DNA from: Escherichia phage UE-S1 | Sequence record: ON568341.1 | Reading direction: 5' to 3' (one strand) | Length of the DNA: 64,000 nt | Part shown: one piece after another, positions 1 to 64,000 of the stretch | Numbering within the stretch: the stretch's first letter is position 1 | Layout of the letters: each line of letters starts with the position of its first letter | Position numbers and translations under genes: made by a program | The notes under the pieces: model-generated | The model's input: the letters and a program-made list of their open reading frames with translations, nothing else | Told to the model about the DNA's origin: nothing | The model's database searches: none

Positions 1-27
1 ACGCACATGAAATGAATTTATTTTGAG

Positions 28-55
28 TTGACAAACACATTCAGTACTGTATAAT
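28..55 (+). promoter_or_regulatory. sigma70-like promoter
   Basis: TTGACA(28-33), 16 nt spacer, TGTATAAT(48-55); upstream of 103..657. Confidence 0.5.
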
Positions 56-102
56 GTTTATCAAGGGGATGAACTTCTCATCCCTACAATCGAGGAACGA
101 CC

Positions 103-657
103 ATGATTACTTTTAAGAAAACTGCTAACCACATCCATGAAATCTACATTAACGGTCACAAAGCTGGCCTTCTTCGTTTACTCAGCCATCATCCTGATGT
201 TACTGTATCTGATAATGAACCTAAAGATTGGCGTGTCTTTTTCTTTGGGAAGTACAGTGATTTTCAAGTATCAAACCTGAAGAACATTCGTTCAGTATGC
301 ACGTTAACTGAAATTAAAGAAAAGTTAGTAAAAGCATTGAAAACTAATCCAGATGCAGTTCTTCCACCAGATAATTTTGTAGAGAAAGGTTATGCCTTAG
401 CTCATTTCAAAGATGGCACTATTCAATCTATCAGTACTGCATATGAATATCAATGGACTGAGTACTTCACTTATGGCTCCCGTGAAACTTTGATGGCTTC
501 ACGTAGTAAATTGGAAGAAGTAATAACTATTATAAATGAACGTGAACGTCATTTATATGATAAACCTGAAATGTGGAGTTCAACTTACATTGACCGTATT
601 GACTATGTTATTATGTCTCCAATCTTTGACACTGCTTACTATGATTCTTTGAAATAA
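103..657 (+). CDS. hypothetical protein (184 aa)
   Basis: Long ORF, GAGGA SD-like upstream, promoter upstream. Confidence 0.6.
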   Translation: MITFKKTANHIHEIYINGHKAGLLRLLSHHPDVTVSDNEPKDWRVFFFGKYSDFQVSNLKNIRSVCTLTEIKEKLVKALKTNPDAVLPPDNFVEKGYALAHFKDGTIQSISTAYEYQWTEYFTYGSRETLMASRSKLEEVITIINERERHLYDKPEMWSSTYIDRIDYVIMSPIFDTAYYDSLK

Positions 658-668
658 GGATAACTTAT

Positions 669-845
669 ATGAAACTTCGTACTCGCAATCGTTTGATGGA
701 TGCACTGTACCACGAACAATGTACATTGAATGACACAAAGCGTCAGTTAATGTATACATATCAGTTACCAGCCCGTGCTGCGAAACAACGTGCCAAAGAA
801 TTACTAAAAGAAGCTATCGAGTACTGGGAATCTGATTCGTACTAA
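669..845 (+). CDS. small hypothetical protein (58 aa)
   Basis: ATG with AAGGA 8 nt upstream; fills intergenic gap; below ORF-track cutoff. Confidence 0.35.
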   Translation: MKLRTRNRLMDALYHEQCTLNDTKRQLMYTYQLPARAAKQRAKELLKEAIEYWESDSY

Positions 846-884
846 TATTACGTGAAATGTCACGTTAATTAATTGAGGCGATAA

Positions 885-1136
885 ATGAAAATTTTATTAG
901 TTCTAATACTACTAGTTGTTTTACCATTTACTTTAGTATCACCTGAACTTGCATGGAATGTGTTTGTGTACTTAGTATGTACTATTGTAGTAAATGGTAT
1001 CTTGTTCTTAGTTCTATTCATAAATGGAATAGGACACGGTGGAGGATGGACCAATACTGCTGATATTGTACATAAAACCACTATGTCTTTATTTGTTGTG
1101 TGGAATTTATTCTGGACTTGGTTTGTGTTCTTCTAA
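885..1136 (+). CDS. small hydrophobic membrane protein (83 aa)
   Basis: GAGG SD; strongly hydrophobic sequence (LLVLILLVVLPF...). Confidence 0.45.
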   Translation: MKILLVLILLVVLPFTLVSPELAWNVFVYLVCTIVVNGILFLVLFINGIGHGGGWTNTADIVHKTTMSLFVVWNLFWTWFVFF

Positions 1137-1145
1137 TTAAAAAAT

Positions 1146-1517
1146 ATGAATATAGATTTGAAAGGTGCAACCCGAACTGTTATTCTCATTGGGGAATACG
1201 CTATCAAGATTCCAACTTTCAAAAGCTGGAAGTTATTCTTAACGGGAATGATAGCTAACCTAAATGAACGTTCGTGGATGCAGTACTCCAATCGTAGTGA
1301 CAGTAGTATCTGTCCTACGTTGTGGTCATCATGTACTGGACTAGTAACTGTACAGAAACGTTGTAAGCCAATACATCATAGGGGTTTATTTTGGGTGGAG
1401 TTGTGTGCTTTAGCATTGAATTCAGAGTTAAGTGCTGACTTCTTCTATTCAGATGCGAAGCCAGAAAACTTTGGGTATCTGGGTGGTAAGTTAGTTAAAC
1501 TTGATTATGGAGATTAA
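1146..1517 (+). CDS. protein-kinase-like mini-protein
   Basis: Motifs YAIKIP (VAIK-like), SDAKPENFG (catalytic-loop-like), KLDYGD (DFG-like); too short for a full kinase. Confidence 0.5.
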   Translation: MNIDLKGATRTVILIGEYAIKIPTFKSWKLFLTGMIANLNERSWMQYSNRSDSSICPTLWSSCTGLVTVQKRCKPIHHRGLFWVELCALALNSELSADFFYSDAKPENFGYLGGKLVKLDYGD

Positions 1518-1518
1518 T

Positions 1519-1788
1519 ATGTACGCACTGTATAATAAAGAAAAGAAACAATTTGCTAAGGTTGAAATTTCGATTGATACATTTGATATGTTGGAGTACT
1601 GTATTGTAACGGACCCATATGCTAATTTGTATTACGTTCATGATGACACATCAGTACTGCAACGATTGCTTGAGAGTTCAAAAAGTCAATGTCAGGGAAT
1701 CCATGATGGTTCATCCTATGAAACTCCTGAGTGTTCATATGGCTGTCTGGATGGATATGAGATTGTTAAGTTGGGGATCGTTGAATAA
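1519..1788 (+). CDS. hypothetical protein (89 aa)
   Basis: GGAGA SD 7 nt before ATG 1519; ends just before terminator hairpin. Confidence 0.45.
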   Translation: MYALYNKEKKQFAKVEISIDTFDMLEYCIVTDPYANLYYVHDDTSVLQRLLESSKSQCQGIHDGSSYETPECSYGCLDGYEIVKLGIVE

Positions 1789-1795
1789 AGAAAAG

Positions 1796-1819
1796 GGTTG
1801 ACTTTGGTCAGCCCTTTTT
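1796..1819 (+). terminator. intrinsic terminator hairpin (overlaps promoter -35)
   Basis: GGGTTGAC-tttg-GTCAGCCC stem followed by TTTTT. Confidence 0.55.
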
Positions 1820-1827
1820 GTTATAAT
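1798..1827 (+). promoter_or_regulatory. sigma70-like promoter embedded in terminator
   Basis: TTGACT(1798-1803), 18 nt spacer, TATAAT(1822-1827); upstream of denV. Confidence 0.45.
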
Positions 1828-1855
1828 TTTTTCATCGAAACGTGAGGATGAATAC

Positions 1856-2371
1856 ATGACACGCATTAACTTAGTACACGTTAAAGAACTTGCAGACCAA
1901 CATCTGATGGCTGAATATCGTGAACTACCACGTGTATTTGGTGCTGTACGAAAACACGTTCACGCACGTAAGCGTGTACGTGATTTCAAAATTAACAGTA
2001 CTTATCTGTTAGGTTCAGGTCATGTGACCTTCTTTTACGACAAGTTGCTGTACTTACAGAAGCGTCATATCGATATTGTCAACGAATGTTTGCGTCGTGG
2101 GATGAAGATTCAAAATACTGAAGTAAACGACATTAGCAGCTTCCCTGCTGAGTTTTGTAATGACTATGTACCATCGGAGTCAGAGATTAAAATGTCTCGT
2201 GATCGTTTGATTGAGAAGCTCCAGATGAAGCCTACGTGGTATAAGTTTACTGACGTTGAACGTCCACAGTACGTTAAAGATATTCAGGACGTAAGTAGTA
2301 ATATAGAATCTAGTACGGATATGTTAGACGAAATTGAAGAACAAATCAAAAATGAAATGAATAATTATTAA
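1856..2371 (+). CDS. denV: pyrimidine-dimer DNA glycosylase / endonuclease V (T4 DenV-like)
   Basis: [52 protein letters not shown] matches T4 endonuclease V as recalled; GAGGA SD. Confidence 0.9.
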
Positions 2372-2409
2372 AGGAAAGGATTGACTTCGGTCACATAAAG
2401 GAACATAAC

Positions 2410-2604
2410 ATGTTATTAGTATATTCAAAGCGTTTCTGGATTTCTTTTATTGTACTATCGCTAATCGGCTTCGGTGTGAGTATGCTCTTTTCGTGGAATG
2501 AATTGGGCACATGGTATTATGAAGTCCCGTGGTACATGAAGATAGCTCCTTGTTACGCGGCTTTGTTCGTATCATTCCTTATTGTTGTCTTCAGCGAGGA
2601 TTAG
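2410..2604 (+). CDS. small membrane protein (64 aa)
   Basis: AAGGAA SD-like; two hydrophobic segments. Confidence 0.45.
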   Translation: MLLVYSKRFWISFIVLSLIGFGVSMLFSWNELGTWYYEVPWYMKIAPCYAALFVSFLIVVFSED

Positions 2605-2656
2605 TTGATGTAGTATGTTCTACATCAAAAGTATTTGGATATTTGAGATATAAACA

Positions 2657-2685
2657 TTGACACATGTTCTATCTTTCTGTATTAT
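2657..2685 (+). promoter_or_regulatory. sigma70-like promoter
   Basis: TTGACA(2657-2662), 17 nt spacer, TATTAT(2680-2685), then GTACATCA start region. Confidence 0.5.
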
Positions 2686-2711
2686 GTACATCACCAAATG
2701 AGGAATACAAC

Positions 2712-3071
2712 ATGGCATCTTTAAGTGAAATCGCGGAATACAATCCACTAACAATCTCAACAATTCAACGTACAAAAACTTTTTATTTCCGTCCTGTTGA
2801 TGGATGGAAACGTGGAATGAATAGTGACTATCGAGTACTGGAAGATTCACTCATCGAGCGTATCAACTCTGAACTACAGAAGTATGAAGGTGTTAAAGTT
2901 GTACGTTCAACTTCTCGTTATTTTGAGTACTATATTGAGTCTTTAACAGTAAATGAAAACTCATCATCATCTGTGGATAACACTGATATTCTTCGTAATG
3001 CAGTTGGTCTGTTATGCAACATTGCAGAAGAAATGGGATTAACTATCACAACAATGAGTGAAATAGAATAA
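2712..3071 (+). CDS. hypothetical protein (119 aa)
   Basis: ATG 2712 with TGAGGA SD; track ORF 2664 trimmed to SD-supported start. Confidence 0.55.
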   Translation: MASLSEIAEYNPLTISTIQRTKTFYFRPVDGWKRGMNSDYRVLEDSLIERINSELQKYEGVKVVRSTSRYFEYYIESLTVNENSSSSVDNTDILRNAVGLLCNIAEEMGLTITTMSEIE

Positions 3072-3078
3072 CAAAAAA

Positions 3079-3104
3079 GGGTTGACTTTAGTCAGCCCTT
3101 TTTG
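3079..3104 (+). terminator. intrinsic terminator hairpin with embedded promoter
   Basis: GGGTTGAC-ttta-GTCAGCCC + TTTTT; TTGACT(3082-3087) and TATAAT(3106-3111) overlap. Confidence 0.55.
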
Positions 3105-3139
3105 CTATAATCATTTCATCAACTGATGAGGATAACGAA

Positions 3140-3913
3140 ATGAACCGTACAGAGAAAGCACTCCAAATTGAAAAGAACTTCAACTCCATGATGGCAGCAC
3201 TGGAATGTCTTCTTGATACACAAACTAACTCGATCAACTCGCTGATCGTTTCTGGTAAAGGTGGTGTTGGTAAAACTTACAATGTTGACCAACGGTTACA
3301 GAAAGCTGATGACAACTTTGAAATCGACTACAAGAAAATCAGTGGTAAAGTAACTACTGTAGGTCTGTACGAAGCACTGTATCGTTCACGTCATGCTGCT
3401 TCAGTACTGTTACTTGACGACGTTGATATCTTCTCTGATGAAACGAATATTGATTTGCTTAAAGCTGTATTGGATACTTCTGAGAAGCGTGTAGTGTCTT
3501 ATGCTACATCTGCGAAGTACCTGGAACAGCAGGGTATCCCTAAACAGTTTGAATTCCGTGGTAAAGTAATCTTTCTGACTAACAAAAATCTGTCACAGAT
3601 TGCTAAAGGTAAAAGCAGTTTAGCACCACACATTGATGCACTGATTACTCGTAGTATCTTTGTTGACCTGCAACTGTTCACCAACGAAGAAGTTATGATT
3701 CACATTGAGAATATCATGAACAAAACTAACATCCTTGAGAACAATGGTGTTAACAAAAATGGTTGTAAAGCAATTTTGAACTGGATGTTGAGTAATGAAG
3801 ATCGTCTGCGTTCACCTTCACTGCGTATGCCAGTACTGATCGCTGGACTGTATAATAAATTCCCATATGATTGGGAGTCAATGGCAGAGAATATGTTCCT
3901 TGAGAAAATTTAA
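3140..3913 (+). CDS. P-loop NTPase
   Basis: Walker A SGKGGVGKT, Walker B-like VLLLDDVD; GAGGA SD. Confidence 0.6.
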   Translation: MNRTEKALQIEKNFNSMMAALECLLDTQTNSINSLIVSGKGGVGKTYNVDQRLQKADDNFEIDYKKISGKVTTVGLYEALYRSRHAASVLLLDDVDIFSDETNIDLLKAVLDTSEKRVVSYATSAKYLEQQGIPKQFEFRGKVIFLTNKNLSQIAKGKSSLAPHIDALITRSIFVDLQLFTNEEVMIHIENIMNKTNILENNGVNKNGCKAILNWMLSNEDRLRSPSLRMPVLIAGLYNKFPYDWESMAENMFLEKI

Positions 3914-3921
3914 TTTCCATA

Positions 3922-3950
3922 TTGACAGTACTAACAATGTGTAGTATTAT
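3922..3950 (+). promoter_or_regulatory. sigma70-like promoter for membrane-protein array
   Basis: TTGACA(3922-3927), 17 nt spacer, TATTAT(3945-3950). Confidence 0.5.
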
Positions 3951-3966
3951 ACACTGGAGACACCTG

Positions 3967-4308
3967 ATGCGTATATTTTTTGAATCTAATATAATGCTTG
4001 GTATTACACTGATATACATGTTTGTATTCTTGTTTTATCATTCAATTGTAATTAGTCTTTGGTATTTTAAAAGGAAAATGGTTTTTAAATTATATTCGTA
4101 TGATAATGTATTCTTAGTTGTATATAGTATCATACAAGGTGGATTTGTTCTATTTGGTGTTATGACGTATGTGATTTATAGATTACAAATTGATAACACA
4201 CCATACATTACACAGTATGTTGTGTTCACAGGACTAATCGTATGGTTGTTGGTGTGTATCATGTATTTCATAATTAAAGCTCGTGATAGAATTAAAGGGG
4301 AGTTCTAA
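3967..4308 (+). CDS. small polytopic membrane protein, tandem family member 1
   Basis: ATG 3967 with GGAGA SD; paralog of 4308..4646 (LGITLIYMFVFLFYH..WYFKRK). Confidence 0.55.
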   Translation: MRIFFESNIMLGITLIYMFVFLFYHSIVISLWYFKRKMVFKLYSYDNVFLVVYSIIQGGFVLFGVMTYVIYRLQIDNTPYITQYVVFTGLIVWLLVCIMYFIIKARDRIKGEF

Positions 4309-4646
4309 TGTTAGAATTTTTTAAATCAGATGTGATGCTTAGTATTACATTGATTTATATGTTTGGGTTTTTATTTTATCATATACTAGTTGTAGTTCTA
4401 TGGTATTTTAAAAAGAAAATAGTTTTCAAACTGTATCCACCTAGTAATATTTTATTGTTTCTTTACACACTTATTCAAGGTATGTTTGTGATTGTTGGTG
4501 TTATCACTCACTTAATTTATTGTACTAATCCACATTTAAACTCGATAACACAATATGTTGTTTTCTTTGGGTTGTTCATTTGGTTAGTTGTATACTTAAT
4601 CCATCTCATTATTCATGGTAGAGATAAAATTCGCGGAGACTTCTAA
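4308..4646 (+). CDS. small polytopic membrane protein, family member 2
   Basis: TAATG stop/start overlap; hydrophobic; C-term GRDKIRGDF parallels ARDRIKGEF of member 1. Confidence 0.55.
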   Translation: MLEFFKSDVMLSITLIYMFGFLFYHILVVVLWYFKKKIVFKLYPPSNILLFLYTLIQGMFVIVGVITHLIYCTNPHLNSITQYVVFFGLFIWLVVYLIHLIIHGRDKIRGDF

Positions 4647-4993
4647 TGTTTGAAGCTTATCTTGAGTTTTTAAGGAGTAGTCCAGTTGCACATTCACTTG
4701 CAGGGATTATTCTAACAACTTATGTAACATTTTGGGTAGTTATGTTTATAGGATGGTATTTTAAACGACAATTCTATAAACGTAATGTTGAAGATTTTAT
4801 GAATTCTGCAATTAATCAATCGTTGTTTGCATCAACATTTATTGCATGTATTGTAGCAACACTCACAGGAAAGGTACTACCAGCTTTTTCCGCAGTTTAC
4901 GGTACACTTGGGATGATATGTTTAACTTTTATATTGACCATTAAAATTTGTTGTGTTATGATTGAACTTCGAAACAAGATACCGGAGGAATGA
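4646..4993 (+). CDS. small polytopic membrane protein, family member 3
   Basis: TAATG overlap; WYFKRQ motif; hydrophobic. Confidence 0.5.
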   Translation: MFEAYLEFLRSSPVAHSLAGIILTTYVTFWVVMFIGWYFKRQFYKRNVEDFMNSAINQSLFASTFIACIVATLTGKVLPAFSAVYGTLGMICLTFILTIKICCVMIELRNKIPEE

Positions 4994-5328
4994 TGGAGTA
5001 CTTTATTGATTTACTACCGTGGTATATGAAAGTTAGTACTTTGTACTATATTATTAGTGCTGGATTCTATTTCCTGATGTGGTTCTTTAAACGACCAATT
5101 TCAGTATTCATCTCTGACAACCTACTGCAATTAAAATTACACGCATGGTTTGGTATGTCCATGATTATGCCAATTATTCATTACTCGATGATTAGTAATG
5201 GTTTTCGTTCTAGTGGTGAGCCAGTTGTAATTGTATTTTATTGGGGTTCAACTATAGTATATGTCGGTTTTCTATTGTTCCCGATCATTCATAAATTACG
5301 TGCTAAAGTTCCTGATGCGAGGTACTAA
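4990..5328 (+). CDS. small polytopic membrane protein, family member 4
   Basis: ATGA overlap; hydrophobic; WFFKRP motif. Confidence 0.5.
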   Translation: MMEYFIDLLPWYMKVSTLYYIISAGFYFLMWFFKRPISVFISDNLLQLKLHAWFGMSMIMPIIHYSMISNGFRSSGEPVVIVFYWGSTIVYVGFLLFPIIHKLRAKVPDARY

Positions 5329-5642
5329 TGGATATAGTAACATTGATTTACACGTTGTATTCATTCTATTTTATTATGTGTTGGGTTGGATTTGTATTTG
5401 TACTCAAGATGTTTGATTATGTTGAAAGACAGATAAAAGATTTTTGTATTCCTTTTATCGGTTCAACCATTATTAGTGTTTCTTGTGTGTATTTTTTGGT
5501 GTTTGATCCACCAGATAACACTGCGATGATTGACTTCATGTTACTACCAACCACTATTATTTTTTTATGTAGTCTGATGCCACCTATTAGTCGTGGATTG
5601 ACTGAATTTAGACGCAAACAAAAGCGTAAAAGAGGGATGTAA
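5328..5642 (+). CDS. small polytopic membrane protein, family member 5
   Basis: TAATG overlap; hydrophobic. Confidence 0.5.
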   Translation: MDIVTLIYTLYSFYFIMCWVGFVFVLKMFDYVERQIKDFCIPFIGSTIISVSCVYFLVFDPPDNTAMIDFMLLPTTIIFLCSLMPPISRGLTEFRRKQKRKRGM

Positions 5643-6010
5643 TGGAAATTGCTCTTATTATCTTAACTGCTATGCTGTTTATTAGTACTGTGGTTATAAT
5701 TGGTAAATTCTTTTGTGTATCATTTTTAGAAACGGTATACGATGAAATTGCTGATGATTATGAATTACAAGCCGGATTTTTTATTACGTATTGGCTTAGT
5801 TTATTTTGTCTAGTCATTGCTTGGATTTTGCATATCTTTAAATGGGGTATGGTAGATGGTGATCCTGTCATGGGAATTATTGTTCTAGTGTTTGGTATCC
5901 TTGGTGGTGCAGTGCATAATCTGATGGTTATCTGGCAAACTGTTCAATATGTTTTGGTTCCCTATTTTGAAAAGATGCACAGTACAATTAAAAAACGTAA
6001 ACGAGGTTAG
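5642..6010 (+). CDS. small polytopic membrane protein, family member 6
   Basis: TAATG overlap; hydrophobic. Confidence 0.5.
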   Translation: MEIALIILTAMLFISTVVIIGKFFCVSFLETVYDEIADDYELQAGFFITYWLSLFCLVIAWILHIFKWGMVDGDPVMGIIVLVFGILGGAVHNLMVIWQTVQYVLVPYFEKMHSTIKKRKRG

Positions 6011-6011
6011 T

Positions 6012-6374
6012 ATGAACGGGATAGAATTATCTTTCATTGGTCAATTACTAGTAATGGTGAATACTTTCATTTTCTCATTTATTGCATTGATGTGCATTGG
6101 AAAGTATTTCCACAAACGACCATTATCAAATTTATATGATGTAATAAAAAAGAAATATAGTCCAGCACACACTGTACTTATTAGTAGTTTCAATTTTGGG
6201 TTTGTTGTATTAATAATTGGATTGTTAACATCAACGTCGAATGTACTAATCTTCGGTCTTATGATTTGTTCATTGGTATTAGCAGCAATTATATGTTGTT
6301 TAGTACTGCACCTTGTAGTACTATTATATATAAAGCTCGTTGAAATCCATCAACGTTTAGGGATGAGGAAATAA
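6012..6374 (+). CDS. small polytopic membrane protein, family member 7
   Basis: ATG 6012 with GAGG SD; track ORF 5949 trimmed. Confidence 0.5.
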   Translation: MNGIELSFIGQLLVMVNTFIFSFIALMCIGKYFHKRPLSNLYDVIKKKYSPAHTVLISSFNFGFVVLIIGLLTSTSNVLIFGLMICSLVLAAIICCLVLHLVVLLYIKLVEIHQRLGMRK

Positions 6375-6375
6375 T

Positions 6376-6747
6376 ATGAGTTACCGTGAGATATTTTCCA
6401 TTATTTCAATTATTATGTTCAGTACTGGAACATTGGTGTGGGTATTATATTTTTTCTGTGTAGCACCAGTGTATAATATGTTATGTAATATTAAATCAAG
6501 TGCTGGATATATTACTTTTATGGTCTTTATGGGATATTATTGTCTAAGCATTTTAGGTGTTGTTTTGGTTGTTATATTAGATGTTGGACCGAATAGGGAT
6601 GGTCTGAAAATGTATGAGTTATTAACTATGTTTGGGTGTATGATACCAACAGCACTAATGTTTGTAGCTATTGGTGGTGGATGCATAAAGTTATACAATT
6701 ATTTAAAATCTATTCATCATTCCATTCACAATAAGCGTATGTCATAA
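6376..6747 (+). CDS. small polytopic membrane protein, family member 8
   Basis: GGAAA SD-like; hydrophobic. Confidence 0.5.
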   Translation: MSYREIFSIISIIMFSTGTLVWVLYFFCVAPVYNMLCNIKSSAGYITFMVFMGYYCLSILGVVLVVILDVGPNRDGLKMYELLTMFGCMIPTALMFVAIGGGCIKLYNYLKSIHHSIHNKRMS

Positions 6748-6788
6748 TAAAAATCCAGTACTGAATAGTACTGGACTAATAAGGAGTT

Positions 6789-7439
6789 ATGATGAAATCA
6801 AAATTAGGTTTGTTTTATGGAAACTACTTCATTAAACAGCGTAAATTCATAAAAAAATACTTCTCTACAGAGAAATCTAGTCCTCTAATTTTTAAAAGAC
6901 CAAAATATAATTTTTACTTAGCTGGTGCTAAACAGTCTAAGAAATTCATTACATTTTTAAATAAAAACAAAATTAAAGCTTCTTATGTTGAAACCAGAAA
7001 GAACTCATCAATAATTCCTGGTGATTTTATTGAATACGGATGTTTCAATATTAAGCACAATGATAACACATACTTTATGGATATTGATTGTAATACATCA
7101 AATCTTTTTAACATTGTAATAAATCCATCAAAACAATATAATGTTTATGGTGATTCAATTATCAAATTAATAAGAAACAAAGATTGGTTTGATTTTGAAA
7201 TAAATGTTTTAGATGAAAACTTTGATGAAGTTCCAGTTAATCCTGAAATATGTGATATATTAAACAGTTTAAAAGGTAGTAGCTACAATATACCATCTGA
7301 TTTAATGTTCCAGTACTCATTAATCCATAAAGATATTGAACAGTACATTATGTGTGCTAAAATCTTGAATTATCTGTATGATGAATTTAAAATGAGTTCT
7401 AAAATAACAGCATATACTCTTTATAATATTTCTATATAA
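6789..7439 (+). CDS. hypothetical protein (216 aa, Lys/Asn-rich)
   Basis: AAGGAG SD; long ORF ending at bidirectional terminator. Confidence 0.5.
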   Translation: MMKSKLGLFYGNYFIKQRKFIKKYFSTEKSSPLIFKRPKYNFYLAGAKQSKKFITFLNKNKIKASYVETRKNSSIIPGDFIEYGCFNIKHNDNTYFMDIDCNTSNLFNIVINPSKQYNVYGDSIIKLIRNKDWFDFEINVLDENFDEVPVNPEICDILNSLKGSSYNIPSDLMFQYSLIHKDIEQYIMCAKILNYLYDEFKMSSKITAYTLYNISI

Positions 7440-7450
7440 TTTAAAATATT

Positions 7451-7476
7451 AAAGCCAGCACAAGAGCACTGGCTTT
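7451..7476. terminator. bidirectional terminator hairpin between convergent genes
   Basis: AAAGCCAG-10 nt loop-CTGGCTTT flanked by A/T runs. Confidence 0.5.
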
Positions 7477-7480
7477 AATA

Positions 7481-8626
7481 TTATTTTTTCCAAGGAAGTA
7501 ACGAAGTTGGAATCTTGATAGGTATATTTGATGCAGCAACATCAGGAAAATTTGCATCTCCACAAACATACAAATTATCGATTTCGTCAATCAATAATGT
7601 ATAGTTGTAACTTCTACAAAAACCGCTTAAGCCTCTTCCCTCTAATGCAGATAAATTCATTTCAGTGAATTGAGTTATATATGTTTCATTTGAACCAACA
7701 CCACATTGACCATTAGCATTTATACCACAAGTAAGCAATTTATTATTGTTTTGAATTACACATGATGGTCCAGCAAGGTTCGTACCTAGTTCACCTACAA
7801 CATTAACTTCACCTTTTAATGATAAATTTTGGATCACTGTACTCATAGGGACACGCGATGTATTTCCAACACCTGCTTGTCCTGAGCCATTAGTGGATGC
7901 AACTTTAACAGTACCGTCATTAAGAAAAATATAAGATGTTTCGATGGTATTAACTGCTTGTGTAGCTGTTGTTATTGTCGTATCCTGCTTGAATTTAAGT
8001 ACATTTGTTGTTGTTGAACCAGATATAAATGTAGCACCTGCGTACCAATAGGTTCCATCTTGAAGTACTAAACCAGTACTTCTAATTGAACACCCTGCAC
8101 TGCGAACATTTTCTATATGACTATATGTAAAGGTTGATACGATTGAAGATTCACCATTACCGAACACCCCACCAGTACCTGCACCACAGAAAAACCATTT
8201 ACCGTTTTTCAAAAATACACGCATACAAGCAGAAATAACCACACTATCAATATCACTTGCAGCTACACCAAAATCGGTAAAGAAATGAGTTATATCAATC
8301 CAATTACCACCAGTATTTGATGGGAGATGGGGAATTACAACTCTAGTCCCTGTGTACCAGATTGTATCATCATCTTTAATAACAAGAGTACCTTGAACAC
8401 CACCCCAATACCTTGTTACATTTGTATTAACAAGCCTCCACTCAGTAGATGATTCAGTGGAGCCATTACCACCTTGACCATAAGATGATGAGCCGTGCCA
8501 GTATAAATTTCCATTTTTATCTAAATAAAATTTTGCATCAGCCGAACATTGCAATCTGTATTTGAATACGGTTTTTGGTGCTGGTGCAATATTTGCATAT
8601 TTTAGCATTCTACCAAAAGGTAACAT
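7481..8626 (-). CDS. RCC1-like beta-propeller protein with MLPFGRM tag (paralog 9)
   Basis: N-term MLPFGRMLKYANI; repeats such as CGINANGQCGVGSNET; AAGGAG SD. Confidence 0.7.
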   Translation of the reverse strand: MLPFGRMLKYANIAPAPKTVFKYRLQCSADAKFYLDKNGNLYWHGSSSYGQGGNGSTESSTEWRLVNTNVTRYWGGVQGTLVIKDDDTIWYTGTRVVIPHLPSNTGGNWIDITHFFTDFGVAASDIDSVVISACMRVFLKNGKWFFCGAGTGGVFGNGESSIVSTFTYSHIENVRSAGCSIRSTGLVLQDGTYWYAGATFISGSTTTNVLKFKQDTTITTATQAVNTIETSYIFLNDGTVKVASTNGSGQAGVGNTSRVPMSTVIQNLSLKGEVNVVGELGTNLAGPSCVIQNNNKLLTCGINANGQCGVGSNETYITQFTEMNLSALEGRGLSGFCRSYNYTLLIDEIDNLYVCGDANFPDVAASNIPIKIPTSLLPWKK

Positions 8627-8704
8627 AATTTTTCTCCTTCATTCATTATACTGTATTTAATCCAATTAAGAAAAGCTAGTATCAAGTACTGGCATTTAAA
8701 AGAA
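8627..8704 (-). promoter_or_regulatory. intergenic cassette: terminator hairpin + TAAATA..TATAAT promoter + SD
   Basis: minus strand reads GCCAGTACTTGATACTAGC hairpin ... TTAAATACAGTATAATGAATGAAGGAG-ATG. Confidence 0.5.
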
Positions 8705-9880
8705 TCAAATTGTCGGAAGTGGGAATTCTTTCATCACCGATGAACTGTTTGCTGCAATATTATCAGGAGATTTACCAGCGTAGTATAATTTATTATTAAT
8801 AAACATATATAGCGTTGCATCGTTCCCTGCTACAAGAGAATTACTTTTCTTAAAAATAACCCCTGGGGGTAAAATAGCTTCAACAAATGAACCTGATTCT
8901 CGTGTTGAATTGTTTGCCAATTGACCATTATTATTATAACCAGTACTATAAATTTTACCTGAACTATAATACACAAGACCACGTGTACTAATGTTTTCTA
9001 TACGAATGAATTCACTATCGTCCGGTACTGTAGTTGATAGAACTGGGTATAACTTATAAGCTGATGTTACATTATTATTACCCAATTGACCATAACCTTG
9101 AAAGCCTAGTGCATACATAGGACATGATTCTGGTGTACCTTTTGTTATAATACCAATATAATTCGAACTACAAAAAATATCCACTGCTTCTACAACATTT
9201 GTACCCTTATATTGAACCCAAGGAAATACATATGATTGTTGTTTGCCATTACCCAAAACACCGGAAGTTGTTGTACCTGTACGCCACATTGTATCATCAA
9301 GTTTAATAATCCAGTTAGCAGTTGTTATAGTTGAACAGAATTTTTTAACATTATCAACCAAGTATGTAAATTTATTATAATATGATGCAGTGTTTATTCC
9401 AAATTTAGCACCAGTATTGTCACCTAACAAATATAAACTATTATCTGTACCTAAAATCAAAACATAATCATGACCCACGTATATCTTTTTGATTTTTGAA
9501 ATACCAAATTGTGTAAAATAGCTGGTACATTCAGTGAATATTGTTACATGATTTGATGTATTATTACCTAGCCATTTATCTAAACCACTATAAAAGAACC
9601 TATCATCATTTGTGCGTATTAGACAAAAAGAATTATTTGTACTGCACCAGAAATCTTTGACATTACTATATATTTTTGTCCATTCAGTTACTTGATTAGT
9701 ATGACCTAAACCAAAAATTCCACCATTTTGTAGTCCCATAGCCCATATTGAACCATTTTTATCAAGAAGCATTGTGCATGTAAATGAATACCCACACGCT
9801 GGAGTAACTAATTTAACAAAATTGGGAATATATGGTAAAACTTTATTCCCATAATTCACCATTCTTCCAAAAGGTAACAT
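8705..9880 (-). CDS. RCC1-like beta-propeller protein with MLPFGRM tag (paralog 8)
   Basis: N-term MLPFGRMVNYGNK; STGYNNNGQLANN, LGFQGYGQLGNNN repeats. Confidence 0.7.
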   Translation of the reverse strand: MLPFGRMVNYGNKVLPYIPNFVKLVTPACGYSFTCTMLLDKNGSIWAMGLQNGGIFGLGHTNQVTEWTKIYSNVKDFWCSTNNSFCLIRTNDDRFFYSGLDKWLGNNTSNHVTIFTECTSYFTQFGISKIKKIYVGHDYVLILGTDNSLYLLGDNTGAKFGINTASYYNKFTYLVDNVKKFCSTITTANWIIKLDDTMWRTGTTTSGVLGNGKQQSYVFPWVQYKGTNVVEAVDIFCSSNYIGIITKGTPESCPMYALGFQGYGQLGNNNVTSAYKLYPVLSTTVPDDSEFIRIENISTRGLVYYSSGKIYSTGYNNNGQLANNSTRESGSFVEAILPPGVIFKKSNSLVAGNDATLYMFINNKLYYAGKSPDNIAANSSSVMKEFPLPTI

Positions 9881-9953
9881 ATTCTCTCCTTATTCATTAT
9901 AATATATATTTAATACAAATAATAATGCCAGTACTCAAATACTGGCATTATTA
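9881..9953 (-). promoter_or_regulatory. intergenic cassette: terminator hairpin + promoter + SD
   Basis: GCCAGTATTTGAGTACTGGC hairpin; GTATTAAATATATATTATAATGAATAAGGAG. Confidence 0.5.
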
Positions 9954-11144
9954 TTACAATTGTCTAGGTGTATCCAGAACATATCTATTTGTGCTAGGAC
10001 CGCCATCATCATAAGTTCCGGTTGAATATATATTTTTCATATCAGCAGTTAGAAATGTACGATACGAACCTCTATATATTTTTATTTTATCATACATATT
10101 ATATGTAATTTGTGCTGGCATTGGACATATAGTAAATCTTCCAATAGTCCCCACTGAACCTACCCCCAATGAGCCAGCATAACTACTCGCATTTAAACCA
10201 GTTGCATATACACCAGAACTCGTAACTAGTATACTAGATTGTGATGGGTATCCAGTATGAATTGAATACAAAGTTCCAGGTGGTAATGTCGTACTATTTC
10301 TCCCTAATACAGCAAGTGCCGAACTGGATGTGGTATTATTACCCCATGCACCATTACTTGCTAAACCACCAACTAGGAACTGACGTACACCCGTACTTGG
10401 ATTTTCCACCAAAGCACTGACTGAACCCATTGAGCATCCAGTGTATTGTAACGTTTTTGTGTATGTTGTACTTGGCTGATATAAAGTATATTCATTATAT
10501 AAAGTCCATGTAGTACTGGAACTTATACCGGATGTACCACCACCAATATATAAATTATTTTGTTTATCAAACAACATTACACAGTTATTTGTTGACATTA
10601 TTTGTGCAATATCAACATTAGGTGTTACTGCTTTTACAAATGAACCATCTGTTATTTGTTGAGTTTTTCCAGTACCATCAGCGAATTGTCTAGCCCCACT
10701 CCAACCAGTACTCCATATTGTATTATTATCCATTAAGAAAGTAAACCACGTAGTACCTGCATACATCTGTTTAATTGAAGTACTTGAACTTTGTTTGTAC
10801 AAATTTTCAATATATTGGTTATAACTTAAAAATGATGTAGTACTGGTTGGTAAACCAATATGACTACCAAATCCACAATAGAAATAATTTAAGTCATTAT
10901 CTTGAACTAACAAAGTTCCTTGTGTGATCCAGCAATCATTAACGTTTTCTCTAATTAATGTCCATGTTCTTAATGCAGTGTTGTTTCCTCTCCCAAACTG
11001 CCCAAAACTATTATTACCTCGTGCATATAGTTGACCATCAGTATAAAGTACAACAACATCAGTATCGGTTGTTAGTATTTTCTTAATTTGAAGTGGGATA
11101 GGTACAATATTCCCGTACTTAACCATTCTTGCAAAAGGTAACAT
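9954..11144 (-). CDS. RCC1-like beta-propeller protein with MLPFGRM tag (paralog 7)
   Basis: N-term MLPFARMVKYGNI; ARGNNSFGQFGRGNNT repeat. Confidence 0.7.
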   Translation of the reverse strand: MLPFARMVKYGNIVPIPLQIKKILTTDTDVVVLYTDGQLYARGNNSFGQFGRGNNTALRTWTLIRENVNDCWITQGTLLVQDNDLNYFYCGFGSHIGLPTSTTSFLSYNQYIENLYKQSSSTSIKQMYAGTTWFTFLMDNNTIWSTGWSGARQFADGTGKTQQITDGSFVKAVTPNVDIAQIMSTNNCVMLFDKQNNLYIGGGTSGISSSTTWTLYNEYTLYQPSTTYTKTLQYTGCSMGSVSALVENPSTGVRQFLVGGLASNGAWGNNTTSSSALAVLGRNSTTLPPGTLYSIHTGYPSQSSILVTSSGVYATGLNASSYAGSLGVGSVGTIGRFTICPMPAQITYNMYDKIKIYRGSYRTFLTADMKNIYSTGTYDDGGPSTNRYVLDTPRQL

Positions 11145-11215
11145 ATTTTCCTCCTTTATTCATTATACTATATTTAATCAAAAAGAAAAGCCAGTATCAA
11201 GTACTGGCCTATATT
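11145..11215 (-). promoter_or_regulatory. intergenic cassette: terminator hairpin + promoter + SD
   Basis: GCCAGTACTTGATACTGGC hairpin; GATTAAATATAGTATAATGAATAAAGGAGG. Confidence 0.5.
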
Positions 11216-11953
11216 TTAGACTGAATTGTTAGGATAATATCTCCCCCTTCCCCATATTATTCGCACAGCACCACCACCAGCAGCCGTATAAGAAGAATTA
11301 TCCCATATACTACCACCACCACCATACCTCTTACCAGCACCACCACTACCAGCACCACCATTATATGAACCACCGTAGCTACCACCAATACCATTAGCAC
11401 CTTGAACAATGATACCAGTACCACCACCCGTACCAATGAACGAGGTACTATAGAATGTACCACCCCCACCGCCGCCACCAGCACCATTTTCACCAGTGAT
11501 TGCATCTCCGTTACCACCTTTACCAGTGTAGCCACCAGCACCACCACCAATGACTGCACCACCACTTACACCAGTGTTGCCACCATTACCACCACCATCA
11601 TTAATAGCGTTAGCAGCTTTTCCACCTAGTCCACCAACCGTATATGCACCAGTGAAGCTAACACATAGTTTTTCAGTTCCACGATATAAACCGTTTTCAA
11701 CTGCTGTAGTAGTGTTGGGATGTGTAAGAGAAACACTTAAGTACTCACCACCAGAAACCGGAATATTATTACGCCACGATAAGCCGCCACCAGCACCACG
11801 TTGACCACCCGGCGAAATAACACATACTGATATTTCGGTAACGCCAGCAGGAACTGTAAATTGTGTTGTTCCTATTGTCGTGATTAATTGTTCACCATGT
11901 GGCTTATATTCAATTTTATTCCCGAACTTAACCATTCTTCCAAAAGGTAACAT
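11216..11953 (-). CDS. glycine-rich protein with MLPFGRM tag (paralog 6, non-propeller)
   Basis: N-term MLPFGRMVKFGNK; long GGxGG runs (..GGGNGGNTGVSGG..GAGGGGGGG..). Confidence 0.65.
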   Translation of the reverse strand: MLPFGRMVKFGNKIEYKPHGEQLITTIGTTQFTVPAGVTEISVCVISPGGQRGAGGGLSWRNNIPVSGGEYLSVSLTHPNTTTAVENGLYRGTEKLCVSFTGAYTVGGLGGKAANAINDGGGNGGNTGVSGGAVIGGGAGGYTGKGGNGDAITGENGAGGGGGGGTFYSTSFIGTGGGTGIIVQGANGIGGSYGGSYNGGAGSGGAGKRYGGGGSIWDNSSYTAAGGGAVRIIWGRGRYYPNNSV

Positions 11954-12024
11954 AATTCCCTCCTTTATTTGTTATACTATATTTAATACAAAAAGAAAAG
12001 CCAGTACTCAGTACTGGCATAATG
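11954..12024 (-). promoter_or_regulatory. intergenic cassette: terminator hairpin + promoter + SD
   Basis: GCCAGTACTGAGTACTGGC hairpin; GTATTAAATATAGTATAACAAATAAAGGAGGG. Confidence 0.5.
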
Positions 12025-13167
12025 TCAATAAGTATCCCAAGGTAATGGTGTCTTCCTAAATCCATACCTGGTTGTGCTCGCACCATCACCAGCAATGTAT
12101 CTACCTATACCACATTGGTATAACTCTGTACTACTACATATAGCACCACCTATAGTACCACTACTCCACTGAATTATATTAGAATATGTTATTGGTAAAT
12201 CACTACATTTAGTATATACAGCAACGGTAGAAGCACCACTAATACCACCAAACATACTTCGCTTAGCACCAGTGTAATATATACCATCTGGACTCATAAA
12301 TGCAGAGGTGTAAGTTGTACTGCAATCCACTGGACTTCTTATTGTATTAAGATCGCCTGGATATGTTCTGACACCAAAGGTGTATACATTACCATCAGTT
12401 GTAATACCATTACCTAACTGCCCACTGTTTTGTCCACCACATGTAAGCAACGATGCAGAACCAGAAACAATTGCAGTAGCATTATACGAAGTGCCCATTG
12501 CAATAGAAGCACCAGACAATAGTTTTGGAGTAACAATAGCTGTTGTATTACCCTGGCCTAATTCACCATTTGTGTTTCGTCCCCATGCGTATATGGAAGT
12601 AGTATCCAACCTACATAGTACTGAACCATAACTAAACGTATATCGCATGTCAATTACCGCAGAAGGCAAATTAACCTTAGTTGCAACACTAATAACACCA
12701 CCAGTAACACCACTGTTTGCGTTCATGTTACGACCATATGCATATAAAGAACCATCTGAAGTTTTAATATGCATCATACCATCTGTACAATATAATGCAT
12801 CTATACTCTCCACCGCAACCGGACCCATACTGGTAGTTATATCGGTCCACCCAAGAGTAGTAGTACTAGAAATTAAGTTATTTCCTGCGTATAGTATTCT
12901 ATTATTATTAGTAACTACAACTGTATATCTGGCAGTAACACCAATTAATCGAACATCAGTATATATCTTAGACCACGCACCTAATGAATTGGTGTTTGCA
13001 TCCAAAAAGCCCAACTGCCCATCTGTATTGTATCCAATGCCCCATACATCACCTGCACTGTCCAATAACACTTCATGTGAAAATCCAATCTTAAAATCTT
13101 TTATTGTAGGAACTACCGGATCTGGTGCAATATTCCCGTACTTAACCATTCTAGTAAAAGGTAACAT
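12025..13167 (-). CDS. RCC1-like beta-propeller protein with MLPFGRM tag (paralog 5)
   Basis: N-term MLPFTRMVKYGNI; WGIGYNTDGQLGF, WGRNTNGELGQGN, CGGQNSGQLGNG repeats. Confidence 0.7.
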   Translation of the reverse strand: MLPFTRMVKYGNIAPDPVVPTIKDFKIGFSHEVLLDSAGDVWGIGYNTDGQLGFLDANTNSLGAWSKIYTDVRLIGVTARYTVVVTNNNRILYAGNNLISSTTTLGWTDITTSMGPVAVESIDALYCTDGMMHIKTSDGSLYAYGRNMNANSGVTGGVISVATKVNLPSAVIDMRYTFSYGSVLCRLDTTSIYAWGRNTNGELGQGNTTAIVTPKLLSGASIAMGTSYNATAIVSGSASLLTCGGQNSGQLGNGITTDGNVYTFGVRTYPGDLNTIRSPVDCSTTYTSAFMSPDGIYYTGAKRSMFGGISGASTVAVYTKCSDLPITYSNIIQWSSGTIGGAICSSTELYQCGIGRYIAGDGASTTRYGFRKTPLPWDTY

Positions 13168-13240
13168 AATTCCCTCCCTTATTCATTATAATATATTTAA
13201 TACAAAAAAGAAAAGCCAGTACTTGAGTACTGGCATTATG
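13168..13240 (-). promoter_or_regulatory. intergenic cassette: terminator hairpin + promoter + SD
   Basis: GCCAGTACTTGAGTACTGGC(13215-13234); GTATTAAATATATTATAATGAATAAGGGAGG. Confidence 0.5.
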
Positions 13241-14350
13241 TTATTTTGGTAAATCAATTTTAGTAAAGACTGCAACATCCTCGCTTGCCCCAGGAATGGC
13301 GTAATACGATCCAGTACTATATACATCTCCGTCTTTGGTTAATATTGATGTTAAACCATCACTAAAAAGAACATCCCTAATCTCACTAACTTCAACGGGT
13401 AATTGTAAATTAGTAGCACTATATATTGCACCAGTTTGAGAATTGTTTAATCCCAAACCACGGTTCGCCCCAACACCCTTCTGATATGTACTAGTAATTA
13501 TCATTTGTGTAGCAGTATTTAAGGCAGGTGAATTCGTCATAAACAACGGAGAACTATTAGGCAAAGTACTTGCAGGAACTGCACGAAATGAAGTTGTATC
13601 TGAACTAAGAAAGTTTGGCGTTTGACCACATACGAAATATGATGTACCATTATAGTAATTAAATGCATTACCACCAATGACTGCATCGATTACACCAGAG
13701 CTACGTAATCCCCACGTGTTAATTTGTGTTCGGTTCCCCGTGCCATGCTGACCCCTGTCATTCCACCCAGAACTATATAACTTATTATCTAATGTAATAT
13801 ACATACTGTCATTTGCATTCGTCATTACTTTACGCACATTAGTAGCACATTGAGTTAATGTGTAAATTGATGATGAACCAATACCTAAAGCACCACGATA
13901 TCCATTAGCTCCTGCACCATAGAGTACTGAACTAGTGCTAAGTACAAATATTAAACCATACGAACATACAATATTAGCAATTTCACTCACTGGTATAGCA
14001 CTGGTAAACCAATTAGTTCTTTCAACTAATACTGTGCTGTAAGAAGTAGTTGTAGACGATGTGAACCAATATGTTTCCCCTGATGTCCATATAGTATTAT
14101 CATTTTTAATAATAACAAGTGCACGATCACCTACGAAAAAATTAGAAACATCTGCACTTACTAATATCCATGAAGATACCGTGTTTTTATTACCATTTCC
14201 AGATTCACCACCTTGATTTCTACCTATGTAATATAAATCATGTGAATCAGTTAATAAGAATTGACCCTGTGTAGATGCACCAACTTTAATTATATTTTTA
14301 GGACCAGGTACAATATTCCCATAATCAAACATTCTTACAAAAGGTAACAT
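13241..14350 (-). CDS. RCC1-like beta-propeller protein with MLPFGRM tag (paralog 4)
   Basis: Start set at conserved MLPFVRMFDYGNI (track ORF extends 5 codons upstream); SSGWNDRGQHGTGN repeat. Confidence 0.65.
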   Translation of the reverse strand: MLPFVRMFDYGNIVPGPKNIIKVGASTQGQFLLTDSHDLYYIGRNQGGESGNGNKNTVSSWILVSADVSNFFVGDRALVIIKNDNTIWTSGETYWFTSSTTTSYSTVLVERTNWFTSAIPVSEIANIVCSYGLIFVLSTSSVLYGAGANGYRGALGIGSSSIYTLTQCATNVRKVMTNANDSMYITLDNKLYSSGWNDRGQHGTGNRTQINTWGLRSSGVIDAVIGGNAFNYYNGTSYFVCGQTPNFLSSDTTSFRAVPASTLPNSSPLFMTNSPALNTATQMIITSTYQKGVGANRGLGLNNSQTGAIYSATNLQLPVEVSEIRDVLFSDGLTSILTKDGDVYSTGSYYAIPGASEDVAVFTKIDLPK

Positions 14351-14425
14351 AACTAAAATCTCCATATAATAATTATAATGTATTTACAAAAAAATACCAG
14401 CACATATTTCAGTACTGGTATAATG
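14351..14425 (-). promoter_or_regulatory. intergenic cassette: terminator hairpin + promoter + SD
   Basis: CCAGTACTGAAATATGTGCTGG hairpin; TGTAAATACATTATAAT...GGAG. Confidence 0.45.
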
Positions 14426-15607
14426 TTATGGTAAAATAATAGCTTGTAACGAACTCATACCCAATGTTGGAACACTCGCCTGTGGTGCTGGAGAATTCAA
14501 TTTTGGTGATGAAACCGCATATGACATTCCTGAACCCAAATCTGGATCAAAAACTACAGCACAATAATTCCCACTATATATAAGTCCATTCTTGTATCCT
14601 TGTGCACTTTGAATGCATTTCGTGAACGTACCAATATCTGTAGTGGCATTTATTAAGTTCCTCCCACGATAACCGCAGGTGTATATGAAATTATCATCGC
14701 CTATGTACATACTAGAATCCCCAGAAGAACTACATAGATACGACATATAAGCACGCATGTTTTTAGGAGCAACTGACAATGTACCTGCATAGAATTTATT
14801 ATTCGAACCCGTAATATTACCATCACCCAATGCACCAAAACTTCCCCAGCCAGTACCGTAATATCTCTTATCACTCAAAAATATAATACAGTTGTTATTA
14901 CACATCTTGATTTGATATATCAATGAAGGATCAATCCCAGGGAATGATTCAGTGAATGTTAGAACAGCCGGATCAGTACTAGCATTACATTGATGATATG
15001 TATTAGTACCAGCGGACAAGATTGTTCCATTAGCTAACAGAATTCTCGCAGTACCAGTACCAGCAGTACAAGCAACTGCACTTCCTGCACTTCCGGTGTA
15101 TATTTGTCTGAAAGTAAAGAAACCAACAGTTTTACTTCCCTGCCCACTCCAACCAGTATTATCAACTCCACACGCCCATACTGAACCATCTTGCATGATC
15201 ATCATTACACCAAAGCGTTCTATTGAAATATAAACAATCTTCGTTGTATCAACTGCACTAAATCTAGAAGTTATATCAGTCCATACCTTAACACTTACCG
15301 CCGTCGCACTGGAAGTAGGATCTTCACCAGCTATCATTATCCTCCCATTGTTAGTAAGATACATTGTCTGACTATAACCAGTACTACAAAACTTAACACT
15401 ATCAGTCTCTGGAACTTTTAACCACTCGTTGTAACGTGTTACGTTAGTGTTATTACCTAACTGATAATAGTTATTCATCCCAGATACATATAACACACCA
15501 TCCTTTATTAAACTATAAGTCGCACTATAGTCACTACAGGTATAACGTGTACCCACAGGTGGCTCAACGACGTTCCCGTACTTAACCATTCTCCCAAAAG
15601 GTAACAT
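14426..15607 (-). CDS. RCC1-like beta-propeller protein with MLPFGRM tag (paralog 3)
   Basis: N-term MLPFGRMVKYGNV; TGWGSFGALGDGN, MNNYYQLGNN repeats. Confidence 0.7.
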   Translation of the reverse strand: MLPFGRMVKYGNVVEPPVGTRYTCSDYSATYSLIKDGVLYVSGMNNYYQLGNNTNVTRYNEWLKVPETDSVKFCSTGYSQTMYLTNNGRIMIAGEDPTSSATAVSVKVWTDITSRFSAVDTTKIVYISIERFGVMMIMQDGSVWACGVDNTGWSGQGSKTVGFFTFRQIYTGSAGSAVACTAGTGTARILLANGTILSAGTNTYHQCNASTDPAVLTFTESFPGIDPSLIYQIKMCNNNCIIFLSDKRYYGTGWGSFGALGDGNITGSNNKFYAGTLSVAPKNMRAYMSYLCSSSGDSSMYIGDDNFIYTCGYRGRNLINATTDIGTFTKCIQSAQGYKNGLIYSGNYCAVVFDPDLGSGMSYAVSSPKLNSPAPQASVPTLGMSSLQAIILP

Positions 15608-15680
15608 AATAAAATCTCCGTAATTAAATTATATAGTATTTACAAAAAATACCAGTACATATTTCAGTACTGACCTATTA
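15608..15680 (-). promoter_or_regulatory. intergenic cassette: terminator hairpin + promoter + SD
   Basis: CAGTACTGAAATATGTACTGG hairpin; TGTAAATACTATATAAT...GGAG. Confidence 0.45.
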
Positions 15681-16802
15681 TTAAAAGGGCAACGGTAACT
15701 CAGTAAAAGTACTTACGTCCGGTAAACCATACATTAAATTAGCATCACCACAGTAATACCACTTCGTAGAATCATGTACCACCGATAAACGCTGTGCACA
15801 TAACACTTCCTGTATGTCATTAAACACCATCGGGACTAACTCATATGTATCTGCAAATGAAGATTCACTACCACTCGCATGAAAAGTATTTGTCCCAGCA
15901 TAAAATAACTGATTAGTGTTCTTACCCACAGCAAATGTTATCAAAACCCCATCATTCTCCCATAAAGAAGAAAACTTATCAACACTACCAGAAAGCTCTG
16001 TGTAAGTACTCGTAATGGCACTCGCCGCCGCCGCATTACCCATCTGTTTATTCAAGTTCTGTCCAGCAATAAAATATCTCGTTCGTGCACTAGAATCAGT
16101 ATATAATAACCCAGTGTTCGTAGTCATCATTCCAATGTCCTTAATCGTCATATCAGTCTGTGAATAACTTAGATACGAAGTTAAATTAACATTATTACCC
16201 AACGAACCGTTAGAACTCATGCCACAACGATGTAATATACCACTTGTATCAACGTAGATAGTACTAACTAAACTCGTATACAACTCTTGTACATTATTCG
16301 CAATAAACACAGCAGTCGCCTTATTACTAACCCCACCAAATGATAGGTTATTATCAAATCCCTTAGCGTATAATTGATTATTAGTAGTCAATAATCCAAT
16401 CGTGTAATAAGACATTTTCATATCCCTTACTGTACTCAAATCTACTGCCCCAAATTGATACGTAACATCTGTCCATTTGAAAATCTGTGCACTACCAACA
16501 CCACCCGTTTCAAACCATTTGTCACCACAGTACAATATGCGATTATCCTTAGTAAAGATAACTGTTAACAATCCACTACCACACGCAAACTTTACATCAC
16601 TTCTAACCTTCGTCCAATCAAGTACATAGGTAGTGGTGTTATTACCTATACCTAACTTGCCATAACGGTTATAACCACGCACCCATAAATCACCACTCTT
16701 AGTAATTAATAGTAATGCGTCTCCTGTACTTATTATTCGAAATCCCGAACTAGGATCAGGGGCAATATTCCCGTACTTAACCATTCTCCCAAAAGGTAAC
16801 AT
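15681..16802 (-). CDS. RCC1-like beta-propeller protein with MLPFGRM tag (paralog 2)
   Basis: N-term MLPFGRMVKYGNI; YNRYGKLGIGNNT, MSSNGSLGNN repeats. Confidence 0.7.
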   Translation of the reverse strand: MLPFGRMVKYGNIAPDPSSGFRIISTGDALLLITKSGDLWVRGYNRYGKLGIGNNTTTYVLDWTKVRSDVKFACGSGLLTVIFTKDNRILYCGDKWFETGGVGSAQIFKWTDVTYQFGAVDLSTVRDMKMSYYTIGLLTTNNQLYAKGFDNNLSFGGVSNKATAVFIANNVQELYTSLVSTIYVDTSGILHRCGMSSNGSLGNNVNLTSYLSYSQTDMTIKDIGMMTTNTGLLYTDSSARTRYFIAGQNLNKQMGNAAAASAITSTYTELSGSVDKFSSLWENDGVLITFAVGKNTNQLFYAGTNTFHASGSESSFADTYELVPMVFNDIQEVLCAQRLSVVHDSTKWYYCGDANLMYGLPDVSTFTELPLPF

Positions 16803-16875
16803 ATTTTCCTCCTTTATTCATTATACTATATTTAATACAAAAAGAAATGCCAGTATCAAGTACTGGCATATTAAT
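16803..16875 (-). promoter_or_regulatory. intergenic cassette: terminator hairpin + promoter + SD
   Basis: GCCAGTACTTGATACTGGC hairpin; GTATTAAATATAGTATAATGAATAAAGGAGG. Confidence 0.5.
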
Positions 16876-18024
16876 TCATTGTATAAATGACATATCTACT
16901 TCTGTATAATTAAGAACGTTCTGTCCAGAAATACCACCCATTACTACTATTGCAAGGCCACAATAATATAATTTTCCAGTATCCGTAAGTATAAGTGATC
17001 CAGATGGACTGCGTACCAAATCACACGAACTATTAAAAGAAGTATAAGAAGGAGTATAGGAGTACTGATTATTATTATTACCAACACCTAATTGCCCAAA
17101 CCCATTCGATCCAGAAGCATATAGAACTTCATCTGCTTTGACAATATGTGATGCCATGTTACCAACACAAGTATATAGAGTATAAACTCCTGAACTCAAT
17201 AATGTCGGAGTTTTATATTGTATATCTGTAGATGTAGAAGTACCACCTGTACCAAATTCGTTCCCATATTGTGCACCGAACTGTTTGCCACAAGCGTACA
17301 AATTATTATCCGATTTGATAAAAAATGTACTCTGATAACTTACATTAAAATCTATAACATCCGAAGAAATCATCGTCACCCCAGTAATAGAAGTTTGATT
17401 ACCCGTGCCCAACTGGTAGTAATAGTTAAAACCACAACCCCATAAAGTATTATCTTCTCGCAAATAAATGTTACCAACTGCCTTTTTAACCGAAGTTATA
17501 GTATCTACTCTTTTGAATGTGTTAAAAGAATTAATGTTTGTACCATCACCAAATGATGATATGTTCGATATATTGTTAACTCCACAACAATACAATGTAC
17601 CATCTTTTGTTATCAAATTCACCTTCATATCATAAAAACTACTCATGTATTTTATATCAGAAACATTAACACCACTTGATGTTATCCACGTAGTACAGTC
17701 CGTCCACAAAGTTTTTCTATCAGTTACACCAGTGAATGCCTTCGTGTTACCAGTGATAAAAACTTTTCCAGTACCTTTCTCTTCATACAATTGACAATCA
17801 CTACTGTTATCTTCCAATAGAACTCGTTTAACATTCTCCGCACAAAGAATAAATTTACTCGATGCTACACCTGTACCAGTACCCCAATTCGTCGCAGAAG
17901 ATGCATACAACTTATCAGTATAAGTATCATGAAGATACATAGAATCACTGGAATATATTTTAAAACGCCCTTCTTTCTCAGGTATAATATTCCCGTACTT
18001 AACCATTCTCCCAAAAGGTAACAT
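16876..18024 (-). CDS. RCC1-like beta-propeller protein with MLPFGRM tag (paralog 1)
   Basis: N-term MLPFGRMVKYGNI; GSNGFGQLGVGNNN, FNYYYQLGTGNQT repeats. Confidence 0.7.
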   Translation of the reverse strand: MLPFGRMVKYGNIIPEKEGRFKIYSSDSMYLHDTYTDKLYASSATNWGTGTGVASSKFILCAENVKRVLLEDNSSDCQLYEEKGTGKVFITGNTKAFTGVTDRKTLWTDCTTWITSSGVNVSDIKYMSSFYDMKVNLITKDGTLYCCGVNNISNISSFGDGTNINSFNTFKRVDTITSVKKAVGNIYLREDNTLWGCGFNYYYQLGTGNQTSITGVTMISSDVIDFNVSYQSTFFIKSDNNLYACGKQFGAQYGNEFGTGGTSTSTDIQYKTPTLLSSGVYTLYTCVGNMASHIVKADEVLYASGSNGFGQLGVGNNNNQYSYTPSYTSFNSSCDLVRSPSGSLILTDTGKLYYCGLAIVVMGGISGQNVLNYTEVDMSFIQ

Positions 18025-18060
18025 ATTCCCTCCTTATTCATTATATCATATTTACCCAAA
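18025..18060 (-). promoter_or_regulatory. promoter + SD of first array gene
   Basis: minus strand GGTAAATATGATATAATGAATAAGGAGGG-ATG. Confidence 0.45.
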
Positions 18061-18065
18061 AAACA

Positions 18066-18094
18066 CTTGACACCCTTTCAGTACTGTTGTACAA
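18066..18094 (+). promoter_or_regulatory. sigma70-like promoter (divergent from array)
   Basis: TTGACA(18066-18071), 17 nt spacer, TACAAT(18089-18094). Confidence 0.5.
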
Positions 18095-18120
18095 TAGAAG
18101 GAATATTAGGAGAACTACAT

Positions 18121-18348
18121 ATGACAAATACCCTTAAGTACTACCTCAATACTCTGCCCGACCTAGAGTACGGGAAGTTTCTCGCAGATAGTTCGTGGCT
18201 GATTGAGCTAAAAAAATATAATAGTCCCGGATGCACCCTTATGATGAACAATGCAATTGATACCCTTATAGTGAGTATTTTACATAGCAACATCTACGGG
18301 GATAACAATAAACAATTAACAAAAATCTTAGTACTGCTATCTCTATGA
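18121..18348 (+). CDS. small protein, MNNHKEYY...LLIYRY-type family (75 aa)
   Basis: ATG 18121 with AGGAG SD; C-term hydrophobic ..TKILVLLSL. Confidence 0.5.
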   Translation: MTNTLKYYLNTLPDLEYGKFLADSSWLIELKKYNSPGCTLMMNNAIDTLIVSILHSNIYGDNNKQLTKILVLLSL

Positions 18349-18557
18349 ACACTATGAGCACTGAACAGTTCTACATCAATGCACTACCAACTAAAAGTCT
18401 TCAAGAAAGCTTACTGTATACACAAAAGAATTTTAAAAACTTCAAACGTTGCCCTAAACTACTGAACTCGTACAGGAATAATATTATAAGAAATGTTTTA
18501 CAAGGAGAAGAAAGTATGCAATACTATCACATCCTTATACTTATATTGGAGTACTAA
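18345..18557 (+). CDS. small protein, tandem family
   Basis: ATGA overlap with previous gene; C-term ..YYHILILILEY. Confidence 0.5.
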   Translation: MNTMSTEQFYINALPTKSLQESLLYTQKNFKNFKRCPKLLNSYRNNIIRNVLQGEESMQYYHILILILEY

Positions 18558-18558
18558 T

Positions 18559-18768
18559 ATGAATACTGAACATAAAGAATTCTACACCAAATACCTCAGT
18601 AACGAAGAACAATTGTTTCTAAGAAGTGTATCACCGGTAAGTACCAATACTCAATTCGGTAGAGATTGCTTTAATAATTGTATACGTAGTACCCTAGAAG
18701 CAATCGAATATAATAACAAAAATATTATGTACTCAGGTTTAATAGGACTAATATTCTTCTATGAATAA
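18559..18768 (+). CDS. small protein, tandem family
   Basis: TAATATG junction; MNTEHKEFYTKYL..; C-term LIGLIFFYE. Confidence 0.5.
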   Translation: MNTEHKEFYTKYLSNEEQLFLRSVSPVSTNTQFGRDCFNNCIRSTLEAIEYNNKNIMYSGLIGLIFFYE

Positions 18769-18955
18769 TCATAAAGATTTCTATGGTAGTAAACTACACA
18801 AACATGAACAGCTATCATTCTCTTTAGCACCACCTATGAGAAAGGATAATCTATATTATAATTACGATTTCAGGATGGCGACACGTTATGCAATAGAACA
18901 TCAGTTCCCTGAAACTAAGTACCGCTCTATCCTGAACCTCATCTTTAAGTTCTAA
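18761..18955 (+). CDS. small protein, tandem family
   Basis: MNNHKDFY N-terminus; overlaps previous stop. Confidence 0.5.
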   Translation: MNNHKDFYGSKLHKHEQLSFSLAPPMRKDNLYYNYDFRMATRYAIEHQFPETKYRSILNLIFKF

Positions 18956-19002
18956 AAACAGCACCAGGGTCCGAGTACTTTAACATAGTAAGGCTAATTA
19001 CA

Positions 19003-19188
19003 ATGAATCATATACGCTACTATTACCAACAACTATCCGACAGGGACAAGTACAGCCACAATTCCCATGTATGGTACTACAAACGCGGCAGTATAAGAGA
19101 CAAACAACATTACTTCTGTATTTCTATTAAAGAAGCACTAACAACTAAGTACACGTACAGAGCAGTACTTAAACTAATCTCTATCTAA
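19003..19188 (+). CDS. small protein (61 aa)
   Basis: ORF in tightly packed array; MNHIRYYYQQL. Confidence 0.45.
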   Translation: MNHIRYYYQQLSDRDKYSHNSHVWYYKRGSIRDKQHYFCISIKEALTTKYTYRAVLKLISI

Positions 19189-19196
19189 GGAATACT

Positions 19197-19376
19197 ATGC
19201 AAGAATTCTATATAGAACATATAACCATAAAAGACCGTTTCATGTACCACACCTTCGTGAAATACTACAAACTGGGAACAAAAAGTACTAAAAATATTAA
19301 TCTCAATAGCTGCATTCATTCTGCACTAACAAAAGATAATCCCTTCAGGGAAATCCTCGCACTAGCATCTGTATAA
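19197..19376 (+). CDS. small protein (59 aa), tandem family
   Basis: AAGGAA SD; MQEFYIEHI..; not in ORF track (under 60 aa). Confidence 0.4.
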   Translation: MQEFYIEHITIKDRFMYHTFVKYYKLGTKSTKNINLNSCIHSALTKDNPFREILALASV

Positions 19377-19386
19377 AGGAAACCAA

Positions 19387-20046
19387 ATGAAACTTAATGC
19401 ACACAGCAAACAATACCTTAAGCACTTTAAGTACCTCAACAGTATTCAAGCAGAATCTTTTACACCAGCATATACGTATCACCCTAATGTACTAAAGAAA
19501 CGAAATAAAAAGAAAAAATCCAGAAATGTTCTCGTATCTAAGAACCTCAAATCGTACTTGAAGAAAAATAATATAGCTCTTGCTTTTATTAATATCTATA
19601 ATACTGATTTAAAAGTATTGAGTACTAATACCAGCACAAAAGCACTAAAGAATGCATCTATCTATATACACATGGATAATATCCCGTGCACTATAATTCT
19701 ATCTTCCGGGAATGTATACTTCTTCGGGAATTGTAATAGCACCCATGATATCAGTACTGCACAATTCCAAATCGGAGATATGTACTGCATGGGTTCAGAA
19801 AAAATACACGATAATATGCACTTCTTCCAAAAGCAACGTACTAACGAAACTGATACAGTACTGCAATTCCTCAAAGAACTAGAACACAAAGAATTATCCG
19901 AGGAAGAAGAATTCATGTACAGTACTGTAATCGATAATCCAGGACTCTATAAAAACGCGTACAAACTAACAAAACATGTACAGGAACTTATCAGTACTGA
20001 TAAGAAAATTCATCACCTCATTACGTATATTTCAAACTATGTATAA
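19387..20046 (+). CDS. hypothetical protein (219 aa)
   Basis: AAGGAAA SD; long ORF inside the small-protein array. Confidence 0.5.
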   Translation: MKLNAHSKQYLKHFKYLNSIQAESFTPAYTYHPNVLKKRNKKKKSRNVLVSKNLKSYLKKNNIALAFINIYNTDLKVLSTNTSTKALKNASIYIHMDNIPCTIILSSGNVYFFGNCNSTHDISTAQFQIGDMYCMGSEKIHDNMHFFQKQRTNETDTVLQFLKELEHKELSEEEEFMYSTVIDNPGLYKNAYKLTKHVQELISTDKKIHHLITYISNYV

Positions 20047-20221
20047 AGAATACTACATAGAGAAACTCCCAATGCATCTACAACACCATATACCAAACGT
20101 TGCATTGGGCATAACCGAGCACGCAAAGATAATGTTCCAACAATGTACTAAGTACACGCTCATATACGATGATAATCCATATATGCTGTACTACGTAGTA
20201 ATGCTAACATTCAGGTACTAA
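20039..20221 (+). CDS. small protein, tandem family
   Basis: MYKEYYIEKLPMHLQ..; C-term YYVVMLTFRY; overlaps previous stop. Confidence 0.5.
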   Translation: MYKEYYIEKLPMHLQHHIPNVALGITEHAKIMFQQCTKYTLIYDDNPYMLYYVVMLTFRY

Positions 20222-20222
20222 T

Positions 20223-20402
20223 ATGAATACTTATAAAGAATTCTACCTCTCGTACCTTAATTCCGATATAGTAACATCCAATACATTCAGTACTAAAATT
20301 ATCTATAATGAAGTAATGAAAGAATGTATTAAAGGTGCTATTAACCCTAAAGATACGTATGACTTGTACTATGCAGTACTAACCCTTGTTTTCACGAAAT
20401 AA
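20223..20402 (+). CDS. small protein (59 aa), tandem family
   Basis: TAATATG junction; MNTYKEFYLSYL..YAVLTLVFTK. Confidence 0.4.
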   Translation: MNTYKEFYLSYLNSDIVTSNTFSTKIIYNEVMKECIKGAINPKDTYDLYYAVLTLVFTK

Positions 20403-20410
20403 CACATAAT

Positions 20411-20602
20411 ATGAATAACCACAAAGAATACTACATAGAGAAACTCCCAATGTATCTCCAACACCTTCTACCAACAGAACCATTGCGTATAGAAAAAAAC
20501 TACGAAAAAGACTACTTCATTCAGTGCACTAAATCCTCGATATATATTGAAGACTATAATCGAGTACTGTATCACATCCTTTTACTAATATATAAGTACT
20601 AA
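20411..20602 (+). CDS. small protein, tandem family
   Basis: MNNHKEYYIEKLPMYLQ..YHILLLIYKY. Confidence 0.55.
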   Translation: MNNHKEYYIEKLPMYLQHLLPTEPLRIEKNYEKDYFIQCTKSSIYIEDYNRVLYHILLLIYKY

Positions 20603-20603
20603 T

Positions 20604-20792
20604 ATGAATAACCACAAAGAATACTACACACAATTTCTCCCCAGCATTTTGGAACAATACGCCAGATATAAAGTCCCCCTCGATAACGATTTGGCAGTAC
20701 TGGGATTCAATAACTGCATAGAACGAAGTATAGAAAATAGTAATAGCTATGAACAATTATATAACACTATCCTACTTATATTCAGGTACTAA
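20604..20792 (+). CDS. small protein, tandem family
   Basis: TAATATG junction; MNNHKEYYTQFL..YNTILLIFRY. Confidence 0.55.
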   Translation: MNNHKEYYTQFLPSILEQYARYKVPLDNDLAVLGFNNCIERSIENSNSYEQLYNTILLIFRY

Positions 20793-20793
20793 T

Positions 20794-20982
20794 ATGTATA
20801 AAGAATACTACGCAAAATATTTCCCAATGTATCTCAGAACTAATCTATTAGATAAACCTCGCGATATCAATGCACAAAACGATAAAGTGTACTTTATTAT
20901 GTGCACTAAAGCATGTATACTAGATCATGACAGCTACCATCGAGTACTGTATCATACACTGTACCTAGCTTTCGTATACTAA
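20794..20982 (+). CDS. small protein, tandem family
   Basis: TAATATG junction; MYKEYYAKYFPMYL..YHTLYLAFVY. Confidence 0.5.
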   Translation: MYKEYYAKYFPMYLRTNLLDKPRDINAQNDKVYFIMCTKACILDHDSYHRVLYHTLYLAFVY

Positions 20983-21017
20983 AATGTACTCCGGTTTAAT
21001 AGGACTAATATTCTTCT

Positions 21018-21197
21018 ATGAATAATCATAAAGATTTCTACATAAGCCATCTGGATATAAACTCCCAAATGCTTATACTACTAAACACAATAGATTTCAA
21101 GGATAAGAAAAAGATCCAACAATTCATTGACCATACGGACCGTGCTGTGAACCAAAATTATATGTACTACATTCTCGCCCTAATATACAGGTACTAA
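21018..21197 (+). CDS. small protein (59 aa), tandem family
   Basis: MNNHKDFYISHL..YYILALIYRY. Confidence 0.45.
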   Translation: MNNHKDFYISHLDINSQMLILLNTIDFKDKKKIQQFIDHTDRAVNQNYMYYILALIYRY

Positions 21198-21198
21198 T

Positions 21199-21384
21199 AT
21201 GCATAGAGAATACTATATACAATTTGTTAAAGAAAACTACAAACACGCCGTCCCCGTAAACCCTTTAAATTCTAATGACCCAAGTACTATATTCTTGTTC
21301 CATGACGCAATACGTACAGTACTCAATACTAAAGATGAACAAGTGCAGTACGTATTCTTACTTTTACTTATATACAGACACTAA
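21199..21384 (+). CDS. small protein, tandem family
   Basis: TAATATG junction; MHREYYIQF..FLLLLIYRH. Confidence 0.5.
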   Translation: MHREYYIQFVKENYKHAVPVNPLNSNDPSTIFLFHDAIRTVLNTKDEQVQYVFLLLLIYRH

Positions 21385-21397
21385 AGCACTAACTAAT

Positions 21398-21598
21398 ATG
21401 AATAAAGAATATAAAGACTTCTATATAAGTAAACTAAAAGAAAATGAACAAGCATGGATTCAACCACTAATAATACTTCCATTTAATAGATATTCATTGA
21501 ACCGATGTACCGAGATTGCTATAGACCCTTGTCCTATTAAAGAGAATGTACAATACAATCAGTACTACTATATCTTAATGCTTATATATAGGAAGTAA
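21398..21598 (+). CDS. small protein, tandem family
   Basis: ATG 21398 (TAATATG-type context); MNKEYKDFYISKL..YYILMLIYRK. Confidence 0.5.
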   Translation: MNKEYKDFYISKLKENEQAWIQPLIILPFNRYSLNRCTEIAIDPCPIKENVQYNQYYYILMLIYRK

Positions 21599-22700
21599 TT
21601 AAACACATATAGACAGGGGAAGCTCCGTAGTGGAAGCATTATACAGGCTTTAACATATGTTGCATATGTTAAAATTCAGCCTGGACAAATGCGATCACTA
21701 GGATTCTCCCCAGGCTAAACCCCGTAACTCTACAGAGAAGCCAATAGCTTCTCTTTGTCATAGGTAGTCATAAGTAATCATATATAAACATTTAAGTAAT
21801 CATTCATACGCACGGTAGTGATTAGTATTGAGTACTAGAGTACAGGAATGTTCACGTTTAATCAAGAACGTAGCAGTACTGCCCCAAAAGTATTCAGTAC
21901 TGAAGGTGTCGATATCCCACTAAGTAGGCAGAGGAAGTCTGCCGTACTTTGTAGTTTCCAAGCTCCTTTTCCATTTTTCAAATTACATCAAATGTATTCA
22001 AAAGTAATCACGTAATGATTAGTACTGAATTATTACTTTCACCTTAATTCCAAATACTCTTTTACCCTTCGGGGAAAATCCCATTACCCCTTGAGGCTCC
22101 AGCAAAAAGTTGGAAAGTACTCCATCGTAAATCTGGATCGTAAAAATTTTGGAGTACCTATGAAATAAAAGTTGGATCTTCGAAAGTTGAAATTTACGTT
22201 GGGACATATAGGATTGATGGGATATAATGAGTTTTGTAGAGATACAGATTATACGATTTCAGTACTGAATAATGAAAGAAAGCTATTGACTTTATGATTC
22301 AGTACTGTATAATGTTCTATATAGAGAGATGAGTTGCCGCAAACAATTCATTCACTCTACCTCCTGTCGTGAGACAGTACAGAAAAGATAGTTCCTCCTA
22401 TGGGTGGTACATCTTTTTATAACCTCTTTTTTCGTAATATAAACAGTACTGATATTAACAGAATGGTGTCAGTACTGATTTTAATCTAATACAATACACC
22501 CACCAGCTTGTGCTGGTGGATTATCCACTAACAGTATTCAGTACTACATGATAGTCTTCATCCTCCTAGGGTAACATAGTGAGGGCTATTGTGGGAGTAC
22601 TGAATACTCCTTTCACAAGATAGATCTATGGTATAGTACTGACGGATTTTGGGCGTAGTAAGCCTAGGTTAAATTTAGACGTAGAGATGTCTAGACCTCC

Positions 22701-22830
22701 AGATGGTTGGAAGTAAAGATGGCTATCCCTCTAGGCGGCTGGATGGCTAGATTTCTAGATGGCTGTACTGCTAGACGTTTGGACGGCTAAACGGCTAGAT
22801 GGTTACACGTCTGGAAGTATAGACGGCTAA
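22701..22830. repeat. iteron-like direct repeats (AGAYGGCT / AGATGGTT), CTAG-rich
   Basis: About 8 copies in 130 bp: agatggtt, agatggct, ggatggctag, agatggct, gacggcta, acggctagatggtt, gacggcta. Confidence 0.6.
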
Positions 22831-23452
22831 ATCAAAATTTTTATTCTGTTTTTTCCAATAGTTCCCCTACCGCGTGAGGATGTTTTTCCCCGCAGTATCT
22901 GGTGTTAGATTTTTCTGAATCTGGAATCATTATCTAATAAACTGGGGGCAATGTCAACGGCCTGGATGAATATTTTTAAAAAATAATCTAGTACTAAATT
23001 TTGGGCGTAACTATGCACCCGGTGGGCTTGAGTCTTTCTCGACTTGATGAAATAATTATATCAGTACTGGAAAAATAAAGCAATACCATGGAAGCAAAAA
23101 AGTTTTAATTAATTTGCTTGCTATCCTGGGCCGGACTATGGTACTATATTTCAGTACTGAGAAAGTGCGTTTACCTGCTAGGGTGCGGGAGTGTATCCTT
23201 TTTTTATATCTTGAATTTTGGGCGTAATTCCGCACCCTCTGGGGTTTCCGCTTTCTCGCGTCTATGTAGTAATTATACGCTTTTTTAGTACTGAGTCAAT
23301 AGCCAAAAACAAAATAATTGAAAATAATTTAACGCGTTTAAACGGCCTGTAAAGCCCTGAAATGATTAGAATGGTGCAAATGTATAGCTTAGGTGTATTA
23401 ATGCGTTAGAATGCGTCTGAGGCCGTTTTACGTGGTATAGGGATGATTTAGT

Positions 23453-23547
23453 GGATTGATTCAGTACTGAATAATAGTACTCCTATATAGAAAGATAGTT
23501 CCCCTGGATTGATTCAGTACTGAATAATAGTACTCCTATATAGAAAG
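23453..23547. repeat. tandem direct repeat (2 x 42 bp, 53-bp period)
   Basis: GGATTGATTCAGTACTGAATAATAGTACTCCTATATAGAAAGA at 23453 and 23506. Confidence 0.7.
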
Positions 23548-23579
23548 AAAACTATTTTAAAAGTATTTGTAGAAAGTAC

Positions 23580-23607
23580 TTGCACAGTACTGAAAAAAGC
23601 GTATAAT
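23580..23607 (+). promoter_or_regulatory. early sigma70-type promoter
   Basis: TTGCAC, 16 nt spacer, TATAAT(23602-23607); GTTTTACATC start region then 5' hairpin. Confidence 0.55.
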
Positions 23608-23661
23608 GTTTTACATCGAGAGCGGGAACACTTCCCTACTCACTTTTAAGAGATTAAAACG

Positions 23662-24024
23662 ATGGCGACTCAAATCACTAAAATCATTGCTAACCTGGTT
23701 AACTTCCGCGACGATATGAAAGATCTTCCGGCGGCAACGGTTAAAACTCACATTGACGCATACCGCGAACTGATTAAAATGTTGCCGCTTAAGCGTGAAC
23801 AATACGCCGCTAAACTGATGCTTGATGCGATGATCCATAAGATGATCGCCAGTGATTTGACGATGGTTTATCAGTATATGGGCGAAAATTTCGCGGTGTA
23901 TAGTAAACCAGTACCAGGAATGGAAAGTACAGAAGTATTACACGGTTTAAATTTAAAACAAGATGCATGGGATAATATGCCTCGTTTCCTGGTATGGGCT
24001 GACAGTGGCAAAATTTACGAATAA
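23662..24024 (+). CDS. hypothetical early protein (120 aa)
   Basis: ORF after promoter + leader hairpin; AAGAGA SD-like. Confidence 0.55.
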   Translation: MATQITKIIANLVNFRDDMKDLPAATVKTHIDAYRELIKMLPLKREQYAAKLMLDAMIHKMIASDLTMVYQYMGENFAVYSKPVPGMESTEVLHGLNLKQDAWDNMPRFLVWADSGKIYE

Positions 24025-24037
24025 GTTAAAAATTAGT

Positions 24038-24065
24038 TTGACAGTACTGAATAAAAGCGTATAAT
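24038..24065 (+). promoter_or_regulatory. early sigma70-type promoter
   Basis: TTGACA(24038-24043), 16 nt spacer, TATAAT(24060-24065). Confidence 0.55.
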
Positions 24066-24116
24066 GTTTTACATCAGGTGGGGAATAGTTCCCCACTATA
24101 TAAGAGGATTAAAAAA

Positions 24117-24356
24117 ATGGCTAAATCAAAAATGTTCTTAGGTCACAAAAACAAAACTCATTGGAATGTAAGCCTGTGGATTAATAACGATGAGGGATTG
24201 TATCGGTTGGCCCTGGACTTTATTGCCGCCCATACTAATCGCAATGATGCGGCCCGTCATATGATGTTATTTTTAGAACAGACTGGACAAGATAAAACAC
24301 CGGACGGATTCAAATATAGCACTACTGCGATCCGTGCGGCGATGGTTGGAATGTAA
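24117..24356 (+). CDS. hypothetical early protein (79 aa)
   Basis: ATG 24117 after AAGAGGA SD; paralog of 26157..26396 (KNKTHWNVSLWINN..TPDGFKYSTTAIRAAMVGM). Confidence 0.55.
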   Translation: MAKSKMFLGHKNKTHWNVSLWINNDEGLYRLALDFIAAHTNRNDAARHMMLFLEQTGQDKTPDGFKYSTTAIRAAMVGM

Positions 24357-24442
24357 TAGAATTTATTTAAAGTACTATCATTTTTTTGCGATAGTACTTT
24401 ATAATAGTGTTTTATTCATACACCAACGATAAGGGCAACAGC

Positions 24443-24709
24443 ATGAATATTAAGTATTTTGCGACGCGTGAACAAGCTCGGATCGCCGCACGCCAGGACG
24501 GGGCAACGTTTAAAGATATGGGCGTACAATCGGAACGTGGTAAACGTTGGGCCATTGTAAAGCGTAGTACCGCCAGATCATTACAGTACTGGTTAGCGGC
24601 CTTAAAAAGTCCCGATAGTGTATCGCGTCGAGTGGTAGAAATAAAGCTCGACCGAAAGGGCAACCGCGTGACTGTGTACCGTACTAAAAAGATTGCAGTA
24701 CTTGAATAA
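24443..24709 (+). CDS. hypothetical early protein (88 aa)
   Basis: ATG 24443; paralog of 36151..36546 (FATREQARIAARQ..DRKGNRVTVY). Confidence 0.5.
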   Translation: MNIKYFATREQARIAARQDGATFKDMGVQSERGKRWAIVKRSTARSLQYWLAALKSPDSVSRRVVEIKLDRKGNRVTVYRTKKIAVLE

Positions 24710-24716
24710 AAAGTAC

Positions 24717-24744
24717 TTGCAAACTATGTTTAAAGGCGTATAAT
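24717..24744 (+). promoter_or_regulatory. early sigma70-type promoter
   Basis: TTGCAA(24717-24722), 16 nt spacer, TATAAT(24739-24744); leader hairpin GCGGGAACTCTTCCCGC. Confidence 0.55.
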
Positions 24745-24796
24745 GTTTTACATCGAGAGCGGGAACTCTTCCCGCCTATAACCTGGAGTAATAAAA

Positions 24797-25027
24797 ATGA
24801 CTAATATGTATATGACTGAAGTTAAAACCGTAAAAGATACTACCACGAATAAAACTACTTACTTACAGCGGATCTGTGGTGTATGGCAACGTATCAGCAA
24901 ATCAAAGTACTTTAAATTAACATCATATGCAAACCGTTCGGATTCATTCAGTACTGAAATAAAAGGTAATAAAGTACACCAATACGGCACTTATTATTAT
25001 TACAGCCTGGACGCGATTGCAGTATAA
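24797..25027 (+). CDS. hypothetical early protein (76 aa)
   Basis: ORF after promoter/hairpin; GGAG SD. Confidence 0.5.
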   Translation: MTNMYMTEVKTVKDTTTNKTTYLQRICGVWQRISKSKYFKLTSYANRSDSFSTEIKGNKVHQYGTYYYYSLDAIAV

Positions 25028-25278
25028 TCATATTTTTTGAAAAATTTACAATTGCCGGTATTGACTTATTTTGTCAGTACTGGCATAATGTATTCATTGG
25101 CAGATAAGCCGTAGCCCATAGGGTGCGGGAGTGTATCTATAGAAAAATTAGTTTAGTATAGTTACAATTGTGCACCCGGTGGGTTAGCTGTTGTCATGGG
25201 GTATATTATGCCAGTACTTGATAATGCTGTCAATACTTTTTTTACTATTCAGTACTGAAAACTATTTTTAAAAAGTAC

Positions 25279-25306
25279 TTGCTAACTATGTTTAAAGGCG
25301 TATAAT
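25279..25306 (+). promoter_or_regulatory. early promoter (upstream of tandem promoter pair)
   Basis: TTGCTA, 16 nt spacer, TATAAT(25301-25306). Confidence 0.5.
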
Positions 25307-25400
25307 GTTTTACATCAGGACGGGGAACGAAATAAGTAACCCCGTTAAGTAGTCCAGGAGTAAGACATACGAAAAACTCCCCTGATAAAATAGTTTGACA
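25301..25400. repeat. 100-bp exact repeat (copy 1) carrying structured leader
   Basis: Appears identical by eye to 35214..35313. Confidence 0.7.
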
Positions 25401-25422
25401 AATGTTTTTAAAAGCGTATAAT
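25395..25422 (+). promoter_or_regulatory. early promoter (downstream of tandem promoter pair)
   Basis: TTGACA(25395-25400), 16 nt spacer, TATAAT(25417-25422). Confidence 0.5.
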
Positions 25423-25454
25423 ACTTACATCAACTACTGAATGAGGGTTACAAA

Positions 25455-26066
25455 ATGAAAACTATCACTACTACTACTTTTGTTATGGCTTTTTCTGAAC
25501 TGAACGCAGAACAAAAAACGGCGGCTATCGAACTGGTTCGGGATCGTGAGCGTTCATGTGAGGATAATTTCTTTGCTGAGGGCGTTATCGAGTACTATAA
25601 AGAAACAGTACTACCAGAATACGGCATAGATGAAGCTGAATTGCAATACAGTGGTTTTTGGTCGCAAGGTGACGGTGCATCAATCAGTACTGACAGCGTG
25701 GACGCGGAGAAGTTTTTACGCAAGATTAAAGCGTTAACGAAATATCGTTCTATCCGTCACTTGTTGAATGAAGATGATTTGGCAATGAGTGTAGAACGTT
25801 CACACTCTCGCTACGCACACGAAAACACGGTAAGCGGTTGCGTTGATACTCGCTACACTGATTTAACTGTAAAACAAGCGGCACTTGCTGATGACCTGGA
25901 AAACTTACTGACTGATGCGATCCGTGAATTATCTCGTAAGTTGTACCGTGATTTAGAGAATGCATATGAGGATCAATTCACTACTGAAAACATTACTGCA
26001 CTGATTGAGGGTAACGAATATCAATTCAATGTTATTGATGGCGTAGTGGAATCAATCGAATATTAA
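25455..26066 (+). CDS. hypothetical early protein (203 aa)
   Basis: ORF after dual promoters; GAGGG SD. Confidence 0.55.
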   Translation: MKTITTTTFVMAFSELNAEQKTAAIELVRDRERSCEDNFFAEGVIEYYKETVLPEYGIDEAELQYSGFWSQGDGASISTDSVDAEKFLRKIKALTKYRSIRHLLNEDDLAMSVERSHSRYAHENTVSGCVDTRYTDLTVKQAALADDLENLLTDAIRELSRKLYRDLENAYEDQFTTENITALIEGNEYQFNVIDGVVESIEY

Positions 26067-26078
26067 TTCAAAAAGTAC

Positions 26079-26106
26079 TTGTAAACTAAGTTTAAAAGCG
26101 TATAAT
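26079..26106 (+). promoter_or_regulatory. early sigma70-type promoter
   Basis: TTGTAA, 16 nt spacer, TATAAT(26101-26106); hairpin GCGGGGAGTGGTTCCCCGC. Confidence 0.5.
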
Positions 26107-26156
26107 ACTTTACATCAAGGCGGGGAGTGGTTCCCCGCTCAAACGAGGATTTAAAA

Positions 26157-26396
26157 ATGGCTAGTACTAAAACTTACAACGGACACAAAAACAAAACTCA
26201 TTGGAATGTAAGCCTTTGGATTAATAACGGTGAGTCATTGTATCGGCTTGCACAAAGTTGCATCGCACAAAGTAGAACTAAAGATATTGCTGCGGAATGT
26301 ATGTACCGCAGATTAAAAGCCAACGGTACTACTACAACACCGGACGGATTCAAATATAGCACTACTGCGATCCGTGCTGCAATGGTTGGAATGTAA
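26157..26396 (+). CDS. hypothetical early protein (79 aa)
   Basis: ATG 26157 after ACGAGGA SD; paralog of 24117..24356. Confidence 0.55.
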   Translation: MASTKTYNGHKNKTHWNVSLWINNGESLYRLAQSCIAQSRTKDIAAECMYRRLKANGTTTTPDGFKYSTTAIRAAMVGM

Positions 26397-26453
26397 TATT
26401 CAGTACTGAGATAATGGCGGGTAATAGTTCCCGCCTTTACTGAGGGTTATCTA

Positions 26454-26714
26454 ATGAGTAAAGTAATTAGCTATACAGCACTAAGCAAGACATTATCTAT
26501 TAGCCAGTGCACCGATGGTTATTGGCTATTTGATGAAACGCGTGGCATGAATTTAGCCATGCGTGCAAAAACTGCTGAGGCGGCGTATCTTGAAGCATTG
26601 GAATACTACCAGGAACGTTTAAAGGAAGTAGAAGAAGATTATAAAAGCCTCAAAGCGAAAGTAGATCATTTCGTCGGTCAATTCATCGAGGAAGACGACG
26701 ACAAACAATATTGA
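26454..26714 (+). CDS. hypothetical early protein (86 aa)
   Basis: ORF with GAGGG SD. Confidence 0.5.
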   Translation: MSKVISYTALSKTLSISQCTDGYWLFDETRGMNLAMRAKTAEAAYLEALEYYQERLKEVEEDYKSLKAKVDHFVGQFIEEDDDKQY

Positions 26715-26722
26715 AAAAGTAC

Positions 26723-26750
26723 TTGCAATTAGTTTTCAGTACTGTATAAT
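26723..26750 (+). promoter_or_regulatory. early sigma70-type promoter
   Basis: TTGCAA(26723-26728), 16 nt spacer, TGTATAAT(26743-26750). Confidence 0.55.
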
Positions 26751-26800
26751 GGTTTACATCAAAGGGAGAAATGGTTCTCCCTGGTAATGAGGAAAATAAA

Positions 26801-27022
26801 ATGGCTAATATCACTACTCTTTCCCAACTGGAAGCACTGGTGAAATCTATGCGGGAACATGCCGACAAAATCGGCGTACAAGATCCAGCCGTTTGCTTCT
26901 GCGACGAATTGAATGATGATACACTGGTAATAGCAGAAGTCCAGGACGTTTCTAACTATTCCTCGCGTTACACTGGCGGCGTAGCAAATAAAGGCGACTT
27001 CTGTTTATACCTTACAAAATAA
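26801..27022 (+). CDS. hypothetical early protein (73 aa)
   Basis: ATG 26801 after TGAGGAAA SD and leader hairpin GGGAGAAATGGTTCTCCC. Confidence 0.5.
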   Translation: MANITTLSQLEALVKSMREHADKIGVQDPAVCFCDELNDDTLVIAEVQDVSNYSSRYTGGVANKGDFCLYLTK

Positions 27023-27190
27023 CAACGCGGGGAGATAATAACTCCCCGTTACTTTTTCAGTACTGAATCATTTAATAGACGGATCTCGGCACCCGGTGGG
27101 TTAGTGACTGTTTCGTCTTGATGTAGTAATTATGCCAGTACTGGATGCACTTGTCAACAACTATTTTTCAAATACTTTTTATTAAAATAC

Positions 27191-27218
27191 TTGCAATTAG
27201 TTTTTAAACGCGTATAAT
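27191..27218 (+). promoter_or_regulatory. early sigma70-type promoter
   Basis: TTGCAA(27191-27196), 16 nt spacer, TATAAT(27213-27218). Confidence 0.55.
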
Positions 27219-27265
27219 GTTTTGCATAGGGGGAGCGGTTCCCCTGGTAACTAAGGAATAAGAAA

Positions 27266-27502
27266 ATGCTCGAACAAATCAAATCAACGTCTGCGAATGT
27301 AACGGGAACTGTATCACACTTTACTAGTGATGAATCGCGTGGTGTTCCTTATTGTGCTGTACATGTAAACACTGATGGCAACTACTGGTTTACGGTTTAC
27401 GGATCATATTCATTTGGTCGGCCAGGACATCAAAAAATCCTGGATAAAGTACAGCCAACGGGTAAAAATATCACTGCTGAAATGTTTTATAAAAAATCAT
27501 AA
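27266..27502 (+). CDS. hypothetical early protein (78 aa)
   Basis: ORF after leader hairpin GGGGGAGCGGTTCCCC; AAGGAA SD. Confidence 0.5.
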   Translation: MLEQIKSTSANVTGTVSHFTSDESRGVPYCAVHVNTDGNYWFTVYGSYSFGRPGHQKILDKVQPTGKNITAEMFYKKS

Positions 27503-27507
27503 AGTAC

Positions 27508-27535
27508 TTGATAATAGTTTTTAGTACTGTATAAT
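27508..27535 (+). promoter_or_regulatory. early sigma70-type promoter
   Basis: TTGATA, 16 nt spacer, TGTATAAT(27528-27535). Confidence 0.5.
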
Positions 27536-27586
27536 ATTTTACATCGCAAGGGGGAGCGGTTCCCCCTGGTAACTAAGGATAATAAA

Positions 27587-27886
27587 ATGAAAATTGCAAT
27601 CATCGCCCTGGCTTTATCTGTTTCCTCTTTCGCTGTTAATGCGTCATTAGATGTAAGTAGTGAAAAATTCATTCAGTGCACTGTTGCAATGACCGATGAA
27701 AGTACTGGCGAGATTGTATTAAAGGATTTAGAGATCCAGCCGGAAGCATTTAAAAACGGCCCGTTCCATGAAGAAGACGAAAACGGTAGCACATCAATTT
27801 ATTATGATGCCAGTACTAAACGCGGTTCGGTCACTGTAATGGATACTGAGAAAGTAACGCATACCGGCGTTATTAATTGCCGTTGA
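27587..27886 (+). CDS. small secreted/periplasmic protein (signal peptide)
   Basis: N-term MKIAIIALALSVSSFAVNA-S resembles Sec signal peptide with AxA cleavage site. Confidence 0.5.
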   Translation: MKIAIIALALSVSSFAVNASLDVSSEKFIQCTVAMTDESTGEIVLKDLEIQPEAFKNGPFHEEDENGSTSIYYDASTKRGSVTVMDTEKVTHTGVINCR

Positions 27887-27907
27887 TAGATACTACGGGG
27901 TAACATC

Positions 27908-28138
27908 ATGACTAAGCGAATTGTTTTACTTAACGAAAGCAGTACTACACAACTACTTAACGCCGTGCATTATGATATTGAAACGAGCGTTAATCTTATC
28001 AGTACTGTAGTACTGTTGGACACTGGAAAGGTCGCCAATGATAAAGCGATTGCAGGTATATTAACGGATCTTGAGCCTGGTAGCAGTGCACCAATAACGT
28101 TAAATGGTAAAGTGTTTAATATTTTACTCACTGATTAA
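27908..28138 (+). CDS. hypothetical early protein (76 aa)
   Basis: ORF with GGGG SD-like; followed by terminator. Confidence 0.45.
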   Translation: MTKRIVLLNESSTTQLLNAVHYDIETSVNLISTVVLLDTGKVANDKAIAGILTDLEPGSSAPITLNGKVFNILLTD

Positions 28139-28144
28139 GTACAT

Positions 28145-28166
28145 AGCCCACCTGGTGGGCTTTTTT
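28145..28166 (+). terminator. intrinsic terminator
   Basis: AGCCCACCTGGTGGGCT hairpin + TTTTTT. Confidence 0.6.
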
Positions 28167-28220
28167 GTTTTTGTAGTATCGTAGTACTGAGATACTTTGA
28201 AAATAGTTTTAAGAAAGTAG

Positions 28221-28248
28221 TTGACATTACCGCAGAAAAGCGTAGAAT
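28221..28248 (+). promoter_or_regulatory. early sigma70-type promoter
   Basis: TTGACA(28221-28226), 16 nt spacer, TAGAAT; followed by ~120 nt structured leader. Confidence 0.45.
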
Positions 28249-28371
28249 GTATTACATCAAGACGGGGAGCACTAAGTAGACCGCCAGTAAGTCGAACGAA
28301 AAACTGGACACGTCGAGAAAACTTTGATACACTAATAAACGTAAACTAAACTTTAATTGAGGATTTATAAA

Positions 28372-28854
28372 ATGGCTAATGTAAAATCATTTCTGAAAGC
28401 ACTGATTTCTAACGACACTGCTATTGCGGCTGAATTGCTGGCGGATCTGGATAGCGATACCATGAAAGCAGTACGCAACAATTTTAACATTGCGTACAGT
28501 GAAGCTAAAGAACTGCAAGCCAAAAAGATAGCAGAACTGGAAGAACAGAAAAAAGCCCGTGAAGAAGAACTACAAGCAACGATTGAAAGTATTCAGGCGG
28601 CGGTTGCAGGGTTGGATCTGGAAGTAGTTATTGAAATGGCACATAAAGCACTGGCAGTTAAGTACGGGGAAGATAAGCCAGTAACTAAACCTAAAAAATG
28701 GATTCAGGAACGCGTAACGGTTGTTCTTGATAATGGCGAGGAACATTTAATTCCCGTGCGTGGTAACTGCATTGCGGTAGTTCTGGATGCTATCAAAGAA
28801 AGCGGATTGACTCGCGAGGAATGGATCGAAGCTCACCGCAAAATTGAAGCATAA
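28372..28854 (+). CDS. hypothetical early protein (160 aa)
   Basis: ATG 28372 after TGAGGA SD; track ORF 28357 trimmed. Confidence 0.5.
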   Translation: MANVKSFLKALISNDTAIAAELLADLDSDTMKAVRNNFNIAYSEAKELQAKKIAELEEQKKAREEELQATIESIQAAVAGLDLEVVIEMAHKALAVKYGEDKPVTKPKKWIQERVTVVLDNGEEHLIPVRGNCIAVVLDAIKESGLTREEWIEAHRKIEA

Positions 28855-28875
28855 CAATTAAAGTACTGAATCACT

Positions 28876-28902
28876 AGCCCACTTCTTATAGTGGGCTTTT
28901 TT
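28876..28902 (+). terminator. intrinsic terminator
   Basis: AGCCCAC-ttcttata-GTGGGCT hairpin + TTTTTT. Confidence 0.6.
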
Positions 28903-29129
28903 GTGTTTATCGTTTACCAGTCCACTAGCACCGCCTAGAATCGATTCTAACGCATTAAACTGATTATCTGATGAATAGCCCTAGCTGGTGGCGTTAATGC
29001 CGTTAGAAAGCGATTGAGGACGTTTAAAGTATTTTGCAAAAAGTAATAAAAAGTACTTGCACGATTAAGAGATTAGAGTATAATTAATTACATCAAGACA
29101 AGACACCTTAACTAACTGAGGATATAAAG

Positions 29130-29282
29130 ATGAATACTTATGAACTGGATTGTTTCACTTTACAAGTAATGTCAGTATGCAGTAAAAAAGATTGGTCATC
29201 AAAGGAATTTAAAGCAGTTATTGCGTGTGCAAAACACGGCAAGACTATCAATGAAACGGCATCAATCATTGATAAACTTTAA
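29130..29282 (+). CDS. small early protein (50 aa)
   Basis: TGAGGA SD; preceded by TTGCAC..TATAAT promoter; under ORF-track cutoff. Confidence 0.4.
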   Translation: MNTYELDCFTLQVMSVCSKKDWSSKEFKAVIACAKHGKTINETASIIDKL

Positions 29283-29290
29283 AAAATAGT

Positions 29291-29319
29291 TTGACAATAG
29301 TTTTAAGTACTGCGATAAT
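29291..29319 (+). promoter_or_regulatory. early sigma70-type promoter
   Basis: TTGACA(29291-29296), 17 nt spacer, GATAAT. Confidence 0.45.
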
Positions 29320-29354
29320 ACATACATCAACTACTGAATAGGAATAAAAAAACA

Positions 29355-29582
29355 ATGGCTATCATCATTACTTACGTATCTGGTACTACTGGCACTGCTT
29401 CAACTGTTGCTGTAATTACTAATAAGAAAGGAGCGGAATTACATTTTGCAATGGATAATTGGGCCGTGAAGGAGTTCGGACCGTGGGCAAGTGTAGCATA
29501 CATTGAAACCTATCAAGTGCCATCGATTAGCTTAACTGATTTAGGTGTAGATCGAATCTTATGCCTGGATGAATTAATTTAA
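29355..29582 (+). CDS. hypothetical early protein (75 aa)
   Basis: ORF downstream of promoter; weak SD. Confidence 0.45.
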   Translation: MAIIITYVSGTTGTASTVAVITNKKGAELHFAMDNWAVKEFGPWASVAYIETYQVPSISLTDLGVDRILCLDELI

Positions 29583-29668
29583 AAAAGTACTTGCAAAGTA
29601 AATCGAATAAAGTATAATACATTACATCAAGGGGAGAAAATGGTTCTCCCCACTAAGAGGAAACTAAT

Positions 29669-29812
29669 ATGAAAACTTGTCAATGTGGTAAAAAATCTAT
29701 TACTGGTTTGAAACGGGGCGTTGCACTTTGCCAGTACCATTATAATTTACAAGTATGGGGTAAAGAATGGGCCGATCAAGTGGAAGCAATTAAGAAAGCA
29801 AAAAGTAAGTAA
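29669..29812 (+). CDS. small Cys-containing early protein (47 aa)
   Basis: AGAGGAAA SD after leader hairpin GGGGAGAAAATGGTTCTCCCC; CxC..C pattern. Confidence 0.4.
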   Translation: MKTCQCGKKSITGLKRGVALCQYHYNLQVWGKEWADQVEAIKKAKSK

Positions 29813-29893
29813 AAATATTATCACAGTACTATTGACATAGATTGATAGTACTGGCATAATAGATTTTATCAAGACAACTAAGAGGAAATTAAA

Positions 29894-30238
29894 ATGGCTA
29901 ACATCAATACTATAGCAGCACAAAATATTAACCTGTCTTCTGTTGAAGTTGTACACATTGCCGCCCGGCGTTGGTTCCAGGCGTCTTATGGTAATACTTA
30001 TTTCTCTTTAACGGTAGATGTTGAAATCAATGGCGAATTTATTGAAGTAGTAAACGTGCCGTTCCAATATGGCTACGGGGATCATTTTGACACTGTAGCA
30101 ATGGAAGAATTTAGCAAGGTTATTAATATGGAAGGTAAAGAGTTTTTACGCGGTTCTTATCTTTCCCGTTTTTGCCGTGATAATAATATTACTGTTTATA
30201 GTTCTGTTAGTGATGTTAAACGCAAAAAAGATCTTTAA
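29894..30238 (+). CDS. hypothetical early protein (114 aa)
   Basis: AGAGGAAA SD; paralog of 35732..36055 (shared ..YGYG.. and C-terminal DVKRKKD). Confidence 0.55.
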   Translation: MANINTIAAQNINLSSVEVVHIAARRWFQASYGNTYFSLTVDVEINGEFIEVVNVPFQYGYGDHFDTVAMEEFSKVINMEGKEFLRGSYLSRFCRDNNITVYSSVSDVKRKKDL

Positions 30239-30318
30239 TTAGCTTTACTTTATGCAGATACTTTGATATAGTGTCTGCATAGGGGAAAGAAATTAAATCA
30301 ACTTAAGAGGATAGTAAA

Positions 30319-30588
30319 ATGAAAAATATCAGTACTTTAATCGATGCAGGCACACATGTTCGTCGGTCTATGGTTGCAACCAGTTCTACAAAACAAGTAG
30401 CGAGCGGTTATCTTGTATTTGTGCACGATGGAAAACTCCTGGAACGTTCAATCAATTTTGATGTTAAAAACAATTGCCGTTTTATTATCTTTAAGCGTGA
30501 GCAATATAAAATTGATTTACCAGCAAAGCCCATTAGTGGGGCGTACAACGTGCAATCATTGTTTGAGCGTCAACCATACACCTATTAA
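30319..30588 (+). CDS. hypothetical early protein (89 aa)
   Basis: AAGAGGA SD. Confidence 0.5.
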   Translation: MKNISTLIDAGTHVRRSMVATSSTKQVASGYLVFVHDGKLLERSINFDVKNNCRFIIFKREQYKIDLPAKPISGAYNVQSLFERQPYTY

Positions 30589-30639
30589 TCAAAACAACGT
30601 TAGCGGTCGATTTAGGCCGCTTATACTGGGGATTATATA

Positions 30640-30810
30640 ATGAATACTAATCAAGTACTGAACGAGATTGAAAGCATCATTAAACCGATGAAGCGTACTG
30701 ATGCAATGTTAACACCGGAAGAATGCCGCTTATATGAGCGTTACAGCGTCGAACAAGTCCAGGCAATGGCCCGTATCCGTCCGGTTGCCAGTACTGATAA
30801 GGCGGCGTAA
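30640..30810 (+). CDS. small early protein (56 aa)
   Basis: GGGG SD-like; TAATATG coupling to next gene. Confidence 0.4.
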   Translation: MNTNQVLNEIESIIKPMKRTDAMLTPEECRLYERYSVEQVQAMARIRPVASTDKAA

Positions 30811-30811
30811 T

Positions 30812-31021
30812 ATGCTTACTGTACAGGATAAGATCGACATCTTAAAGGTTAATATGTATGTGATTGATGCCGTACCTGGTAAAGTATTTGCATACGATGA
30901 CACCACTGTAAGCAATTTCTACTATAGCCAGGACGTGGGGGATCTTTCTGTACAGTCGGTTATTGAAAATGTAGTTAATGCAGCGTATGAGCATTTACTT
31001 TCAAATAGTACTTGCAATTAG
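30812..31021 (+). CDS. hypothetical early protein (69 aa)
   Basis: ATG 30812 immediately after upstream stop; track ORF 30734 trimmed. Confidence 0.45.
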   Translation: MLTVQDKIDILKVNMYVIDAVPGKVFAYDDTTVSNFYYSQDVGDLSVQSVIENVVNAAYEHLLSNSTCN

Positions 31022-31090
31022 TTTTCAGTACTGTATAATGTTTTACATGAAGGGGAGAAATAGTACTCCCCACTAATTAAGGAATATGAA

Positions 31091-31237
31091 ATGAAAGCAT
31101 CAAAAAAGAGTAATACTAAGAAAGCATGTTCACCTTTCGCTGGGGTATTCCCTTTACGTTTCGTTGATGAAGTGGTTTCCTACCCGCCGGGCCTTACTCC
31201 TGAGATGGTAGAAAGTTTGCGTAAATCTAAAAAATAA
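31091..31237 (+). CDS. small early protein (48 aa)
   Basis: AAGGAA SD after promoter TTGCAA..TGTATAAT and leader hairpin. Confidence 0.4.
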   Translation: MKASKKSNTKKACSPFAGVFPLRFVDEVVSYPPGLTPEMVESLRKSKK

Positions 31238-31318
31238 TACTTGCAATTAGTTTTTAGTACTGTATAATGTTTTACATGAAGGGGAGAAATGATTCTCCCC
31301 AAGAACAGGAGAAACAAA

Positions 31319-31471
31319 ATGAAACAATACAACGCTCGGTTTGATGTTACTATCGGCAACGGCAAAGGTCAATTCTCTTTCAGTACTCGTAAGAGTTATA
31401 CAGAAAACTTCTTGCGTAATTGTGCACTGACCGCCGCACAAATTAAACATTATTTTCAGGCTAAAAAATGA
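31319..31471 (+). CDS. small early protein (50 aa)
   Basis: ATG 31319 after CAGGAGAAA SD and leader hairpin GGGGAGAAATGATTCTCCCC. Confidence 0.45.
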   Translation: MKQYNARFDVTIGNGKGQFSFSTRKSYTENFLRNCALTAAQIKHYFQAKK

Positions 31472-31706
31472 AATCATTAGCTTATTATAGTTCGGCCCTG
31501 GTCGGTGCATTGATCGCGGCATTGTTAGTAGCTTATCTATTCTTTATGGTGATTTAAATGAATCCTAACGGTATAATTTACAGTACTCCTAAAACGAAAG
31601 CAGATAAAGCTAAAGCACGTAAAGCGAAAGTAAAGGAATACATCAAGCAAGGCATGACACGAAAGGCGGCGATTCTAAAAGCTAAAAATAAATGAAAAAA
31701 GTGGTT

Positions 31707-31744
31707 GACTTCGGTCAGCCATTTTGCTATTATATAATCATTGA
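31707..31744 (+). terminator. terminator hairpin with embedded promoter (composite element)
   Basis: GTGGTTGACTTCGGTCAGCCA + TTTTGCTATTATATAATC; TTGACT inside stem. Confidence 0.5.
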
Positions 31745-31837
31745 GAGATAGCTCACTAGCCCACGGGGTGCGGGAGTGTATCTATTATATAAGCATTGAG
31801 TACTGAAAACTATTTTAAAAGTATTTGCAGAAAGTAC

Positions 31838-31865
31838 TTGCAAACTATCTCAATTGGCGTATAAT
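31838..31865 (+). promoter_or_regulatory. early sigma70-type promoter
   Basis: TTGCAA(31838-31843), 16 nt spacer, TATAAT(31860-31865). Confidence 0.55.
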
Positions 31866-31916
31866 GTTTTACATCGCAAGGGGAAACGGTTTCCCCTAGT
31901 AATAAGGAATAAAATC

Positions 31917-32258
31917 ATGACTATTGCAATTGTACAATCTAACTTTGAAAATGAAATCATCGCCCAAGCACTGCGTTTAAATGATGGTCGGGCCGAAATT
32001 AATTACGGTTTCAATTCAGGCGGTTGTGAAAAATATCAGTACTTTATAACTGCTGATGGCGGTGTCCTGGGTATTAATACAGTTATTGTAAACATTCAGA
32101 AAATTAATTTCAATGATCCAGACGATAGCCAGTTTTACATTATAGGCGTAGACGTGAACTATGAGGATGACTCACTAACTGATGATTACACTGGCGAGAA
32201 GTTAGAAAGTGCATACGGTGAAGATGATTATCAGTCAGTACCAGAAGATTTCGAATAA
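31917..32258 (+). CDS. hypothetical early acidic protein (113 aa)
   Basis: ATG 31917 after TAAGGAAT SD and leader hairpin GGGGAAACGGTTTCCCC. Confidence 0.55.
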   Translation: MTIAIVQSNFENEIIAQALRLNDGRAEINYGFNSGGCEKYQYFITADGGVLGINTVIVNIQKINFNDPDDSQFYIIGVDVNYEDDSLTDDYTGEKLESAYGEDDYQSVPEDFE

Positions 32259-32358
32259 TATTAAAAAATAGTTTGACAATAGATTATAGTACTGTATAAT
32301 AGTTTACATCAAGAAACGGGAAGTAACAGTACTTCCCTACTAACAGAGAGAAAACAAA

Positions 32359-32571
32359 ATGGCTGATATCCGCACTTTACTGAAAAATGCAAAACGAGTT
32401 TTATTTTCTGATCACGAACATTTAAACAAGGATATTACTGGCGTTCGGAATATCAAAGATGTAAAACGTGTTATGGGTATCTATTGCAATATGAAACGTG
32501 TTGGCACGTTCGGTAATAAATTTCTATACCAGGCGGGGGATTACAATTTTACACTGACTATCATTAACTAA
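32359..32571 (+). CDS. hypothetical early protein (70 aa)
   Basis: AGAGAGAAA SD after hairpin; promoter TTGACA..TGTATAAT upstream. Confidence 0.5.
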   Translation: MADIRTLLKNAKRVLFSDHEHLNKDITGVRNIKDVKRVMGIYCNMKRVGTFGNKFLYQAGDYNFTLTIIN

Positions 32572-32653
32572 AAATATTATCACAGTACTATTGACATAGT
32601 TTGATAGTACTGGCATAATAGATTTTATCAACTACACTACTAAGGAATTAAAA

Positions 32654-32833
32654 ATGGCTATCATCGCAAAAACTGAAATCATCGGCCTGGATTCTATCAT
32701 CATGACGTTTGAAGATCAAAAAGGTATGTATGTAGTTTCCTATGGTGATTATGTTCGGGAGTATGAAACAGTAGACGAAGCCTTTGAAAGTTACATTCGC
32801 CAGGTGAATAAAGCATACGACGATTACCGCTAA
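32654..32833 (+). CDS. small early protein (59 aa)
   Basis: TAAGGAAT SD; promoter TTGACA..GGCATAAT upstream. Confidence 0.45.
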   Translation: MAIIAKTEIIGLDSIIMTFEDQKGMYVVSYGDYVREYETVDEAFESYIRQVNKAYDDYR

Positions 32834-32946
32834 AATATATTACCAGTACTATTAAAGATATTGACAACGTTTGATAGTACTGGCATAATAAGTTTTATAA
32901 ACAGTAGTCAAATAGTAGTTAACTTAACAAAAGAGAGAGAAACAAA

Positions 32947-33090
32947 ATGATCGCACTGGATTCATTCATCGATGCAGTTCTGGCAAAAACTGGCGAGGAT
33001 CTGACCGCAGAACAATACGCAATGATCGAGCAATGCCAGCAAGACGGTAAATCGGTGAAAGATACTGTTAAGATTATCCGCAAGATGTAA
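32947..33090 (+). CDS. small early protein (47 aa)
   Basis: AGAGAGAGAAA SD-like; followed by hairpin AGCCCAT..GGTGGGCT. Confidence 0.4.
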   Translation: MIALDSFIDAVLAKTGEDLTAEQYAMIEQCQQDGKSVKDTVKIIRKM

Positions 33091-33196
33091 GATTATAAGC
33101 CCATTAGTTAACGCTGGTGGGCTTTAATCATTTACCCTATACAATGCCAGTACTAAACCGTTTATCTCATTAGAATGCATTACAGGACGTTTAACA

Positions 33197-33394
33197 ATGA
33201 TTAGCATGAAATCAGTACAAAAACAAATAGAAACATTATCAAAAATTAAACGTAAACAGTACTCATTAGAATATAATATCAATGGTAACTATCATCTAAT
33301 GAAAGAGAATAATTTTATCGTCATTGATGAATCATTGCAAATTATTAGTATAGTACTGAAAGCATTAATTAATGATAGAAAAAGGTTAAAATAA
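33197..33394 (+). CDS. hypothetical protein (65 aa)
   Basis: ORF; TAATG coupling to zinc-finger gene. Confidence 0.45.
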   Translation: MISMKSVQKQIETLSKIKRKQYSLEYNINGNYHLMKENNFIVIDESLQIISIVLKALINDRKRLK

Positions 33395-33651
33395 TGGCAG
33401 TAGGATTCGCGAAAGATGGAGCCGAGCAAGATGAGATTAACGCAGTTATTCAAGCCGCCGTTAACCACGCTAGAAAGCAAATTAACGCACAAATAGAATC
33501 ACTGATACATTGCCTCGACTGCGGCGATAAAATCCCTGAGAATCGCCGACAGGCTGTTAAGGGATGTAAGTACTGCATTAATTGCCAAGTGGATCATGAT
33601 AGTACTTTTAAAAGAGATCCGCGTAATTGTTGGCATAGATCTATGAGATAA
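33394..33651 (+). CDS. C4 zinc-finger protein (DksA/TraR-like)
   Basis: C-x2-C (HCLDCGD) ... C-x2-C (KYCINC) spacing typical of DksA/TraR-type zinc fingers. Confidence 0.55.
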   Translation: MAVGFAKDGAEQDEINAVIQAAVNHARKQINAQIESLIHCLDCGDKIPENRRQAVKGCKYCINCQVDHDSTFKRDPRNCWHRSMR

Positions 33652-33715
33652 AAAGTAATTGACAGTACTGAAAGATAGTGTATAATGTTTTATATCTTAA
33701 CTGAGGATAGAAATC

Positions 33716-34072
33716 ATGGGAATACAACATATCACGCGGACCACTGACAATGGCGAGATCACTGGTTATCAAGTACAGGGCAAAGTAGCACAATTGCAGT
33801 ACTGGTTTGTTAAACGTGGAATCATTGCACCGGATCTTGATTATGACCGTGTAGCGTTTATTGATTCTCTTTATGTTGATCCTGATAGTCGGGGCAATGG
33901 TGAAGGTAACGAATTAATGAATGCCTTTATCGATGCCGCCGATGATTCAGATTGTATCATCTTAGAATGCGATACGGGAGAAGATAACGCCTTTAATCTT
34001 AAAGAATGGTACGAAGGATTCGGATTCGAGGTACTGATCGATAGTGAATATCCTATCATGATTTTATCATAG
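33716..34072 (+). CDS. GNAT-family acetyltransferase-like protein
   Basis: LYVDPDSRGNGEGNELMNAF resembles GNAT motif A (R/Q-x-x-G-x-G/A); promoter TTGACA..TGTATAAT upstream. Confidence 0.5.
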   Translation: MGIQHITRTTDNGEITGYQVQGKVAQLQYWFVKRGIIAPDLDYDRVAFIDSLYVDPDSRGNGEGNELMNAFIDAADDSDCIILECDTGEDNAFNLKEWYEGFGFEVLIDSEYPIMILS

Positions 34073-34150
34073 TACTTGCATTTAGTTTTCAGTACTGTTA
34101 TAGTACTTGCATCAAGGGGAAACATCTTCCCCTACTAAGAGGAAATAAAA

Positions 34151-34339
34151 ATGGAAAACTTATCAAGTATTTTAGTACAAGATGATTTCGGTAATCCTGG
34201 AAGTGCTATCATTGTTCGGGGCAATAAAGCAACGTTTGTTATTGCTGGTGGACCCGTACAGCGTAGCATTAAAAATAATGCTGTTACCATTAATAATGTA
34301 CGCTATCGCTTAGATAAAGAATTAATTCATAAACTGTAA
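34151..34339 (+). CDS. hypothetical early protein (62 aa)
   Basis: AAGAGGAAA SD after leader hairpin. Confidence 0.5.
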   Translation: MENLSSILVQDDFGNPGSAIIVRGNKATFVIAGGPVQRSIKNNAVTINNVRYRLDKELIHKL

Positions 34340-34424
34340 AAAAGTACTGGACAATAGATTATAGTACTGTATAATAGTTTACATGAAGGGGAGAAATGAT
34401 TCTCCCCACTAAGAGGAAAGAAAA

Positions 34425-34637
34425 ATGCAAGGTCAACTAATCGTTCGTAAATGGTCTGATACTAACGAAAAACCGTGGGATGTACAATACATCGCCCCAA
34501 ATGGTGAATCCAGATATCAACCAGGTGTAACGCATAGTACTGAGCAATTCGCCGCCGCTCATCGCGAACGTCTGTTACAATCAATGCAGCACGGTTCCGG
34601 TGAAAAATTCATTCAGGATCATTGGCTGAAAGATTAA
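34425..34637 (+). CDS. hypothetical early protein (70 aa)
   Basis: AAGAGGAAA SD after hairpin GGGGAGAAATGATTCTCCCC. Confidence 0.5.
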   Translation: MQGQLIVRKWSDTNEKPWDVQYIAPNGESRYQPGVTHSTEQFAAAHRERLLQSMQHGSGEKFIQDHWLKD

Positions 34638-34723
34638 AAAGTACTTGCACAGTACTGAATAAAGTGTATAATGTTTTATATCGGAAGGGGAATAGTTCCC
34701 CTCCTAACAAAGAGGAAAGTATA

Positions 34724-34897
34724 ATGGTCCAGGTAGAATTAACAGTACTGAAAGATCTGTTTTATCGGATTGGTACTACTGGCGAATATCCGAAGGGTGA
34801 TAATGCAAAACTTTACGTATCACTCGACTTATGGCAACGCGAACAATTAGCAACGGCCTGGCGTAAAGGCAAAGCAGATAGCGAGGTGAAAGCATGA
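34724..34897 (+). CDS. hypothetical early protein (57 aa)
   Basis: ATG 34724 after AGAGGAAA SD; track ORF 34622 trimmed. Confidence 0.45.
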   Translation: MVQVELTVLKDLFYRIGTTGEYPKGDNAKLYVSLDLWQREQLATAWRKGKADSEVKA

Positions 34898-35057
34898 AAG
34901 AATTCTTATTTGAAGTAGTGTTTCAAGGTGTCGGTAATAACCAACTGATTCGAACAAGTGGTTATAATGTTAACCAGGCATGGAATAACATTAAACAAAT
35001 GTACCCGAACGCTATCACATATCGCAACCCGAAAGAAGTTTAAAAATAATTGAAAAA

Positions 35058-35095
35058 GGGATTGACTCCGGTCAGTCCCTTTGCTATTATATACG
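35058..35095 (+). terminator. terminator hairpin with embedded promoter (composite element)
   Basis: AAAAAGGGATTGACTCCGGTCAGTCCCTTTGCTATTATATA. Confidence 0.55.
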
Positions 35096-35191
35096 CATAG
35101 AAACAAATTAGCCCACCGGGTGCATAAATGTATCTATTGTTTGCTGGTGGCTAGTACTATCAAGTACTGAAAACTATTTTTAAAAAAGTAC

Positions 35192-35219
35192 TTGCAAAGT
35201 ATCACGATAAGCGTATAAT
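35192..35219 (+). promoter_or_regulatory. early promoter (upstream of tandem pair)
   Basis: TTGCAA(35192-35197), 16 nt spacer, TATAAT(35214-35219). Confidence 0.55.
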
Positions 35220-35313
35220 GTTTTACATCAGGACGGGGAACGAAATAAGTAACCCCGTTAAGTAGTCCAGGAGTAAGACATACGAAAAACTCCCCTGATA
35301 AAATAGTTTGACA
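35214..35313. repeat. 100-bp exact repeat (copy 2)
   Basis: Appears identical by eye to 25301..25400. Confidence 0.7.
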
Positions 35314-35335
35314 ATAGAAAGTAAACGAGTATAAT
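35308..35335 (+). promoter_or_regulatory. early promoter (downstream of tandem pair)
   Basis: TTGACA(35308-35313), 16 nt spacer, TATAAT(35330-35335). Confidence 0.5.
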
Positions 35336-35368
35336 ACTTACATCAACCACTGATAAGGAAACATTAAA

Positions 35369-35644
35369 ATGCGGACTTTACTTACAGCTAACGAAATCGA
35401 GCAAGTACTGACTACTAATCTGGAACAATGGAAACGTGAAGCAGATATCCAGGCGGTTCAATGCCTTAACGATAAGTTAACGCCAGATGACTTAAGCACG
35501 ATTGTTGATCCACAATTTTATGAAGATATTCACGACACGTCTTTAAGCGTCGAGGATGTACTTGATAAGCACTACATTGATACTGATTTACATGTTTACG
35601 GTCGTAAAAACTTTATCACTATTCACGACATTTACAATACTTAA
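35369..35644 (+). CDS. hypothetical early protein (91 aa)
   Basis: ORF after dual promoters; AAGGAAA SD. Confidence 0.55.
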   Translation: MRTLLTANEIEQVLTTNLEQWKREADIQAVQCLNDKLTPDDLSTIVDPQFYEDIHDTSLSVEDVLDKHYIDTDLHVYGRKNFITIHDIYNT

Positions 35645-35731
35645 GTATTGACAAAGTATCTTAGTACTGTATAATAGTTTACATCAAGCGAGGGGAATGG
35701 TTCCCCTCCTAACAAAGAGAGAGAAATAAAA

Positions 35732-36055
35732 ATGGCTATGATCCTTACCCAGAAAGTAGAACTGAAAATTGTAACCTCCTTTGACATTAAAGTTAATCGG
35801 TGGACTGATAGCCACGGCAATACTTACCACTCCTGCTACGTGTCCGCATTGATTGGTGATCGCTGGGAAGACCTGGGACACGAAACCTTTACATACGGTT
35901 ACGGCACACAAGGCGAGTACACGGGTTTAGAAATCATTAAGGAAACTGTAATAGGTTTCAACCCGAAAGAGAAAGTACTACACAGAATTGAGAAAGAGAT
36001 CAACAAAGAAATTACAGTTCGCTACTACGATGTAAAACGTAAGAAAGACATGTAA
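35732..36055 (+). CDS. hypothetical early protein (107 aa)
   Basis: AGAGAGAGAAA SD after hairpin; paralog of 29894..30238. Confidence 0.55.
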   Translation: MAMILTQKVELKIVTSFDIKVNRWTDSHGNTYHSCYVSALIGDRWEDLGHETFTYGYGTQGEYTGLEIIKETVIGFNPKEKVLHRIEKEINKEITVRYYDVKRKKDM

Positions 36056-36150
36056 TAGAATCCATTTAAAGTACTATTTGACATTGCCCAGATAGTACTT
36101 TATAATAGACTCTAACTTGTAGTACTAACTCAACTAATAGGATGTATACC

Positions 36151-36546
36151 ATGATTACTAAATTCTACGCTACCCGTGAAGCTGCCCGTATTGTTGCACG
36201 CGAGGAAGGAGCAGCATTTAAAGACATGGGCAAAGATGCAACGAAAGGTCAACGCTGGGCCGTACAGTTCAAAGAAATCTCTGATATTGTGAATTCACCT
36301 GAGCCAGTACTGACAGCAGCAGAACTAAAACGAGCGGATATGCTGGCGGCAATACTTGACGCACAAGATGAGTTTATCGCTGACTCTGATATCAAAGTAC
36401 AGGTAAACCACACCGCATGGACTCACGCGGATCACCTGGCAAACCTTAAGCGTCCAAGTGAACTGATTCGCAACCAGAAAGAGATCCGACATGATCGTAA
36501 GGGTAATCGTGTAACAGTATACAGTAAACGCCGCCAGGTTATCTAA
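36151..36546 (+). CDS. hypothetical early protein (131 aa)
   Basis: ATG 36151 after AGGA; paralog of 24443..24709; followed by hairpin GGCGGGA..TCCCGCC + T-run. Confidence 0.55.
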   Translation: MITKFYATREAARIVAREEGAAFKDMGKDATKGQRWAVQFKEISDIVNSPEPVLTAAELKRADMLAAILDAQDEFIADSDIKVQVNHTAWTHADHLANLKRPSELIRNQKEIRHDRKGNRVTVYSKRRQVI

Positions 36547-36607
36547 TAACTTGCAGTACTAACAACACGGCGGGATCAGTTCCCGCCTTTTTTATAGGAC
36601 AAACAAA

Positions 36608-36862
36608 ATGATTAAGGTTCAACTATATAAAGATAACATCTTACGGGTACACTATAAAGCACCTCAGAGAATCATCACAAAGGCCGTACAGCTTGCTAAT
36701 GAGTTTATTAATGGTAACCTATTACCTAGGAAGTTAAGCAACGGAAAACTGCGTGTAATCGACGTGGACACTAACAACAGGATAGTAATCGAGAACACAG
36801 GAAAAATAAACCTATATGAACACCAACAATACAATAAGAAAATAAAACTAATATCACGTTGA
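36608..36862 (+). CDS. hypothetical early protein (84 aa)
   Basis: ORF with AGGA SD-like. Confidence 0.45.
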   Translation: MIKVQLYKDNILRVHYKAPQRIITKAVQLANEFINGNLLPRKLSNGKLRVIDVDTNNRIVIENTGKINLYEHQQYNKKIKLISR

Positions 36863-36915
36863 CAGTACTCAAATGTTTTAGTATTATGTACACATACCAA
36901 CACGGGAGAAACAAA

Positions 36916-37134
36916 ATGAAATTATCTAAAATCGAAAAGAAAACTATTGATGAAGCAGTTAAGCACGGTTATACCTTTCGTAATGATTCACATTTTACCA
37001 ATTTTCAACAGGGGTATCGTACTATTAAAAAACTAATTGACAAAGGTTTATTAGTTGAAGTCAATAATGGGAACGGTATCGAGTATCAGCCAACCCAAGA
37101 CGCATTATCTTTAAAGAAATATAATATTATCTAA
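36916..37134 (+). CDS. hypothetical early protein (72 aa)
   Basis: ATG 36916 after GGGAGAAA; promoter TTGACA(36860)..TATTAT upstream. Confidence 0.5.
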   Translation: MKLSKIEKKTIDEAVKHGYTFRNDSHFTNFQQGYRTIKKLIDKGLLVEVNNGNGIEYQPTQDALSLKKYNII

Positions 37135-37191
37135 TTGACAGTACTCAAATGTTTTAGTACTATATGTACATACCAACACGGGGGAAACAAA

Positions 37192-37434
37192 ATGATTACT
37201 TTAGAAAAACGTATCAAAGAAACTACATCGCTGGTGGAACTGTTAACAGTACTCAAATGTAAAACAACACCATTTAGCACGCCGGACTTTATTAATATGG
37301 TTGATGTTAATGGTCGCTATCGTATCACGGTCGAACAAGGAGCGGCGAAAGTATTCAGTACTAAAAACACGAAGGAAGTGATCCACGCCGTTAATGTTAA
37401 AAAAGTAGTTGCCATTGATAGTAAAGTACTGTAA
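37192..37434 (+). CDS. hypothetical early protein (80 aa)
   Basis: ATG 37192 after GGGGGAAA; promoter/leader duplicated from 36859-36915. Confidence 0.5.
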   Translation: MITLEKRIKETTSLVELLTVLKCKTTPFSTPDFINMVDVNGRYRITVEQGAAKVFSTKNTKEVIHAVNVKKVVAIDSKVL

Positions 37435-37465
37435 TATAGTTTCATTAACTCAAGGAGAACATGCA

Positions 37466-38050
37466 ATGCGTAATTATACTAAATTCATCCGTACACTGTC
37501 AGAAATGGAAACCAACAAAGAGATCCTTTCAGCTTGTCGGTTAGCTGGCCTGGAGATCATCGGTGCTGGTTCTTCCCGTATAGTTTTCGCTTTAAATGAT
37601 CGGTTAGTGATTAAGGTCGCGAATTGTGATGCGGGTGTAGAACAAAATGAAACTGAATGTAAGGTATGGAATTTTTTAGACTATGACCGCCCTCAGTTGA
37701 AACAGTACTTTGCAAAGGTGCATATGCATTTATGCGATCCTGATAATATGTTTATCGTTATGGATCGGTTGAGTACTGCAAGCAAAGGTAGTGTGAAGCA
37801 CGTAAACGCGTGCAATGAATTAAAGTACAATATTAAACGTAATGCAATCGAACGCCATCACCGCTTTGCTGATGCACTACAACACGTCGATGATACATTA
37901 TCAACACTAACGATAAGAGATATCAGAAAACAGAATATCGGCCAGGATCGTAATGGCCTTATTAAAGTACTTGATTACGGTTTAACCTGCAATATCTGGA
38001 ATCAGTACTATAAAAAGCGTGATGTGGCAGCAAGTAAGGTAACACGATAA
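37466..38050 (+). CDS. protein-kinase-like protein (194 aa)
   Basis: G-loop-like GAGSSRIVF, VIKVA lysine motif, RDIRKQNIG catalytic-loop-like, KVLDYG DFG-like; AAGGAGAA SD. Confidence 0.55.
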   Translation: MRNYTKFIRTLSEMETNKEILSACRLAGLEIIGAGSSRIVFALNDRLVIKVANCDAGVEQNETECKVWNFLDYDRPQLKQYFAKVHMHLCDPDNMFIVMDRLSTASKGSVKHVNACNELKYNIKRNAIERHHRFADALQHVDDTLSTLTIRDIRKQNIGQDRNGLIKVLDYGLTCNIWNQYYKKRDVAASKVTR

Positions 38051-38067
38051 AAAAGATTAAAAAAGGG

Positions 38068-38105
38068 ATTGACTCCGGTCAGTCCCTTTGCTATTATATA
38101 TCCAT
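38068..38105 (+). terminator. terminator hairpin with embedded promoter (composite element)
   Basis: AAAAAAGGGATTGACTCCGGTCAGTCCCTTTGCTATTATATA. Confidence 0.55.
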
Positions 38106-38191
38106 TGAGAGATAACTCACTGACCCATAGGGTGCGGAAGTGTATCTATTATATAAGTATTCAGTACTGAAAACTATTTTTAAAAAAGTAC

Positions 38192-38219
38192 TTGCAAACT
38201 ATCTCAATGAGCGTATAAT
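38192..38219 (+). promoter_or_regulatory. early sigma70-type promoter
   Basis: TTGCAA(38192-38197), 16 nt spacer, TATAAT(38214-38219). Confidence 0.55.
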
Positions 38220-38274
38220 GTTTTATATCGAGAGGGGGAAATGGTTCTCCCTAGTACTAAAAGGAATCAAGACG

Positions 38275-38496
38275 ATGACTACTATGACCTGCGTTCACGC
38301 TTCAAATCTTCTGAATGATGCAGCATTTAAAGCAGGTGAAGAATATCAATGCTATCGGGATGAAAATAAAAAAGTTTTTGTAGTTGATAATAATGGTTTC
38401 CATATTGAATTACAATCCGGCTTCACTGGTTTAAATGGTAAATCAGTATGGGGCGTACAGGATGATAAAGGTACATATCATTTTAAACGTAATTAA
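38275..38496 (+). CDS. hypothetical early protein (73 aa)
   Basis: ATG 38275 after AAAAGGAAT SD and leader hairpin GGGGGAAATGGTTCTCCC. Confidence 0.5.
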   Translation: MTTMTCVHASNLLNDAAFKAGEEYQCYRDENKKVFVVDNNGFHIELQSGFTGLNGKSVWGVQDDKGTYHFKRN

Positions 38497-38577
38497 GTAT
38501 TGACAAAGTATATCAGTACTGTATAATAGTTTACATCAAGGGGAGAATGGTTCTCCCCACTAAAAGGAAACAAAATT

Positions 38578-38850
38578 ATGTCCAGCTACTCCGCTACTAT
38601 GATCATTAAAGATATGAACGGTAATCCTACTTCTGCTGGTGGATCATTTGGAAACATTAATTTAGATGGTCGGTTATCCATGCAATCAGCCATCGATGCA
38701 GCGAAAGAAGTTTTTAAGAATGAATGTACTGTTAGTAAGCTGGATTATATGGGTTTCGCTATCGAGAAAACTACTCGTTTTGTGAACTACAAAAATCCAC
38801 TGATGATTGATACTAACCTGAAAGCTAACGAAGTGGGGTACTTATTATGA
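38578..38850 (+). CDS. hypothetical early protein (90 aa)
   Basis: AAAAGGAAA SD after hairpin; promoter TTGACA..TGTATAAT. Confidence 0.55.
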   Translation: MSSYSATMIIKDMNGNPTSAGGSFGNINLDGRLSMQSAIDAAKEVFKNECTVSKLDYMGFAIEKTTRFVNYKNPLMIDTNLKANEVGYLL

Positions 38851-39038
38851 CAGTAGAAGAAGTAAAAAAAGTACTGGCAGTACTACGATATCATAATCAT
38901 TGCAAGGTGAAGAATGATCCTGATTATCTTGATTCATCCCTGGAGGAAGACACCTTGAACGCTATAAGCCATATGCAGACATTAGCAAAGCGTATGACTG
39001 AAAAGAACATGCCGGACTATATCGGAAATAAAATTTAA
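38847..39038 (+). CDS. hypothetical early protein (63 aa)
   Basis: ATGA overlap with previous gene. Confidence 0.45.
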   Translation: MTVEEVKKVLAVLRYHNHCKVKNDPDYLDSSLEEDTLNAISHMQTLAKRMTEKNMPDYIGNKI

Positions 39039-39124
39039 AAAGTACTTGCATTGTAGTTAGATTAACGTATAATGTTTTATATCGAGAGGGGAAATGGTTT
39101 CCCCTCAAGTCCAGGAGATACACC

Positions 39125-39388
39125 ATGAACACTATCGAAATCACTATCAATGCACACGTATACGACAACGTAGTACTGCAAACTACTATGACCGCCAATG
39201 ATACCAGTACTTTGCGGAATACTGTTATTAGTGCTGTATGTGCCGCTATCGGTGATGTATCCCTGGAAAATTCAGAACACATCAACAACGGTTTCACTAT
39301 GTGCAAACGTGATAACGCAAAACATATCATCGTGGAAGGTTACGGCGGTGTAGAATTTAATGTTTATATGAAAAAAGTACTTGCATAA
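39125..39388 (+). CDS. hypothetical early protein (87 aa)
   Basis: CAGGAGA SD after hairpin GGGGAAATGGTTTCCCC. Confidence 0.5.
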   Translation: MNTIEITINAHVYDNVVLQTTMTANDTSTLRNTVISAVCAAIGDVSLENSEHINNGFTMCKRDNAKHIIVEGYGGVEFNVYMKKVLA

Positions 39389-39455
39389 TAACTAAAACAA
39401 AGTATAATGTTTTGCATAGGGGGAGATATCCTCCCCCACTAAAAGGAGTAATAAA

Positions 39456-39680
39456 ATGGCTAACTTTGATGAACTGATGCGGGAAGTAGCTTACCTGGCA
39501 GAAGAGAAGAAATCATTCGATTCTATCTATAACACCGCTCACCGTGATTCAGTACTGGCATGTAACCAGGATCAAAAAGATGAACTAATCGCCACCTATC
39601 ATGAAGCATGGAAGTACTACCGACAATGGGAGAAAGAAGAAAGTGAGTCTACCATTGACGGCCTCAATAATCTAATCTAA
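39456..39680 (+). CDS. hypothetical early protein (74 aa)
   Basis: AAAAGGAG SD after hairpin GGGGGAGATATCCTCCCCC. Confidence 0.5.
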   Translation: MANFDELMREVAYLAEEKKSFDSIYNTAHRDSVLACNQDQKDELIATYHEAWKYYRQWEKEESESTIDGLNNLI

Positions 39681-39756
39681 AAGTTTTATTTCAGTACTAT
39701 TGACATAGCTTGATAGTACTGATGTAATAACTTTACTAACTACAAGGGGAAACATA

Positions 39757-40014
39757 ATGGATCAATTCACACAATATCGGGTAAATCCTCAAGCTATGGC
39801 CTACGTAGAAGACCATAAAACGTTACCAGTACTGCAACCAGTTAAAGGCCGTATCTATCGTGGCCTTGCCTGGGATACGGCCCAGGATGGATATAAAACC
39901 GTCGCCGTGGGTATGTATTGCGGTGATGGTGAATGGTTTGATCCAAATAATCCGGTATCCATTGACAGTACTGAAAAAATGAAATGGGCCGACTACATCG
40001 AAGATATTTCATAA
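39757..40014 (+). CDS. hypothetical early protein (85 aa)
   Basis: AAGGGGAAA SD; promoter TTGACA..GATGTAAT. Confidence 0.5.
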   Translation: MDQFTQYRVNPQAMAYVEDHKTLPVLQPVKGRIYRGLAWDTAQDGYKTVAVGMYCGDGEWFDPNNPVSIDSTEKMKWADYIEDIS

Positions 40015-40104
40015 AAACTATTTGACAGTACTAACCAGTAATGTATAATGTTTTACATAGAGCGGGGGAATAGTTCTCCCGCCAATAGTTTGGAGTAAAA
40101 CATT

Positions 40105-40305
40105 ATGTCTATCGCTATCGCCCTGGTTGAAGTACTGAAAGAAGCTAAAGCCAACCTTATCGACGTAAAGATCCAGGAACTACAAAACGGCTTAATCGGC
40201 TGTACTTGTACCGCTGGTGGAGCGGCAGACTATCGAGAACACGAATCACTCGAATCACTGGTTCGGTATCTTACCATGATCGTTGATGATTGGAGAATCA
40301 TCTAA
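40105..40305 (+). CDS. hypothetical early protein (66 aa)
   Basis: TGGAG SD after hairpin GCGGGGGAATAGTTCTCCCGC. Confidence 0.5.
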   Translation: MSIAIALVEVLKEAKANLIDVKIQELQNGLIGCTCTAGGAADYREHESLESLVRYLTMIVDDWRII

Positions 40306-40322
40306 CAAAAAAGAATAAAAAA

Positions 40323-40360
40323 AGGGATTGACTCCGGTCAGTCCCTTTGCTATTATATAC
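40323..40360 (+). terminator. terminator hairpin with embedded promoter (composite element)
   Basis: AAAAAAAGGGATTGACTCCGGTCAGTCCCTTTGCTATTATATA. Confidence 0.55.
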
Positions 40361-40550
40361 GCATAGACAAAAACTAGCCCACAGGGTGCATAGGTGTATC
40401 CAAAATATATAGTTAATAACGGTGAGTAACTATCTGCTGGTGGAACTAAAACTATTAATAAAAAAGTATTGACAAAGTATATCAGTACTGCAATAATGTA
40501 TCTCGTAGGGCGGCAATGGTGCGACGGCCCACAAAGTTAGGAGATTCACC

Positions 40551-40883
40551 ATGAGTACTTCAATCGCTATCGTTAAAGCTTTCATCCGTACTAATGTTTC
40601 CTCTGTATTCATCGACGGCCTCGACCGTAACGTAGAATACTCAATCATTATCGCACAAACGGCAAACGGTTCTCGGTACATCCTGAATGATAGTGAAGCA
40701 AATCACTACTACTTCACTAAAGCCACTGGCTTTAAACGCATCGATGCTGATGTAGTATACGCTAAGATGAATAAGCTGGTAGACAAGATTAACGCGAAAG
40801 GTACTATCGATTTACAGTACTGGACCGAAACCGATCCAGAATATGGATCTCACCGCTACCTGAATCCAGGTATCAAAATGTAA
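40551..40883 (+). CDS. hypothetical early protein (110 aa)
   Basis: TAGGAGA SD; promoter TTGACA(40470)..TGCAATAAT. Confidence 0.5.
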   Translation: MSTSIAIVKAFIRTNVSSVFIDGLDRNVEYSIIIAQTANGSRYILNDSEANHYYFTKATGFKRIDADVVYAKMNKLVDKINAKGTIDLQYWTETDPEYGSHRYLNPGIKM

Positions 40884-40972
40884 AAAGTACTTGCATAGTA
40901 CTTAGATTCATGTATAATGTTTTACATAGAGAGGGGGAAATGGTTCTCCCTCCTAAATTAAGGAGTTTTATC

Positions 40973-41374
40973 ATGACCTTCTCAATCACTTCCTTCGCTG
41001 ACGTTTTAGTACTGGCCCGGACTTTTGGTAAAGCTGGCCTTGAGCACGCTGTAAGTAATGGTCATATGCACCCTGAATATTGCCGCATCATCGGTAGCTG
41101 CAAACGTTGGGCCGTGTCCCGTAACATTGAGATTGAAAACTTCAATGACGGCAACAACGAATATACAGTTGATGCAGTATTCGAAGCCGTTGATCTCGGC
41201 GGTATCTATAACACTAACCTGAATGATGTGCGTATCGTTCGCACGGGGTTCGGTGCTTATGATGTATCTATCCGTGAAGCTATGGACAAGGGATACATTA
41301 GCAAGGACCAGTTAGCTTACATCATGCAGCAAACTAAGGAACGTAACGAAGCACGTACTATCTTAGGGTTGTAA
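40973..41374 (+). CDS. hypothetical early protein (133 aa)
   Basis: ATG 40973 after TAAGGAG SD and hairpin GAGGGGGAAATGGTTCTCCCTCC. Confidence 0.55.
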   Translation: MTFSITSFADVLVLARTFGKAGLEHAVSNGHMHPEYCRIIGSCKRWAVSRNIEIENFNDGNNEYTVDAVFEAVDLGGIYNTNLNDVRIVRTGFGAYDVSIREAMDKGYISKDQLAYIMQQTKERNEARTILGL

Positions 41375-41442
41375 GCGTTACACATCACCAAACATCATAG
41401 GCCGCCTTGTAGCGGCCTTAACTATATCAGGAGTTCATACAC

Positions 41443-41652
41443 ATGAACTATACAGTATACAGCGTTCTAGGCACTATTGCAGGCGTACATGATAACGTCG
41501 ATGGTGCTATGCGTACAGTACTGCAACAGGTTCCACTAAAGCCTAAGACCATTAAGCAGATGACAGCACGACTAACCAGGGCGACGGCTGGCGTGGAAGT
41601 ATGGCAGGACTATGGGGATACACAGATAATCGTAAGCGTAACGAAGGATTAA
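41443..41652 (+). CDS. hypothetical protein (69 aa)
   Basis: CAGGAG SD; last gene of higher-GC block. Confidence 0.5.
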   Translation: MNYTVYSVLGTIAGVHDNVDGAMRTVLQQVPLKPKTIKQMTARLTRATAGVEVWQDYGDTQIIVSVTKD

Positions 41653-41680
41653 TGCGTAAAAGGATTTAGTACTGATTCAG

Positions 41681-41747
41681 AAAAAAGTCAAGGCGTTTTT
41701 TAAATTATGCGTTAAAAAAATGCATAGGTAATCCCTTGACTTTTTTG
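41681..41747. promoter_or_regulatory. large inverted repeat between early block and LGTNYQE array
   Basis: AAAAAAGTCAAGG (41681-41693) vs CCTTGACTTTTTT (41734-41747); AATGCGTA-like motif three times nearby. Confidence 0.4.
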
Positions 41748-41871
41748 AAATAAAAGGGATTGGACTATGGCAAAATGCGTAGGGGGCTAAAGGGCGGGTA
41801 ACCTTAGCGACTTCGTTAAAGGGGTATTACGAATAAAATGTTATTGACTTTTTATATAAATCGTATAAAAT

Positions 41872-42099
41872 ATGATTGATAATAATTTTAAGGGAGTCCC
41901 TGTGCGTATTTTAACTCAAGCAGAACACCACGAAAGACTTATCAATAACATGGCTATGATAATGTATAAGTCCCATGACCGTGGTATTGCATATAAGCGT
42001 GAATTAGTACTGGAACTATTCATTGGGACTAACTATCAGGAAAGGTATGTCAACGATTGGATTTGGTATTTAATTGAAGATATAACGAGTAAACTATGA
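41872..42099 (+). CDS. LGTNYQE-family small protein (first of tandem array)
   Basis: Motif FIGTNYQERYV; ATG is only 2 nt after TATAAA, so start may be leaderless or internal. Confidence 0.45.
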   Translation: MIDNNFKGVPVRILTQAEHHERLINNMAMIMYKSHDRGIAYKRELVLELFIGTNYQERYVNDWIWYLIEDITSKL

Positions 42100-42290
42100 T
42101 AATTTTAACTAAAGAAGAATATCAATCACTGTTACGTAAAAACTACGTAAAGATTTACAATACAGCCACACACGTAGAACGAATGGAGTTATACCTTTTG
42201 ATTACATTGGGAACTAACTATCAGGAAAGATGGGTGATTCAATATATGGATACATTGAAAAATAAAATATTGTCCACGAGGAAACAATGA
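42096..42290 (+). CDS. LGTNYQE-family small protein
   Basis: ATGA overlap; motif LGTNYQERWV. Confidence 0.55.
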   Translation: MIILTKEEYQSLLRKNYVKIYNTATHVERMELYLLITLGTNYQERWVIQYMDTLKNKILSTRKQ

Positions 42291-42496
42291 AAATCATAAC
42301 ACACAGACAAGCATTGAGTCGTATGGTGAAGTATCTTGAATTGATGGTGTCTATACCAAAGAGCTTACCAAAAACTGAAAGAGAGATACATTCAGCAGAG
42401 TATCGTCTATTAGCAGTACTGAATACTAACTACCAAGATGAATATGTTGACGATTGGATTCTATCATTAATAGAAGATATAAAGAGTAAACTATGA
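42287..42496 (+). CDS. LGTNYQE-family small protein
   Basis: ATGA overlap; motif LNTNYQDEYV. Confidence 0.55.
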   Translation: MKIITHRQALSRMVKYLELMVSIPKSLPKTEREIHSAEYRLLAVLNTNYQDEYVDDWILSLIEDIKSKL

Positions 42497-42708
42497 ATAT
42501 CATTGCGAACTCACATCAATATACCGAACGCGTCGCTGCCAGACAACTTGAAATCCTCATAATATACGAAGAAACTTCTGATTTAAACTTAGCTGAGGTA
42601 TTGGAAAATGAAATACTTTTGGGTGCATTCTTGGGAACAGACTATCAGGAGTATTATGAGGAAAAGTATTTGTCATCTCTTGAGAAATACATCAGGAGTA
42701 AACAATGA
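42493..42708 (+). CDS. LGTNYQE-family small protein
   Basis: ATGA overlap; motif LGTDYQEYYE. Confidence 0.55.
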   Translation: MNIIANSHQYTERVAARQLEILIIYEETSDLNLAEVLENEILLGAFLGTDYQEYYEEKYLSSLEKYIRSKQ

Positions 42709-42932
42709 AACATTTAAGTATAAGAGAGAAGAATAAAATTATCATCAATGTCATGAACCGATATAATCAACTATTGGATAGAGAATACTCAAGTTCATAT
42801 GTGCACAGGATAAACACTACGGATGTACGCATGATGGCTGTACTGGGGACAAACTATCAGGAAAGTTATGTTCATGAGCACATAGTTGCACTCACTAATT
42901 ACATAATGGACAAATGTAATGAACATCATTAA
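42705..42932 (+). CDS. LGTNYQE-family small protein
   Basis: ATGA overlap; motif LGTNYQESYV. Confidence 0.55.
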   Translation: MKHLSIREKNKIIINVMNRYNQLLDREYSSSYVHRINTTDVRMMAVLGTNYQESYVHEHIVALTNYIMDKCNEHH

Positions 42933-43143
42933 TAACTTTGAATACGAGGCCCGTGTTAAGAGTGCCAGAGAAAAAGAGAACACCATTTACTTCACTATGA
43001 TGTACTTACAATGGACTGAAATTGAAGAAAAGGTTGCTGAAGTATGGATGTTGGAATTCATGGGGACGCAGTATCAGAATATGTTTGCGGGTGAGTATAT
43101 CAATGTTCTTATGAAACAAATAGAAAGGAAGGAAAAGAACTAA
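42919..43143 (+). CDS. LGTNYQE-family small protein
   Basis: motif MGTQYQNMFA. Confidence 0.55.
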   Translation: MNIINNFEYEARVKSAREKENTIYFTMMYLQWTEIEEKVAEVWMLEFMGTQYQNMFAGEYINVLMKQIERKEKN

Positions 43144-43179
43144 TGGAGGGATGCTGTACTTTATTTGAACTTTTATATA

Positions 43180-43228
43180 TTCATGAACACATAGTTGCCC
43201 TCACAAATCTAATAAAGGATAAATGTAA
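43180..43228 (+). pseudogene. remnant 3' fragment of an LGTNYQE-family gene
   Basis: ~85% identical by eye to 3' end of 42705..42932 (..HEHIVALTN..DKC..); no start codon. Confidence 0.45.
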
Positions 43229-43486
43229 ATGAAACACTTGACTGATGATGAACATGAAACTATAATTCGTAAACTAACCCCCATCACAAGGATAGTATAC
43301 GGTGATCCCAGCCTTACATGGAACCAAATGCAAGCTAAAGTTAATGAGCTATGGTTGCTGTACTTTATGGGGACTCAATATCAAGATAAGTTTTGCACAG
43401 AATATATCGAACAATTAACGAATGTTATACAGGATAAACTAAATGAACGAATTGTGGAAAAATATGAAAACTTTATCAAGCATTGA
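43229..43486 (+). CDS. LGTNYQE-family small protein
   Basis: motif MGTQYQDKFC; AAAGGA SD. Confidence 0.55.
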   Translation: MKHLTDDEHETIIRKLTPITRIVYGDPSLTWNQMQAKVNELWLLYFMGTQYQDKFCTEYIEQLTNVIQDKLNERIVEKYENFIKH

Positions 43487-43715
43487 GTATCAGACTGCCC
43501 TCTTCTCTCTTCTAAATACCCTCCGCACGAACAATAAACTTTATAATTCCCGTGAAGCTGATATTGTCAACGCTGATGTATATCTTAATAAATTCATTGG
43601 GACTAACTATCAAGAACTGTTTGTTTTACGATATATCTCTGCACTAAGAAACGAAATATCAGATAAAACCCGACAAGCCAGAAGAGAATGGAAGAAACAA
43701 TGCGACACAGACTAA
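43443..43715 (+). CDS. LGTNYQE-family small protein
   Basis: motif IGTNYQELFV; overlaps previous gene end. Confidence 0.5.
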   Translation: MNELWKNMKTLSSIEYQTALFSLLNTLRTNNKLYNSREADIVNADVYLNKFIGTNYQELFVLRYISALRNEISDKTRQARREWKKQCDTD

Positions 43716-43951
43716 ATCACAAAATGTATTGTAAACTATTACAGGAACTGACACAGAAACACTATAATACAATATCTTCCATATTACCCTATGATATCAT
43801 GCGTTTAATTCATAGTGAGGCAGAGATGTTAGTACTGATGACCGGTACTGATAAAATAGCAATCACCAGATCGATAGAGCAATATATTGATGCACACTGT
43901 CAATGTATTAGAACTGAGATATGGAGGCGAGTAAATGAAAGTACTGAATGA
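43688..43951 (+). CDS. LGTNYQE-family small protein (divergent)
   Basis: motif MTGTDKIAITR. Confidence 0.45.
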   Translation: MEETMRHRLNHKMYCKLLQELTQKHYNTISSILPYDIMRLIHSEAEMLVLMTGTDKIAITRSIEQYIDAHCQCIRTEIWRRVNESTE

Positions 43952-44150
43952 GTATCAGTATCATTGGAGGTTACAAACTATAAGAGGGAAAGTTGTTAGT
44001 ATTTCTTTAGACAAGTCTATTGCACAAGAGGACAAATGTGTTATAATAGCTGAAATGAAGTTGGGTGTATTTGTAGGAACAAACTATCAAAACATCTACA
44101 CTGACGTATTATTAAGTGCCTTACGCAACAAGGTGTTATCCAGAGAATGA
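43935..44150 (+). CDS. LGTNYQE-family small protein
   Basis: motif VGTNYQNIYT. Confidence 0.55.
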   Translation: MKVLNEYQYHWRLQTIRGKVVSISLDKSIAQEDKCVIIAEMKLGVFVGTNYQNIYTDVLLSALRNKVLSRE

Positions 44151-44365
44151 GAAAATTAATAGGTTACGAATATGTTAAGCTTCTGAAAACCTGTAGTATT
44201 AGCAGGGTAAAGATTCAATCTGATAAGAGTATTCCTGTTGAACTAAAGTACGCAATGATGGCTGAACTTTATGTAGGTGCACTATTGGGGACAAACTATC
44301 AACAAATGTATGTAGACCTATGGGTTGACGCTCTACAGAAAGAGGTCCAAAGTAAATGCAAATGA
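44147..44365 (+). CDS. LGTNYQE-family small protein
   Basis: ATGA overlap; motif LGTNYQQMYV. Confidence 0.55.
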   Translation: MRKLIGYEYVKLLKTCSISRVKIQSDKSIPVELKYAMMAELYVGALLGTNYQQMYVDLWVDALQKEVQSKCK

Positions 44366-44577
44366 TTCATTTATCTTACTATGAATATCAAAAACGTTTA
44401 AATGCATCAAGAGGTATAAGGATTCAAATCTTCAATAACAAAAGATTGAAATCTGAAGCCAAAAAAATCAAAATCATAGAAGCAGAGTTGTGCAACTTTC
44501 TAGGGACGAACTATCAGGAAGGTAAGATAAAAAACTATCTTAGAGAACTAATGATTAGTATCAAGAGTAAATGTTAG
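44356..44577 (+). CDS. LGTNYQE-family small protein
   Basis: motif LGTNYQEGKI. Confidence 0.55.
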   Translation: MQMIHLSYYEYQKRLNASRGIRIQIFNNKRLKSEAKKIKIIEAELCNFLGTNYQEGKIKNYLRELMISIKSKC

Positions 44578-44581
44578 GCAG

Positions 44582-44839
44582 ATGTACATGAAAATGATTA
44601 AATTATCTCAAGCAAAATATAAAGAACGCCTGGAAAAAATTACACCTAAACTTAATGAAATCCATCACGGAGAAGTCATTAAACACGGAAATAAGATGAT
44701 TATGAAACTTGAGTTAAAGGTGGGTGCATTCATAGGAACAAACTATCAGGAGTATTATGTAGATGAATACATAATCGCACTTAAGAGATACATTGGAAGA
44801 AAACTATATCTACAAACTAAAGAATTGTATTGCAAATAA
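44582..44839 (+). CDS. LGTNYQE-family small protein
   Basis: motif IGTNYQEYYV; true start may be ATG 44588. Confidence 0.5.
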   Translation: MYMKMIKLSQAKYKERLEKITPKLNEIHHGEVIKHGNKMIMKLELKVGAFIGTNYQEYYVDEYIIALKRYIGRKLYLQTKELYCK

Positions 44840-45120
44840 ATGTGAGGTTGATGAACATGCAAATGATTAATTTAAGTAAAGATGAATATACCGAGCGTAT
44901 GACAAAAATTACGCACAAACGTAATACAATCTATCACAACCCAGAAATTCAACACAGTAAGAAAATGATTATGATGCGTGAGTTAAAGATGGGTGTATTC
45001 TTAGGAACAAACTATCAAGATACAGAAGTAAATCGCTTAATCGCGGAGTTACTACTGGAAATCAGAGGTAAGCTGTACTTTCATCAAATGACCCAACCAC
45101 TGAGGTGTACTAAGAAATGA
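44830..45120 (+). CDS. LGTNYQE-family small protein
   Basis: motif LGTNYQDTEV; true start may be an internal ATG near 44857. Confidence 0.5.
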   Translation: MQINVRLMNMQMINLSKDEYTERMTKITHKRNTIYHNPEIQHSKKMIMMRELKMGVFLGTNYQDTEVNRLIAELLLEIRGKLYFHQMTQPLRCTKK

Positions 45121-45332
45121 TCAACATCACATTGCAAGAAAGATTCATCCGAATCAACTATGCAATTACCAAATTAGATGCTACTATAGGATTCCAAAGT
45201 CTACCGTTCCAAACAAGAATGATATTAGAGTGCGAAGCTAAATTGGGTGTACTGTTAGGAACGCAACACCAACAACGATATGTGGAAATCTGGATTGATC
45301 TTTTAACCCAAAATGTACATGAGAAAATGTAA
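45117..45332 (+). CDS. LGTNYQE-family small protein
   Basis: ATGA overlap; motif LGTQHQQRYV. Confidence 0.55.
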   Translation: MINITLQERFIRINYAITKLDATIGFQSLPFQTRMILECEAKLGVLLGTQHQQRYVEIWIDLLTQNVHEKM

Positions 45333-45569
45333 ATGAAAAATGAAATGATATACTTAACGAATGAAGAGTTTCAAGAGAAGATGTTAAAAATCTATGATAA
45401 TACTCTTGAGTACGTTCCAAATCAATCAATATATGAAGTGTCTGCGAATGTATTATTTCAGAAGCTACCATACGTTCTTGGTACTGATAAACAAGAATTT
45501 ATGGTCAAAAATATGATTGAACATCTTATGATGAGTATTAAGGAAAAAGTAAATGCAAAAACAAAATAA
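45333..45569 (+). CDS. LGTNYQE-family small protein
   Basis: TAAATG junction; motif LGTDKQEFMV. Confidence 0.55.
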   Translation: MKNEMIYLTNEEFQEKMLKIYDNTLEYVPNQSIYEVSANVLFQKLPYVLGTDKQEFMVKNMIEHLMMSIKEKVNAKTK

Positions 45570-45816
45570 AATGATATACTTAACACCTGCTGAGTTAACA
45601 GAAAGACTAGTTAAATCCAGAAGATATACAAATCAACTTCCTCACAACCCAAATCAAAGCCCAGCGGAAAGGAGTGCAGAAGTTTTATTCCAATCACTAC
45701 CATACCTTCTTGGAACTAATAGACAAGAGTATCATATCGAACGTATAATTAAATATCTTAAAATTACTATTAAGGAAAAGATACATGCTCAAGAATTTAA
45801 AAATCCTAACAGCTAA
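45553..45816 (+). CDS. LGTNYQE-family small protein
   Basis: motif LGTNRQEYHI. Confidence 0.55.
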   Translation: MQKQNKMIYLTPAELTERLVKSRRYTNQLPHNPNQSPAERSAEVLFQSLPYLLGTNRQEYHIERIIKYLKITIKEKIHAQEFKNPNS

Positions 45817-46027
45817 TGAATATCATAAGATTGTAATGACGACTAATAGTGCAATTTCTAAAAAATCAAATCCCAAATACATACTGGAACACACATTTGA
45901 AGAACGACAATTAACTTTAGTTGAAGCAAAACTTCTTGCACTCCTAGGAACAAACTATCAAGAAGAGTACGTTAGAAAACTAATATACCTTTTAACTAAA
46001 CATATTAGAAAAAAGAAAAACGCATGA
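45785..46027 (+). CDS. LGTNYQE-family small protein
   Basis: motif LGTNYQEEYV. Confidence 0.55.
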   Translation: MLKNLKILTANEYHKIVMTTNSAISKKSNPKYILEHTFEERQLTLVEAKLLALLGTNYQEEYVRKLIYLLTKHIRKKKNA

Positions 46028-46254
46028 AACACTTGACAGATGATGAACATGGGCTTATAGTAATGGATGTAATCAACATCGAATACAAAAAGTTGATACG
46101 CTACCGTTGTTATGAAGATAAGCAACTCGTTCTAGAAGAACAGAAGTTGTTTCGACTCTTAAACACAAACTACCAAGCACAATACGAAGAATCGTATATG
46201 TACCTTTTGGCGAGGAAAGCAAAAAGAGATTATGAAAATTTTAAGCGAAGGTGA
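46024..46254 (+). CDS. LGTNYQE-family small protein
   Basis: ATGA overlap; motif LNTNYQAQYE. Confidence 0.55.
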   Translation: MKHLTDDEHGLIVMDVINIEYKKLIRYRCYEDKQLVLEEQKLFRLLNTNYQAQYEESYMYLLARKAKRDYENFKRR

Positions 46255-46447
46255 TGCAGTAATATTACTTATCGAGAATTCACGTAAATTCGTAAACATA
46301 ACACTGTCTGATATAGATGAAGATGACAAAGAAGTACTGAGAGCAGATTTAAGAGTACTGTTACATCTCGGAACAAACCTACAAGAAAGATATGTAGAGT
46401 TCTACATTGATGAACTTAAAGAATCAGTACTGAAAAGATGCAAATGA
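46232..46447 (+). CDS. LGTNYQE-family small protein
   Basis: motif LGTNLQERYV. Confidence 0.55.
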   Translation: MKILSEGDAVILLIENSRKFVNITLSDIDEDDKEVLRADLRVLLHLGTNLQERYVEFYIDELKESVLKRCK

Positions 46448-46665
46448 AAATCATTACTGACGAAGAATACCTAACAATCATAAATGGACTGTTTTTGAAG
46501 CTATATGCTATTAACATATCAAACCTACCAGATATGGATAAAATTATTAAGAGAAATGAAATCTATGTTCTAGCTACCCTGGGAACTAACTATCAAGAAT
46601 ACGATATTAATGATTATATTAAGACACTTAAACGAGCGATTGAACTAAAATGCCAAAACCACTAG
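46438..46665 (+). CDS. LGTNYQE-family small protein
   Basis: motif LGTNYQEYDI. Confidence 0.55.
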   Translation: MQMKIITDEEYLTIINGLFLKLYAINISNLPDMDKIIKRNEIYVLATLGTNYQEYDINDYIKTLKRAIELKCQNH

Positions 46666-46865
46666 GAACAGCAGAATACATTGAACTCATGGGATTACAC
46701 TTCTCATCCTTTCAGAAACTTATGCGAGAATCAAAGAATGATTTAGAATATACCATCAGAGGTTCAGATTTAAGAATGCTTCTCACCCTAGACACAGATT
46801 CCCAAGAGCGATTTGTCAATGAGCACATTAGAGCACTTTTAATGGAAATTCAAAGTAAACTATGA
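46650..46865 (+). CDS. LGTNYQE-family small protein (divergent)
   Basis: motif LDTDSQERFV. Confidence 0.5.
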   Translation: MPKPLGTAEYIELMGLHFSSFQKLMRESKNDLEYTIRGSDLRMLLTLDTDSQERFVNEHIRALLMEIQSKL

Positions 46866-47077
46866 AGGAAATATCAAACCAAGAGTACTTGGCACTATTC
46901 AGAAAGAATAATCATAAATTTATGGCACTTGATACAAGAACTGATATAGGGGAACTTGAAAAAAATCTTTTGCGTTCAGAGATGATAGTACTGACACTTT
47001 TAGGAACACAGCATCAAGAGAGAACTGTTAATTCATATATTGAGATTCTTACGAAGCTTATACAGGAAAAACTATGA
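46862..47077 (+). CDS. LGTNYQE-family small protein
   Basis: ATGA overlap; motif LGTQHQERTV. Confidence 0.55.
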   Translation: MKEISNQEYLALFRKNNHKFMALDTRTDIGELEKNLLRSEMIVLTLLGTQHQERTVNSYIEILTKLIQEKL

Positions 47078-47295
47078 GAATCATAACACAAACAGACATA
47101 TTTAAGTTAGCAAGAGAACATACATCTGAAATTGATGCTATAGTATCAAAAAGTTACAATGACCCTTATACACAAGATGTACACTACAATGAATTATGGG
47201 TGTATATACTTTTAGGTACAAATTATCAAGAGCAAGCAGTACAGAAGTATTTGACAGCCTTAAGTACTGCTATTGCTAATGGAATAGGTGTTTAA
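47074..47295 (+). CDS. LGTNYQE-family small protein
   Basis: ATGA overlap; motif LGTNYQEQAV. Confidence 0.55.
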   Translation: MRIITQTDIFKLAREHTSEIDAIVSKSYNDPYTQDVHYNELWVYILLGTNYQEQAVQKYLTALSTAIANGIGV

Positions 47296-47539
47296 AATGC
47301 TAGTACTGACAGAACTAGAAATGTATCATAGATTTAACAAGTACTATCATTTACTTAAGCCTATACAGAGGATTAAATGTCCATTTGAAGAGAAACAGGT
47401 ATTAATTTATGAGCATAAGTTATTTGTATCATTAGGTACGAATGAACAAGAGTATTATTTGAAGTTGTACTTAATTACTTTAATTGAATTGATTAATCAC
47501 AAAACTCAGAAAGCTAAGAAATCTAAAAATGAAAACTAA
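47288..47539 (+). CDS. LGTNYQE-family small protein
   Basis: motif LGTNEQEYYL. Confidence 0.55.
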   Translation: MFKMLVLTELEMYHRFNKYYHLLKPIQRIKCPFEEKQVLIYEHKLFVSLGTNEQEYYLKLYLITLIELINHKTQKAKKSKNEN

Positions 47540-47867
47540 TATTCAACTCAAGGTATACATATCTTATGAATCTATATACATCAAATGCAGTCTATGTAAA
47601 GATGTAATGGATTATAAAGGTAAGCCATTCACAATTACTTACAGTCTAACAGGAGGTTTTTATATATCTTTTGTTGATTACGAAAATAAAATATACAAGC
47701 ACATTGATATTAAAGATTTAAGTACCTTGTCAGATGAGGAATACTTTCAAGAATCATTAGTATGGGATTTAGAGTTTCCTATGACATTAGTACACAAAAT
47801 GATAGTTCTAATGAAAGAAACTAAACCTGAGCCGAGTGGTTATGAAGAATTCATTATTGAGTATTAA
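47529..47867 (+). CDS. FQxSLVxD-family protein (first member, interleaved with LGTNYQE array)
   Basis: motif EEYFQESLVWDLEFPM. Confidence 0.55.
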   Translation: MKTNIQLKVYISYESIYIKCSLCKDVMDYKGKPFTITYSLTGGFYISFVDYENKIYKHIDIKDLSTLSDEEYFQESLVWDLEFPMTLVHKMIVLMKETKPEPSGYEEFIIEY

Positions 47868-47879
47868 GAGTACTGATAT

Positions 47880-48095
47880 ATGAAAATATTATCATACAAA
47901 GATTATAGTAAGCTTATCAGTGCTTTGCAACCAGAAATTAGGAGAATTAATTCTCTTCCTGTATCTAATGCAGAATGTACAGTACTGAAAAAAGAGTTAA
48001 TATTAAAACGCACAGTAGGTACTAACTATCAGGATAATAGTGTTCGAGATTTAATTAGAGGGTTAATGAACACAATAAAGGCCAAGTGCCATTGA
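47880..48095 (+). CDS. LGTNYQE-family small protein
   Basis: motif VGTNYQDNSV. Confidence 0.55.
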   Translation: MKILSYKDYSKLISALQPEIRRINSLPVSNAECTVLKKELILKRTVGTNYQDNSVRDLIRGLMNTIKAKCH

Positions 48096-48159
48096 CAGTA
48101 CTTGACGGAGCTTTTCATTACTGATATAGTACACAAACGTTAATCATAGGGTAGAAATT

Positions 48160-48405
48160 ATGTTAAAATTTTTAAATTTCCTTATCGTCTTGTGTATTGT
48201 TCTTGGGATTGCACCGTTTGTACTGGTGTATATGGATTCAGATGAAATGCAAAAGATGAATTGCACAAAGACGGGACAGAGTAGAGAAGAGACGATTCTT
48301 ATGCCTGTTACCGTTATTGTTAATAATATGCCCATTACAAACATGGTCCCTAACCTAACGACAACGTACCAGTACTCTTGTACAGACGGGGAGAGGTGGA
48401 GATGA
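48160..48405 (+). CDS. small membrane protein (81 aa)
   Basis: Hydrophobic N-terminus FLNFLIVLCIVLGIAPFVLV; promoter-like TTGACG-17-TATAGT upstream. Confidence 0.45.
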   Translation: MLKFLNFLIVLCIVLGIAPFVLVYMDSDEMQKMNCTKTGQSREETILMPVTVIVNNMPITNMVPNLTTTYQYSCTDGERWR

Positions 48406-48722
48406 AATTTAATATAGCAAAAACATCGAATGTATGTATATTTGGTTATGCAGATGAGTTAGGTGATCTTGACATTCTTTTGTACAAAAAGGATGGTGTT
48501 ATGCATTTCAAGTACCAGGATGAAGAGGCAGACAATTATCCTTTACCTAATTTAGTACAAATGCAGGAAGAGGAATTATTCCAGTACAGCTTAGTATATG
48601 ACATTGATATTTGCACGATGCCAGTACTAATTAATATTCAAAAAGTGATGCTCGATGTGTTTGATAGGCTAATACAAGGCACACAAGGAAGAACCATATA
48701 TGTCAATGTACAAGACAATTAA
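48402..48722 (+). CDS. FQxSLVxD-family protein
   Basis: ATG 48402 after GGAGAGGTGGAG SD; motif EEELFQYSLVYDIDICTMP. Confidence 0.55.
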   Translation: MKFNIAKTSNVCIFGYADELGDLDILLYKKDGVMHFKYQDEEADNYPLPNLVQMQEEELFQYSLVYDIDICTMPVLINIQKVMLDVFDRLIQGTQGRTIYVNVQDN

Positions 48723-48915
48723 TCAAGAATGGAAGACCCAAAAATACAGAGAATTCAATAGGAATTTTACAAAAGACGAATTGAATATAAAAACAACAGA
48801 ATTTGATATGTTTATTTTTCTCGGAACACGTTCACAGGAGCAATTTGTTCATTATTATATAAATTCGTTGCGAACGGAGATAGTATGCAAAACAAAGGGT
48901 ATTATAAAAAGGTAA
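48700..48915 (+). CDS. LGTNYQE-like small protein (divergent)
   Basis: motif LGTRSQEQFV. Confidence 0.5.
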   Translation: MSMYKTINQEWKTQKYREFNRNFTKDELNIKTTEFDMFIFLGTRSQEQFVHYYINSLRTEIVCKTKGIIKR

Positions 48916-49151
48916 ACCAACATTTGTACGCTACAAAGTACAGGGATTTTTGTTTAAAGGGTGGTGATGAAGATTTTTCTTTGCGATTATCAGAATTTAA
49001 TCTGTTATTTTATCTTGGTACATCGGAACAAGAAGAAATGGCACAGAAATTTATCAAGCACCTTGTACAAAAAATTAATATGCAAATTTTGATGCTTAAG
49101 TTACAGAATGAGATAAATGAATATGAACCCAACAATAGTACTGGATCTTAA
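48885..49151 (+). CDS. LGTNYQE-like small protein (divergent)
   Basis: motif LGTSEQEEMA. Confidence 0.5.
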   Translation: MQNKGYYKKVNQHLYATKYRDFCLKGGDEDFSLRLSEFNLLFYLGTSEQEEMAQKFIKHLVQKINMQILMLKLQNEINEYEPNNSTGS

Positions 49152-49506
49152 AAAAGTAATATTTCTATTGAATGCCAGAAGTGAATTGTATACAGAGTTA
49201 AAAGAGATTAATGCATTTTATCAGAATTTTGTAATCCAAGAGTTCAGTGATTTAATTACAGATGCATTATTTGAATTCTCGGAGAAATACAAAGGAGCCG
49301 AGTTCAGTGTTAAGAATGTATTACGTCCTTTATCTAAGCGTATAATAAAATTGGATCATTTTAAATTTGACAATAAAGATTTATTCAGCTATAATCCTAA
49401 TACAGCTTTATATTTTATTCCTGATTCAGACAAAGATCACCCAATTCATTACGGATGGATTCTGTCGTACATAGAACAAGGAAAGGAGTATCCTATTAAA
49501 TGGTAA
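49117..49506 (+). CDS. hypothetical protein (129 aa)
   Basis: ORF in array; no family motif recognised. Confidence 0.45.
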   Translation: MNMNPTIVLDLKKVIFLLNARSELYTELKEINAFYQNFVIQEFSDLITDALFEFSEKYKGAEFSVKNVLRPLSKRIIKLDHFKFDNKDLFSYNPNTALYFIPDSDKDHPIHYGWILSYIEQGKEYPIKW

Positions 49507-49660
49507 GATTATGGCGTTTAGATTATTACACAATTAATGTAAATTATTTGCTGAGTAATATAAAATCCGATTACAAAATATGGATAAAGAACAGAGATAG
49601 TATGTGTTATGAATTTTATTTAGATTATGCTATCAAACGATTTTTAAGAGAAGAACATTA

Positions 49661-49864
49661 GTGCAAAATAGTAATACGATAACATTAAATGCATTACAGG
49701 ATTCATTATTAGATAGTATTAAGATGTATTACAATATACATTTGAGGGGTGGCATTGATGATTATAATTATTATTTGAGTTTAATTGTAATTGAGCACCT
49801 TTCAGTACAGGACAGGATTTTACATCCTACAAATCCTATGTATCCATCAATAGGTAAATTATGA
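49661..49864 (+). CDS. hypothetical protein (67 aa)
   Basis: ORF; ATGA coupling to next gene. Confidence 0.4.
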   Translation: MQNSNTITLNALQDSLLDSIKMYYNIHLRGGIDDYNYYLSLIVIEHLSVQDRILHPTNPMYPSIGKL

Positions 49865-50418
49865 ATGAGATAGAGTTATTAGCACACAAGATAAGTACAA
49901 TAATGCTTATCCTCAATAACAACCATCCTATATCGCAGATAGATGGAATCCTGAGTCAGAGGACAGGTGGTAGTTTATATTTGTCCATAAACGCAAATAT
50001 CGCAAGGAAATACATTGACATTGGTGATGTTGATGCTGAAATCGAATGTGATACAACTGGAATTGTTGATGTAGGTGCATTAATCAGTTCAAATCCTGTA
50101 TCAGTATCCCCATTGACCAAAGGTGTTAGTACAGGATTCGAAGGATATTTGTGGTATAATGCTAATGATAATTATTTTATATATCAGCATTCCAATACAA
50201 ATTATGATGAAGATAAATTTGAGTTCATTGACCCTTATGATGAAGCTGGAGTATTTCAACAATCATTAATCACAAAACCACATCAAATGATGTATCTAAT
50301 GTTATTCAGTACAATGAATTTGAATCCATTAATTAATGGTTTAAAGTTTTATATTCAATTGAATCTGGTTCATATAGTTTATGATTTATTAATGCAAGGA
50401 TATAGTTATGAAGTATAA
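49861..50418 (+). CDS. FQxSLVxD-family protein (185 aa)
   Basis: motif DEAGVFQQSLITKPHQ. Confidence 0.5.
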   Translation: MNEIELLAHKISTIMLILNNNHPISQIDGILSQRTGGSLYLSINANIARKYIDIGDVDAEIECDTTGIVDVGALISSNPVSVSPLTKGVSTGFEGYLWYNANDNYFIYQHSNTNYDEDKFEFIDPYDEAGVFQQSLITKPHQMMYLMLFSTMNLNPLINGLKFYIQLNLVHIVYDLLMQGYSYEV

Positions 50419-50710
50419 AATGATGTATACTCCAGATATGATTTATGTTGAATTAGAAGACGATGACGACGGGTGGAATTTGATTTATTCAATTAGTTCA
50501 GGTTGGTACATGGCACATTTAAATGATAACAAAGTTACAGATTATTTTGTAGATTTCAACACCTTATCCGATGAAGAATTGTTTCAACAACAATTAGTGA
50601 TTGATACAGGTGGTTATGATGTGTTATTATTAAAAAAGATACAGAAAGCTGTTATTGATTTTAAGCCCAATATGTTGCAAAGGAAATATTATGACATCGA
50701 AGTACAATAA
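50408..50710 (+). CDS. FQxSLVxD-family protein
   Basis: motif DEELFQQQLVIDTGGYD. Confidence 0.55.
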   Translation: MKYKMMYTPDMIYVELEDDDDGWNLIYSISSGWYMAHLNDNKVTDYFVDFNTLSDEELFQQQLVIDTGGYDVLLLKKIQKAVIDFKPNMLQRKYYDIEVQ

Positions 50711-51044
50711 TGTATTTGATATTAAGAAATTAAAAGAATGGGTTTATAGTATTGAAATTGAAGCAATTCCTTATCATAGATACAAACAATATGATTTATG
50801 TAATATAGATATTCGTGAGTTGTACGCATATTATCAGAGTGCATTAGAGATGCATAAGATATTTTTGAGTTCAAATTACATGACACGTTGTAATGATGCT
50901 TTTAAAGAATTTAATAATTATAATTTAGTACAAAAATATGTAGTATCAAAGTACATGTACAATCAAGGAATTAAAGGTTGTATTGAATTCAATTCGGTCT
51001 TTGCTTTAGTTGAGATAATTTTATGCAGTACATGTCTGATTTAG
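50691..51044 (+). CDS. hypothetical protein (117 aa)
   Basis: ATG 50691 after AGGAAA; track ORF 50655 trimmed. Confidence 0.45.
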   Translation: MTSKYNNVFDIKKLKEWVYSIEIEAIPYHRYKQYDLCNIDIRELYAYYQSALEMHKIFLSSNYMTRCNDAFKEFNNYNLVQKYVVSKYMYNQGIKGCIEFNSVFALVEIILCSTCLI

Positions 51045-51520
51045 AGTTTAGTTTAGATGCTGCTTTTAAATTTGTACACAAGATAGAAACAATATATCGT
51101 ACATTATGTGCAATACGATTAGTAACATCTGAACTTGATGTTGGTAAAAGGTATCAGGTATGGAATAACACATTTCTAGACAAAGAGCGTTGTTCAACTG
51201 GGTTTAATATTTTATCATTTAATCCAAGTAATTGTTACCCAGAGAAGCATGAGCGTTATCCGAATGATGACATGTGGTTTGAGTACAAAGAAGATGGTGA
51301 TATGTCGTTCATTGAAGTTCCTGATGATTTTAATGCACAAGATTTAACTGAAGAATGGTGGTTCCAGCAGAATTTAGTCCACGATGATATTGATTTATTT
51401 TTTTATGTAGTATTTAAAATGCTTTATCATAACAAGATAGTACAAGATAGTGTATTTTTTTCATGTCTATATATTGATGATTTGTACAATGAAATTCAAA
51501 TCAACATGCCTGTATCGTAA
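51023..51520 (+). CDS. FQxSLVxD-family protein
   Basis: motif EEWWFQQNLVHDDIDLF. Confidence 0.55.
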   Translation: MQYMSDLEFSLDAAFKFVHKIETIYRTLCAIRLVTSELDVGKRYQVWNNTFLDKERCSTGFNILSFNPSNCYPEKHERYPNDDMWFEYKEDGDMSFIEVPDDFNAQDLTEEWWFQQNLVHDDIDLFFYVVFKMLYHNKIVQDSVFFSCLYIDDLYNEIQINMPVS

Positions 51521-51600
51521 GATATGGGCTTTTTTTGTTTTGGTATTGACATAGAAGTACAAAACTGTTATCATGGGTAATCATTTTAAAGGAGGAATTT

Positions 51601-52134
51601 ATGGCGAGTTTTATGGTTCCAAGTACATACGAAGATGCATCAAGTGCAGTGCATAAGGTTCATCATATTTTTAATTTAATTATTAATGCATCAAAAAATA
51701 AAATGTATGCACCTCTAGTGAAATTTAATAAAAATGAGGAAATTTTTGTTAGTACAGAACAAACGATTTTTCCATATTTCAATAAAGATAGATTATGGTT
51801 CATGCATTCAGTCGCATTACAAAGATATAATATAACAAGATCCAACGAAAATCATAATCCAAGATATTTGCATATATCGTTATACCATCCCGATATTGGA
51901 GAGGATGAATATTTTCAGTACAGCACAGTACACCACCATGAAGATATCTTTGCTGCTATGCTTATTGCTAAATTGAACACCGTTGATTTGGAGAAGCACA
52001 AATACAATAATAAATCATGTAAGATCATAATCCCTGCATTCATAGCTCTTTATGATTATGTGGTGCATAACAAAAAAGATGATACATATGCTTTCAATGA
52101 AGAGTATTTGAATTTTTTTAAGGAGAACATATGA
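51601..52134 (+). CDS. FQxSLVxD-family protein
   Basis: AAGGAGGA SD; motif EDEYFQYSTVHHHEDIF; promoter-like TTGACA-17-TATCAT upstream. Confidence 0.55.
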   Translation: MASFMVPSTYEDASSAVHKVHHIFNLIINASKNKMYAPLVKFNKNEEIFVSTEQTIFPYFNKDRLWFMHSVALQRYNITRSNENHNPRYLHISLYHPDIGEDEYFQYSTVHHHEDIFAAMLIAKLNTVDLEKHKYNNKSCKIIIPAFIALYDYVVHNKKDDTYAFNEEYLNFFKENI

Positions 52135-52661
52135 GCAGTACAACAGTACAGAAAGCAATGACATTCAATGAAATTGGTACATTTAAAGATAAGATCATTG
52201 ATTGCCTTGAATACATGATTTGTAGTAATATTGAGAGTATCGAAATATTTAACAAGAGAAATCGCTCTTACCATATGATGTACACTGCAAAAAATACTGG
52301 TATCATTCCATTTATTTCGGATAGCACAATATGGTACGCATGTGATACGAAAAAATACACAGCAGGTTCGTATAGCGTAGGGTCACATACGGAATTGATT
52401 ATTCCTGAGCATTGTATACAAGAAGAAGAATATTTTCAAATGCAATGTGTACATTCACCATTAGAGTTGTTTAGTTTATATATGATACCGTATATTTCTA
52501 AATGTGTTCATGAGAATAAAGCTCCGTGGAATCATGAATTTGTATCGTTGAAGTTATTGTATAATGTATTAGTAGAATATTATGATTACAGGCACAATGG
52601 TACAATCAGTGATGTATGGGATTTTGAATCGCTAAGGGTGAAAACATACACAGGTGAATGA
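52131..52661 (+). CDS. FQxSLVxD-family protein
   Basis: ATGA overlap; motif EEEYFQMQCVHSPLELF. Confidence 0.55.
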   Translation: MSSTTVQKAMTFNEIGTFKDKIIDCLEYMICSNIESIEIFNKRNRSYHMMYTAKNTGIIPFISDSTIWYACDTKKYTAGSYSVGSHTELIIPEHCIQEEEYFQMQCVHSPLELFSLYMIPYISKCVHENKAPWNHEFVSLKLLYNVLVEYYDYRHNGTISDVWDFESLRVKTYTGE

Positions 52662-53277
52662 TATGACCAGAATTAAAATGTATGATTTGATGCAGTACAG
52701 TAAAATTGCAATTCCAGTACTTAATAAAGTGCTGGATGCATTCATTGCCAAATACCCTGAGAATTCAGAGTTACGCATTCCATTTCGTGTACCAGATAAA
52801 GATGATATATTCCAAGTGAATGTCAGTACACGTGGTATTACATTGCAGCAGAAATACATGGATACAGAATATTATGGAATAAAGTTGGATTCAGTTCAGG
52901 GTTCGAAATCAGCCTATGATTTTTTTGTTCCTAATAATATAGAGTCATGGGAAACAAACATTTCAAAGAAAGATGAAAATGATGTTCCTATTAGCGGTGA
53001 ATTAAACAATAAAGTTTTTTATTATTACGAAACTGATAAATTCCCTGAAGAGTTATATTACAATTCAGAAATGAGTGAAGATGTAGATGCATTTATGTTT
53101 CAATTATCTTTAGTACATGATATCATCGACGTTCAAGAGTTAAGAGCAGAAATCAATTTAGCTAAAGAGTTGTCGGACATGTTGCCACCGTTTAGTATGA
53201 TTTTTTGTGAAGGAGGTTATTTTACAAAAGAAGTGTTTGAACATTTCGTAGATGTTGTAAAAGGGTTGGATATATAG
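52654..53277 (+). CDS. FQxSLVxD-family protein
   Basis: motif DAFMFQLSLVHDIIDV. Confidence 0.55.
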   Translation: MNDMTRIKMYDLMQYSKIAIPVLNKVLDAFIAKYPENSELRIPFRVPDKDDIFQVNVSTRGITLQQKYMDTEYYGIKLDSVQGSKSAYDFFVPNNIESWETNISKKDENDVPISGELNNKVFYYYETDKFPEELYYNSEMSEDVDAFMFQLSLVHDIIDVQELRAEINLAKELSDMLPPFSMIFCEGGYFTKEVFEHFVDVVKGLDI

Positions 53278-53278
53278 T

Positions 53279-53473
53279 ATGCTTACTGATGATATTAAAC
53301 AAAAATACCGTAAGTTTGATTGGTTCACCGACAGTTTCCAGCTTGAATTACTGCATTTGAATATAAGTGAGACATTATGTGCAGAAACACAAGATGAATT
53401 TGATGACAGAGTTCTTAACATAGTAATGCTTTCTTGCTTTAAACATTTTGGTTATTTTTTCGAACAGGATTAA
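53279..53473 (+). CDS. hypothetical protein (64 aa)
   Basis: ORF tightly following previous gene. Confidence 0.4.
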   Translation: MLTDDIKQKYRKFDWFTDSFQLELLHLNISETLCAETQDEFDDRVLNIVMLSCFKHFGYFFEQD

Positions 53474-53481
53474 GGTACAAA

Positions 53482-53997
53482 ATGCATCAACACAAGCATC
53501 ATTCATATGATTTTGCAATTAACATTATGAAGTTCATTCGAGCGTTGGAGGATGGGAAGCTTAGTCATAAGTACAGGAAAGAGGGTAACAATTGGTTCAG
53601 AAATGATTCCGAGTTCAGGAGTCATAACATCGTGTATAGCAATCAGTACAGTGCCAATTACCTACAAGATGTAGTGATGTGTTTTGAATATGTATTGCAG
53701 TTCAGGGGTACAATCCAGAATGAATTAATGGATCACATGTACATCCGATACCTTCCAATGCATAAAGATGAAAATGCATTATTAGGTTCAATATACCAAC
53801 GAGTAAGGGAAATTGAGTGCAGGGATATATTAGATACAGAAGAATCGTATTTCCAGCAATCTCTTATTACTGCACCTGATTCATTACAGGCACATAATTT
53901 GTTTAATACATTACGTCAGAACATCAGTACAGACATATTTTTGTCATTATTGGATTATGATACATTTGTCAAAGATTTAGAGGAAATAGGTTTATGA
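53482..53997 (+). CDS. FQxSLVxD-family protein
   Basis: motif EESYFQQSLITAPDSL. Confidence 0.55.
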   Translation: MHQHKHHSYDFAINIMKFIRALEDGKLSHKYRKEGNNWFRNDSEFRSHNIVYSNQYSANYLQDVVMCFEYVLQFRGTIQNELMDHMYIRYLPMHKDENALLGSIYQRVREIECRDILDTEESYFQQSLITAPDSLQAHNLFNTLRQNISTDIFLSLLDYDTFVKDLEEIGL

Positions 53998-54350
53998 GTA
54001 TATTTTCGGTTTGTGTGGTAAACATAAAAAGTGATGGTAGTTTAATTGAATTTGAACTAGTTGATGACGATTATAATGCATATGGTATTAAAGTACAGGG
54101 CAATGATGTACAGTTCAGTGCAAGAACAGATTATGAAAATCCAGTCCATGTTCCTAATTTCATAGAAGATGAAGCAACCCGATTCCAATACGAAACGGTA
54201 TATGACAATGTACATATGCATATTGTTATGCAACAAAGTTTAGTTCAATTAGTTCCTTTGTTCAGACAAAATATATATGTACACGAGATAACGATTGGTG
54301 GCATAAGTAAATCCGTGTTATTCCGTACAATTGATTCCTATGATATGTAA
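53994..54350 (+). CDS. FQxSLVxD-family protein
   Basis: ATGA overlap; motif EATRFQYETVYDNVHMH. Confidence 0.5.
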   Translation: MSIFSVCVVNIKSDGSLIEFELVDDDYNAYGIKVQGNDVQFSARTDYENPVHVPNFIEDEATRFQYETVYDNVHMHIVMQQSLVQLVPLFRQNIYVHEITIGGISKSVLFRTIDSYDM

Positions 54351-54359
54351 GGAAGTACA

Positions 54360-54908
54360 ATGAGTTTATTAGATACATTAGAAAAAGACAGAAGTGCAAT
54401 TAAGCGTTTAAAAGAGCAAGTACAAAAGATTGTATACAACGTTGATAAGTTTGAGGTTCCCGGAAGATTTGGTGATATTTCCCATACGGAGATCAAATCC
54501 CTGAAGTCAGATTTGTTGATTAAAAATAAAAATGAGTTGATTTTAGTTTTGAGTTCAGATATGATGGGGGCAAGATATGGTTTTAATTCAATATCAGTAC
54601 ATCCTAAGAGTGAAGGGTTATATCTATCACAGGGTTTCAATAGCAACGAGCAGAAGTGTTTTTGTGATGCCGTGCATGATCCTATGAAGTTCAGGAGAAG
54701 TGAAGCCCAAGCGTTATTAGAGCTATCAGACGAAAGTTTGTTTCAGTACAGTACAATATACGACAATGACAAGCTTCGTTGTATGTACGCAGTGAAGCAT
54801 TATGCACATGAGTTCTCTGGATTTGAATACCTTTTAGTCAGAACCAATACAATGTATCTTGATATGTTAGAAGAATACATCGATAAAGTTGTCAATGAGT
54901 ATTACTAA
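54360..54908 (+). CDS. FQxSLVxD-family protein
   Basis: AAGGAAG SD; motif DESLFQYSTIYDNDKL. Confidence 0.55.
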   Translation: MSLLDTLEKDRSAIKRLKEQVQKIVYNVDKFEVPGRFGDISHTEIKSLKSDLLIKNKNELILVLSSDMMGARYGFNSISVHPKSEGLYLSQGFNSNEQKCFCDAVHDPMKFRRSEAQALLELSDESLFQYSTIYDNDKLRCMYAVKHYAHEFSGFEYLLVRTNTMYLDMLEEYIDKVVNEYY

Positions 54909-55069
54909 TGAAAGAGTTATTTGAAGATCAGTTCAATACCTATGTGGATAATATTCTTTATTCCAGTCGTGACAGTCAACGAGGGAATCGTGCTTACAAT
55001 ATTGATTACCTATTAGTGGTACTGAGTTCACAGTACACACACGCTGTACAGAGGATGTATTATGAATAG
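54908..55069 (+). CDS. small hypothetical protein (53 aa)
   Basis: TAATG coupling; under ORF-track cutoff. Confidence 0.3.
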   Translation: MKELFEDQFNTYVDNILYSSRDSQRGNRAYNIDYLLVVLSSQYTHAVQRMYYE

Positions 55070-55265
55070 TTATCACGATATTGCAAAGGAGAAGTTGGAG
55101 TGCAGTTTAGATTACGGTTTAAATGATTTTCTTACATGCACAATGTACAGGAATGATGATTATGAGCAATCCGTAATTTCGTTGCACAGATATTTCGAAA
55201 TAATTTACGCAAGATATCTTAGAAGGTTAGAGGGAATAGGGGATTGGAATTATGATTACGTTTGA
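55062..55265 (+). CDS. hypothetical protein (67 aa)
   Basis: ORF with GAGGA SD-like. Confidence 0.4.
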   Translation: MNSYHDIAKEKLECSLDYGLNDFLTCTMYRNDDYEQSVISLHRYFEIIYARYLRRLEGIGDWNYDYV

Positions 55266-55497
55266 AGAGCCGGAAACAATGAGTCCATATACGATGAAAG
55301 GTTTTGAATTCATGATGGATTCGATTTTGAAGAGTTCGTGTTTAGTACACAATCCTGGATGTGCTACAGTGAGGGAATATCAGGACAATGCATTGCATCG
55401 TGTAATGAATATGTACAGGAATACGAGCCGTAAGCTTTGTGCGATTAAAAGGATTAAAGAAATCAAGGCTTCTAAGATGAATAAAATCAATCCGTGA
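55252..55497 (+). CDS. hypothetical protein (81 aa)
   Basis: ORF overlapping previous stop. Confidence 0.4.
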   Translation: MITFEEPETMSPYTMKGFEFMMDSILKSSCLVHNPGCATVREYQDNALHRVMNMYRNTSRKLCAIKRIKEIKASKMNKINP

Positions 55498-55542
55498 GAT
55501 TTTTGAAATCTTCGTATTCATATATCATAAGGTTTAATAAAA

Positions 55543-56271
55543 ATGAAATATAAAGAATTTTGTATAAAAACATGGATGTACACTGGTGAATTGCTTACGT
55601 GTTGTAATTTGTACAAGCGTGATGTAAACTTCACAAAGGACAAAGTTATCAAGTATGAAAATTCTCAATTTTATTTGATGGATTTTAGTACTGGGTTTCA
55701 TGGTAAATCAACCGAGATGCTGGATTATACATTAATGGATGAGGCGGCACTATTTCAAGAATCATTAGTATTTGATAAGAAGTACATCTGTACATTAGAA
55801 GAGATGATTGAAATTCAGAATAAAATTAAATGTGTTCACAGGGAATGTATTGATAAATGGTGTAAAACTGGTGAAACTGATTTTAGTAATCATTTTAATC
55901 TAGGAGAAAGAGTGATGGAATTTGATTTTTTAATATCAGTGCATACATTCAAGAATACACATCAGTACTTTTGTAATTTAAACAAAGGTGATTTAATGCA
56001 CAGTGCGAATGAGTATATTCATTTTATGGATGGTAAATTCACATTCATTGATTACAGTTCATTACAATATCCACATCAAGATATGCCGGACTATACAATA
56101 ATGAATGAGGCTGAACTATTTCAAGCTTCATTAGTATTTGACAAGAAGTACATCTGTACATTTGAAGAAGTAATTACTATACAAAATGAAATGAAGGAGT
56201 ATGCATCTTTGAATAAACCCAATGAAGGTATTAATCAAGAATACAAATTCAATATAGAGATTCCAAAATGA
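55543..56271 (+). CDS. FQxSLVxD-family protein with internally duplicated domain (242 aa)
   Basis: Two copies: TLMDEAALFQESLVFDKKYICTLEEMIEIQNKIK and TIMNEAELFQASLVFDKKYICTFEEVITIQNEMK. Confidence 0.6.
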   Translation: MKYKEFCIKTWMYTGELLTCCNLYKRDVNFTKDKVIKYENSQFYLMDFSTGFHGKSTEMLDYTLMDEAALFQESLVFDKKYICTLEEMIEIQNKIKCVHRECIDKWCKTGETDFSNHFNLGERVMEFDFLISVHTFKNTHQYFCNLNKGDLMHSANEYIHFMDGKFTFIDYSSLQYPHQDMPDYTIMNEAELFQASLVFDKKYICTFEEVITIQNEMKEYASLNKPNEGINQEYKFNIEIPK

Positions 56272-56627
56272 CATATGATTACTCTATGTACTATTATAAG
56301 TTACCTAAAGGATGGGACTTGTGCTGTAATCTTATTAAGGGAGACTCGGAACATGAGTTGAATTTATATATGCACTACAAAGATTCTTGTTTTAAATTTA
56401 TTCATGTATCACATGATGACTATGACTATGAATCTGAGAGTCTTATAGATTATACAGTACTGGACGATGGCGAACTATTTCAGGAAGCATTAGTGTTTGA
56501 TAAGAATAAGTACTCCTGTACATTTGAAGAAATGGTTTCTTTGCAAACTGAAATGAAGAGATTTGAAAAAGAAAACGTATTTAATCCATCCCCATCAAGA
56601 ACGAATAATTATTATTTCAATATATGA
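56268..56627 (+). CDS. FQxSLVxD-family protein
   Basis: ATGA overlap; motif DGELFQEALVFDKNKYSCTFEE. Confidence 0.55.
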   Translation: MTYDYSMYYYKLPKGWDLCCNLIKGDSEHELNLYMHYKDSCFKFIHVSHDDYDYESESLIDYTVLDDGELFQEALVFDKNKYSCTFEEMVSLQTEMKRFEKENVFNPSPSRTNNYYFNI

Positions 56628-56636
56628 GATTATAAA

Positions 56637-57110
56637 ATGACATTACAGAGTTCATTGGAAAAAGCAAAGAAGATCCATGAGTACATGAATATGGCAAAAG
56701 AAGGTTCAGTTTACGGTGTTTTCAAAGACACAAGTACTCAATATTATGTGCCGGATAACCTCCTTTATAATGACTACTCAGATACAGAAACGTGCGTACT
56801 GGATACCGACCCTAAAGATTATGAATGTTTCATTGATATGCATTATGAGTACATGGTCTATATTAATGATGCAGATATTACCATCTACAGTACTGACAGC
56901 GATTCCGATGACATTATAATTCCGAGTGAAGTTCTGGAAGGTCCGTGGGATAGTGAAGAGTATTACTTCCAACAAAGTACTGTGTATGATGAAGAAGTTT
57001 TAGATGTTATTGTAATTATGTGGTATTTTAAAAGTATTGGTTCTGGGAACTTCTATTTCGATTACAAATACGTAAAGAAAACTGTAGATAACGGTATTAA
57101 CAGGGGTTGA
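56637..57110 (+). CDS. FQxSLVxD-family protein (MSLQSxLEKAK subfamily)
   Basis: motif EEYYFQQSTVYDEEVLDVIVIMWYFKSIG. Confidence 0.6.
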   Translation: MTLQSSLEKAKKIHEYMNMAKEGSVYGVFKDTSTQYYVPDNLLYNDYSDTETCVLDTDPKDYECFIDMHYEYMVYINDADITIYSTDSDSDDIIIPSEVLEGPWDSEEYYFQQSTVYDEEVLDVIVIMWYFKSIGSGNFYFDYKYVKKTVDNGINRG

Positions 57111-57111
57111 A

Positions 57112-57582
57112 ATGAGTTTAGAAAGAGCATTAGAGATTGCGAAGTTAATTGATTTATGCAGCAAAGAAATTGTATCAAATTGTCTCAATGGATATCTATT
57201 CAAGGAAGGTAAATCATATTGTCGAATGAGATACGATGACAGTAGTGAGTATATTCACATGTATGAAGAAGACCTTGATGATTCCGAAATAACACTGAAT
57301 GGGTGTGATGTTAATCTGGAAGATAATTACATTTACTTCAGTCGTGGTGCTGATATTTTAATACAAGAAACATCAATTCAACATGTGAATCCAGATGTAT
57401 ATCTTCCATATTCAGTACTGGATAATGACTGGGGAAGTGAAGAGGTTTACTTTCAGCATAATACTATCTATGATGAAGATGTGCTTGACAAGCTTGTCAT
57501 TCTGTGGTACTTTAAGAACACTGATACTCCCAACTTCTATATGGATTTGGATCTACTACGAGTTATAAAAGAGGATATATGA
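57112..57582 (+). CDS. FQxSLVxD-family protein (MSL subfamily)
   Basis: motif EEVYFQHNTIYDEDVLDKLVILWYFKNT. Confidence 0.6.
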   Translation: MSLERALEIAKLIDLCSKEIVSNCLNGYLFKEGKSYCRMRYDDSSEYIHMYEEDLDDSEITLNGCDVNLEDNYIYFSRGADILIQETSIQHVNPDVYLPYSVLDNDWGSEEVYFQHNTIYDEDVLDKLVILWYFKNTDTPNFYMDLDLLRVIKEDI

Positions 57583-58022
57583 GTTTAGCAAGTGCACTTA
57601 AACTGGCACACAAAATACATCACTTCCACGATAACATAAAAAGTGGGTTTTATGGTGATAAAGTACATACATATGGAAATGAATATTATCTATCAGGTGT
57701 GACAAGATACTCTAATGATATTTTACTTATGGGATGTGATAAAGATAACTTCATGCAGTACACGTCATGTAGCTTATACACTAATTTTATTGTATATATG
57801 CCTGGTGCTAATATTACATTTGACACATCAAATACCTCGGTAGATTTTGGAATACTGGATGGGCCGTGGGGGACTGAAGAGTATTACTTCCAACAGAGTT
57901 TTATTTTCAGCCAAGAAATGCTTGATTCCTTGGTTGTTTTGTGGTACTTTAAGGAATTAGATATAGAACCCTTCTTTATGGACTGGGGGGCGTGTGAGTA
58001 TTTAGAGACAGAGGTATATTAA
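57579..58022 (+). CDS. FQxSLVxD-family protein (MSL subfamily)
   Basis: ATGA overlap; motif EEYYFQQSFIFSQEMLDSLVVLWYFKEL. Confidence 0.6.
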   Translation: MSLASALKLAHKIHHFHDNIKSGFYGDKVHTYGNEYYLSGVTRYSNDILLMGCDKDNFMQYTSCSLYTNFIVYMPGANITFDTSNTSVDFGILDGPWGTEEYYFQQSFIFSQEMLDSLVVLWYFKELDIEPFFMDWGACEYLETEVY

Positions 58023-58510
58023 TGTCATTGCAGAGTGCATTAAAAGAGGCAAAGAAGATTCATGAGTACATGATTATGGTACAGGAAGGTTTAGTGCCTG
58101 GTGTATACAAAACATCAGATACGGAATTCTTTGTTCTGGACAGGGATGATTATGATGAGTCCGAGGTACATGCTGAAACATTAGTTCTGCACACTGATAC
58201 TGGTGATAGTGACAACTGTGAATATCATATGTACAATCAATACATTAGTTATTGCCGTAATGAAGATATTACCATCTACAACACAGATATTGATGCTGAT
58301 GACACTATCATTCCATATTCAGTTCTGGAAGGTCCGTGGGATAGTGAAGAGTATTACTTTCAGAATAGTACTATCTACAGTGAAGAAGAACTGGATGTTA
58401 TTGTGATTATGTGGTACTTTAAAAGTATTGACTCCAGTAGTTTCTATTTTGATTATGAATATGTAGAGAATACAGTAGGAGAAGGTAATGTCATTACAAA
58501 GTGCTCTTGA
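58022..58510 (+). CDS. FQxSLVxD-family protein (MSL subfamily)
   Basis: TAATG overlap; motif EEYYFQNSTIYSEEELDVIVIMWYFKSI. Confidence 0.6.
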   Translation: MSLQSALKEAKKIHEYMIMVQEGLVPGVYKTSDTEFFVLDRDDYDESEVHAETLVLHTDTGDSDNCEYHMYNQYISYCRNEDITIYNTDIDADDTIIPYSVLEGPWDSEEYYFQNSTIYSEEELDVIVIMWYFKSIDSSSFYFDYEYVENTVGEGNVITKCS

Positions 58511-58934
58511 AAAAGCAAAAGAACTACATGGATACTTTGAAGATATAAAGGCAGGAAAGTTCAAAGAAGTATACAAAACCGAGAACGGTAACTACTACAA
58601 AGATGAAATATATAATAATTCCGTTGGTGTAAGGGTTATTCTTGGGTTGAATTCCAATAGTCCTGTGTCGTTTTCTGAATACAATAGAGATGCAGAATTC
58701 ATTAGTTATGTTGAAAATGGTAGCATTCGTTTTATTAATAGACAAAAACCATTAATTTTGAATTATGAAGTTCTGGATGGTCAGTGGAATAATGAAGAGT
58801 ATTACTTCCAAAACAGTACTGTATACGACGATGAAGTACTTGAAGCATTAGTTATTATGTGGTACTTCAAGAGTATTAACTGTCCTCGATTTTATTTGGA
58901 TTTCGAAGAACTTGGTAAAGATCCAGAGGTATAG
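58488..58934 (+). CDS. FQxSLVxD-family protein (MSL subfamily)
   Basis: motif EEYYFQNSTVYDDEVLEALVIMWYFKSI. Confidence 0.6.
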   Translation: MSLQSALEKAKELHGYFEDIKAGKFKEVYKTENGNYYKDEIYNNSVGVRVILGLNSNSPVSFSEYNRDAEFISYVENGSIRFINRQKPLILNYEVLDGQWNNEEYYFQNSTVYDDEVLEALVIMWYFKSINCPRFYLDFEELGKDPEV

Positions 58935-58935
58935 A

Positions 58936-59250
58936 ATGAAAAACTTATTCAGTGTTCAGTACGTTCCAGGTGAAATTAGTTTATTGTATCTCTTTGACCA
59001 TGATAATTCATTATTACTAGTAGTGAAGAAATGCCAAGCTAGTTCGTTTGTTGAATACATTCACGATAATGAATATATACCTGATTTTTTAGAGTGTGAT
59101 TATCACGATGAACATGAATCATTTATTTTCCAGGAATCGCTAGTATGGGATAAGTCGATTAACTTTTTTACGTTAATTGAATTACAAAAGCAGGTGAAAT
59201 ATCATTGGGATTACTTAATTACCCAAGACTACATAGAGATAGAAATATAA
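58936..59250 (+). CDS. FQxSLVxD-family protein
   Basis: ATG 58936; motif SFIFQESLVWDKSINFF. Confidence 0.5.
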   Translation: MKNLFSVQYVPGEISLLYLFDHDNSLLLVVKKCQASSFVEYIHDNEYIPDFLECDYHDEHESFIFQESLVWDKSINFFTLIELQKQVKYHWDYLITQDYIEIEI

Positions 59251-59558
59251 TGACTAAAAATGAATTTGATTCACTTTGTACGGTTTATAATTCATTGACA
59301 GCAATACCTGACTTTATTAATTATATTTCAGCTTTAAATCACATTATGCATAGTTTTGAACAATCATTTGAAGAGAAATATGCTGGAAGAAAAGTTCTAT
59401 GTCATATGACAATGTACTTAGGAGATGGTGAGCCTTACACTACAAGTACTACATGTGAAATAAAAAAATATAATATATTATTGGGAACTATAGAATTCAC
59501 AGTATCCAATGGCGGTAGTTATATGTACTTTAGAGATGGAGTGGTTGAATTATTATGA
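59250..59558 (+). CDS. hypothetical protein (102 aa)
   Basis: TAATG coupling; no family motif. Confidence 0.45.
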   Translation: MTKNEFDSLCTVYNSLTAIPDFINYISALNHIMHSFEQSFEEKYAGRKVLCHMTMYLGDGEPYTTSTTCEIKKYNILLGTIEFTVSNGGSYMYFRDGVVELL

Positions 59559-60004
59559 GTTACGAAAGTGCAATCAAGAAAGCAAATGATATTCTACGCG
59601 TCGTTCAATTCTTCAAAGAAAATCCTGAATACGTAGATGATAAAAACCAAGAGAACGATGAGAGATTGAGACGAAAAATTATCTCTTTATTTGACACTAA
59701 TAAAGATAATTGGAGTCTATGTGAGTTAGCATACGATTATATTTCATTGAACCGAAATGATGATGTAGTTAAGATAGAAAGGCATGAATCAGAAGAATCT
59801 TTTAAAATTTCAGATATTTTATCCCTGAGTACTGAAGAAGGGTACTTCCAGGGTAGCACTCTTTATAATGAAGAAACACTTGACAATCTATGCACATTCA
59901 GTGTAATATATCAGAAATCTGTACTAGATATATTTTATCTTGACACTGCTGAACTGCATACCCTAACCAATTTTGTTACTACCGAAGAGGCTACATTCGA
60001 GTGA
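59555..60004 (+). CDS. FQxSLVxD-family protein
   Basis: ATGA overlap; N-term MSYESAIKKAN; motif EEGYFQGSTLYNEETLDNL. Confidence 0.55.
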   Translation: MSYESAIKKANDILRVVQFFKENPEYVDDKNQENDERLRRKIISLFDTNKDNWSLCELAYDYISLNRNDDVVKIERHESEESFKISDILSLSTEEGYFQGSTLYNEETLDNLCTFSVIYQKSVLDIFYLDTAELHTLTNFVTTEEATFE

Positions 60005-60537
60005 TGAAAGTTAACATTAATGACTTTGATGCATTACAAGATTTATCAAAAAAGATTCGCACCATCGTACCAGTACTTAAAAAATGCAGTACTGGTTTAA
60101 TCGATCCTAGTACTGTTGTTAATGAGAAGTACAATTTTCATCGTGTATTACAGGGGACAGGTGCATTTCAGAAGTGTGAGGTACGTGAGAAACATGTAAT
60201 TGATACATCGTTGTTTTCTATTGGTGCACCTGTGTCAAACAATACTATTTTCCTGGATGCCTCTGGAAATATTCAACAATTAACATTTAAGAAAAGGAAA
60301 AAGAATAATAACATTGGTGTGTACGCGATGAAGTGGGGACAGCCAGCGTTGATGCGTGACATTCACATTCCTAAGTACAATTTCAATGCATTTGAAGAAC
60401 AGTGTTTTCAACTTTCTTGTACTGACCCTGACTATGCTATCATTCAATTCTATATGGAATTGCAGATTGCATTTAATAGTAATTTGTATATTAACTTATT
60501 GGCAATGAACATAGATGAAGTATTCAAAAACATTTAA
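60001..60537 (+). CDS. FQxSLVxD-like protein (divergent)
   Basis: ATGA overlap; motif EEQCFQLSCTDPDYA. Confidence 0.5.
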   Translation: MMKVNINDFDALQDLSKKIRTIVPVLKKCSTGLIDPSTVVNEKYNFHRVLQGTGAFQKCEVREKHVIDTSLFSIGAPVSNNTIFLDASGNIQQLTFKKRKKNNNIGVYAMKWGQPALMRDIHIPKYNFNAFEEQCFQLSCTDPDYAIIQFYMELQIAFNSNLYINLLAMNIDEVFKNI

Positions 60538-60733
60538 TCGAATTGAATACATGAGAACTGTGAGAGCGGTGTGGAATATATGGTACACTACTAAACCAAA
60601 AATGGATTACCATGATTTTAAGCTCTTGTTCTTTGTTGGCTCTAACAAACAGGATGTTGCAATGAAGGGTTATATTCAGCACTTACAGGAACTAATCCAG
60701 AAGAGAATATATGAAAATAATAGACCAAAATGA
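60515..60733 (+). CDS. LGTNYQE-like small protein
   Basis: motif FVGSNKQDVAMKGYIQHL. Confidence 0.5.
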   Translation: MKYSKTFNRIEYMRTVRAVWNIWYTTKPKMDYHDFKLLFFVGSNKQDVAMKGYIQHLQELIQKRIYENNRPK

Positions 60734-60902
60734 CATTGCTAAACTATTCAATATATATTCTACTAGAATGATGCAAACAGATTCATATAGTACTAAATTC
60801 AAAGAGTTGAAAGTACTGATGTACTTGGGAACACAATATCAGGAACAAGTTATTTTAGAATATATTAATTCATTAAAGAAGGATATCCGTGATGTACGAT
60901 GA
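60711..60902 (+). CDS. LGTNYQE-family small protein
   Basis: motif LGTQYQEQVILEYINSL. Confidence 0.55.
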   Translation: MKIIDQNDIAKLFNIYSTRMMQTDSYSTKFKELKVLMYLGTQYQEQVILEYINSLKKDIRDVR

Positions 60903-61452
60903 TTTAGATCTTGCGTTTGAACGCATGAAAATTTTAATGCAATGCAATGAAATGCATGAGACAATCCGTCGCACCAAAGGGATTGAATATACAAGTAAAC
61001 TATTCTCATACGAAAGTCGTCGAGGGATGGATCATTTTTACTGCACTGATTGTTCAAAGTTTTCAGTACTGAAATATTATCATCCTACTGTTTCCAATAA
61101 TAGTTTAATATCCACATATGACGGTGATCTGTTTAGTGTAATGTATGACACATTACATCCATCAATTTCAATATATAAAGATTGCGATAGTAGTCTATCG
61201 TATATAATTGAAGATTACTTATCTCCTAATACTGAAGAGAATATATTTCAAAACAGTGTATTGCATGATGAATTAAGTATAAAATGCATCTATATGTTCA
61301 ATAAGTTAAAAGAATACGTTGATAATAATTACTTAATTGATGAGTTAGCTGTGTTTTCGGTTTCAGTTTTCAATACAAATGATGTTGATATGAAATACTA
61401 TAATGAAATTTGTAAAGTACATAACATGTATAAGGAACTCTTATGCTACTAA
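60889..61452 (+). CDS. FQxSLVxD-family protein
   Basis: motif EENIFQNSVLHDELSIKCIYMF. Confidence 0.55.
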   Translation: MMYDDLDLAFERMKILMQCNEMHETIRRTKGIEYTSKLFSYESRRGMDHFYCTDCSKFSVLKYYHPTVSNNSLISTYDGDLFSVMYDTLHPSISIYKDCDSSLSYIIEDYLSPNTEENIFQNSVLHDELSIKCIYMFNKLKEYVDNNYLIDELAVFSVSVFNTNDVDMKYYNEICKVHNMYKELLCY

Positions 61453-62045
61453 ATGCCAATAAATGTTGTAGTGCAGATGTGCATTTGTTTTTTAAGAAAT
61501 TGGCAAATGATATTATATATATGCAGGAAATGATTTACCACAAACGAACAGATTTAGAAAAAGCATTAGTACAGTTCTCCTTTATGCTTGATGGTGATAT
61601 ATTTCTACATGGTGATACATTGCGAACAGTACTGGACGGAAATTCAAATAGAAGTTTCATTTGTACAAATAATAAATTTTCTTCCACGATGTGCCGTACT
61701 TTTTATAATCCTGATTCGGACTTATATCAAGTGTCGTATTCTAAAGGTGCAGTTGAATCATCATATTGTGATAGTTCAGCTTTAGGTAAAAGTCGTCCAT
61801 ATATGCAATCATTTGAAATTGAACTCATCAGTACTGATGAAGATGCAATGTTCACAAATGATATAACGATGGATCGTGAATCGGCAATGATATATATTAC
61901 AAATTCTATGCATACATTCTTTCAACGATTAGAATTTGATAATGTATATATATCAAATGTAAATATTTTCAATGATCTGTGTCAGTACTTGAAAAGTGTT
62001 TGTGATTTTGATGAAAGCTATTGTAAGCTTTATACTGAGGTATAA
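61443..62045 (+). CDS. hypothetical protein (200 aa), possibly divergent family member
   Basis: Degenerate motif DEDAMFTNDITMD. Confidence 0.45.
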   Translation: MLLNANKCCSADVHLFFKKLANDIIYMQEMIYHKRTDLEKALVQFSFMLDGDIFLHGDTLRTVLDGNSNRSFICTNNKFSSTMCRTFYNPDSDLYQVSYSKGAVESSYCDSSALGKSRPYMQSFEIELISTDEDAMFTNDITMDRESAMIYITNSMHTFFQRLEFDNVYISNVNIFNDLCQYLKSVCDFDESYCKLYTEV

Positions 62046-62050
62046 AACAA

Positions 62051-62413
62051 ATGAACACATTAAGTATTACATACTATACAACTAAAAAATTAATTACTTG
62101 TTTAATATCATTGAAGTCAAAAAATGATGATATGTTTGATATGGCTGCATATGAATTAGAATTATCAGAAGATGGTTTCAAGATCTATGAAGTATATAGC
62201 TATGTTCGTGAAGATGTAATTGACACTACACTAATGCAAGAGGATGAGTTATTCCAAGAAAGTTTAGTATGGGATAATAAGTACGATTGTAACTTTGATT
62301 TCTTATGTTTAATCCAAAAAGAAATGAAAAGAATCTTTGATAATTATCCAATCAAACGTTTCAGTACTGCACCTGAGCAATATAAAAGGATTATATTCAC
62401 CTATGAAGATTGA
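62051..62413 (+). CDS. FQxSLVxD-family protein
   Basis: motif EDELFQESLVWDNKYDCNFDF. Confidence 0.55.
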   Translation: MNTLSITYYTTKKLITCLISLKSKNDDMFDMAAYELELSEDGFKIYEVYSYVREDVIDTTLMQEDELFQESLVWDNKYDCNFDFLCLIQKEMKRIFDNYPIKRFSTAPEQYKRIIFTYED

Positions 62414-62780
62414 ATTTGAAGTTATTACATATAGTATAGGTGATGGTATCCGTTGCTACGTACAAGCAAGGCATATTGTTCCTGATGATAAACTGTCACC
62501 CAAAAGTTTCCTTATTACACAAGAACTCTTAGATATTAACAGAGAGAACAAGTATACATATTATCTCACTAAGGGTTATTGTGGTTCGCGTGGATTTAAT
62601 ATTGTAGCTGTTTCTAGAGATGAAATTGATGATTTAACTGAGTACGGTGAAGAAGAGATGTTCCAGTACAGTACTGTTTTTAATGAACTGGATGTGTTTC
62701 TGTTACGAAAAATACAACACATTATGAAAGAATGTTTGCATCATAAGAGAGGTATTGTATGCGACGTGAATCTGAATTAG
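62403..62780 (+). CDS. FQxSLVxD-family protein
   Basis: ATG 62403; motif EEEMFQYSTVFNELDVF. Confidence 0.55.
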   Translation: MKIEFEVITYSIGDGIRCYVQARHIVPDDKLSPKSFLITQELLDINRENKYTYYLTKGYCGSRGFNIVAVSRDEIDDLTEYGEEEMFQYSTVFNELDVFLLRKIQHIMKECLHHKRGIVCDVNLN

Positions 62781-63100
62781 TTAAAGTAATGTACGCTACT
62801 CATATTAAACTACTACTTGTGAAATTTGATTATAATATAAAACATAATAATTTCTATACGTTGATTCGTGATGAAAATTCATTCTCATTGCGATGCAACA
62901 ATATACAGTGGACGATAAGTGATTTTACTTCACTTGACGAGGGTGAATTATTTCAAGAATCATTAGTTTTTAATAGTAATATAAAAGTTGATATAGAAGC
63001 AATTAAACAGTATCAAATATTATTAAACAAAATTATGGATTGTTATCCATGTGAAATAGGTGGTCATATGCAGTTCAAATCAAAAATGTACGAGTTATGA
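62759..63100 (+). CDS. FQxSLVxD-family protein
   Basis: motif EGELFQESLVFNSNIKV. Confidence 0.55.
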   Translation: MRRESELVKVMYATHIKLLLVKFDYNIKHNNFYTLIRDENSFSLRCNNIQWTISDFTSLDEGELFQESLVFNSNIKVDIEAIKQYQILLNKIMDCYPCEIGGHMQFKSKMYEL

Positions 63101-63107
63101 GGTCTTT

Positions 63108-63644
63108 ATGTTAGATAAAAAAATGAACACTGGAACTCTATACAATCATCTTAAGTTGGATACTTTCGAATCAGCTATCAGTACTGCACAAGATATTATC
63201 GATATTATTAAGTACATTAAAGAAAATAAGTTAAAATGTGTGAAAACACCCGAACGTACAATGTATAAAGATGACTGTATTCACGTATCTGTTGTTAATC
63301 CAAAAGATAAGGATGGTAATAGAGATTTCTATAATAACAGTGAGCAGTTCGAATGTGAATATGATCCAGAATTCAGAGGTGGTTTCATGTGTTACAGTAT
63401 GAAGGATACCTCACACATTGAGATACGTTCATCTAAAGGTGGCATACGTACATTAGAGTTCATTGATATAGTTTTAAATCAGGAATACTACTTTCAACTA
63501 TCATTATTGTTTCCTGCATACGATTTAGGAGTTCTATTCATGTATAAGTACTTTCATGAGCACTGGAATGAAGACTTCTATCTGGACTTAGAAGATTACC
63601 AATTAGTTTGGGAAGAAATGGTAGAACTTCGCAACCACTCTTGA
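63108..63644 (+). CDS. FQxSLVxD-family protein
   Basis: ATG 63108; motif QEYYFQLSLLFPAYDLG. Confidence 0.55.
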   Translation: MLDKKMNTGTLYNHLKLDTFESAISTAQDIIDIIKYIKENKLKCVKTPERTMYKDDCIHVSVVNPKDKDGNRDFYNNSEQFECEYDPEFRGGFMCYSMKDTSHIEIRSSKGGIRTLEFIDIVLNQEYYFQLSLLFPAYDLGVLFMYKYFHEHWNEDFYLDLEDYQLVWEEMVELRNHS

Positions 63645-63670
63645 CACCCACCGATTTTTTGTGATATAAT
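63641..63670 (+). promoter_or_regulatory. sigma70-like promoter
   Basis: TTGACA(63641-63646), 18 nt spacer, TATAAT(63665-63670); hairpin CCCTTTA..TAAAGGG follows. Confidence 0.5.
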
Positions 63671-63703
63671 CCCTTTATATTAATTTTAAAGGGTTATAAC
63701 ACA

Positions 63704-64000
63704 ATGTCCAACGAACTCACATTCACCAATGCACAAAAAATAGCAAAAGACATTATCAGGGTTTATAAATTCCTTGCGAATGTTACTGAAGATTTTTTAA
63801 TTGATAAAAATAAAGTTATTAAGCGAAATGGATACCTTTCCTTTATGGATGGGTTGCTCTATAGTTCAGATGAGTCAGCTTGTAGTATTAGAGTACTTGA
63901 TACTGTACCAAGTGGTGATTTTATTTCATACCATTTTCCAAGTTCAGATAAGTTCAAATACTACAATAGTATTCTCATAGCAGAAGACTTTGATACGATT
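63704..64000 (+). CDS. hypothetical protein (partial, runs off window end)
   Basis: ATG 63704 downstream of promoter; ORF open to window end. Confidence 0.45.
   Translation, partial: MSNELTFTNAQKIAKDIIRVYKFLANVTEDFLIDKNKVIKRNGYLSFMDGLLYSSDESACSIRVLDTVPSGDFISYHFPSSDKFKYYNSILIAEDFDTI

Follow-up and report, generated by a model that had tools for sequence, protein, structure and literature searches.

Tandem multigene families evolve by birth and death, through unequal crossover and pseudogenization. Here we describe two arrays of small paralogous genes in a 64,000-nucleotide stretch of Escherichia phage UE-S1 (ON568341.1), which we call the window, and two gene-end stubs that lie within these arrays. 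The arrays resemble birth-and-death families in that their copy number varies among close relatives, hybrid genes lie at in-register joints and truncated remnants are present. They depart from the usual model in that the genome is that of a lytic jumbo phage, the genes encode ~70 aa, the remnants are biased towards the 3' end, and the tiny ORFs that are left fit the overlaps of an operon. Poxviruses are said to possess “genomic accordions”, as reportedly described by Elde and colleagues in 2012 for the amplification of K3L. Like these accordions, the phage arrays are tandem arrays that expand and contract by recombination near the terminus of a large dsDNA viral genome; unlike them, the phage copies are old and diverged rather than recent, near-identical amplicons, and gave no sign of adaptive amplification.

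The genomes of tailed phages are mosaics with “novel joints” at gene boundaries, as formulated in the Hendrix/Hatfull model. Exchanges in the arrays likewise tend to occur close to or at gene boundaries, and those that survive keep their genes functional, the window combining site A of one group of relatives (class I, see below) with site B of another (class II). In contrast to the Hendrix/Hatfull model, exchange is aided here by homology between paralogues, in their conserved N- and C-terminal motifs, and is not a matter of illegitimate recombination alone. Cistrons that overlap as ATGA or TAATG can be translationally coupled by termination-reinitiation. The array junctions and both stub ORFs overlap in the same manner; in our case the overlaps are read from the sequence, and a relay role of the stubs is only tentatively proposed from them. 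With regard to jumbo phages, the report on CBB, a Rak2-like phage, gives 22 paralogous ORFs (PMC5259590), and gene duplication is acknowledged there for the phage group, as in the arrays. The sources returned by our literature search contained only generic mentions of paralogues; by keyword, the arrays, their position flanking the direct terminal repeat (DTR) and the remnants were not found described in them.

Two arrays of small paralogous genes

The window belongs to an Asteriusvirus-type (121Q/PBECO4/G17-like) jumbo coliphage. We found 33 Asteriusvirus records related to it at 82-96% identity. When the region 41800-46100 was compared, 33 GenBank phage records were matched at 82-90% identity, all of them Asteriusvirus-type jumbo coliphages or Salmonella phages, including G17, Sharanji, JP4, slurp01, PBECO4 and 121Q. 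For these 4301 bp, the matched counterpart measures 5014 bp in G17, 4794 bp in JP4 and ~4416 bp in E9.1, and matched spans this unequal indicate that the content of the array differs from relative to relative.

Array 1 (41872..49151) consists of ~28-30 tandem genes of ~70 aa belonging to phrog_4148 (E=1e-16 to 1e-22), which share an LGTNYQE motif and the invariant residues T49, Q52 and L63. Array 2 (18345..21598) consists of ~13 tandem phrog_11711 genes of ~60 aa with the pattern MNxHKEFY...LIFRY, and is interrupted by a 219-aa gene (19387-20046; phrog_29152, E=5e-114). Both arrays, the stubs, the repeat copies and the genes next to them are on the + strand. The array units measure ~190-230 bp. 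The paralogues are 14-46% identical in amino acid sequence to the reference member of each alignment, with a mean column identity of 27-31%. The best adjacent pair at the DNA level reaches 74% over 222 bp (44531-44751 vs 44800-45020, genes 44582-44839 and 44830-45120) and is the youngest-looking duplicate of array 1; near-identical recent tandem copies are absent from the arrays. Two further phrog_4148-like small genes, at 60515-60733 and 60711-60902, are located ~11 kb beyond array 1. A tblastn comparison of all array proteins with the window revealed no additional remnant outside genes.

The position of the arrays was deduced from vB_Ec-M-J, in which the direct terminal repeat is annotated at 1-21,525, and the array-1 genes start from 21,624, and from the end of array 2, which lies just ahead of the right-hand copy of the repeat. 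Carried over to the window, this layout gives the order array 2, terminal repeat (~21.7-41.8 kb), array 1. The two arrays therefore flank the terminal repeat immediately, one on each side.

Two gene-end repeats in the window

A sequence-only reading of the window had proposed that two gene ends were duplicated in the arrays. We tested the repeats by self-BLASTN of the 64-kb window, the self-alignment which that reading had called for, and obtained significant similarity at both sets of coordinates, to within a few bases. Repeat (i) pairs 43176-43233 with 42867-42923 over 58 bp (82.8%, E=2.5e-8). The latter copy runs from the 3' end of gene X' (42705..42932; 75 aa, phrog_4148) into the start of gene Y (42919..43143; 74 aa, phrog_4148). 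Repeat (ii) pairs 20984-21040 with 18727-18783 over 57 bp (98.2%, 1 mismatch, E=8e-21). Both repeats are far above chance in a self-comparison of 64 kb.

The proposal that 43180-43228 is a ~85% copy of the 3' end of 42705-42932 agrees with our count (41/49, 84%), and the self-BLASTN match extends this copy to 58 bp. The second repeat, given as 20985-21042 vs 18727-18784 with about 2 mismatches, is also real, with coordinates shifted by 1 nt and with 1 mismatch. Its content was correctly recognized: gene 18559-18768 contributes its last 13 codons (MYSGLIGLIFFYE and the stop codon), and the gene that follows, referred to here as A-next, its first 8 (MNNHKDFY).

Stub (i), a 29-aa ORF between genes Y and Z

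The segment at (i) had been taken to have no start codon. This is wrong, since ATG 43143-43145 opens an in-frame ORF of 29 aa (43143..43232; MEGCCTLFELLYIHEHIVALTNLIKDKCK and the stop codon), which we call stub (i). The ORF begins at TAATG (43141-43145), where its ATG overlaps the stop of Y, and terminates with TGA (43230-43232) in an ATGA (43229-43232) that includes the ATG of gene Z (43229..43486; 85 aa, phrog_4148). While 43180-43228 is genuinely a remnant, the homologous part is longer: 43145-43232 aligns to a 52-aa ORF of the relatives at 81.8% over 99 columns (E=4e-25). This ORF, named x'' (MVFINISDQLDTKLEVEQSEGWMLYFLGTSHQNFYIHEHIVALTNLIRDKCK), is a CDS located exactly between the Y and Z orthologues in JP4, G17 and SD-2_S15, and a matched span of ~870 bp implies the arrangement Y-x''-Z in 10 phages (11 records). 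Class sizes at this locus are given by matched span, one member of each class having been read.

Stub (i) is most readily seen as a decayed orthologue of x''. It equals x'' minus 58 bp and 11 bp, in two alignment gaps that total 69 bp, a multiple of three, and both the ancestral start and the ancestral stop are retained in the 29-aa ORF. The relatives' ORF matches phrog_4148 at profile positions 27-72 of 74 (E=1.9e-10), and it appears to be already 5'-truncated and itself defective. In the window, the 29-aa ORF gives no PHROG match; it is devoid of helices 1-3, and the GTxxQ motif is in the wrong reading frame.

Analysis of x'' revealed that it is chimeric. Its nucleotides 57-87 match Z at 80.6%, its N-terminal part is, as protein, most similar to Y and Z, and the 54 nt at its 3' end match X' at 83%. 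A gene of the Z/Y type would thus be the source of its 5' and middle part. As the chimera is common to ~10 relatives, the similarity between stub (i) and X' is old and does not come from an event in the genome of the window. Rather, it probably reflects past recombination between an X-type and a Y/Z-type paralogue.

Four structural alleles were distinguished here, X'-Y-x''-Z, X-Z, X-W-Z and V-Y-Z, or five if the stub of the window is counted. By matched span, 12 relatives form a class of ~492 bp with a fused single gene; in SP27, the member that was read, the switch from X'-like to x''-like sequence occurs inside CACATAGTTGCNCTCAC, that is, within the repeat. Because the partner changes inside the repeat, the repeat is a recombination joint in either direction. 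Both X and x'' are missing from 121Q. With the polarity reversed, the SP27-type fused gene could be ancestral and the JP4-type arrangement an insertion. The stub (i) junction itself is absent from the 33 relatives and gave 0 matches in IMG/VR and 0 in JGI metagenomes.

Stub (ii), a 13-codon ORF at the start of gene B1

Stub (ii) is a mini-ORF of 13 codons at 20984..21025, with the structure ATG-TAC-...-GAA-TAA. It starts 1 nt after the upstream TAA (TAA-A-ATG, 20980-20986) and overlaps by 8 nt, in ATGAATAA at 21018-21025, the gene that opens at ATG 21018 (B1, 21018..21197; 59 aa, phrog_11711). The copy of repeat (ii) at this site comprises the stub and the first 8 codons of B1, which are identical to those of A-next. 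The other copy includes the end of gene A (18559..18768; 69 aa, phrog_11711), the intact paralogue at what we call site A.

The stub appears to be the 3' remnant of a 68-aa paralogue, A2 (phrog_11711, E=3e-13). By alignment, A2 is intact in TH47, WPEC5, CMSTMSU, EC22.5-2 and ph0011, where it lies between the orthologue of gene 20794 and B1 (site B). The stub keeps 13 of the 68 residues of A2, and 13/13 are identical to the tail of gene A. Compared with TH47, the window is missing 174 bp, which begin just past the stop of the preceding gene and extend as far as the codon for Met56 of A2, in frame, and the deletion junction (CTAAA/ATGTACTC) shows homology of at most 1-2 nt. A microhomology-mediated origin of this deletion was considered and rejected: TGTACT occurs near both ends, yet both copies are kept, so it is not the joint.

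By matched span, ~11 relatives have A2 at site B and ~16 do not, having only a 9-bp spacer there (confirmed in JP4 and phAPEC6). In all seven relatives checked (7/7), only one of the two genes was present, either A at site A or A2 at site B. In class I (JP4, phAPEC6, SD-15), gene A occupies site A and nothing is at site B; in class II (WPEC5, TH47, CMSTMSU, EC22.5-2), nothing is at site A and A2 occupies site B. Only the window combines the two, A2 being present as a remnant. Its gene A is 97% identical in amino acids to that of JP4, and its B1, beyond the 8 shared codons, is 88% identical to that of TH47; identity of B1 to the JP4 protein is 63%. The joint presence of A and an A2 remnant, the JP4-like A and the TH47-like B1 indicate that array 2 is an inter-lineage mosaic, which briefly carried two copies of the subfamily. 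Stub (ii) itself is present in no relative, and its junction had 0 matches in IMG/VR and JGI metagenomes. In BAU.Micro_ELP-22 (L014, 310-498), we also noted an apparent tandem duplicate of the upstream 20794-type gene in place of A2, which would be a fourth structural state at site B.

The stub (ii) repeat matches the window's own site A at 56/57 positions, TH47 A2 at 51/58 and WPEC5 A2 at 46/58. At the four sites where TH47 differs, it agrees with site A every time. Depending on the background that is assumed, agreement at 56/57 positions or more has a probability of ~9e-5 to 0.03, with only ~4 informative sites. The right edge of the repeat falls within the conserved N-terminal HK(D/E)FY motif and marks a homologous switch point. 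This pattern points to a possible patch of ectopic conversion or repair. No such patch would be needed if an unsampled parent possessed an A2 whose tail was A-like.

In-register exchange in the arrays

Whole genes have also been exchanged in register. In array 2, two alignment blocks overlap at 19165..19199, where the partner switches inside the conserved 3'-end motif GTACTNAAACT. At this joint the window lacks ~735 bp, corresponding to four annotated JP4 genes, and the same extra span is present in WPEC5. A second indel of array 2 relative to JP4, of ~570 bp and with a 14-bp overlap at 21410-21423, corresponds to three annotated genes absent from the window. The hybrid genes left at these joints are 19003-19188 and 21398-21598. 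Array 1 differs from that of G17 by three one-unit indels, with alignment blocks overlapping by 123, 89 and 338 bp at 42586-42708, 44285-44373 and 45450-45787, respectively. Two neighbouring G17 genes are matched by the first of these segments, a pattern typical of an in-register indel of one unit.

In-register exchange involves whole genes and produces intact hybrids, and consequently it leaves no scar. Hybrid genes were seen at the older joints (the x'' chimera, the SP27 fused gene and 19165-19199) and at none of the window-specific deletions. The stubs and the in-register indels appear to be different classes of event. Short patches of 39-72 bp with 79-92% identity were additionally observed between non-adjacent, diverged paralogues (42620-42658 vs 44721-44759; 42028-42099 vs 42425-42496; 20045-20096 vs 20423-20474), and these could be further conversion tracts or strongly constrained motifs.

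Origin of the stub junctions

Both repeats had been interpreted as footprints of unequal crossover between array members. Part of this stands, as they are real remnants of paralogous array genes and both loci clearly show recombination between members; what does not stand is that the deletions which made the stubs were unequal crossovers. We consider it improbable that unequal homologous crossover within the genome of the window produced the stubs directly, even though paralogous repeats are available, in-register crossovers occur in both arrays, x'' is a chimera and repeat (ii) ends on the right in a conserved motif. None of the window-specific changes (58+11 bp and 174 bp) amounts to a whole unit, and their junctions share at most 1-2 nt, which argues that the stubs are not products of unequal crossover. 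Moreover, had 18727-18783 and 20984-21040 crossed over, ~2.26 kb would have been deleted or duplicated, while the intervening genes are still collinear with those of the relatives, and the chimera at (i) is older than the window genome. An artefact of assembly, by collapse or mis-joining in the arrays, is very improbable. The arrays are indeed repetitive, and both junctions are unique when compared with the 33 relatives, IMG/VR and JGI metagenomes. Nevertheless, the paralogues are so diverged in DNA that few pairs align, the stub repeats measure only 57-58 bp, the deletion junctions coincide with no repeat able to cause a mis-join, and the flanks on both sides are collinear with the relatives.

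Gene ends and translation

In array 1 the genes overlap or abut, with twelve ATGA overlaps and, as far as 48095, no gap longer than 12 nt, and in array 2 the junctions are mostly TAA-N-ATG. Both stub ORFs fit these stop/start patterns. At many junctions, as read by eye, a purine-rich Shine-Dalgarno-like stretch lies within the last codons of the upstream gene. For Z, an AAGGA is located 9 nt before ATG 43229, inside stub (i) and the repeat; for B1, the nearest AGGA is 13 nt from the ATG and poorly placed. Members that are 5'-truncated and 3'-intact recur among the relatives (121Q gp321, 49 aa; a 52-aa CDS of Turkey3; x''). The sequence AGGGAT..TAAATGA just upstream of Z is kept in 4/5 structural alleles, with 121Q as the exception, and is preceded by a different gene body in each: X in SP27, W in Turkey3, x'' in JP4 and the stub in the window. 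We infer that the 3' end of each gene acts as the translation-initiation region of the next, in which case only deletions that spare the 3' end would survive. In Turkey3, the 5'-truncated member follows an untranslated gap of 70 nt, which indicates that a translated bridge is not obligatory.

These observations bear on whether the stubs might be maintained by selection as mini-cistrons that relay ribosomes from the upstream to the downstream gene, a possibility that we regard as doubtful. Both ORFs overlap the upstream stop or start within 1 nt of it, and both end overlapping the downstream ATG. The 174-bp deletion ends on the right exactly on an in-frame ATG, as a rough estimate of ~1-2% of random endpoints would; the resulting TACTAA-A-ATG mimics the canonical TACTAA-T-ATG of the array, B1 has the poorly placed AGGA noted above, and the sequence upstream of Z is retained in all alleles except that of 121Q. 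Selection for a translatable relay would fit these observations, as a post hoc argument from two cases. However, retention of the frame at (i) has a chance of ~1 in 3 and is not evidence of selection, a plausible Shine-Dalgarno sequence for Z lies inside stub (i), so that a translated bridge may not be needed, and the gap of Turkey3 is tolerated. Both junctions are also private to the window, leaving no evolutionary time in which conservation could be revealed. Least probable of all is a regulatory role of the gaps, as internal promoter, terminator or structured RNA, with an incidental likeness to gene ends. If the stub ORF is ignored, the gap of 85 nt at (i) is the largest in array 1 up to 48095, and shortly downstream of it, at 43238-43266 inside gene Z, there is a sigma-70-like sequence matching at 11/12 positions. 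Against this, promoter-like counts are no higher than in shuffled sequence and no such site falls within the stubs, the stubs contain no terminator, their RNA folding z-scores are -0.32 and -0.05, and base-by-base orthology to coding sequence of the relatives fully explains the stub sequence. With neither promoter or terminator enrichment nor RNA structure, we rejected a regulatory element in the gaps.

A birth-and-death model for the stubs

Both stubs are probably dying members of tandem multigene arrays that flank an Asteriusvirus-type terminal repeat and evolve by birth and death. Our model proposes that homologous exchange among paralogues and co-infecting relatives would be frequent, with whole genes being gained, lost and hybridized, and that individual copies would then be truncated by occasional non-homologous deletions. 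At (i), the series would start from a presumed full-length member of ~74 aa, pass through the chimeric, 5'-truncated 52-aa ORF present in ~10 relatives, continue with the loss of 58+11 bp that gave the 29-aa residue of the window, and finish with nothing left, as in the relatives with a single fused gene. The likeness of stub (i) to the 3' end of 42705-42932 would be inherited from the old chimera. At (ii), a mosaic genome would have come to carry A2 at site B in addition to A at site A, and A2 would subsequently have been cut by the 174-bp deletion. The 57 bp near-identical to A/A-next would derive from ectopic repair or gene conversion, with a homologous end in HKDFY and an illegitimate end on the left.

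The model further suggests why the 3' ends remain. Under tight, operon-like packing, the last codons of a gene would hold the Shine-Dalgarno sequence and the overlapping start of the next one, and the downstream gene would stay expressed only if a deletion spares the 3' end and leaves a short translatable bridge. It is from the comparison of sequences that we infer in which direction the changes went, that a conversion patch was involved and that 3' ends are retained by selection. Having longer syntenic orthologues, homology to the families and a lost conserved core, both stubs qualify as truncated pseudogene remnants, for which a normal role is implausible. They represent ordinary, expected biology and are of modest interest, as a worked example. 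They provide a base-level, multi-genome view of how the small-gene arrays of jumbo phages gain, hybridize and lose members, in which whole-unit, in-register exchange is scarless and an occasional illegitimate deletion leaves 3'-end stubs. Such stubs merit annotation as remnants or mini-ORFs rather than as intergenic DNA.

Array families and other features of the window

Both phrog_4148 and phrog_11711 are large families, which we encountered only in Asteriusvirus phages. Neither had a significant Pfam match (DUF6327 and Pre-PUA were sub-threshold), PADLOC gave only a weak Cas2b match (E=0.014), and a sequence profile search of the PDB returned nothing under E=0.2. An AlphaFold2 model of the array-1 member 44147-44365, built with the window's own paralogues as input, reached a pLDDT of 97.7 and consists of four helices, with the GTNYQ motif at the H3-H4 turn. 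With this confidently predicted four-helix fold for phrog_4148, and with phrog_11711 likewise placed beside the terminal repeat, the two families are candidates for functional study. It is conceivable, and in our judgement unlikely, that the arrays would be fast-turnover early genes for host takeover or anti-defense, that the operon pattern would force genes to die from the 5' end first, and that dead genes would persist as selected relay mini-ORFs.

Several other features were recorded. Sigma-70-like sequences occur directly before array 1 (41844-41871, TTGACT-16-TAAAAT) and directly before array 2 (18067-18095, TTGACA-17-TACAAT); counts of sigma-70-like sites overall are not above those in shuffled sequence. 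The presumed terminal repeat (23500-41000) contains many dispersed direct repeats of ~70-240 bp between small genes, for example 25243-25440 vs 35155-35353 (90%), 31685-31923 vs 38049-38281 (81%) and 35042-35134 vs 40308-40400 (90%). These repeats might represent copies of promoter or regulatory cassettes.

Multigene families are unusually numerous in the window. On the - strand, 7481-18024 carries nine tandem paralogues of ~375-395 aa and one of 245 aa, annotated in the relatives as “regulator of chromosome condensation” (RCC1-like). These genes have repeats of 105-125 bp with 84-92% identity at their boundaries, such as 11090-11212 vs 16747-16871. Two more tandem paralogue arrays are present at 3922-6747 (genes of ~104-141 aa) and 55543-60004 (genes of ~119-242 aa), and 56636-57087 and 58021-58478 are 71% identical over 460 bp.

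Follow-up and report, generated by a model that had tools for sequence, protein, structure and literature searches.

The array and its genes

The window investigated here, a stretch of 64,000 nucleotides of Escherichia phage UE-S1 (ON568341.1), contains between positions 47529 and 63644 a tandem array of 25 genes (26 domains), all located on the plus strand, whose products share the segment (S/T)-E-E-x-(Y/L)-F-Q-x-S-(L/T)-(V/I)-(Y/H/F/W)-D and which we refer to as the FQ family (Table 1). The members were retrieved at E-values of about 1e-12 to 1e-24 by a family HMM that was seeded on the motif region, iterated to convergence and searched against 343 open reading frames of at least 40 residues on both strands, with a single gene (55543-56271) harboring two complete domains. 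This HMM was not significant for two further reading frames (60001-60537 and 61443-62045), both of which combine a degenerate motif with the layout of the family, and the count of at least 26 genes in a first-pass annotation thus reads as 25 solid members plus two probable ones. Elsewhere in the window, a single additional match was found at 6789-7439. Two outlying basic proteins, encoded at 6789-7439 and 19387-20046, carry the motif either intact or degenerate.

In a six-frame translation, a relaxed version of the motif yields 28 matches, all on the plus strand and within open reading frames, whereas 200 shuffled controls gave 0.095 on average and never more than 2 (28 in-frame matches on a single strand against 0.1 expected). 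The same annotation had also described an interleaving with genes of the LGTNYQE type, which are indeed found at 47880-49151 and 60515-60902, and an hhalign probability of 0.2% indicates that both families do not form one superfamily. In contrast, its placement of the array limit at 63.6 kb was wrong and underestimated the extent of the locus. The window shares about 90% identity with the E. coli jumbo phage 121Q (Asteriusvirus), where the array extends about 11 kb further and includes 13 additional members beyond the end point of the window, and close relatives contain 41-42 copies per genome. The window shows part of the array, namely the first ~16 kb of ~28 kb.

Table 1. Genes and expression signals of the FQ array and an outlying family member.
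Coordinates	Strand	Feature	Motif or sequence	Support
6789..7439	+	outlying FQ member, 216 aa, basic (pI 9.0)	SDLMFQYSLIHKD, near C-terminus	HMM E 7e-9; phrog_34359
47529..47867	+	FQ, short class, 112 aa	DEEYFQESLVWD	HMM E 1e-14; dN/dS 0.24 vs 121Q gene 342
47880..48095		LGTNYQE-type gene		
48102..48130	+	sigma-70-type promoter, intergenic gap	TTGACG-17-TATAGT + TG	121Q: -10 identical, -35 one base off (TTGACG vs TTGACA)
48378..48722	+	FQ, short class, 114 aa	EEELFQYSLVYD	HMM E 3e-17; phrog_13866 (unknown function)
48700..48915		LGTNYQE-type gene		
48885..49151		LGTNYQE-type gene		
49367..49395	+	perfect consensus sigma-70 promoter, before 49.5 kb gap	TTGACA-17-TATAAT	
49861..50418	+	FQ, long class, 185 aa	EAGVFQQSLIT	HMM E 5e-14
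50408..50710	+	FQ, short class, 100 aa	DEELFQQQLVID	HMM E 3e-13; best 121Q match only 53% aa identity
51023..51520	+	FQ, long class, 165 aa	EEWWFQQNLVHD	HMM E 1e-16
51508..51529	+	intrinsic-terminator-like, between 51023-51520 and 51601-52134	hairpin + T-run	kept in 121Q, phAPEC6
51546..51574	+	sigma-70-type promoter, extended -10 TG	TTGACA-17-TATCAT, then AAAGGAGG	121Q/phAPEC6: hexamers + TG unchanged, spacer bases alone differ
51601..52134	+	FQ, long class, 177 aa	EDEYFQYSTVH	HMM E 1e-17; phrog_30978
52131..52661	+	FQ, long class, 176 aa	EEEYFQMQCVH	HMM E 7e-18
52654..53277	+	FQ, long class, 207 aa	DAFMFQLSLVHD	HMM E 1e-14; phrog_31297
53482..53997	+	FQ, long class, 171 aa	EESYFQQSLIT	HMM E 5e-15
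53994..54350	+	FQ, short class, 118 aa	EATRFQYETVYD	HMM E 3e-12
54360..54908	+	FQ, long class, 182 aa	DESLFQYSTIYD	HMM E 1e-15
55543..56271	+	FQ, two tandem short-class domains, 242 aa	EAALFQESLVFD + EAELFQASLVFD	two HMM domains, overall E 1e-27
56268..56627	+	FQ, short class, 119 aa	DGELFQEALVFD	HMM E 6e-15
56637..57110	+	FQ, long class, 157 aa	EEYYFQQSTVYD	HMM E 6e-23; phrog_9317
57112..57582	+	FQ, long class, 156 aa	EEVYFQHNTIYD	HMM E 4e-20
57579..58022	+	FQ, long class, 147 aa	EEYYFQQSFIF	HMM E 4e-21
58022..58510	+	FQ, long class, 162 aa	EEYYFQNSTIY	HMM E 2e-21; 58% aa identity to 56637-57110
58488..58934	+	FQ, long class, 148 aa, modelled	EEYYFQNSTVYD	HMM E 3e-22; AlphaFold
58912..59250	+	FQ, short class, 112 aa	ESFIFQESLVWD	HMM E 5e-14
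59555..60004	+	FQ, long class, 149 aa	EEGYFQGSTLY	HMM E 4e-17
60001..60537	+	probable degenerate FQ member, 178 aa, basic (pI 8.6)	EEQCFQLSCTD	motif-pattern match, long-class layout
60515..60733		LGTNYQE-type gene		
60711..60902		LGTNYQE-type gene		
60889..61452	+	FQ, long class, 187 aa	EENIFQNSVLHD	HMM E 8e-14; phrog_32681
61443..62045	+	possible degenerate FQ member, 200 aa	DEDAMFTNDITMD, T for Q	aligns with long class; without HMM support
62051..62413	+	FQ, short class, 120 aa, modelled	EDELFQESLVWD	HMM E 3e-19; AlphaFold
62337..62780	+	FQ, 147 aa from TTG start	EEEMFQYSTVF	HMM E 5e-18
62759..63100	+	FQ, short class, 113 aa	EGELFQESLVF	HMM E 3e-18
63060..63644	+	FQ, long class, 194 aa	QEYYFQLSLLF	HMM E 1e-17; phrog_28549
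63641..63670	+	perfect consensus sigma-70 promoter, opening array's next unit	TTGACA-18-TATAAT + TG	121Q: differences in spacer bases only

Diversity, selection and predicted fold

Paralogues and copies from other phage genera have almost nothing in common beyond the motif. The variability ascribed to the N-terminal halves is reflected in BLASTP comparisons, which group only an eight-member short class and a six-member long class, whereas all other proteins are connected solely by the motif profile. Repeats in the DNA are limited to the motif and to the few closer pairs of paralogues (60-86% identity), and the codons of the motif differ synonymously with serines drawn from both the TCN and AGY sets, illustrating that conservation acts at the level of the protein. 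In comparison to orthologues of 121Q, the overall dN/dS of 0.26 falls to 0.12 for the motif and rises to 0.30 for the N-terminal parts, with purifying selection acting on every paralogue tested. Positive selection was not detected at this coarse level, where dN/dS is below one in all partitions, and the divergence of the array from 121Q does not exceed that of its flanks. The genes of the family are real and under purifying selection, and their initial reading as protein-coding paralogues is strengthened by confident fold predictions and by the retention of the family across phage genera. Among 258 unique domains, the motif contains F and Q in 100%, S in 84%, the two E in 79% and 70% and an upstream D in 66% of cases, although the invariance of F-Q is partly circular since the HMM itself selects for both residues. 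This invariance could equally reflect a catalytic, a ligand-binding or a purely structural role.

AlphaFold models, which rest on shallow alignments of paralogues, were obtained for a long-class (58488-58934; pLDDT 88.9, pTM 0.84) and a short-class member (62051-62413; pLDDT 79.6, pTM 0.74). Both predict a two-layer alpha/beta domain with an antiparallel beta-sheet and an identical order of secondary structure elements, where the sheet is followed by the invariant F-Q segment, an amphipathic helix, which corresponds to the hydrophobic helix previously noted after the motif, and a final strand, with the long class predicted to contain an additional N-terminal helix preceding the sheet. Both classes are also linked over the motif block by hhalign. 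The proteins are small (100-210 residues) and mostly acidic, with a median pI of 4.6 compared to 8.1 in other plus-strand reading frames and a net charge reaching -27. Basic exceptions are the products of 6789-7439 and 60001-60537. The proteins are soluble, with no membrane-spanning segments found, and searches of Pfam, NCBIfam and PDB revealed no similarity to any enzyme. They match no known protein and are uncharacterised, as are the families of PHROGs to which they correspond with E-values down to 1e-138 (phrog_13866, 15629, 9317, 12674, 28549, 30978, 31297, 32681 and 34359). These nine families consist of the same proteins from 121Q, PBECO4 and RaK2 and are all annotated as 'unknown function'; PHROGs distributes FQ proteins among many unrelated-looking families and does not record a single superfamily defined by the F-Q core.

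Distribution, predicted expression and proposed role

The comparative genomics suggested in the first-pass annotation reveals variation in copy number, with 41 copies in 121Q, 42 in fEgEco12, 28 in the Klebsiella phage RaK2 and 27 in EJP2, which are co-oriented and always found at the same syntenic locus. Further members occur in Hallingskeid, a phage of Erwinia, and on an uncultivated contig, and the family is specific to RaK2/121Q-like jumbo phages of Enterobacterales. Fusion and fission of genes are apparent between the window and 121Q, where the counterparts of the two-domain gene at 55543-56271 are separate single-domain genes. In four phages, the array is directly followed by genes for a DNA methyltransferase, the RNA ligase RnlA and the kinase/phosphatase PseT. 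In T4, RnlA and PseT are known to act as a pair in counter-defence by repairing tRNA.

Within the array, 16 gene junctions show a 4-nt overlap and the rare intergenic gaps hold sigma-70 promoters, whose hexamers are conserved in three phages, except for one -35 base at 48102, while the spacers vary. These near-consensus host promoters suggest that FQ proteins would be made early by the unmodified host RNA polymerase. Together with the purifying selection on the genes, the conservation of the promoters is indirect evidence of expression. The array lacks the type of promoter (TAAATAnnnTATAAT) found ahead of the RCC1-like genes of the virion, the FQ orthologues gp415c-gp466c of phAPEC6 are not among the 62 proteins of its virion proteome, and the virion proteins of RaK2 fall into two other gene clusters. 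The products of the array are thus probably early cytoplasmic proteins and not components of the virion.

We tentatively propose that the array encodes diversified binders or inhibitors of host factors, made early for counter-defence or host takeover, where the role in counter-defence is based on analogy and on the neighboring genes. The genes would form a few translationally coupled operons driven by the described promoters and be expressed early by the host polymerase, and their products would remain in the cytoplasm instead of entering the virion. The F-Q segment would be the core that defines the fold and may also offer a shared contact surface, whereas recurrent duplications, fusions and losses would have diversified the sheet and N-terminal helix. 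Different paralogues would bind different host proteins and probably inhibit them, with nucleic-acid-binding defence or housekeeping factors as likeliest targets in light of the acidic character of the family, and the array as a whole may serve as an arsenal for counter-defence or host takeover.

It is unlikely, albeit worth consideration, that the invariant helix instead docks all paralogues onto one shared partner, such as a phage-encoded ClpP-like or HslV-like protease or a host protease or chaperone, with the variable part recruiting substrates as in poxvirus ankyrin/PRANC adaptors. Such a role would account for a conservation that is limited to one segment of about 12 residues with F and Q present in all HMM-retrieved sequences, and two ClpP-like and one HslV-like protease genes are located downstream in 121Q, with ClpP-like genes at the corresponding position in both RaK2 and EJP2. 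However, both models place the motif in the folded core at highest pLDDT, which is atypical for a docking peptide, and its just two variable positions suggest that the segment is mostly buried.

We assign a similarly low probability to tandem copies of weak or redundant function that fill an enlarged capsid as a product of a genome-expansion ratchet (Hua et al., 2017, mBio 8:e01579-17). Whereas the range of 27-42 copies and the fairly relaxed dN/dS of 0.26 would be in line with this scenario, it is difficult to reconcile with purifying selection on every tested paralogue, with the conserved promoters and with a family and locus that persist in phages of Escherichia, Klebsiella and Erwinia although the sequences have turned over almost completely.

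Less probable still is an enzyme or small-ligand-binding family with its site formed by the conserved D...E-E...Q-x-S...D. Although the conservation of these polar residues would fit, the absence of enzyme similarity in the searched databases argues against it, it would be unusual for one virus to encode forty diverged paralogues of the same enzyme, and the acidic pair, located at the start of the helix in the long-class model, may merely cap the latter.

Internal proteins of other phages that are packaged and ejected to disarm the host, such as those of T4 or the inner-body paralogues of phiKZ, are equally variable, paralogous and acidic. An inner body is also present in 121Q and phAPEC6, but an equivalent role of FQ proteins is very improbable and already largely refuted by their absence from the virion (0 of 62 proteins in phAPEC6, with those of RaK2 mapping elsewhere), by the promoter type and by the failure to find a conserved N-terminal targeting or cleavage sequence in the members. 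Finally, a function of the motif as TEV/3C-like protease site (E-x-x-Y-x-Q-(G/S), cleaved after Q) or sliding-clamp-binding peptide (QL[SD]LF) can practically be dismissed, since the match of EEGYFQG in 59555-60004 to the TEV consensus is superficial, the protease pattern occurs in only 13 of 258 domains with a highly variable residue following Q, the clamp peptide occurs in none, and the models predict a structured segment.

Comparison with known systems

The organization proposed here for a set of diversified binders resembles multigene families of large eukaryotic DNA viruses. MGF110/360/505 of ASFV and the ankyrin/PRANC and BTB-kelch proteins of poxviruses comprise dozens of tandem, co-oriented, non-structural paralogues, whose copy number varies between close isolates, and as in the FQ array, a conserved short module is joined to variable parts. 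There is no homology and the hosts belong to another domain, and any likeness in a role in host range would be an analogy.

Bacterial polyimmunity loci contain tandem arrays that encode many small alpha+beta proteins, which are diverged and often acidic, with each member considered to counteract a toxin of its own. The FQ array shares this organization and protein type by analogy only, with no match in sequence or fold between immunity proteins and the FQ family, and it differs by the lack of adjacent toxin genes and its location in a virulent phage instead of a bacterial genome. The SUKH and Imm families of such loci were reportedly described by Zhang, Iyer and Aravind in 2011.

In the same phage group, Hua et al. 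(2017, mBio 8:e01579-17) refer to a tandem gene array of 121Q without coordinates, motif, structure or distribution, and their description as 'very similar' suits the array of ~70-residue LGTNYQE proteins at least as well as the highly diverged FQ array. A lineage-specific expansion of about 35 zinc-ribbon proteins has been described for Bacillus phage G in a survey that does not mention the FQ family (Iyer et al., 2021, Viruses 13:63). Although these proteins differ in their zinc-ribbon fold and proposed DNA-binding role, they resemble the FQ family as a large expansion of small paralogous proteins within one lineage of jumbo phages.

Membership and coding status of the array

A first-pass annotation had proposed that the region contains an array of real paralogous genes with an internal F-Q core, and our analysis bears this out. 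We seeded an HMM on the motif region and ran it iteratively on the 343 ORFs of at least 40 residues. It converged at once, matching 25 ORFs (26 domains) that all lie on the plus strand between 47.5 and 63.6 kb and have E-values of 3e-12 to 6e-23; a broader HMM retrieved an identical member set. A relaxed motif pattern gives 28 matches, all in frame and on one strand, compared to 0.095 in shuffled sequences. The codons of the motif vary synonymously, with both serine codon families being used, and DNA repeats in the array are confined to the motif and to a few closer pairs of paralogues. When compared to their orthologues in the E. coli jumbo phage 121Q (26 pairs), the genes show an overall dN/dS of 0.26, with 0.12 in the motif, 0.30 on its N-terminal and 0.23 on its C-terminal side. 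Since BLASTP among the members detects only one cluster of eight and one of six, the remaining members are joined by the profile alone.

The positions of features in the window are compiled in the table. The ORF with two F-Q domains provides an example of either fusion or fission, as it is a single gene here whereas 121Q carries separate single-domain genes (364-368). Two basic proteins that flank the RCC1-like array, and are in this respect unlike the acidic array members, have, close to the C-terminus, either the F-Q motif, as SDLMFQYSLIH, or a degenerate version (SEEEEFMYSTVID). The genes of the LGTNYQE family, which encode proteins of about 70 residues, are interleaved with F-Q genes where the first-pass annotation had placed them. 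The two families do not form one superfamily, a proposal that we reject at an hhalign probability of 0.2%.

Features of the window in and around the F-Q array
Feature	Position	Strand	Remark
Outlying F-Q HMM match	6789-7439	+	Basic protein, 216 aa; sole further match outside the array range in the window
Basic protein	19387-20046	+	219 aa
Tandem-double F-Q ORF	55543-56271		Two domains
Degenerate-motif ORFs	60001-60537, 61443-62045		Array-like layout; without statistical support
LGTNYQE genes	41872-47539, 47880-48095, 48700-49151, 60515-60902		29 HMM matches in the window
Near-consensus sigma-70 promoters	48102, 51546, 63641		In gaps
Perfect sigma-70 promoter	49367
Terminator hairpin			Ahead of the 51546 promoter
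81-aa ORF	48160-48405	+	Directly behind the 48102 promoter
Ser/Thr-kinase-like gene	37409-38050		Weak similarity; upstream of the array
RCC1-like paralogues	7481-18024	-	Eight genes of about 375-395 aa
Runs of abutting small ORFs	4308-6747, 18067-21598	+	121Q genes 224-232, 249-265

Extent, distribution and genomic context

A megablast search with 47529-63644 matched 35 records of phages, exclusively jumbo phages of Escherichia or Salmonella. Closest are 121Q and EC22.5-2, which match 98% of the query at about 90% identity and whose genes beneath the match are without exception annotated as 'hypothetical protein'. The window is 88-92% identical to 121Q across its full length and thus represents a distinct Asteriusvirus species, and the same uniform identity leads us to reject a faster evolution of the array compared to its flanks. 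In the scanned genome segments, 121Q contains 41 co-oriented F-Q members at 160.8-189.2 kb (genes 342-408), from which it follows that the window holds only the first approximately 16 kb of an array of about 28 kb. The members are thus found at 47.5-63.6 kb as described in the first-pass annotation, but the array is larger than it had stated. Copy number varies between phages, with 42 copies in fEgEco12, 28 in RaK2 and 27 in EJP2, all co-oriented.

The family is narrowly distributed. When 1.84 billion representative proteins were searched exhaustively with the profile, only 71 clusters came up at E-values up to 1e-3, most of them with the canonical motif. The named sources of the 20 clusters that were looked up are jumbo phages of Escherichia (Asteriusvirus) or Klebsiella (the Alcyoneusvirus members RaK2, K64-1 and KP13-7), or an E. 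coli assembly with a contig of about 350 kb, the sole exception being a partial entry of 70 residues labelled Actinomadura adrarensis on a 790-bp contig. The only non-phage match that was traced, the putative cellular homologue P0083, is a TPR protein beside TIR and NB-ARC genes (ENA contig ERZ25039457:contig_34621); it has three EAEGYFQQSLVIDR repeats, matched the profile by chance on a TPR repeat and has no relation to the phage family. F-Q members are also present in the Erwinia phage Hallingskeid, and an uncultivated 109-kb IMG/VR contig carries 20 in 13.5 kb; a scan of IMG/VR with a subfamily alignment matched only 121Q itself and one new contig. Foldseek against BFVD pointed to Cronobacter phage GAP32 and Serratia phage BF as carriers of probable relatives. 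Copies from different host genera, and also those of EJP2 and 121Q, have little in common beyond the motif. Between RaK2 and 121Q, pairwise scores are 15-49 bits, at which orthology is not resolvable, and best matches within and across the two genomes are about equally frequent.

The locus is syntenic in 121Q, RaK2, EJP2 and Hallingskeid, where the array is followed in all four by genes for a Dam-like DNA methyltransferase, a cytidylyltransferase, RnlA, PseT, a Ser/Thr phosphatase, a DNA ligase and a protease, the latter being ClpP-like in 121Q, RaK2 and EJP2 and annotated as 'head maturation protease' in Hallingskeid. In 121Q the downstream block (189-220 kb) encodes two ClpP-like proteases together with one HslV-like protease and a Sir2-like protein. 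Conserved downstream proteins of about 280 residues, considered as partner genes at the end of the array, have no Pfam assignment. The LGTNYQE family has about 25 copies in 121Q and 31 in fEgEco12; the part of RaK2 that was sampled has 12, and that of EJP2 (6.8-56.5 kb) has none. The 81-residue ORF in the array, with its strongly hydrophobic N-terminal segment MLKFLNFLIVLCIVLGIAPFVLVY, probably encodes a small membrane protein. The runs of similar-sized small ORFs, one with six of 104-123 residues and the other with many of 60-90, may constitute additional paralogue arrays.

Expression signals and probable protein location

The F-Q proteins are acidic, with a median pI of 4.6 compared to 8.1 for other plus-strand ORFs, and contain no transmembrane segments. 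Their orthologues in phAPEC6 (gp415c-gp466c) are absent from the 62 proteins of its virion proteome (Table 1 of that study), and the published virion proteins of RaK2 map to other gene clusters. Between 41.8 and 63.6 kb, a region spanning both arrays, no more than six gaps between genes reach 20 nt, and genes overlap by 4 nt at 16 junctions. At the two best conserved promoters (51546 and 63641), 121Q and phAPEC6 differ solely in the spacer, with hexamers and the TG being unchanged. Further upstream, the plus strand at 22000-41000 is dense in near-perfect TTGACA-N16/17-TATAAT promoters, which number about 20 or approximately one for each small gene, and looks like a typical early region transcribed by the host RNA polymerase.

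A different signal is found at the RCC1-like paralogues, which are annotated in 121Q as 'DNA condensation' proteins and whose equally annotated counterparts in phAPEC6 are virion proteins. At most of them, a GCCAGTACT...GTACTGGC hairpin and its T-run stand ahead of the gene, with the TAAATAnnnTATAAT element, which is conserved, and a ribosome-binding site (AGGAGG) lying behind the hairpin. The TAAATAnnnTATAAT promoter type occurs eight times at these genes, seven times exactly and once with a single mismatch, and not at all in the F-Q array. The T4-type late promoter octamer TATAAATA has no occurrence on either strand of the whole window, where shuffles predict 16 +/- 4.3, which suggests that it is avoided. 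From the absence in virions, the lack of transmembrane segments, the sigma-70 promoters and the missing TAAATAnnnTATAAT element in the array, we infer that the F-Q genes are expressed early and that their products are cytoplasmic. Our literature search found no transcriptome of a RaK2-like enterobacterial phage.

Predicted fold, proposed function and relation to known systems

AlphaFold2 models of one long-class member (pLDDT 88.9, pTM 0.84) and one short-class member (pLDDT 79.6, pTM 0.74) share a layout in which a beta-sheet leads into the motif segment and is succeeded by an amphipathic helix and one more strand at the end, to which an N-terminal helix is added in the long class. Both classes are joined by hhalign over the motif block (probability 81%, E 1e-5). 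The HMM retrieved 258 unique domains, in which F and Q are conserved at 100%, a partly circular figure as the motif is what the HMM selects for, followed by S (84%), the two E (79% and 70%) and an upstream D (66%). The array encodes a family that is real and large, restricted to one lineage and expanded in tandem; its proteins are small, acidic and soluble and are not virion components, and their predicted fold is without known relatives.

In a reading that we favour tentatively, the F-Q proteins would be early-expressed, diversified binders or inhibitors of host factors, where the F-Q segment would serve as structural core and the sheet and N-terminal helix as variable surfaces. A more far-reaching version, in which the new fold is a modular inhibitor scaffold and each of approximately 30-40 early paralogues per genome disarms a different defence or housekeeping protein, is conceivable but doubtful. 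A hub-adaptor model we regard as unlikely, and weakly functional duplication filler is similarly improbable. 

An enzyme or ligand binder is less probable still. Pfam-A and NCBIfam contain no match at gathering score, with weak ones (T4_MRH, RINGv, DUF669 and others) concerning one member each. We reject a known domain, as neither Pfam nor NCBIfam nor a PDB sequence profile yielded any consistent match. The significant HMM matches are to PHROGs families of 'unknown function' (13866, 15629, 9317, 12674, 28549 and others), with E-values of 1e-42 to 1e-138 for the cognate families and cross-matches among them. The papers on RaK2, CBB, phAPEC6, Sharanji and fEgEco12 and reviews of jumbo phages do not describe the family, which is uncharacterised and missing from curated domain libraries. 

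Packaged proteins like the T4-type internal or phiKZ-type inner-body proteins are very improbable, given the absence of the family from the published phAPEC6 and RaK2 virion proteomes. Its sole conserved block is internal, and the unconserved N-termini provide no conserved capsid-targeting sequence with a prohead-protease site. A cleavage or clamp motif is hardly credible, as the TEV/3C substrate (E-x-x-Y-x-Q-(G/S)), which requires an accessible segment where the F-Q segment is predicted to be structured, fits 13 of 258 domains and one of 26 family ORFs in the window, and the sliding-clamp-binding peptide QL[SD]LF fits none of the 258.

With about 28 kb and 40 or more genes, a single family that is unnamed in databases and resembles no solved structure occupies about 8% of a 350-kb phage genome. 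Purifying selection preserves it in phages that infect three or more enterobacterial genera (Escherichia, Klebsiella and Erwinia). Viruses usually place their tools for host manipulation in early gene families that are large, non-structural and diversifying, and RaK2/121Q-like phages are under development for therapy, where determinants of host range matter. If a role in host manipulation holds, the family would be a rich and tractable source from which to obtain new inhibitors for proteins of E. coli and Klebsiella, and if the proteins are inhibitor scaffolds, it would constitute the largest counter-defence arsenal from one family that is known in a phage, with its members and their targets forming a catalogue of new inhibitor-target pairs. 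Even with a mundane function, its definition unites dozens of 'hypothetical protein' entries per genome and offers a clean system to study the birth, fusion and loss of phage genes.

Among known systems, polyimmunity arrays of the SUKH or Imm type resemble the F-Q array as tandem arrays of diverged paralogues (here 27-42 co-oriented copies per genome) but differ in that the F-Q array has no toxin-like gene inside or adjoining; the SUKH, SMI1_KNR4 and Imm models of Pfam match none of 29 scanned members, and solved immunity proteins show no similarity in fold. The DNA mimics Ocr and ArdA share the acidity of the F-Q proteins (pI 4.0-5.9 for most), with no Pfam match and no sequence or fold match among solved structures. 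Like the multigene families by which viruses interact with their hosts, the F-Q array is tandemly expanded, with a copy number that varies between related viruses; it also shows events of fusion and fission, and is in kind another lineage-specific expansion of small early phage proteins.

Follow-up and report, generated by a model that had tools for sequence, protein, structure and literature searches.

How does one gene in an array of small paralogs come to carry the family domain twice? The question is raised by an open reading frame (ORF) of 242 amino acids plus a stop codon at positions 55543–56271 (+ strand) of the window, the 64,000-nucleotide stretch of Escherichia phage UE-S1 DNA (ON568341.1) analysed here. 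The initial annotation described two near-identical copies of a motif block in this ORF, read them as the outcome of either a recent duplication in frame or a fusion between two members of the array, and took the arrangement as a sign that the array is actively recombining. We find that the locus as a whole is best explained, with a probability of roughly 0.85, by a lineage-specific fusion of two adjacent, old paralogs through one inserted A, giving a two-domain product. The functional parts of this explanation are held with low confidence.

A two-domain ORF in an array of single-domain genes

The ORF lies in an array of FQ-motif family genes that extends within the window from 47529 to 63644 (+ strand). 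An iterative HMM search of the window identified 22 ORFs with 23 domains in this array; two domains were found in the 242-amino acid ORF only, the other array ORFs being single-domain. The F-Q pair is invariant in all 22 aligned ORFs, within the motif (D/E)ExxFQxS(L/T)(V/I)x(D/N), and the 242-amino acid ORF is by this measure a member of the family. Overlapping stop and start codons are the rule at the junctions of the array, and the predicted isoelectric point is between 4.0 and 5.9 for 21 of the 22 members.

The ORF exists as it was initially described, with two copies of the motif block and a domain of about 120 amino acids. Copy 1 (TLMDEAALFQESLVFDKKYICTLEEMIEIQNKIK) occupies residues 63–96 (55729–55830, + strand) and copy 2 (TIMNEAELFQASLVFDKKYICTFEEVITIQNEMK) occupies residues 185–218 (56095–56196, + strand). 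Residues 21–96 align with residues 143–218 with a local BLOSUM62 score of 180, compared with 30.1 ± 5.4 in 2000 shuffles (z = 27.8). An HMM built from the window sequences found two domains in the ORF (i-E-values of 8e-26 and 1e-26), and the PHROG 15629 profile (121 positions) matched the protein in two stretches (E-value 1.3e-102), the best of which places residues 125–239 on profile positions 1–119 of 121 and so covers the C half from end to end. The next gene (56268–56627, + strand; 119 amino acids), which overlaps the ORF by ATGA, adds a third member to this subfamily (PHROG 15629, E-value 1.6e-59).

The term "near-identical" is apt for the quoted block, in which the two copies share 25 of 34 residues and 83 of 102 nucleotides, but it overstates the likeness of the halves as wholes, which are 35% identical overall (41/118). 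At the DNA level, a 116-nt block is 82% identical between the two halves. Outside this block the DNA of the two halves aligns only in short stretches (26 nt at most), and upstream of it little beyond a CNLxKxD stretch can be aligned. A third copy of the DNA block (56448–56558) is located inside the next gene, so that three copies follow one another with a period of 366 and 359 nt.

The family had no match in Pfam, NCBIfam (four members tested) or the PDB (searched with a sequence profile), and a literature search found no description of the family or the array. One candidate, Pfam DUF2283 (the UniRef label of P0057), was rejected, its match being a weak local one to a beta-hairpin (E-value 0.063; 13.9 bits versus a cut-off of 23 bits); none of 92 family members matches DUF2283 at an E-value of 0.01 or below. 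A profile search of 5.8 billion proteins returned 43 matches, all of them 80–121 amino acids long, and a full scan with HMMER, covering 1.84 billion representatives, returned 99 clusters of 89–160 amino acids with a single match each. The two-domain architecture is unique to this lineage. Within this uncharacterised family of Asteriusvirus/RaK2-like jumbo phages, whose other members have a single domain, the ORF represents a new, two-domain form.

One further annotation falls within the array. ARAGORN calls a tRNA-Cys at 58070–58154 (+ strand), inside the family ORF 58022–58510, with an ACA anticodon that is non-standard for cysteine. This call is probably a false positive.

The two halves are separate genes in related phages

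The window region has ~89% DNA identity to Asteriusvirus jumbo phages of Escherichia (121Q, BF17, PBECO4, SP27, phAPEC6, and others). Comparison with orthologous loci in related phages, which the initial annotation had proposed as a check, proved informative: in Asteriusvirus phages including 121Q, PBECO4, SP27 and fEgEco12 the two halves are two genes, and each half of the ORF is 73–86% identical to its own ortholog. The N domain (residues 1–122; 55543–55908, + strand) is the ortholog of 121Q g365, fEgEco12 g111 and phAPEC6 gp447c, and shares 73–81% amino acid identity with N-type orthologs. The C domain (residues 125–242; 55915–56271, + strand), which begins at the retained internal ATG and ends with the stop codon, is the ortholog of 121Q g368, fEgEco12 g112 and phAPEC6 gp444c, and shares 83–86% amino acid identity with C-type orthologs. 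At the 121Q locus, g369 corresponds to window gene 56268–56627, g366 is a short chimera that begins like the C half and then diverges, and g367 also belongs to the family. In fEgEco12, E9.1, SP27, PBECO4 and WPEC3, the N-type gene is immediately followed by the C-type gene; the pair is annotated as two genes with one base in common (locus positions 1497/1536–1874 and 1874–2230). The N-type ortholog in phAPEC6, gp447c (L016, 4997–5374), carries the GenBank label "amidohydrolase 3"; the N-type sequence of the window found no support for such a function in Pfam, and the label is likely a mis-annotation.

A recent in-frame tandem duplication of one gene would account for an ORF that holds two copies of one domain with a 116-nt block so well preserved between them. 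However, this block is the only part of the two halves that aligns at length, its dS is 0.68, and each half has a far closer, separate ortholog in every relative. Within the block, dS is as large between paralogs (0.47–0.68) as between orthologs of different phages (0.38–0.57; 0.05 for the 121Q C copy). These block values, which come from 37 codons only, rule out a recent copy and neither prove nor exclude gene conversion in the past. We therefore see virtually no chance that the ORF arose by recent duplication. The components are separate genes in relatives, and each is closer to its own ortholog than to its partner, which is the pattern of a gene fusion. Of the two origins initially proposed, fusion is retained and recent duplication is not: the two halves are old, long-diverged paralogs with a separate ortholog for each in every relative examined. 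The fusion product looks like an internal duplication because its partners are paralogs of each other.

Relative to orthologs, dN/dS is 0.20–0.34 for the N domain and 0.20–0.39 for the C domain, and neither half carries a disabling mutation. The range of ratios (0.20–0.39) shows that both halves are under purifying selection.

One extra A joins the two reading frames

In relatives, the two genes meet at GAAGAGTGATG, where the stop codon TGA overlaps the start codon ATG. The junction in the window reads GAAAGAGTGATG, with an extra A within 55907–55909. Set out more fully, the junction of the relatives is CTAGG(G/A)GAAG(A/T)GTGATGGAA, which encodes L-G-E-E/V followed by a TGA that overlaps the ATG of the next gene, and the junction of the window is CTAGGAGAAAGAGTGATGGAA. 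In the junction alignment, the AAA run at 55907–55909 (+ strand), in which the extra A creates the fusion, corresponds to AA in relatives (GAAAG versus GAAG). The fused frame reads L120, G121, E122, R123, V124, M125 and passes through the former stop codon of the upstream gene (TGA, 55913–55915, + strand), which is now out of frame and overlaps the downstream ATG (55915) as TGATG. The residues R123 and V124 come from two new linker codons, AGA and GTG (55909–55914, + strand), that are read in the fused frame only. A Shine-Dalgarno-like GGAG (55903–55906, + strand) is retained 8 nt upstream of the internal ATG. The sequence GAAG(A/T)GTGATGG and the two-gene layout were found together in six relatives and three metagenome contigs, and the window has one A more.

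Measured against the upstream frame, the downstream frame of relatives lies at −1, as would be needed if they made the same N–C fusion by programmed −1 ribosomal frameshifting and this lineage had hard-wired it. However, the upstream frame at the junction (CTA GGG GAA GAG TGA) contains no slippery heptamer of the form X XXY YYZ, and we give this explanation next to no credence.

The fusion is absent from all 32 GenBank phage records that span the junction, as judged by tblastn with a 54-amino acid junction peptide. The peptide matched as two pieces in two frames in 32/32 records, and the spans of the junction in the GenBank records are 161 nt (158 nt for 53-amino acid matches), one nucleotide short of an in-frame copy. 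In TH47 and CMSTMSU the spans are two nucleotides short. The three metagenome contigs are unfused, the fused junction was not found in IMG/VR (where the unfused pattern matched 121Q itself only), and no copy was found in RefSeq complete E. coli genomes or PLSDB plasmids. CMSTMSU was considered as a second fusion on account of a single tblastn piece and was rejected, its assembly being ridden with frameshifts; compared with all relatives, it has several single-base deletions within this one gene (L005, 1500–1880). The CMSTMSU record, with its many frameshifts, should not be used for comparisons of gene structure.

The fused gene is present in independent genomes

The fusion depends on a single-base difference from relatives in a short A run, and errors of this kind do occur in a relative, as the 1-nt deletions in CMSTMSU show. 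A sequencing or assembly error could thus have merged two genes that are truly separate through a spurious extra A. However, the A run comprises no more than 3 nt, and the exact 242-amino acid protein, with the same junction, is also encoded in two E. coli isolate assemblies from different samples (GCA_019326865.1 and GCA_024875585.1), on contigs of ~348 kb. Logan assemblies of two sequencing runs encode it as well, and agree with these two contigs over the compared stretch. The two genomes differ from the window at 371–383 positions over 12.7 kb (~3%) and from each other at 38. Inside the fused gene, each has two changes relative to the window, both synonymous. In addition, a 90% cluster holds four distinct 242-amino acid variants (K32R, H53R, V124M) on 3, 10, 4 and 2 contigs (19 in total), one of which (P0010) has GERM-M in place of GERV-M at the linker. 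All three amino acid differences among the fused variants fall in the N half or the linker.

As two further genomes and 19 contigs of assembled sequence carry the feature, we regard an artefact as extremely unlikely. The concern, raised with the initial annotation, that a frameshift or stop might separate two genes and the ORF be an assembly error was not borne out, the same ORF being present in independent genomes. At the level of assembled sequence, the fusion is confirmed as real, heritable and lineage-specific rather than an assembly error.

The contigs in the two isolate assemblies (L009 in GCA_019326865.1, 347,726 bp; L011 in GCA_024875585.1, 348,506 bp) are near-complete jumbo-phage genomes, each present as a single contig in an NCBI E. 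coli isolate assembly. Such contigs could point to a carrier state or pseudolysogeny, or to cultures contaminated with phage.

The 90% cluster also includes unfused close relatives. A contig from SRR32251462 (L017) is 98.85% identical to GCA_019326865.1, yet unfused. Around the junction it matches the window without a difference over ~500 nt, comprising ~140 nt on the upstream side and the entire C gene. Its junction, GAATAGTGATG (L017 2990–3003, corresponding to window 55900–55917), is without the extra A and has a G-to-T change that makes a TAG stop codon (GAG to TAG) two nucleotides before the ATG, and the C part is called as a separate 118-amino acid gene. L017 and the window are each one mutational step from the common GAAGAG state, by different changes at adjacent positions. 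The 5′ flank of the fused gene (55498–55542), which L009 and L017 share, is only 45 nt long; in GenBank relatives the N-type gene is instead preceded by an unrelated spacer of ~200 nt. A scan for promoters and terminators around the fused gene found nothing above the shuffled expectation.

The fusion may also be neutral or mildly harmful, with N impaired by its C-terminal extension, C made from its own start, and the allele in the course of being lost or re-split. The unfused state of L017 despite its identity to the window around the junction is consistent with this, as are the retention of the internal Shine-Dalgarno sequence and ATG and the restriction of amino acid differences to the N half or linker. 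On the other hand, the fused form is found on 19 contigs versus 5 for full-length C-type genes in its 90% cluster, it has gained substitutions while its frame stayed open, and neither half has been disabled. We consider a neutral or harmful fusion possible but unlikely.

Recombination in the array

The fusion does not itself show active recombination, because one inserted A needs no recombination. In that respect the initial reading of the ORF as a sign of an actively recombining array was not upheld, but recombination in the array is shown on other grounds, namely mosaic divergence and a 589-nt indel. Relative to its closest genomes (L009 and L011), the window has patches in 52000–52999, 54000–54999 and 57500–58499 that are about 5–13% diverged, versus less than 1% for most flanks; divergence from the closest relatives is ~12% in 52.0–52.5, 54.0–54.5 and 57.5–58.0 kb, and less than 1% elsewhere. 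The array is mosaic and does recombine.

In 121Q-type phages, 589 nt (the g366 chimera and g367) lie between the N-type and C-type genes, bounded by direct repeats of ~86 nt that start at TGATGGAATTTGA, the start of the C-type gene. The repeats are located at 8078–8163 and 8667–8752 in 121Q (L001) and at 5374 and 5903, 529 nt apart, in phAPEC6 (L016). Neither the window nor SP27-type phages contain the 589-nt segment (529 nt in phAPEC6), an indel that arose by repeat-mediated recombination. Deletion between the ~86-nt repeats could give the N/C adjacency seen in the window and in SP27-type phages.

The recombinogenic nature of the array, its mosaic divergence and the possible origin of the N/C adjacency by deletion leave some room for the idea that the fusion itself was made by recombination between array members (unequal crossover or gene conversion), and is thus a direct sign of array shuffling. 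However, the window is colinear with relatives of the SP27/fEgEco12 type (810 versus 809 nt), one A being the only structural difference. The N/C adjacency also predates the fusion, because unfused relatives have it too. A recombinational origin is, in our view, very unlikely.

Predicted structure of the fused protein

The AlphaFold2 (AF2) model of the C domain (pLDDT 85, pTM 0.81) has the elements b1–b5, a1 (which carries the FQ motif), a2 and b6, and the model of the N domain has b1–b5, a1, a long a2 and b6. In the model of the fused chain, the same order of elements occurs twice, with linker residues 121–131 at a pLDDT below 50; this model was made with an alignment over the N half only, and its pTM of 0.49 is uninformative on domain packing. 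Among BFVD models, those of PBECO4 and slurp01 members have a fold similar to the predicted one (TM-scores of 0.87 and 0.63).

The N half contains CVHRECIDKWC (residues 96–106; 55828–55860), a C-x-H-x2-C-x4-C pattern that is confined to the N-type subfamily and conserved in its orthologs, and it has a weak RINGv match (E-value 0.034). A zinc knuckle was considered for this motif and rejected, as the AF2 model puts the motif in a long helix.

Some array members carry the motif E-x-x-Y-F-Q-(G/S/Q), as EEGYFQGS in 59555–60004 and as EEYYFQQS / EEYYFQNS in 56637–57110 and 58022–58510. The family motif resembles the recognition sequence of TEV protease, ENLYFQ(G/S). The likeness is probably a coincidence, as the motif is predicted to start a helix inside the fold in the AF2 model.

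Possible roles of the family and the fusion

On the locus map, the array of phAPEC6 comprises gp431c–gp458c. Mass spectrometry of the virion of this relative found 62 proteins (PMC7247149 Table 1), and none of gp431c–gp458c is among them. We suggest, with low confidence, that the family may consist of accessory proteins that are soluble, mostly acidic and absent from the virion, and that they act on components of the host or of defence.

A second paralog array is located in the window at 7481–18024 (− strand), with nine ORFs of 373–396 amino acids and one of 245 amino acids. Two tested ORFs of this array have RCC1 repeats (PF00415 and PF13540 above the Pfam cut-off; PF25390 below it). "DNA condensation proteins" of ~41 kDa have been detected in phAPEC6 virions (PMC7247149 Table 1), and the ORFs of the second array probably correspond to these.

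The fusion arose as follows. In all other sequenced relatives the genes are separate, with a TGATG stop/start overlap where they meet, and in this lineage one A was inserted 6–8 nt upstream of this overlap (GAAG to GAAAG). The upstream frame is thereby shifted, so that translation skips the TGA and reads two new codons (R-V) into the downstream ATG. The predicted product is two complete domains of the same fold, joined by a short linker that is modelled with low confidence. With GGAG-N8-ATG intact inside the gene, independent initiation might still yield free C domain. The fusion is tolerated and inherited.

Overlapping stop and start codons as the rule in the array suggest that neighbours are co-translated, and neighbours of this kind may act together. 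The same rule implies that any such junction would be one indel away from fusion. If neighbours do act together, tethering N to C would perhaps change stoichiometry and not activity, though our confidence in this is low.

A more far-reaching proposal is that N and C, normally co-translated across TGATG, act as an obligate heterodimer, that the fused lineage is a natural single-chain version of it, and that the 22-gene array is a set of combinatorial pairing modules against host or defence targets. A related reading regards the junction as a mutable switch that toggles between split and tethered forms. Three junction states (GAAGAG, GAATAG and GAAAGAG) do occur at the same two positions in genomes that are otherwise identical over ~500 nt. 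We consider these proposals improbable.

Discussion

The lineage-specific fusion through one inserted A is an event of an ordinary kind, and the mechanism of its origin is ordinary. It offers a clean and datable case in which a dense phage gene array makes a multi-domain protein: a single-base indel at overlapping stop and start codons is enough to weld two neighbours. A fusion of paralogs that mimics internal duplication could lead annotators or models of repeat evolution astray. That N and C tolerate tethering is also shown by the fused allele, which offers a cheap handle on whether neighbours in the family act together.

Lineage-specific expansion of paralogs has been described in another jumbo phage, Bacillus phage G, which has ~35 zinc-ribbon copies (PMC7824862). 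Here too, small and divergent paralogs follow one another in a long tandem array within a jumbo phage genome, but the domain is different and is undescribed in the literature searched. Among protein families, the closest counterpart is PHROG 15629, a branch of the wider FQ-motif family, which groups Asteriusvirus proteins of ~120 amino acids and unknown function (e.g., 121Q g365, g368 and g369). Both fused halves match its profile; every other member found is single-domain, whereas the fused ORF has two domains in one chain. Gene fusions through loss of the stop codon between adjacent, overlapping genes are of the Rosetta stone type. As in such fusions, the components here are separate and adjacent in related genomes, and what joined them is an indel of 1 nt at the TGATG overlap. 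Unlike them, the partners here are paralogs of each other, and the product mimics an internal duplication.
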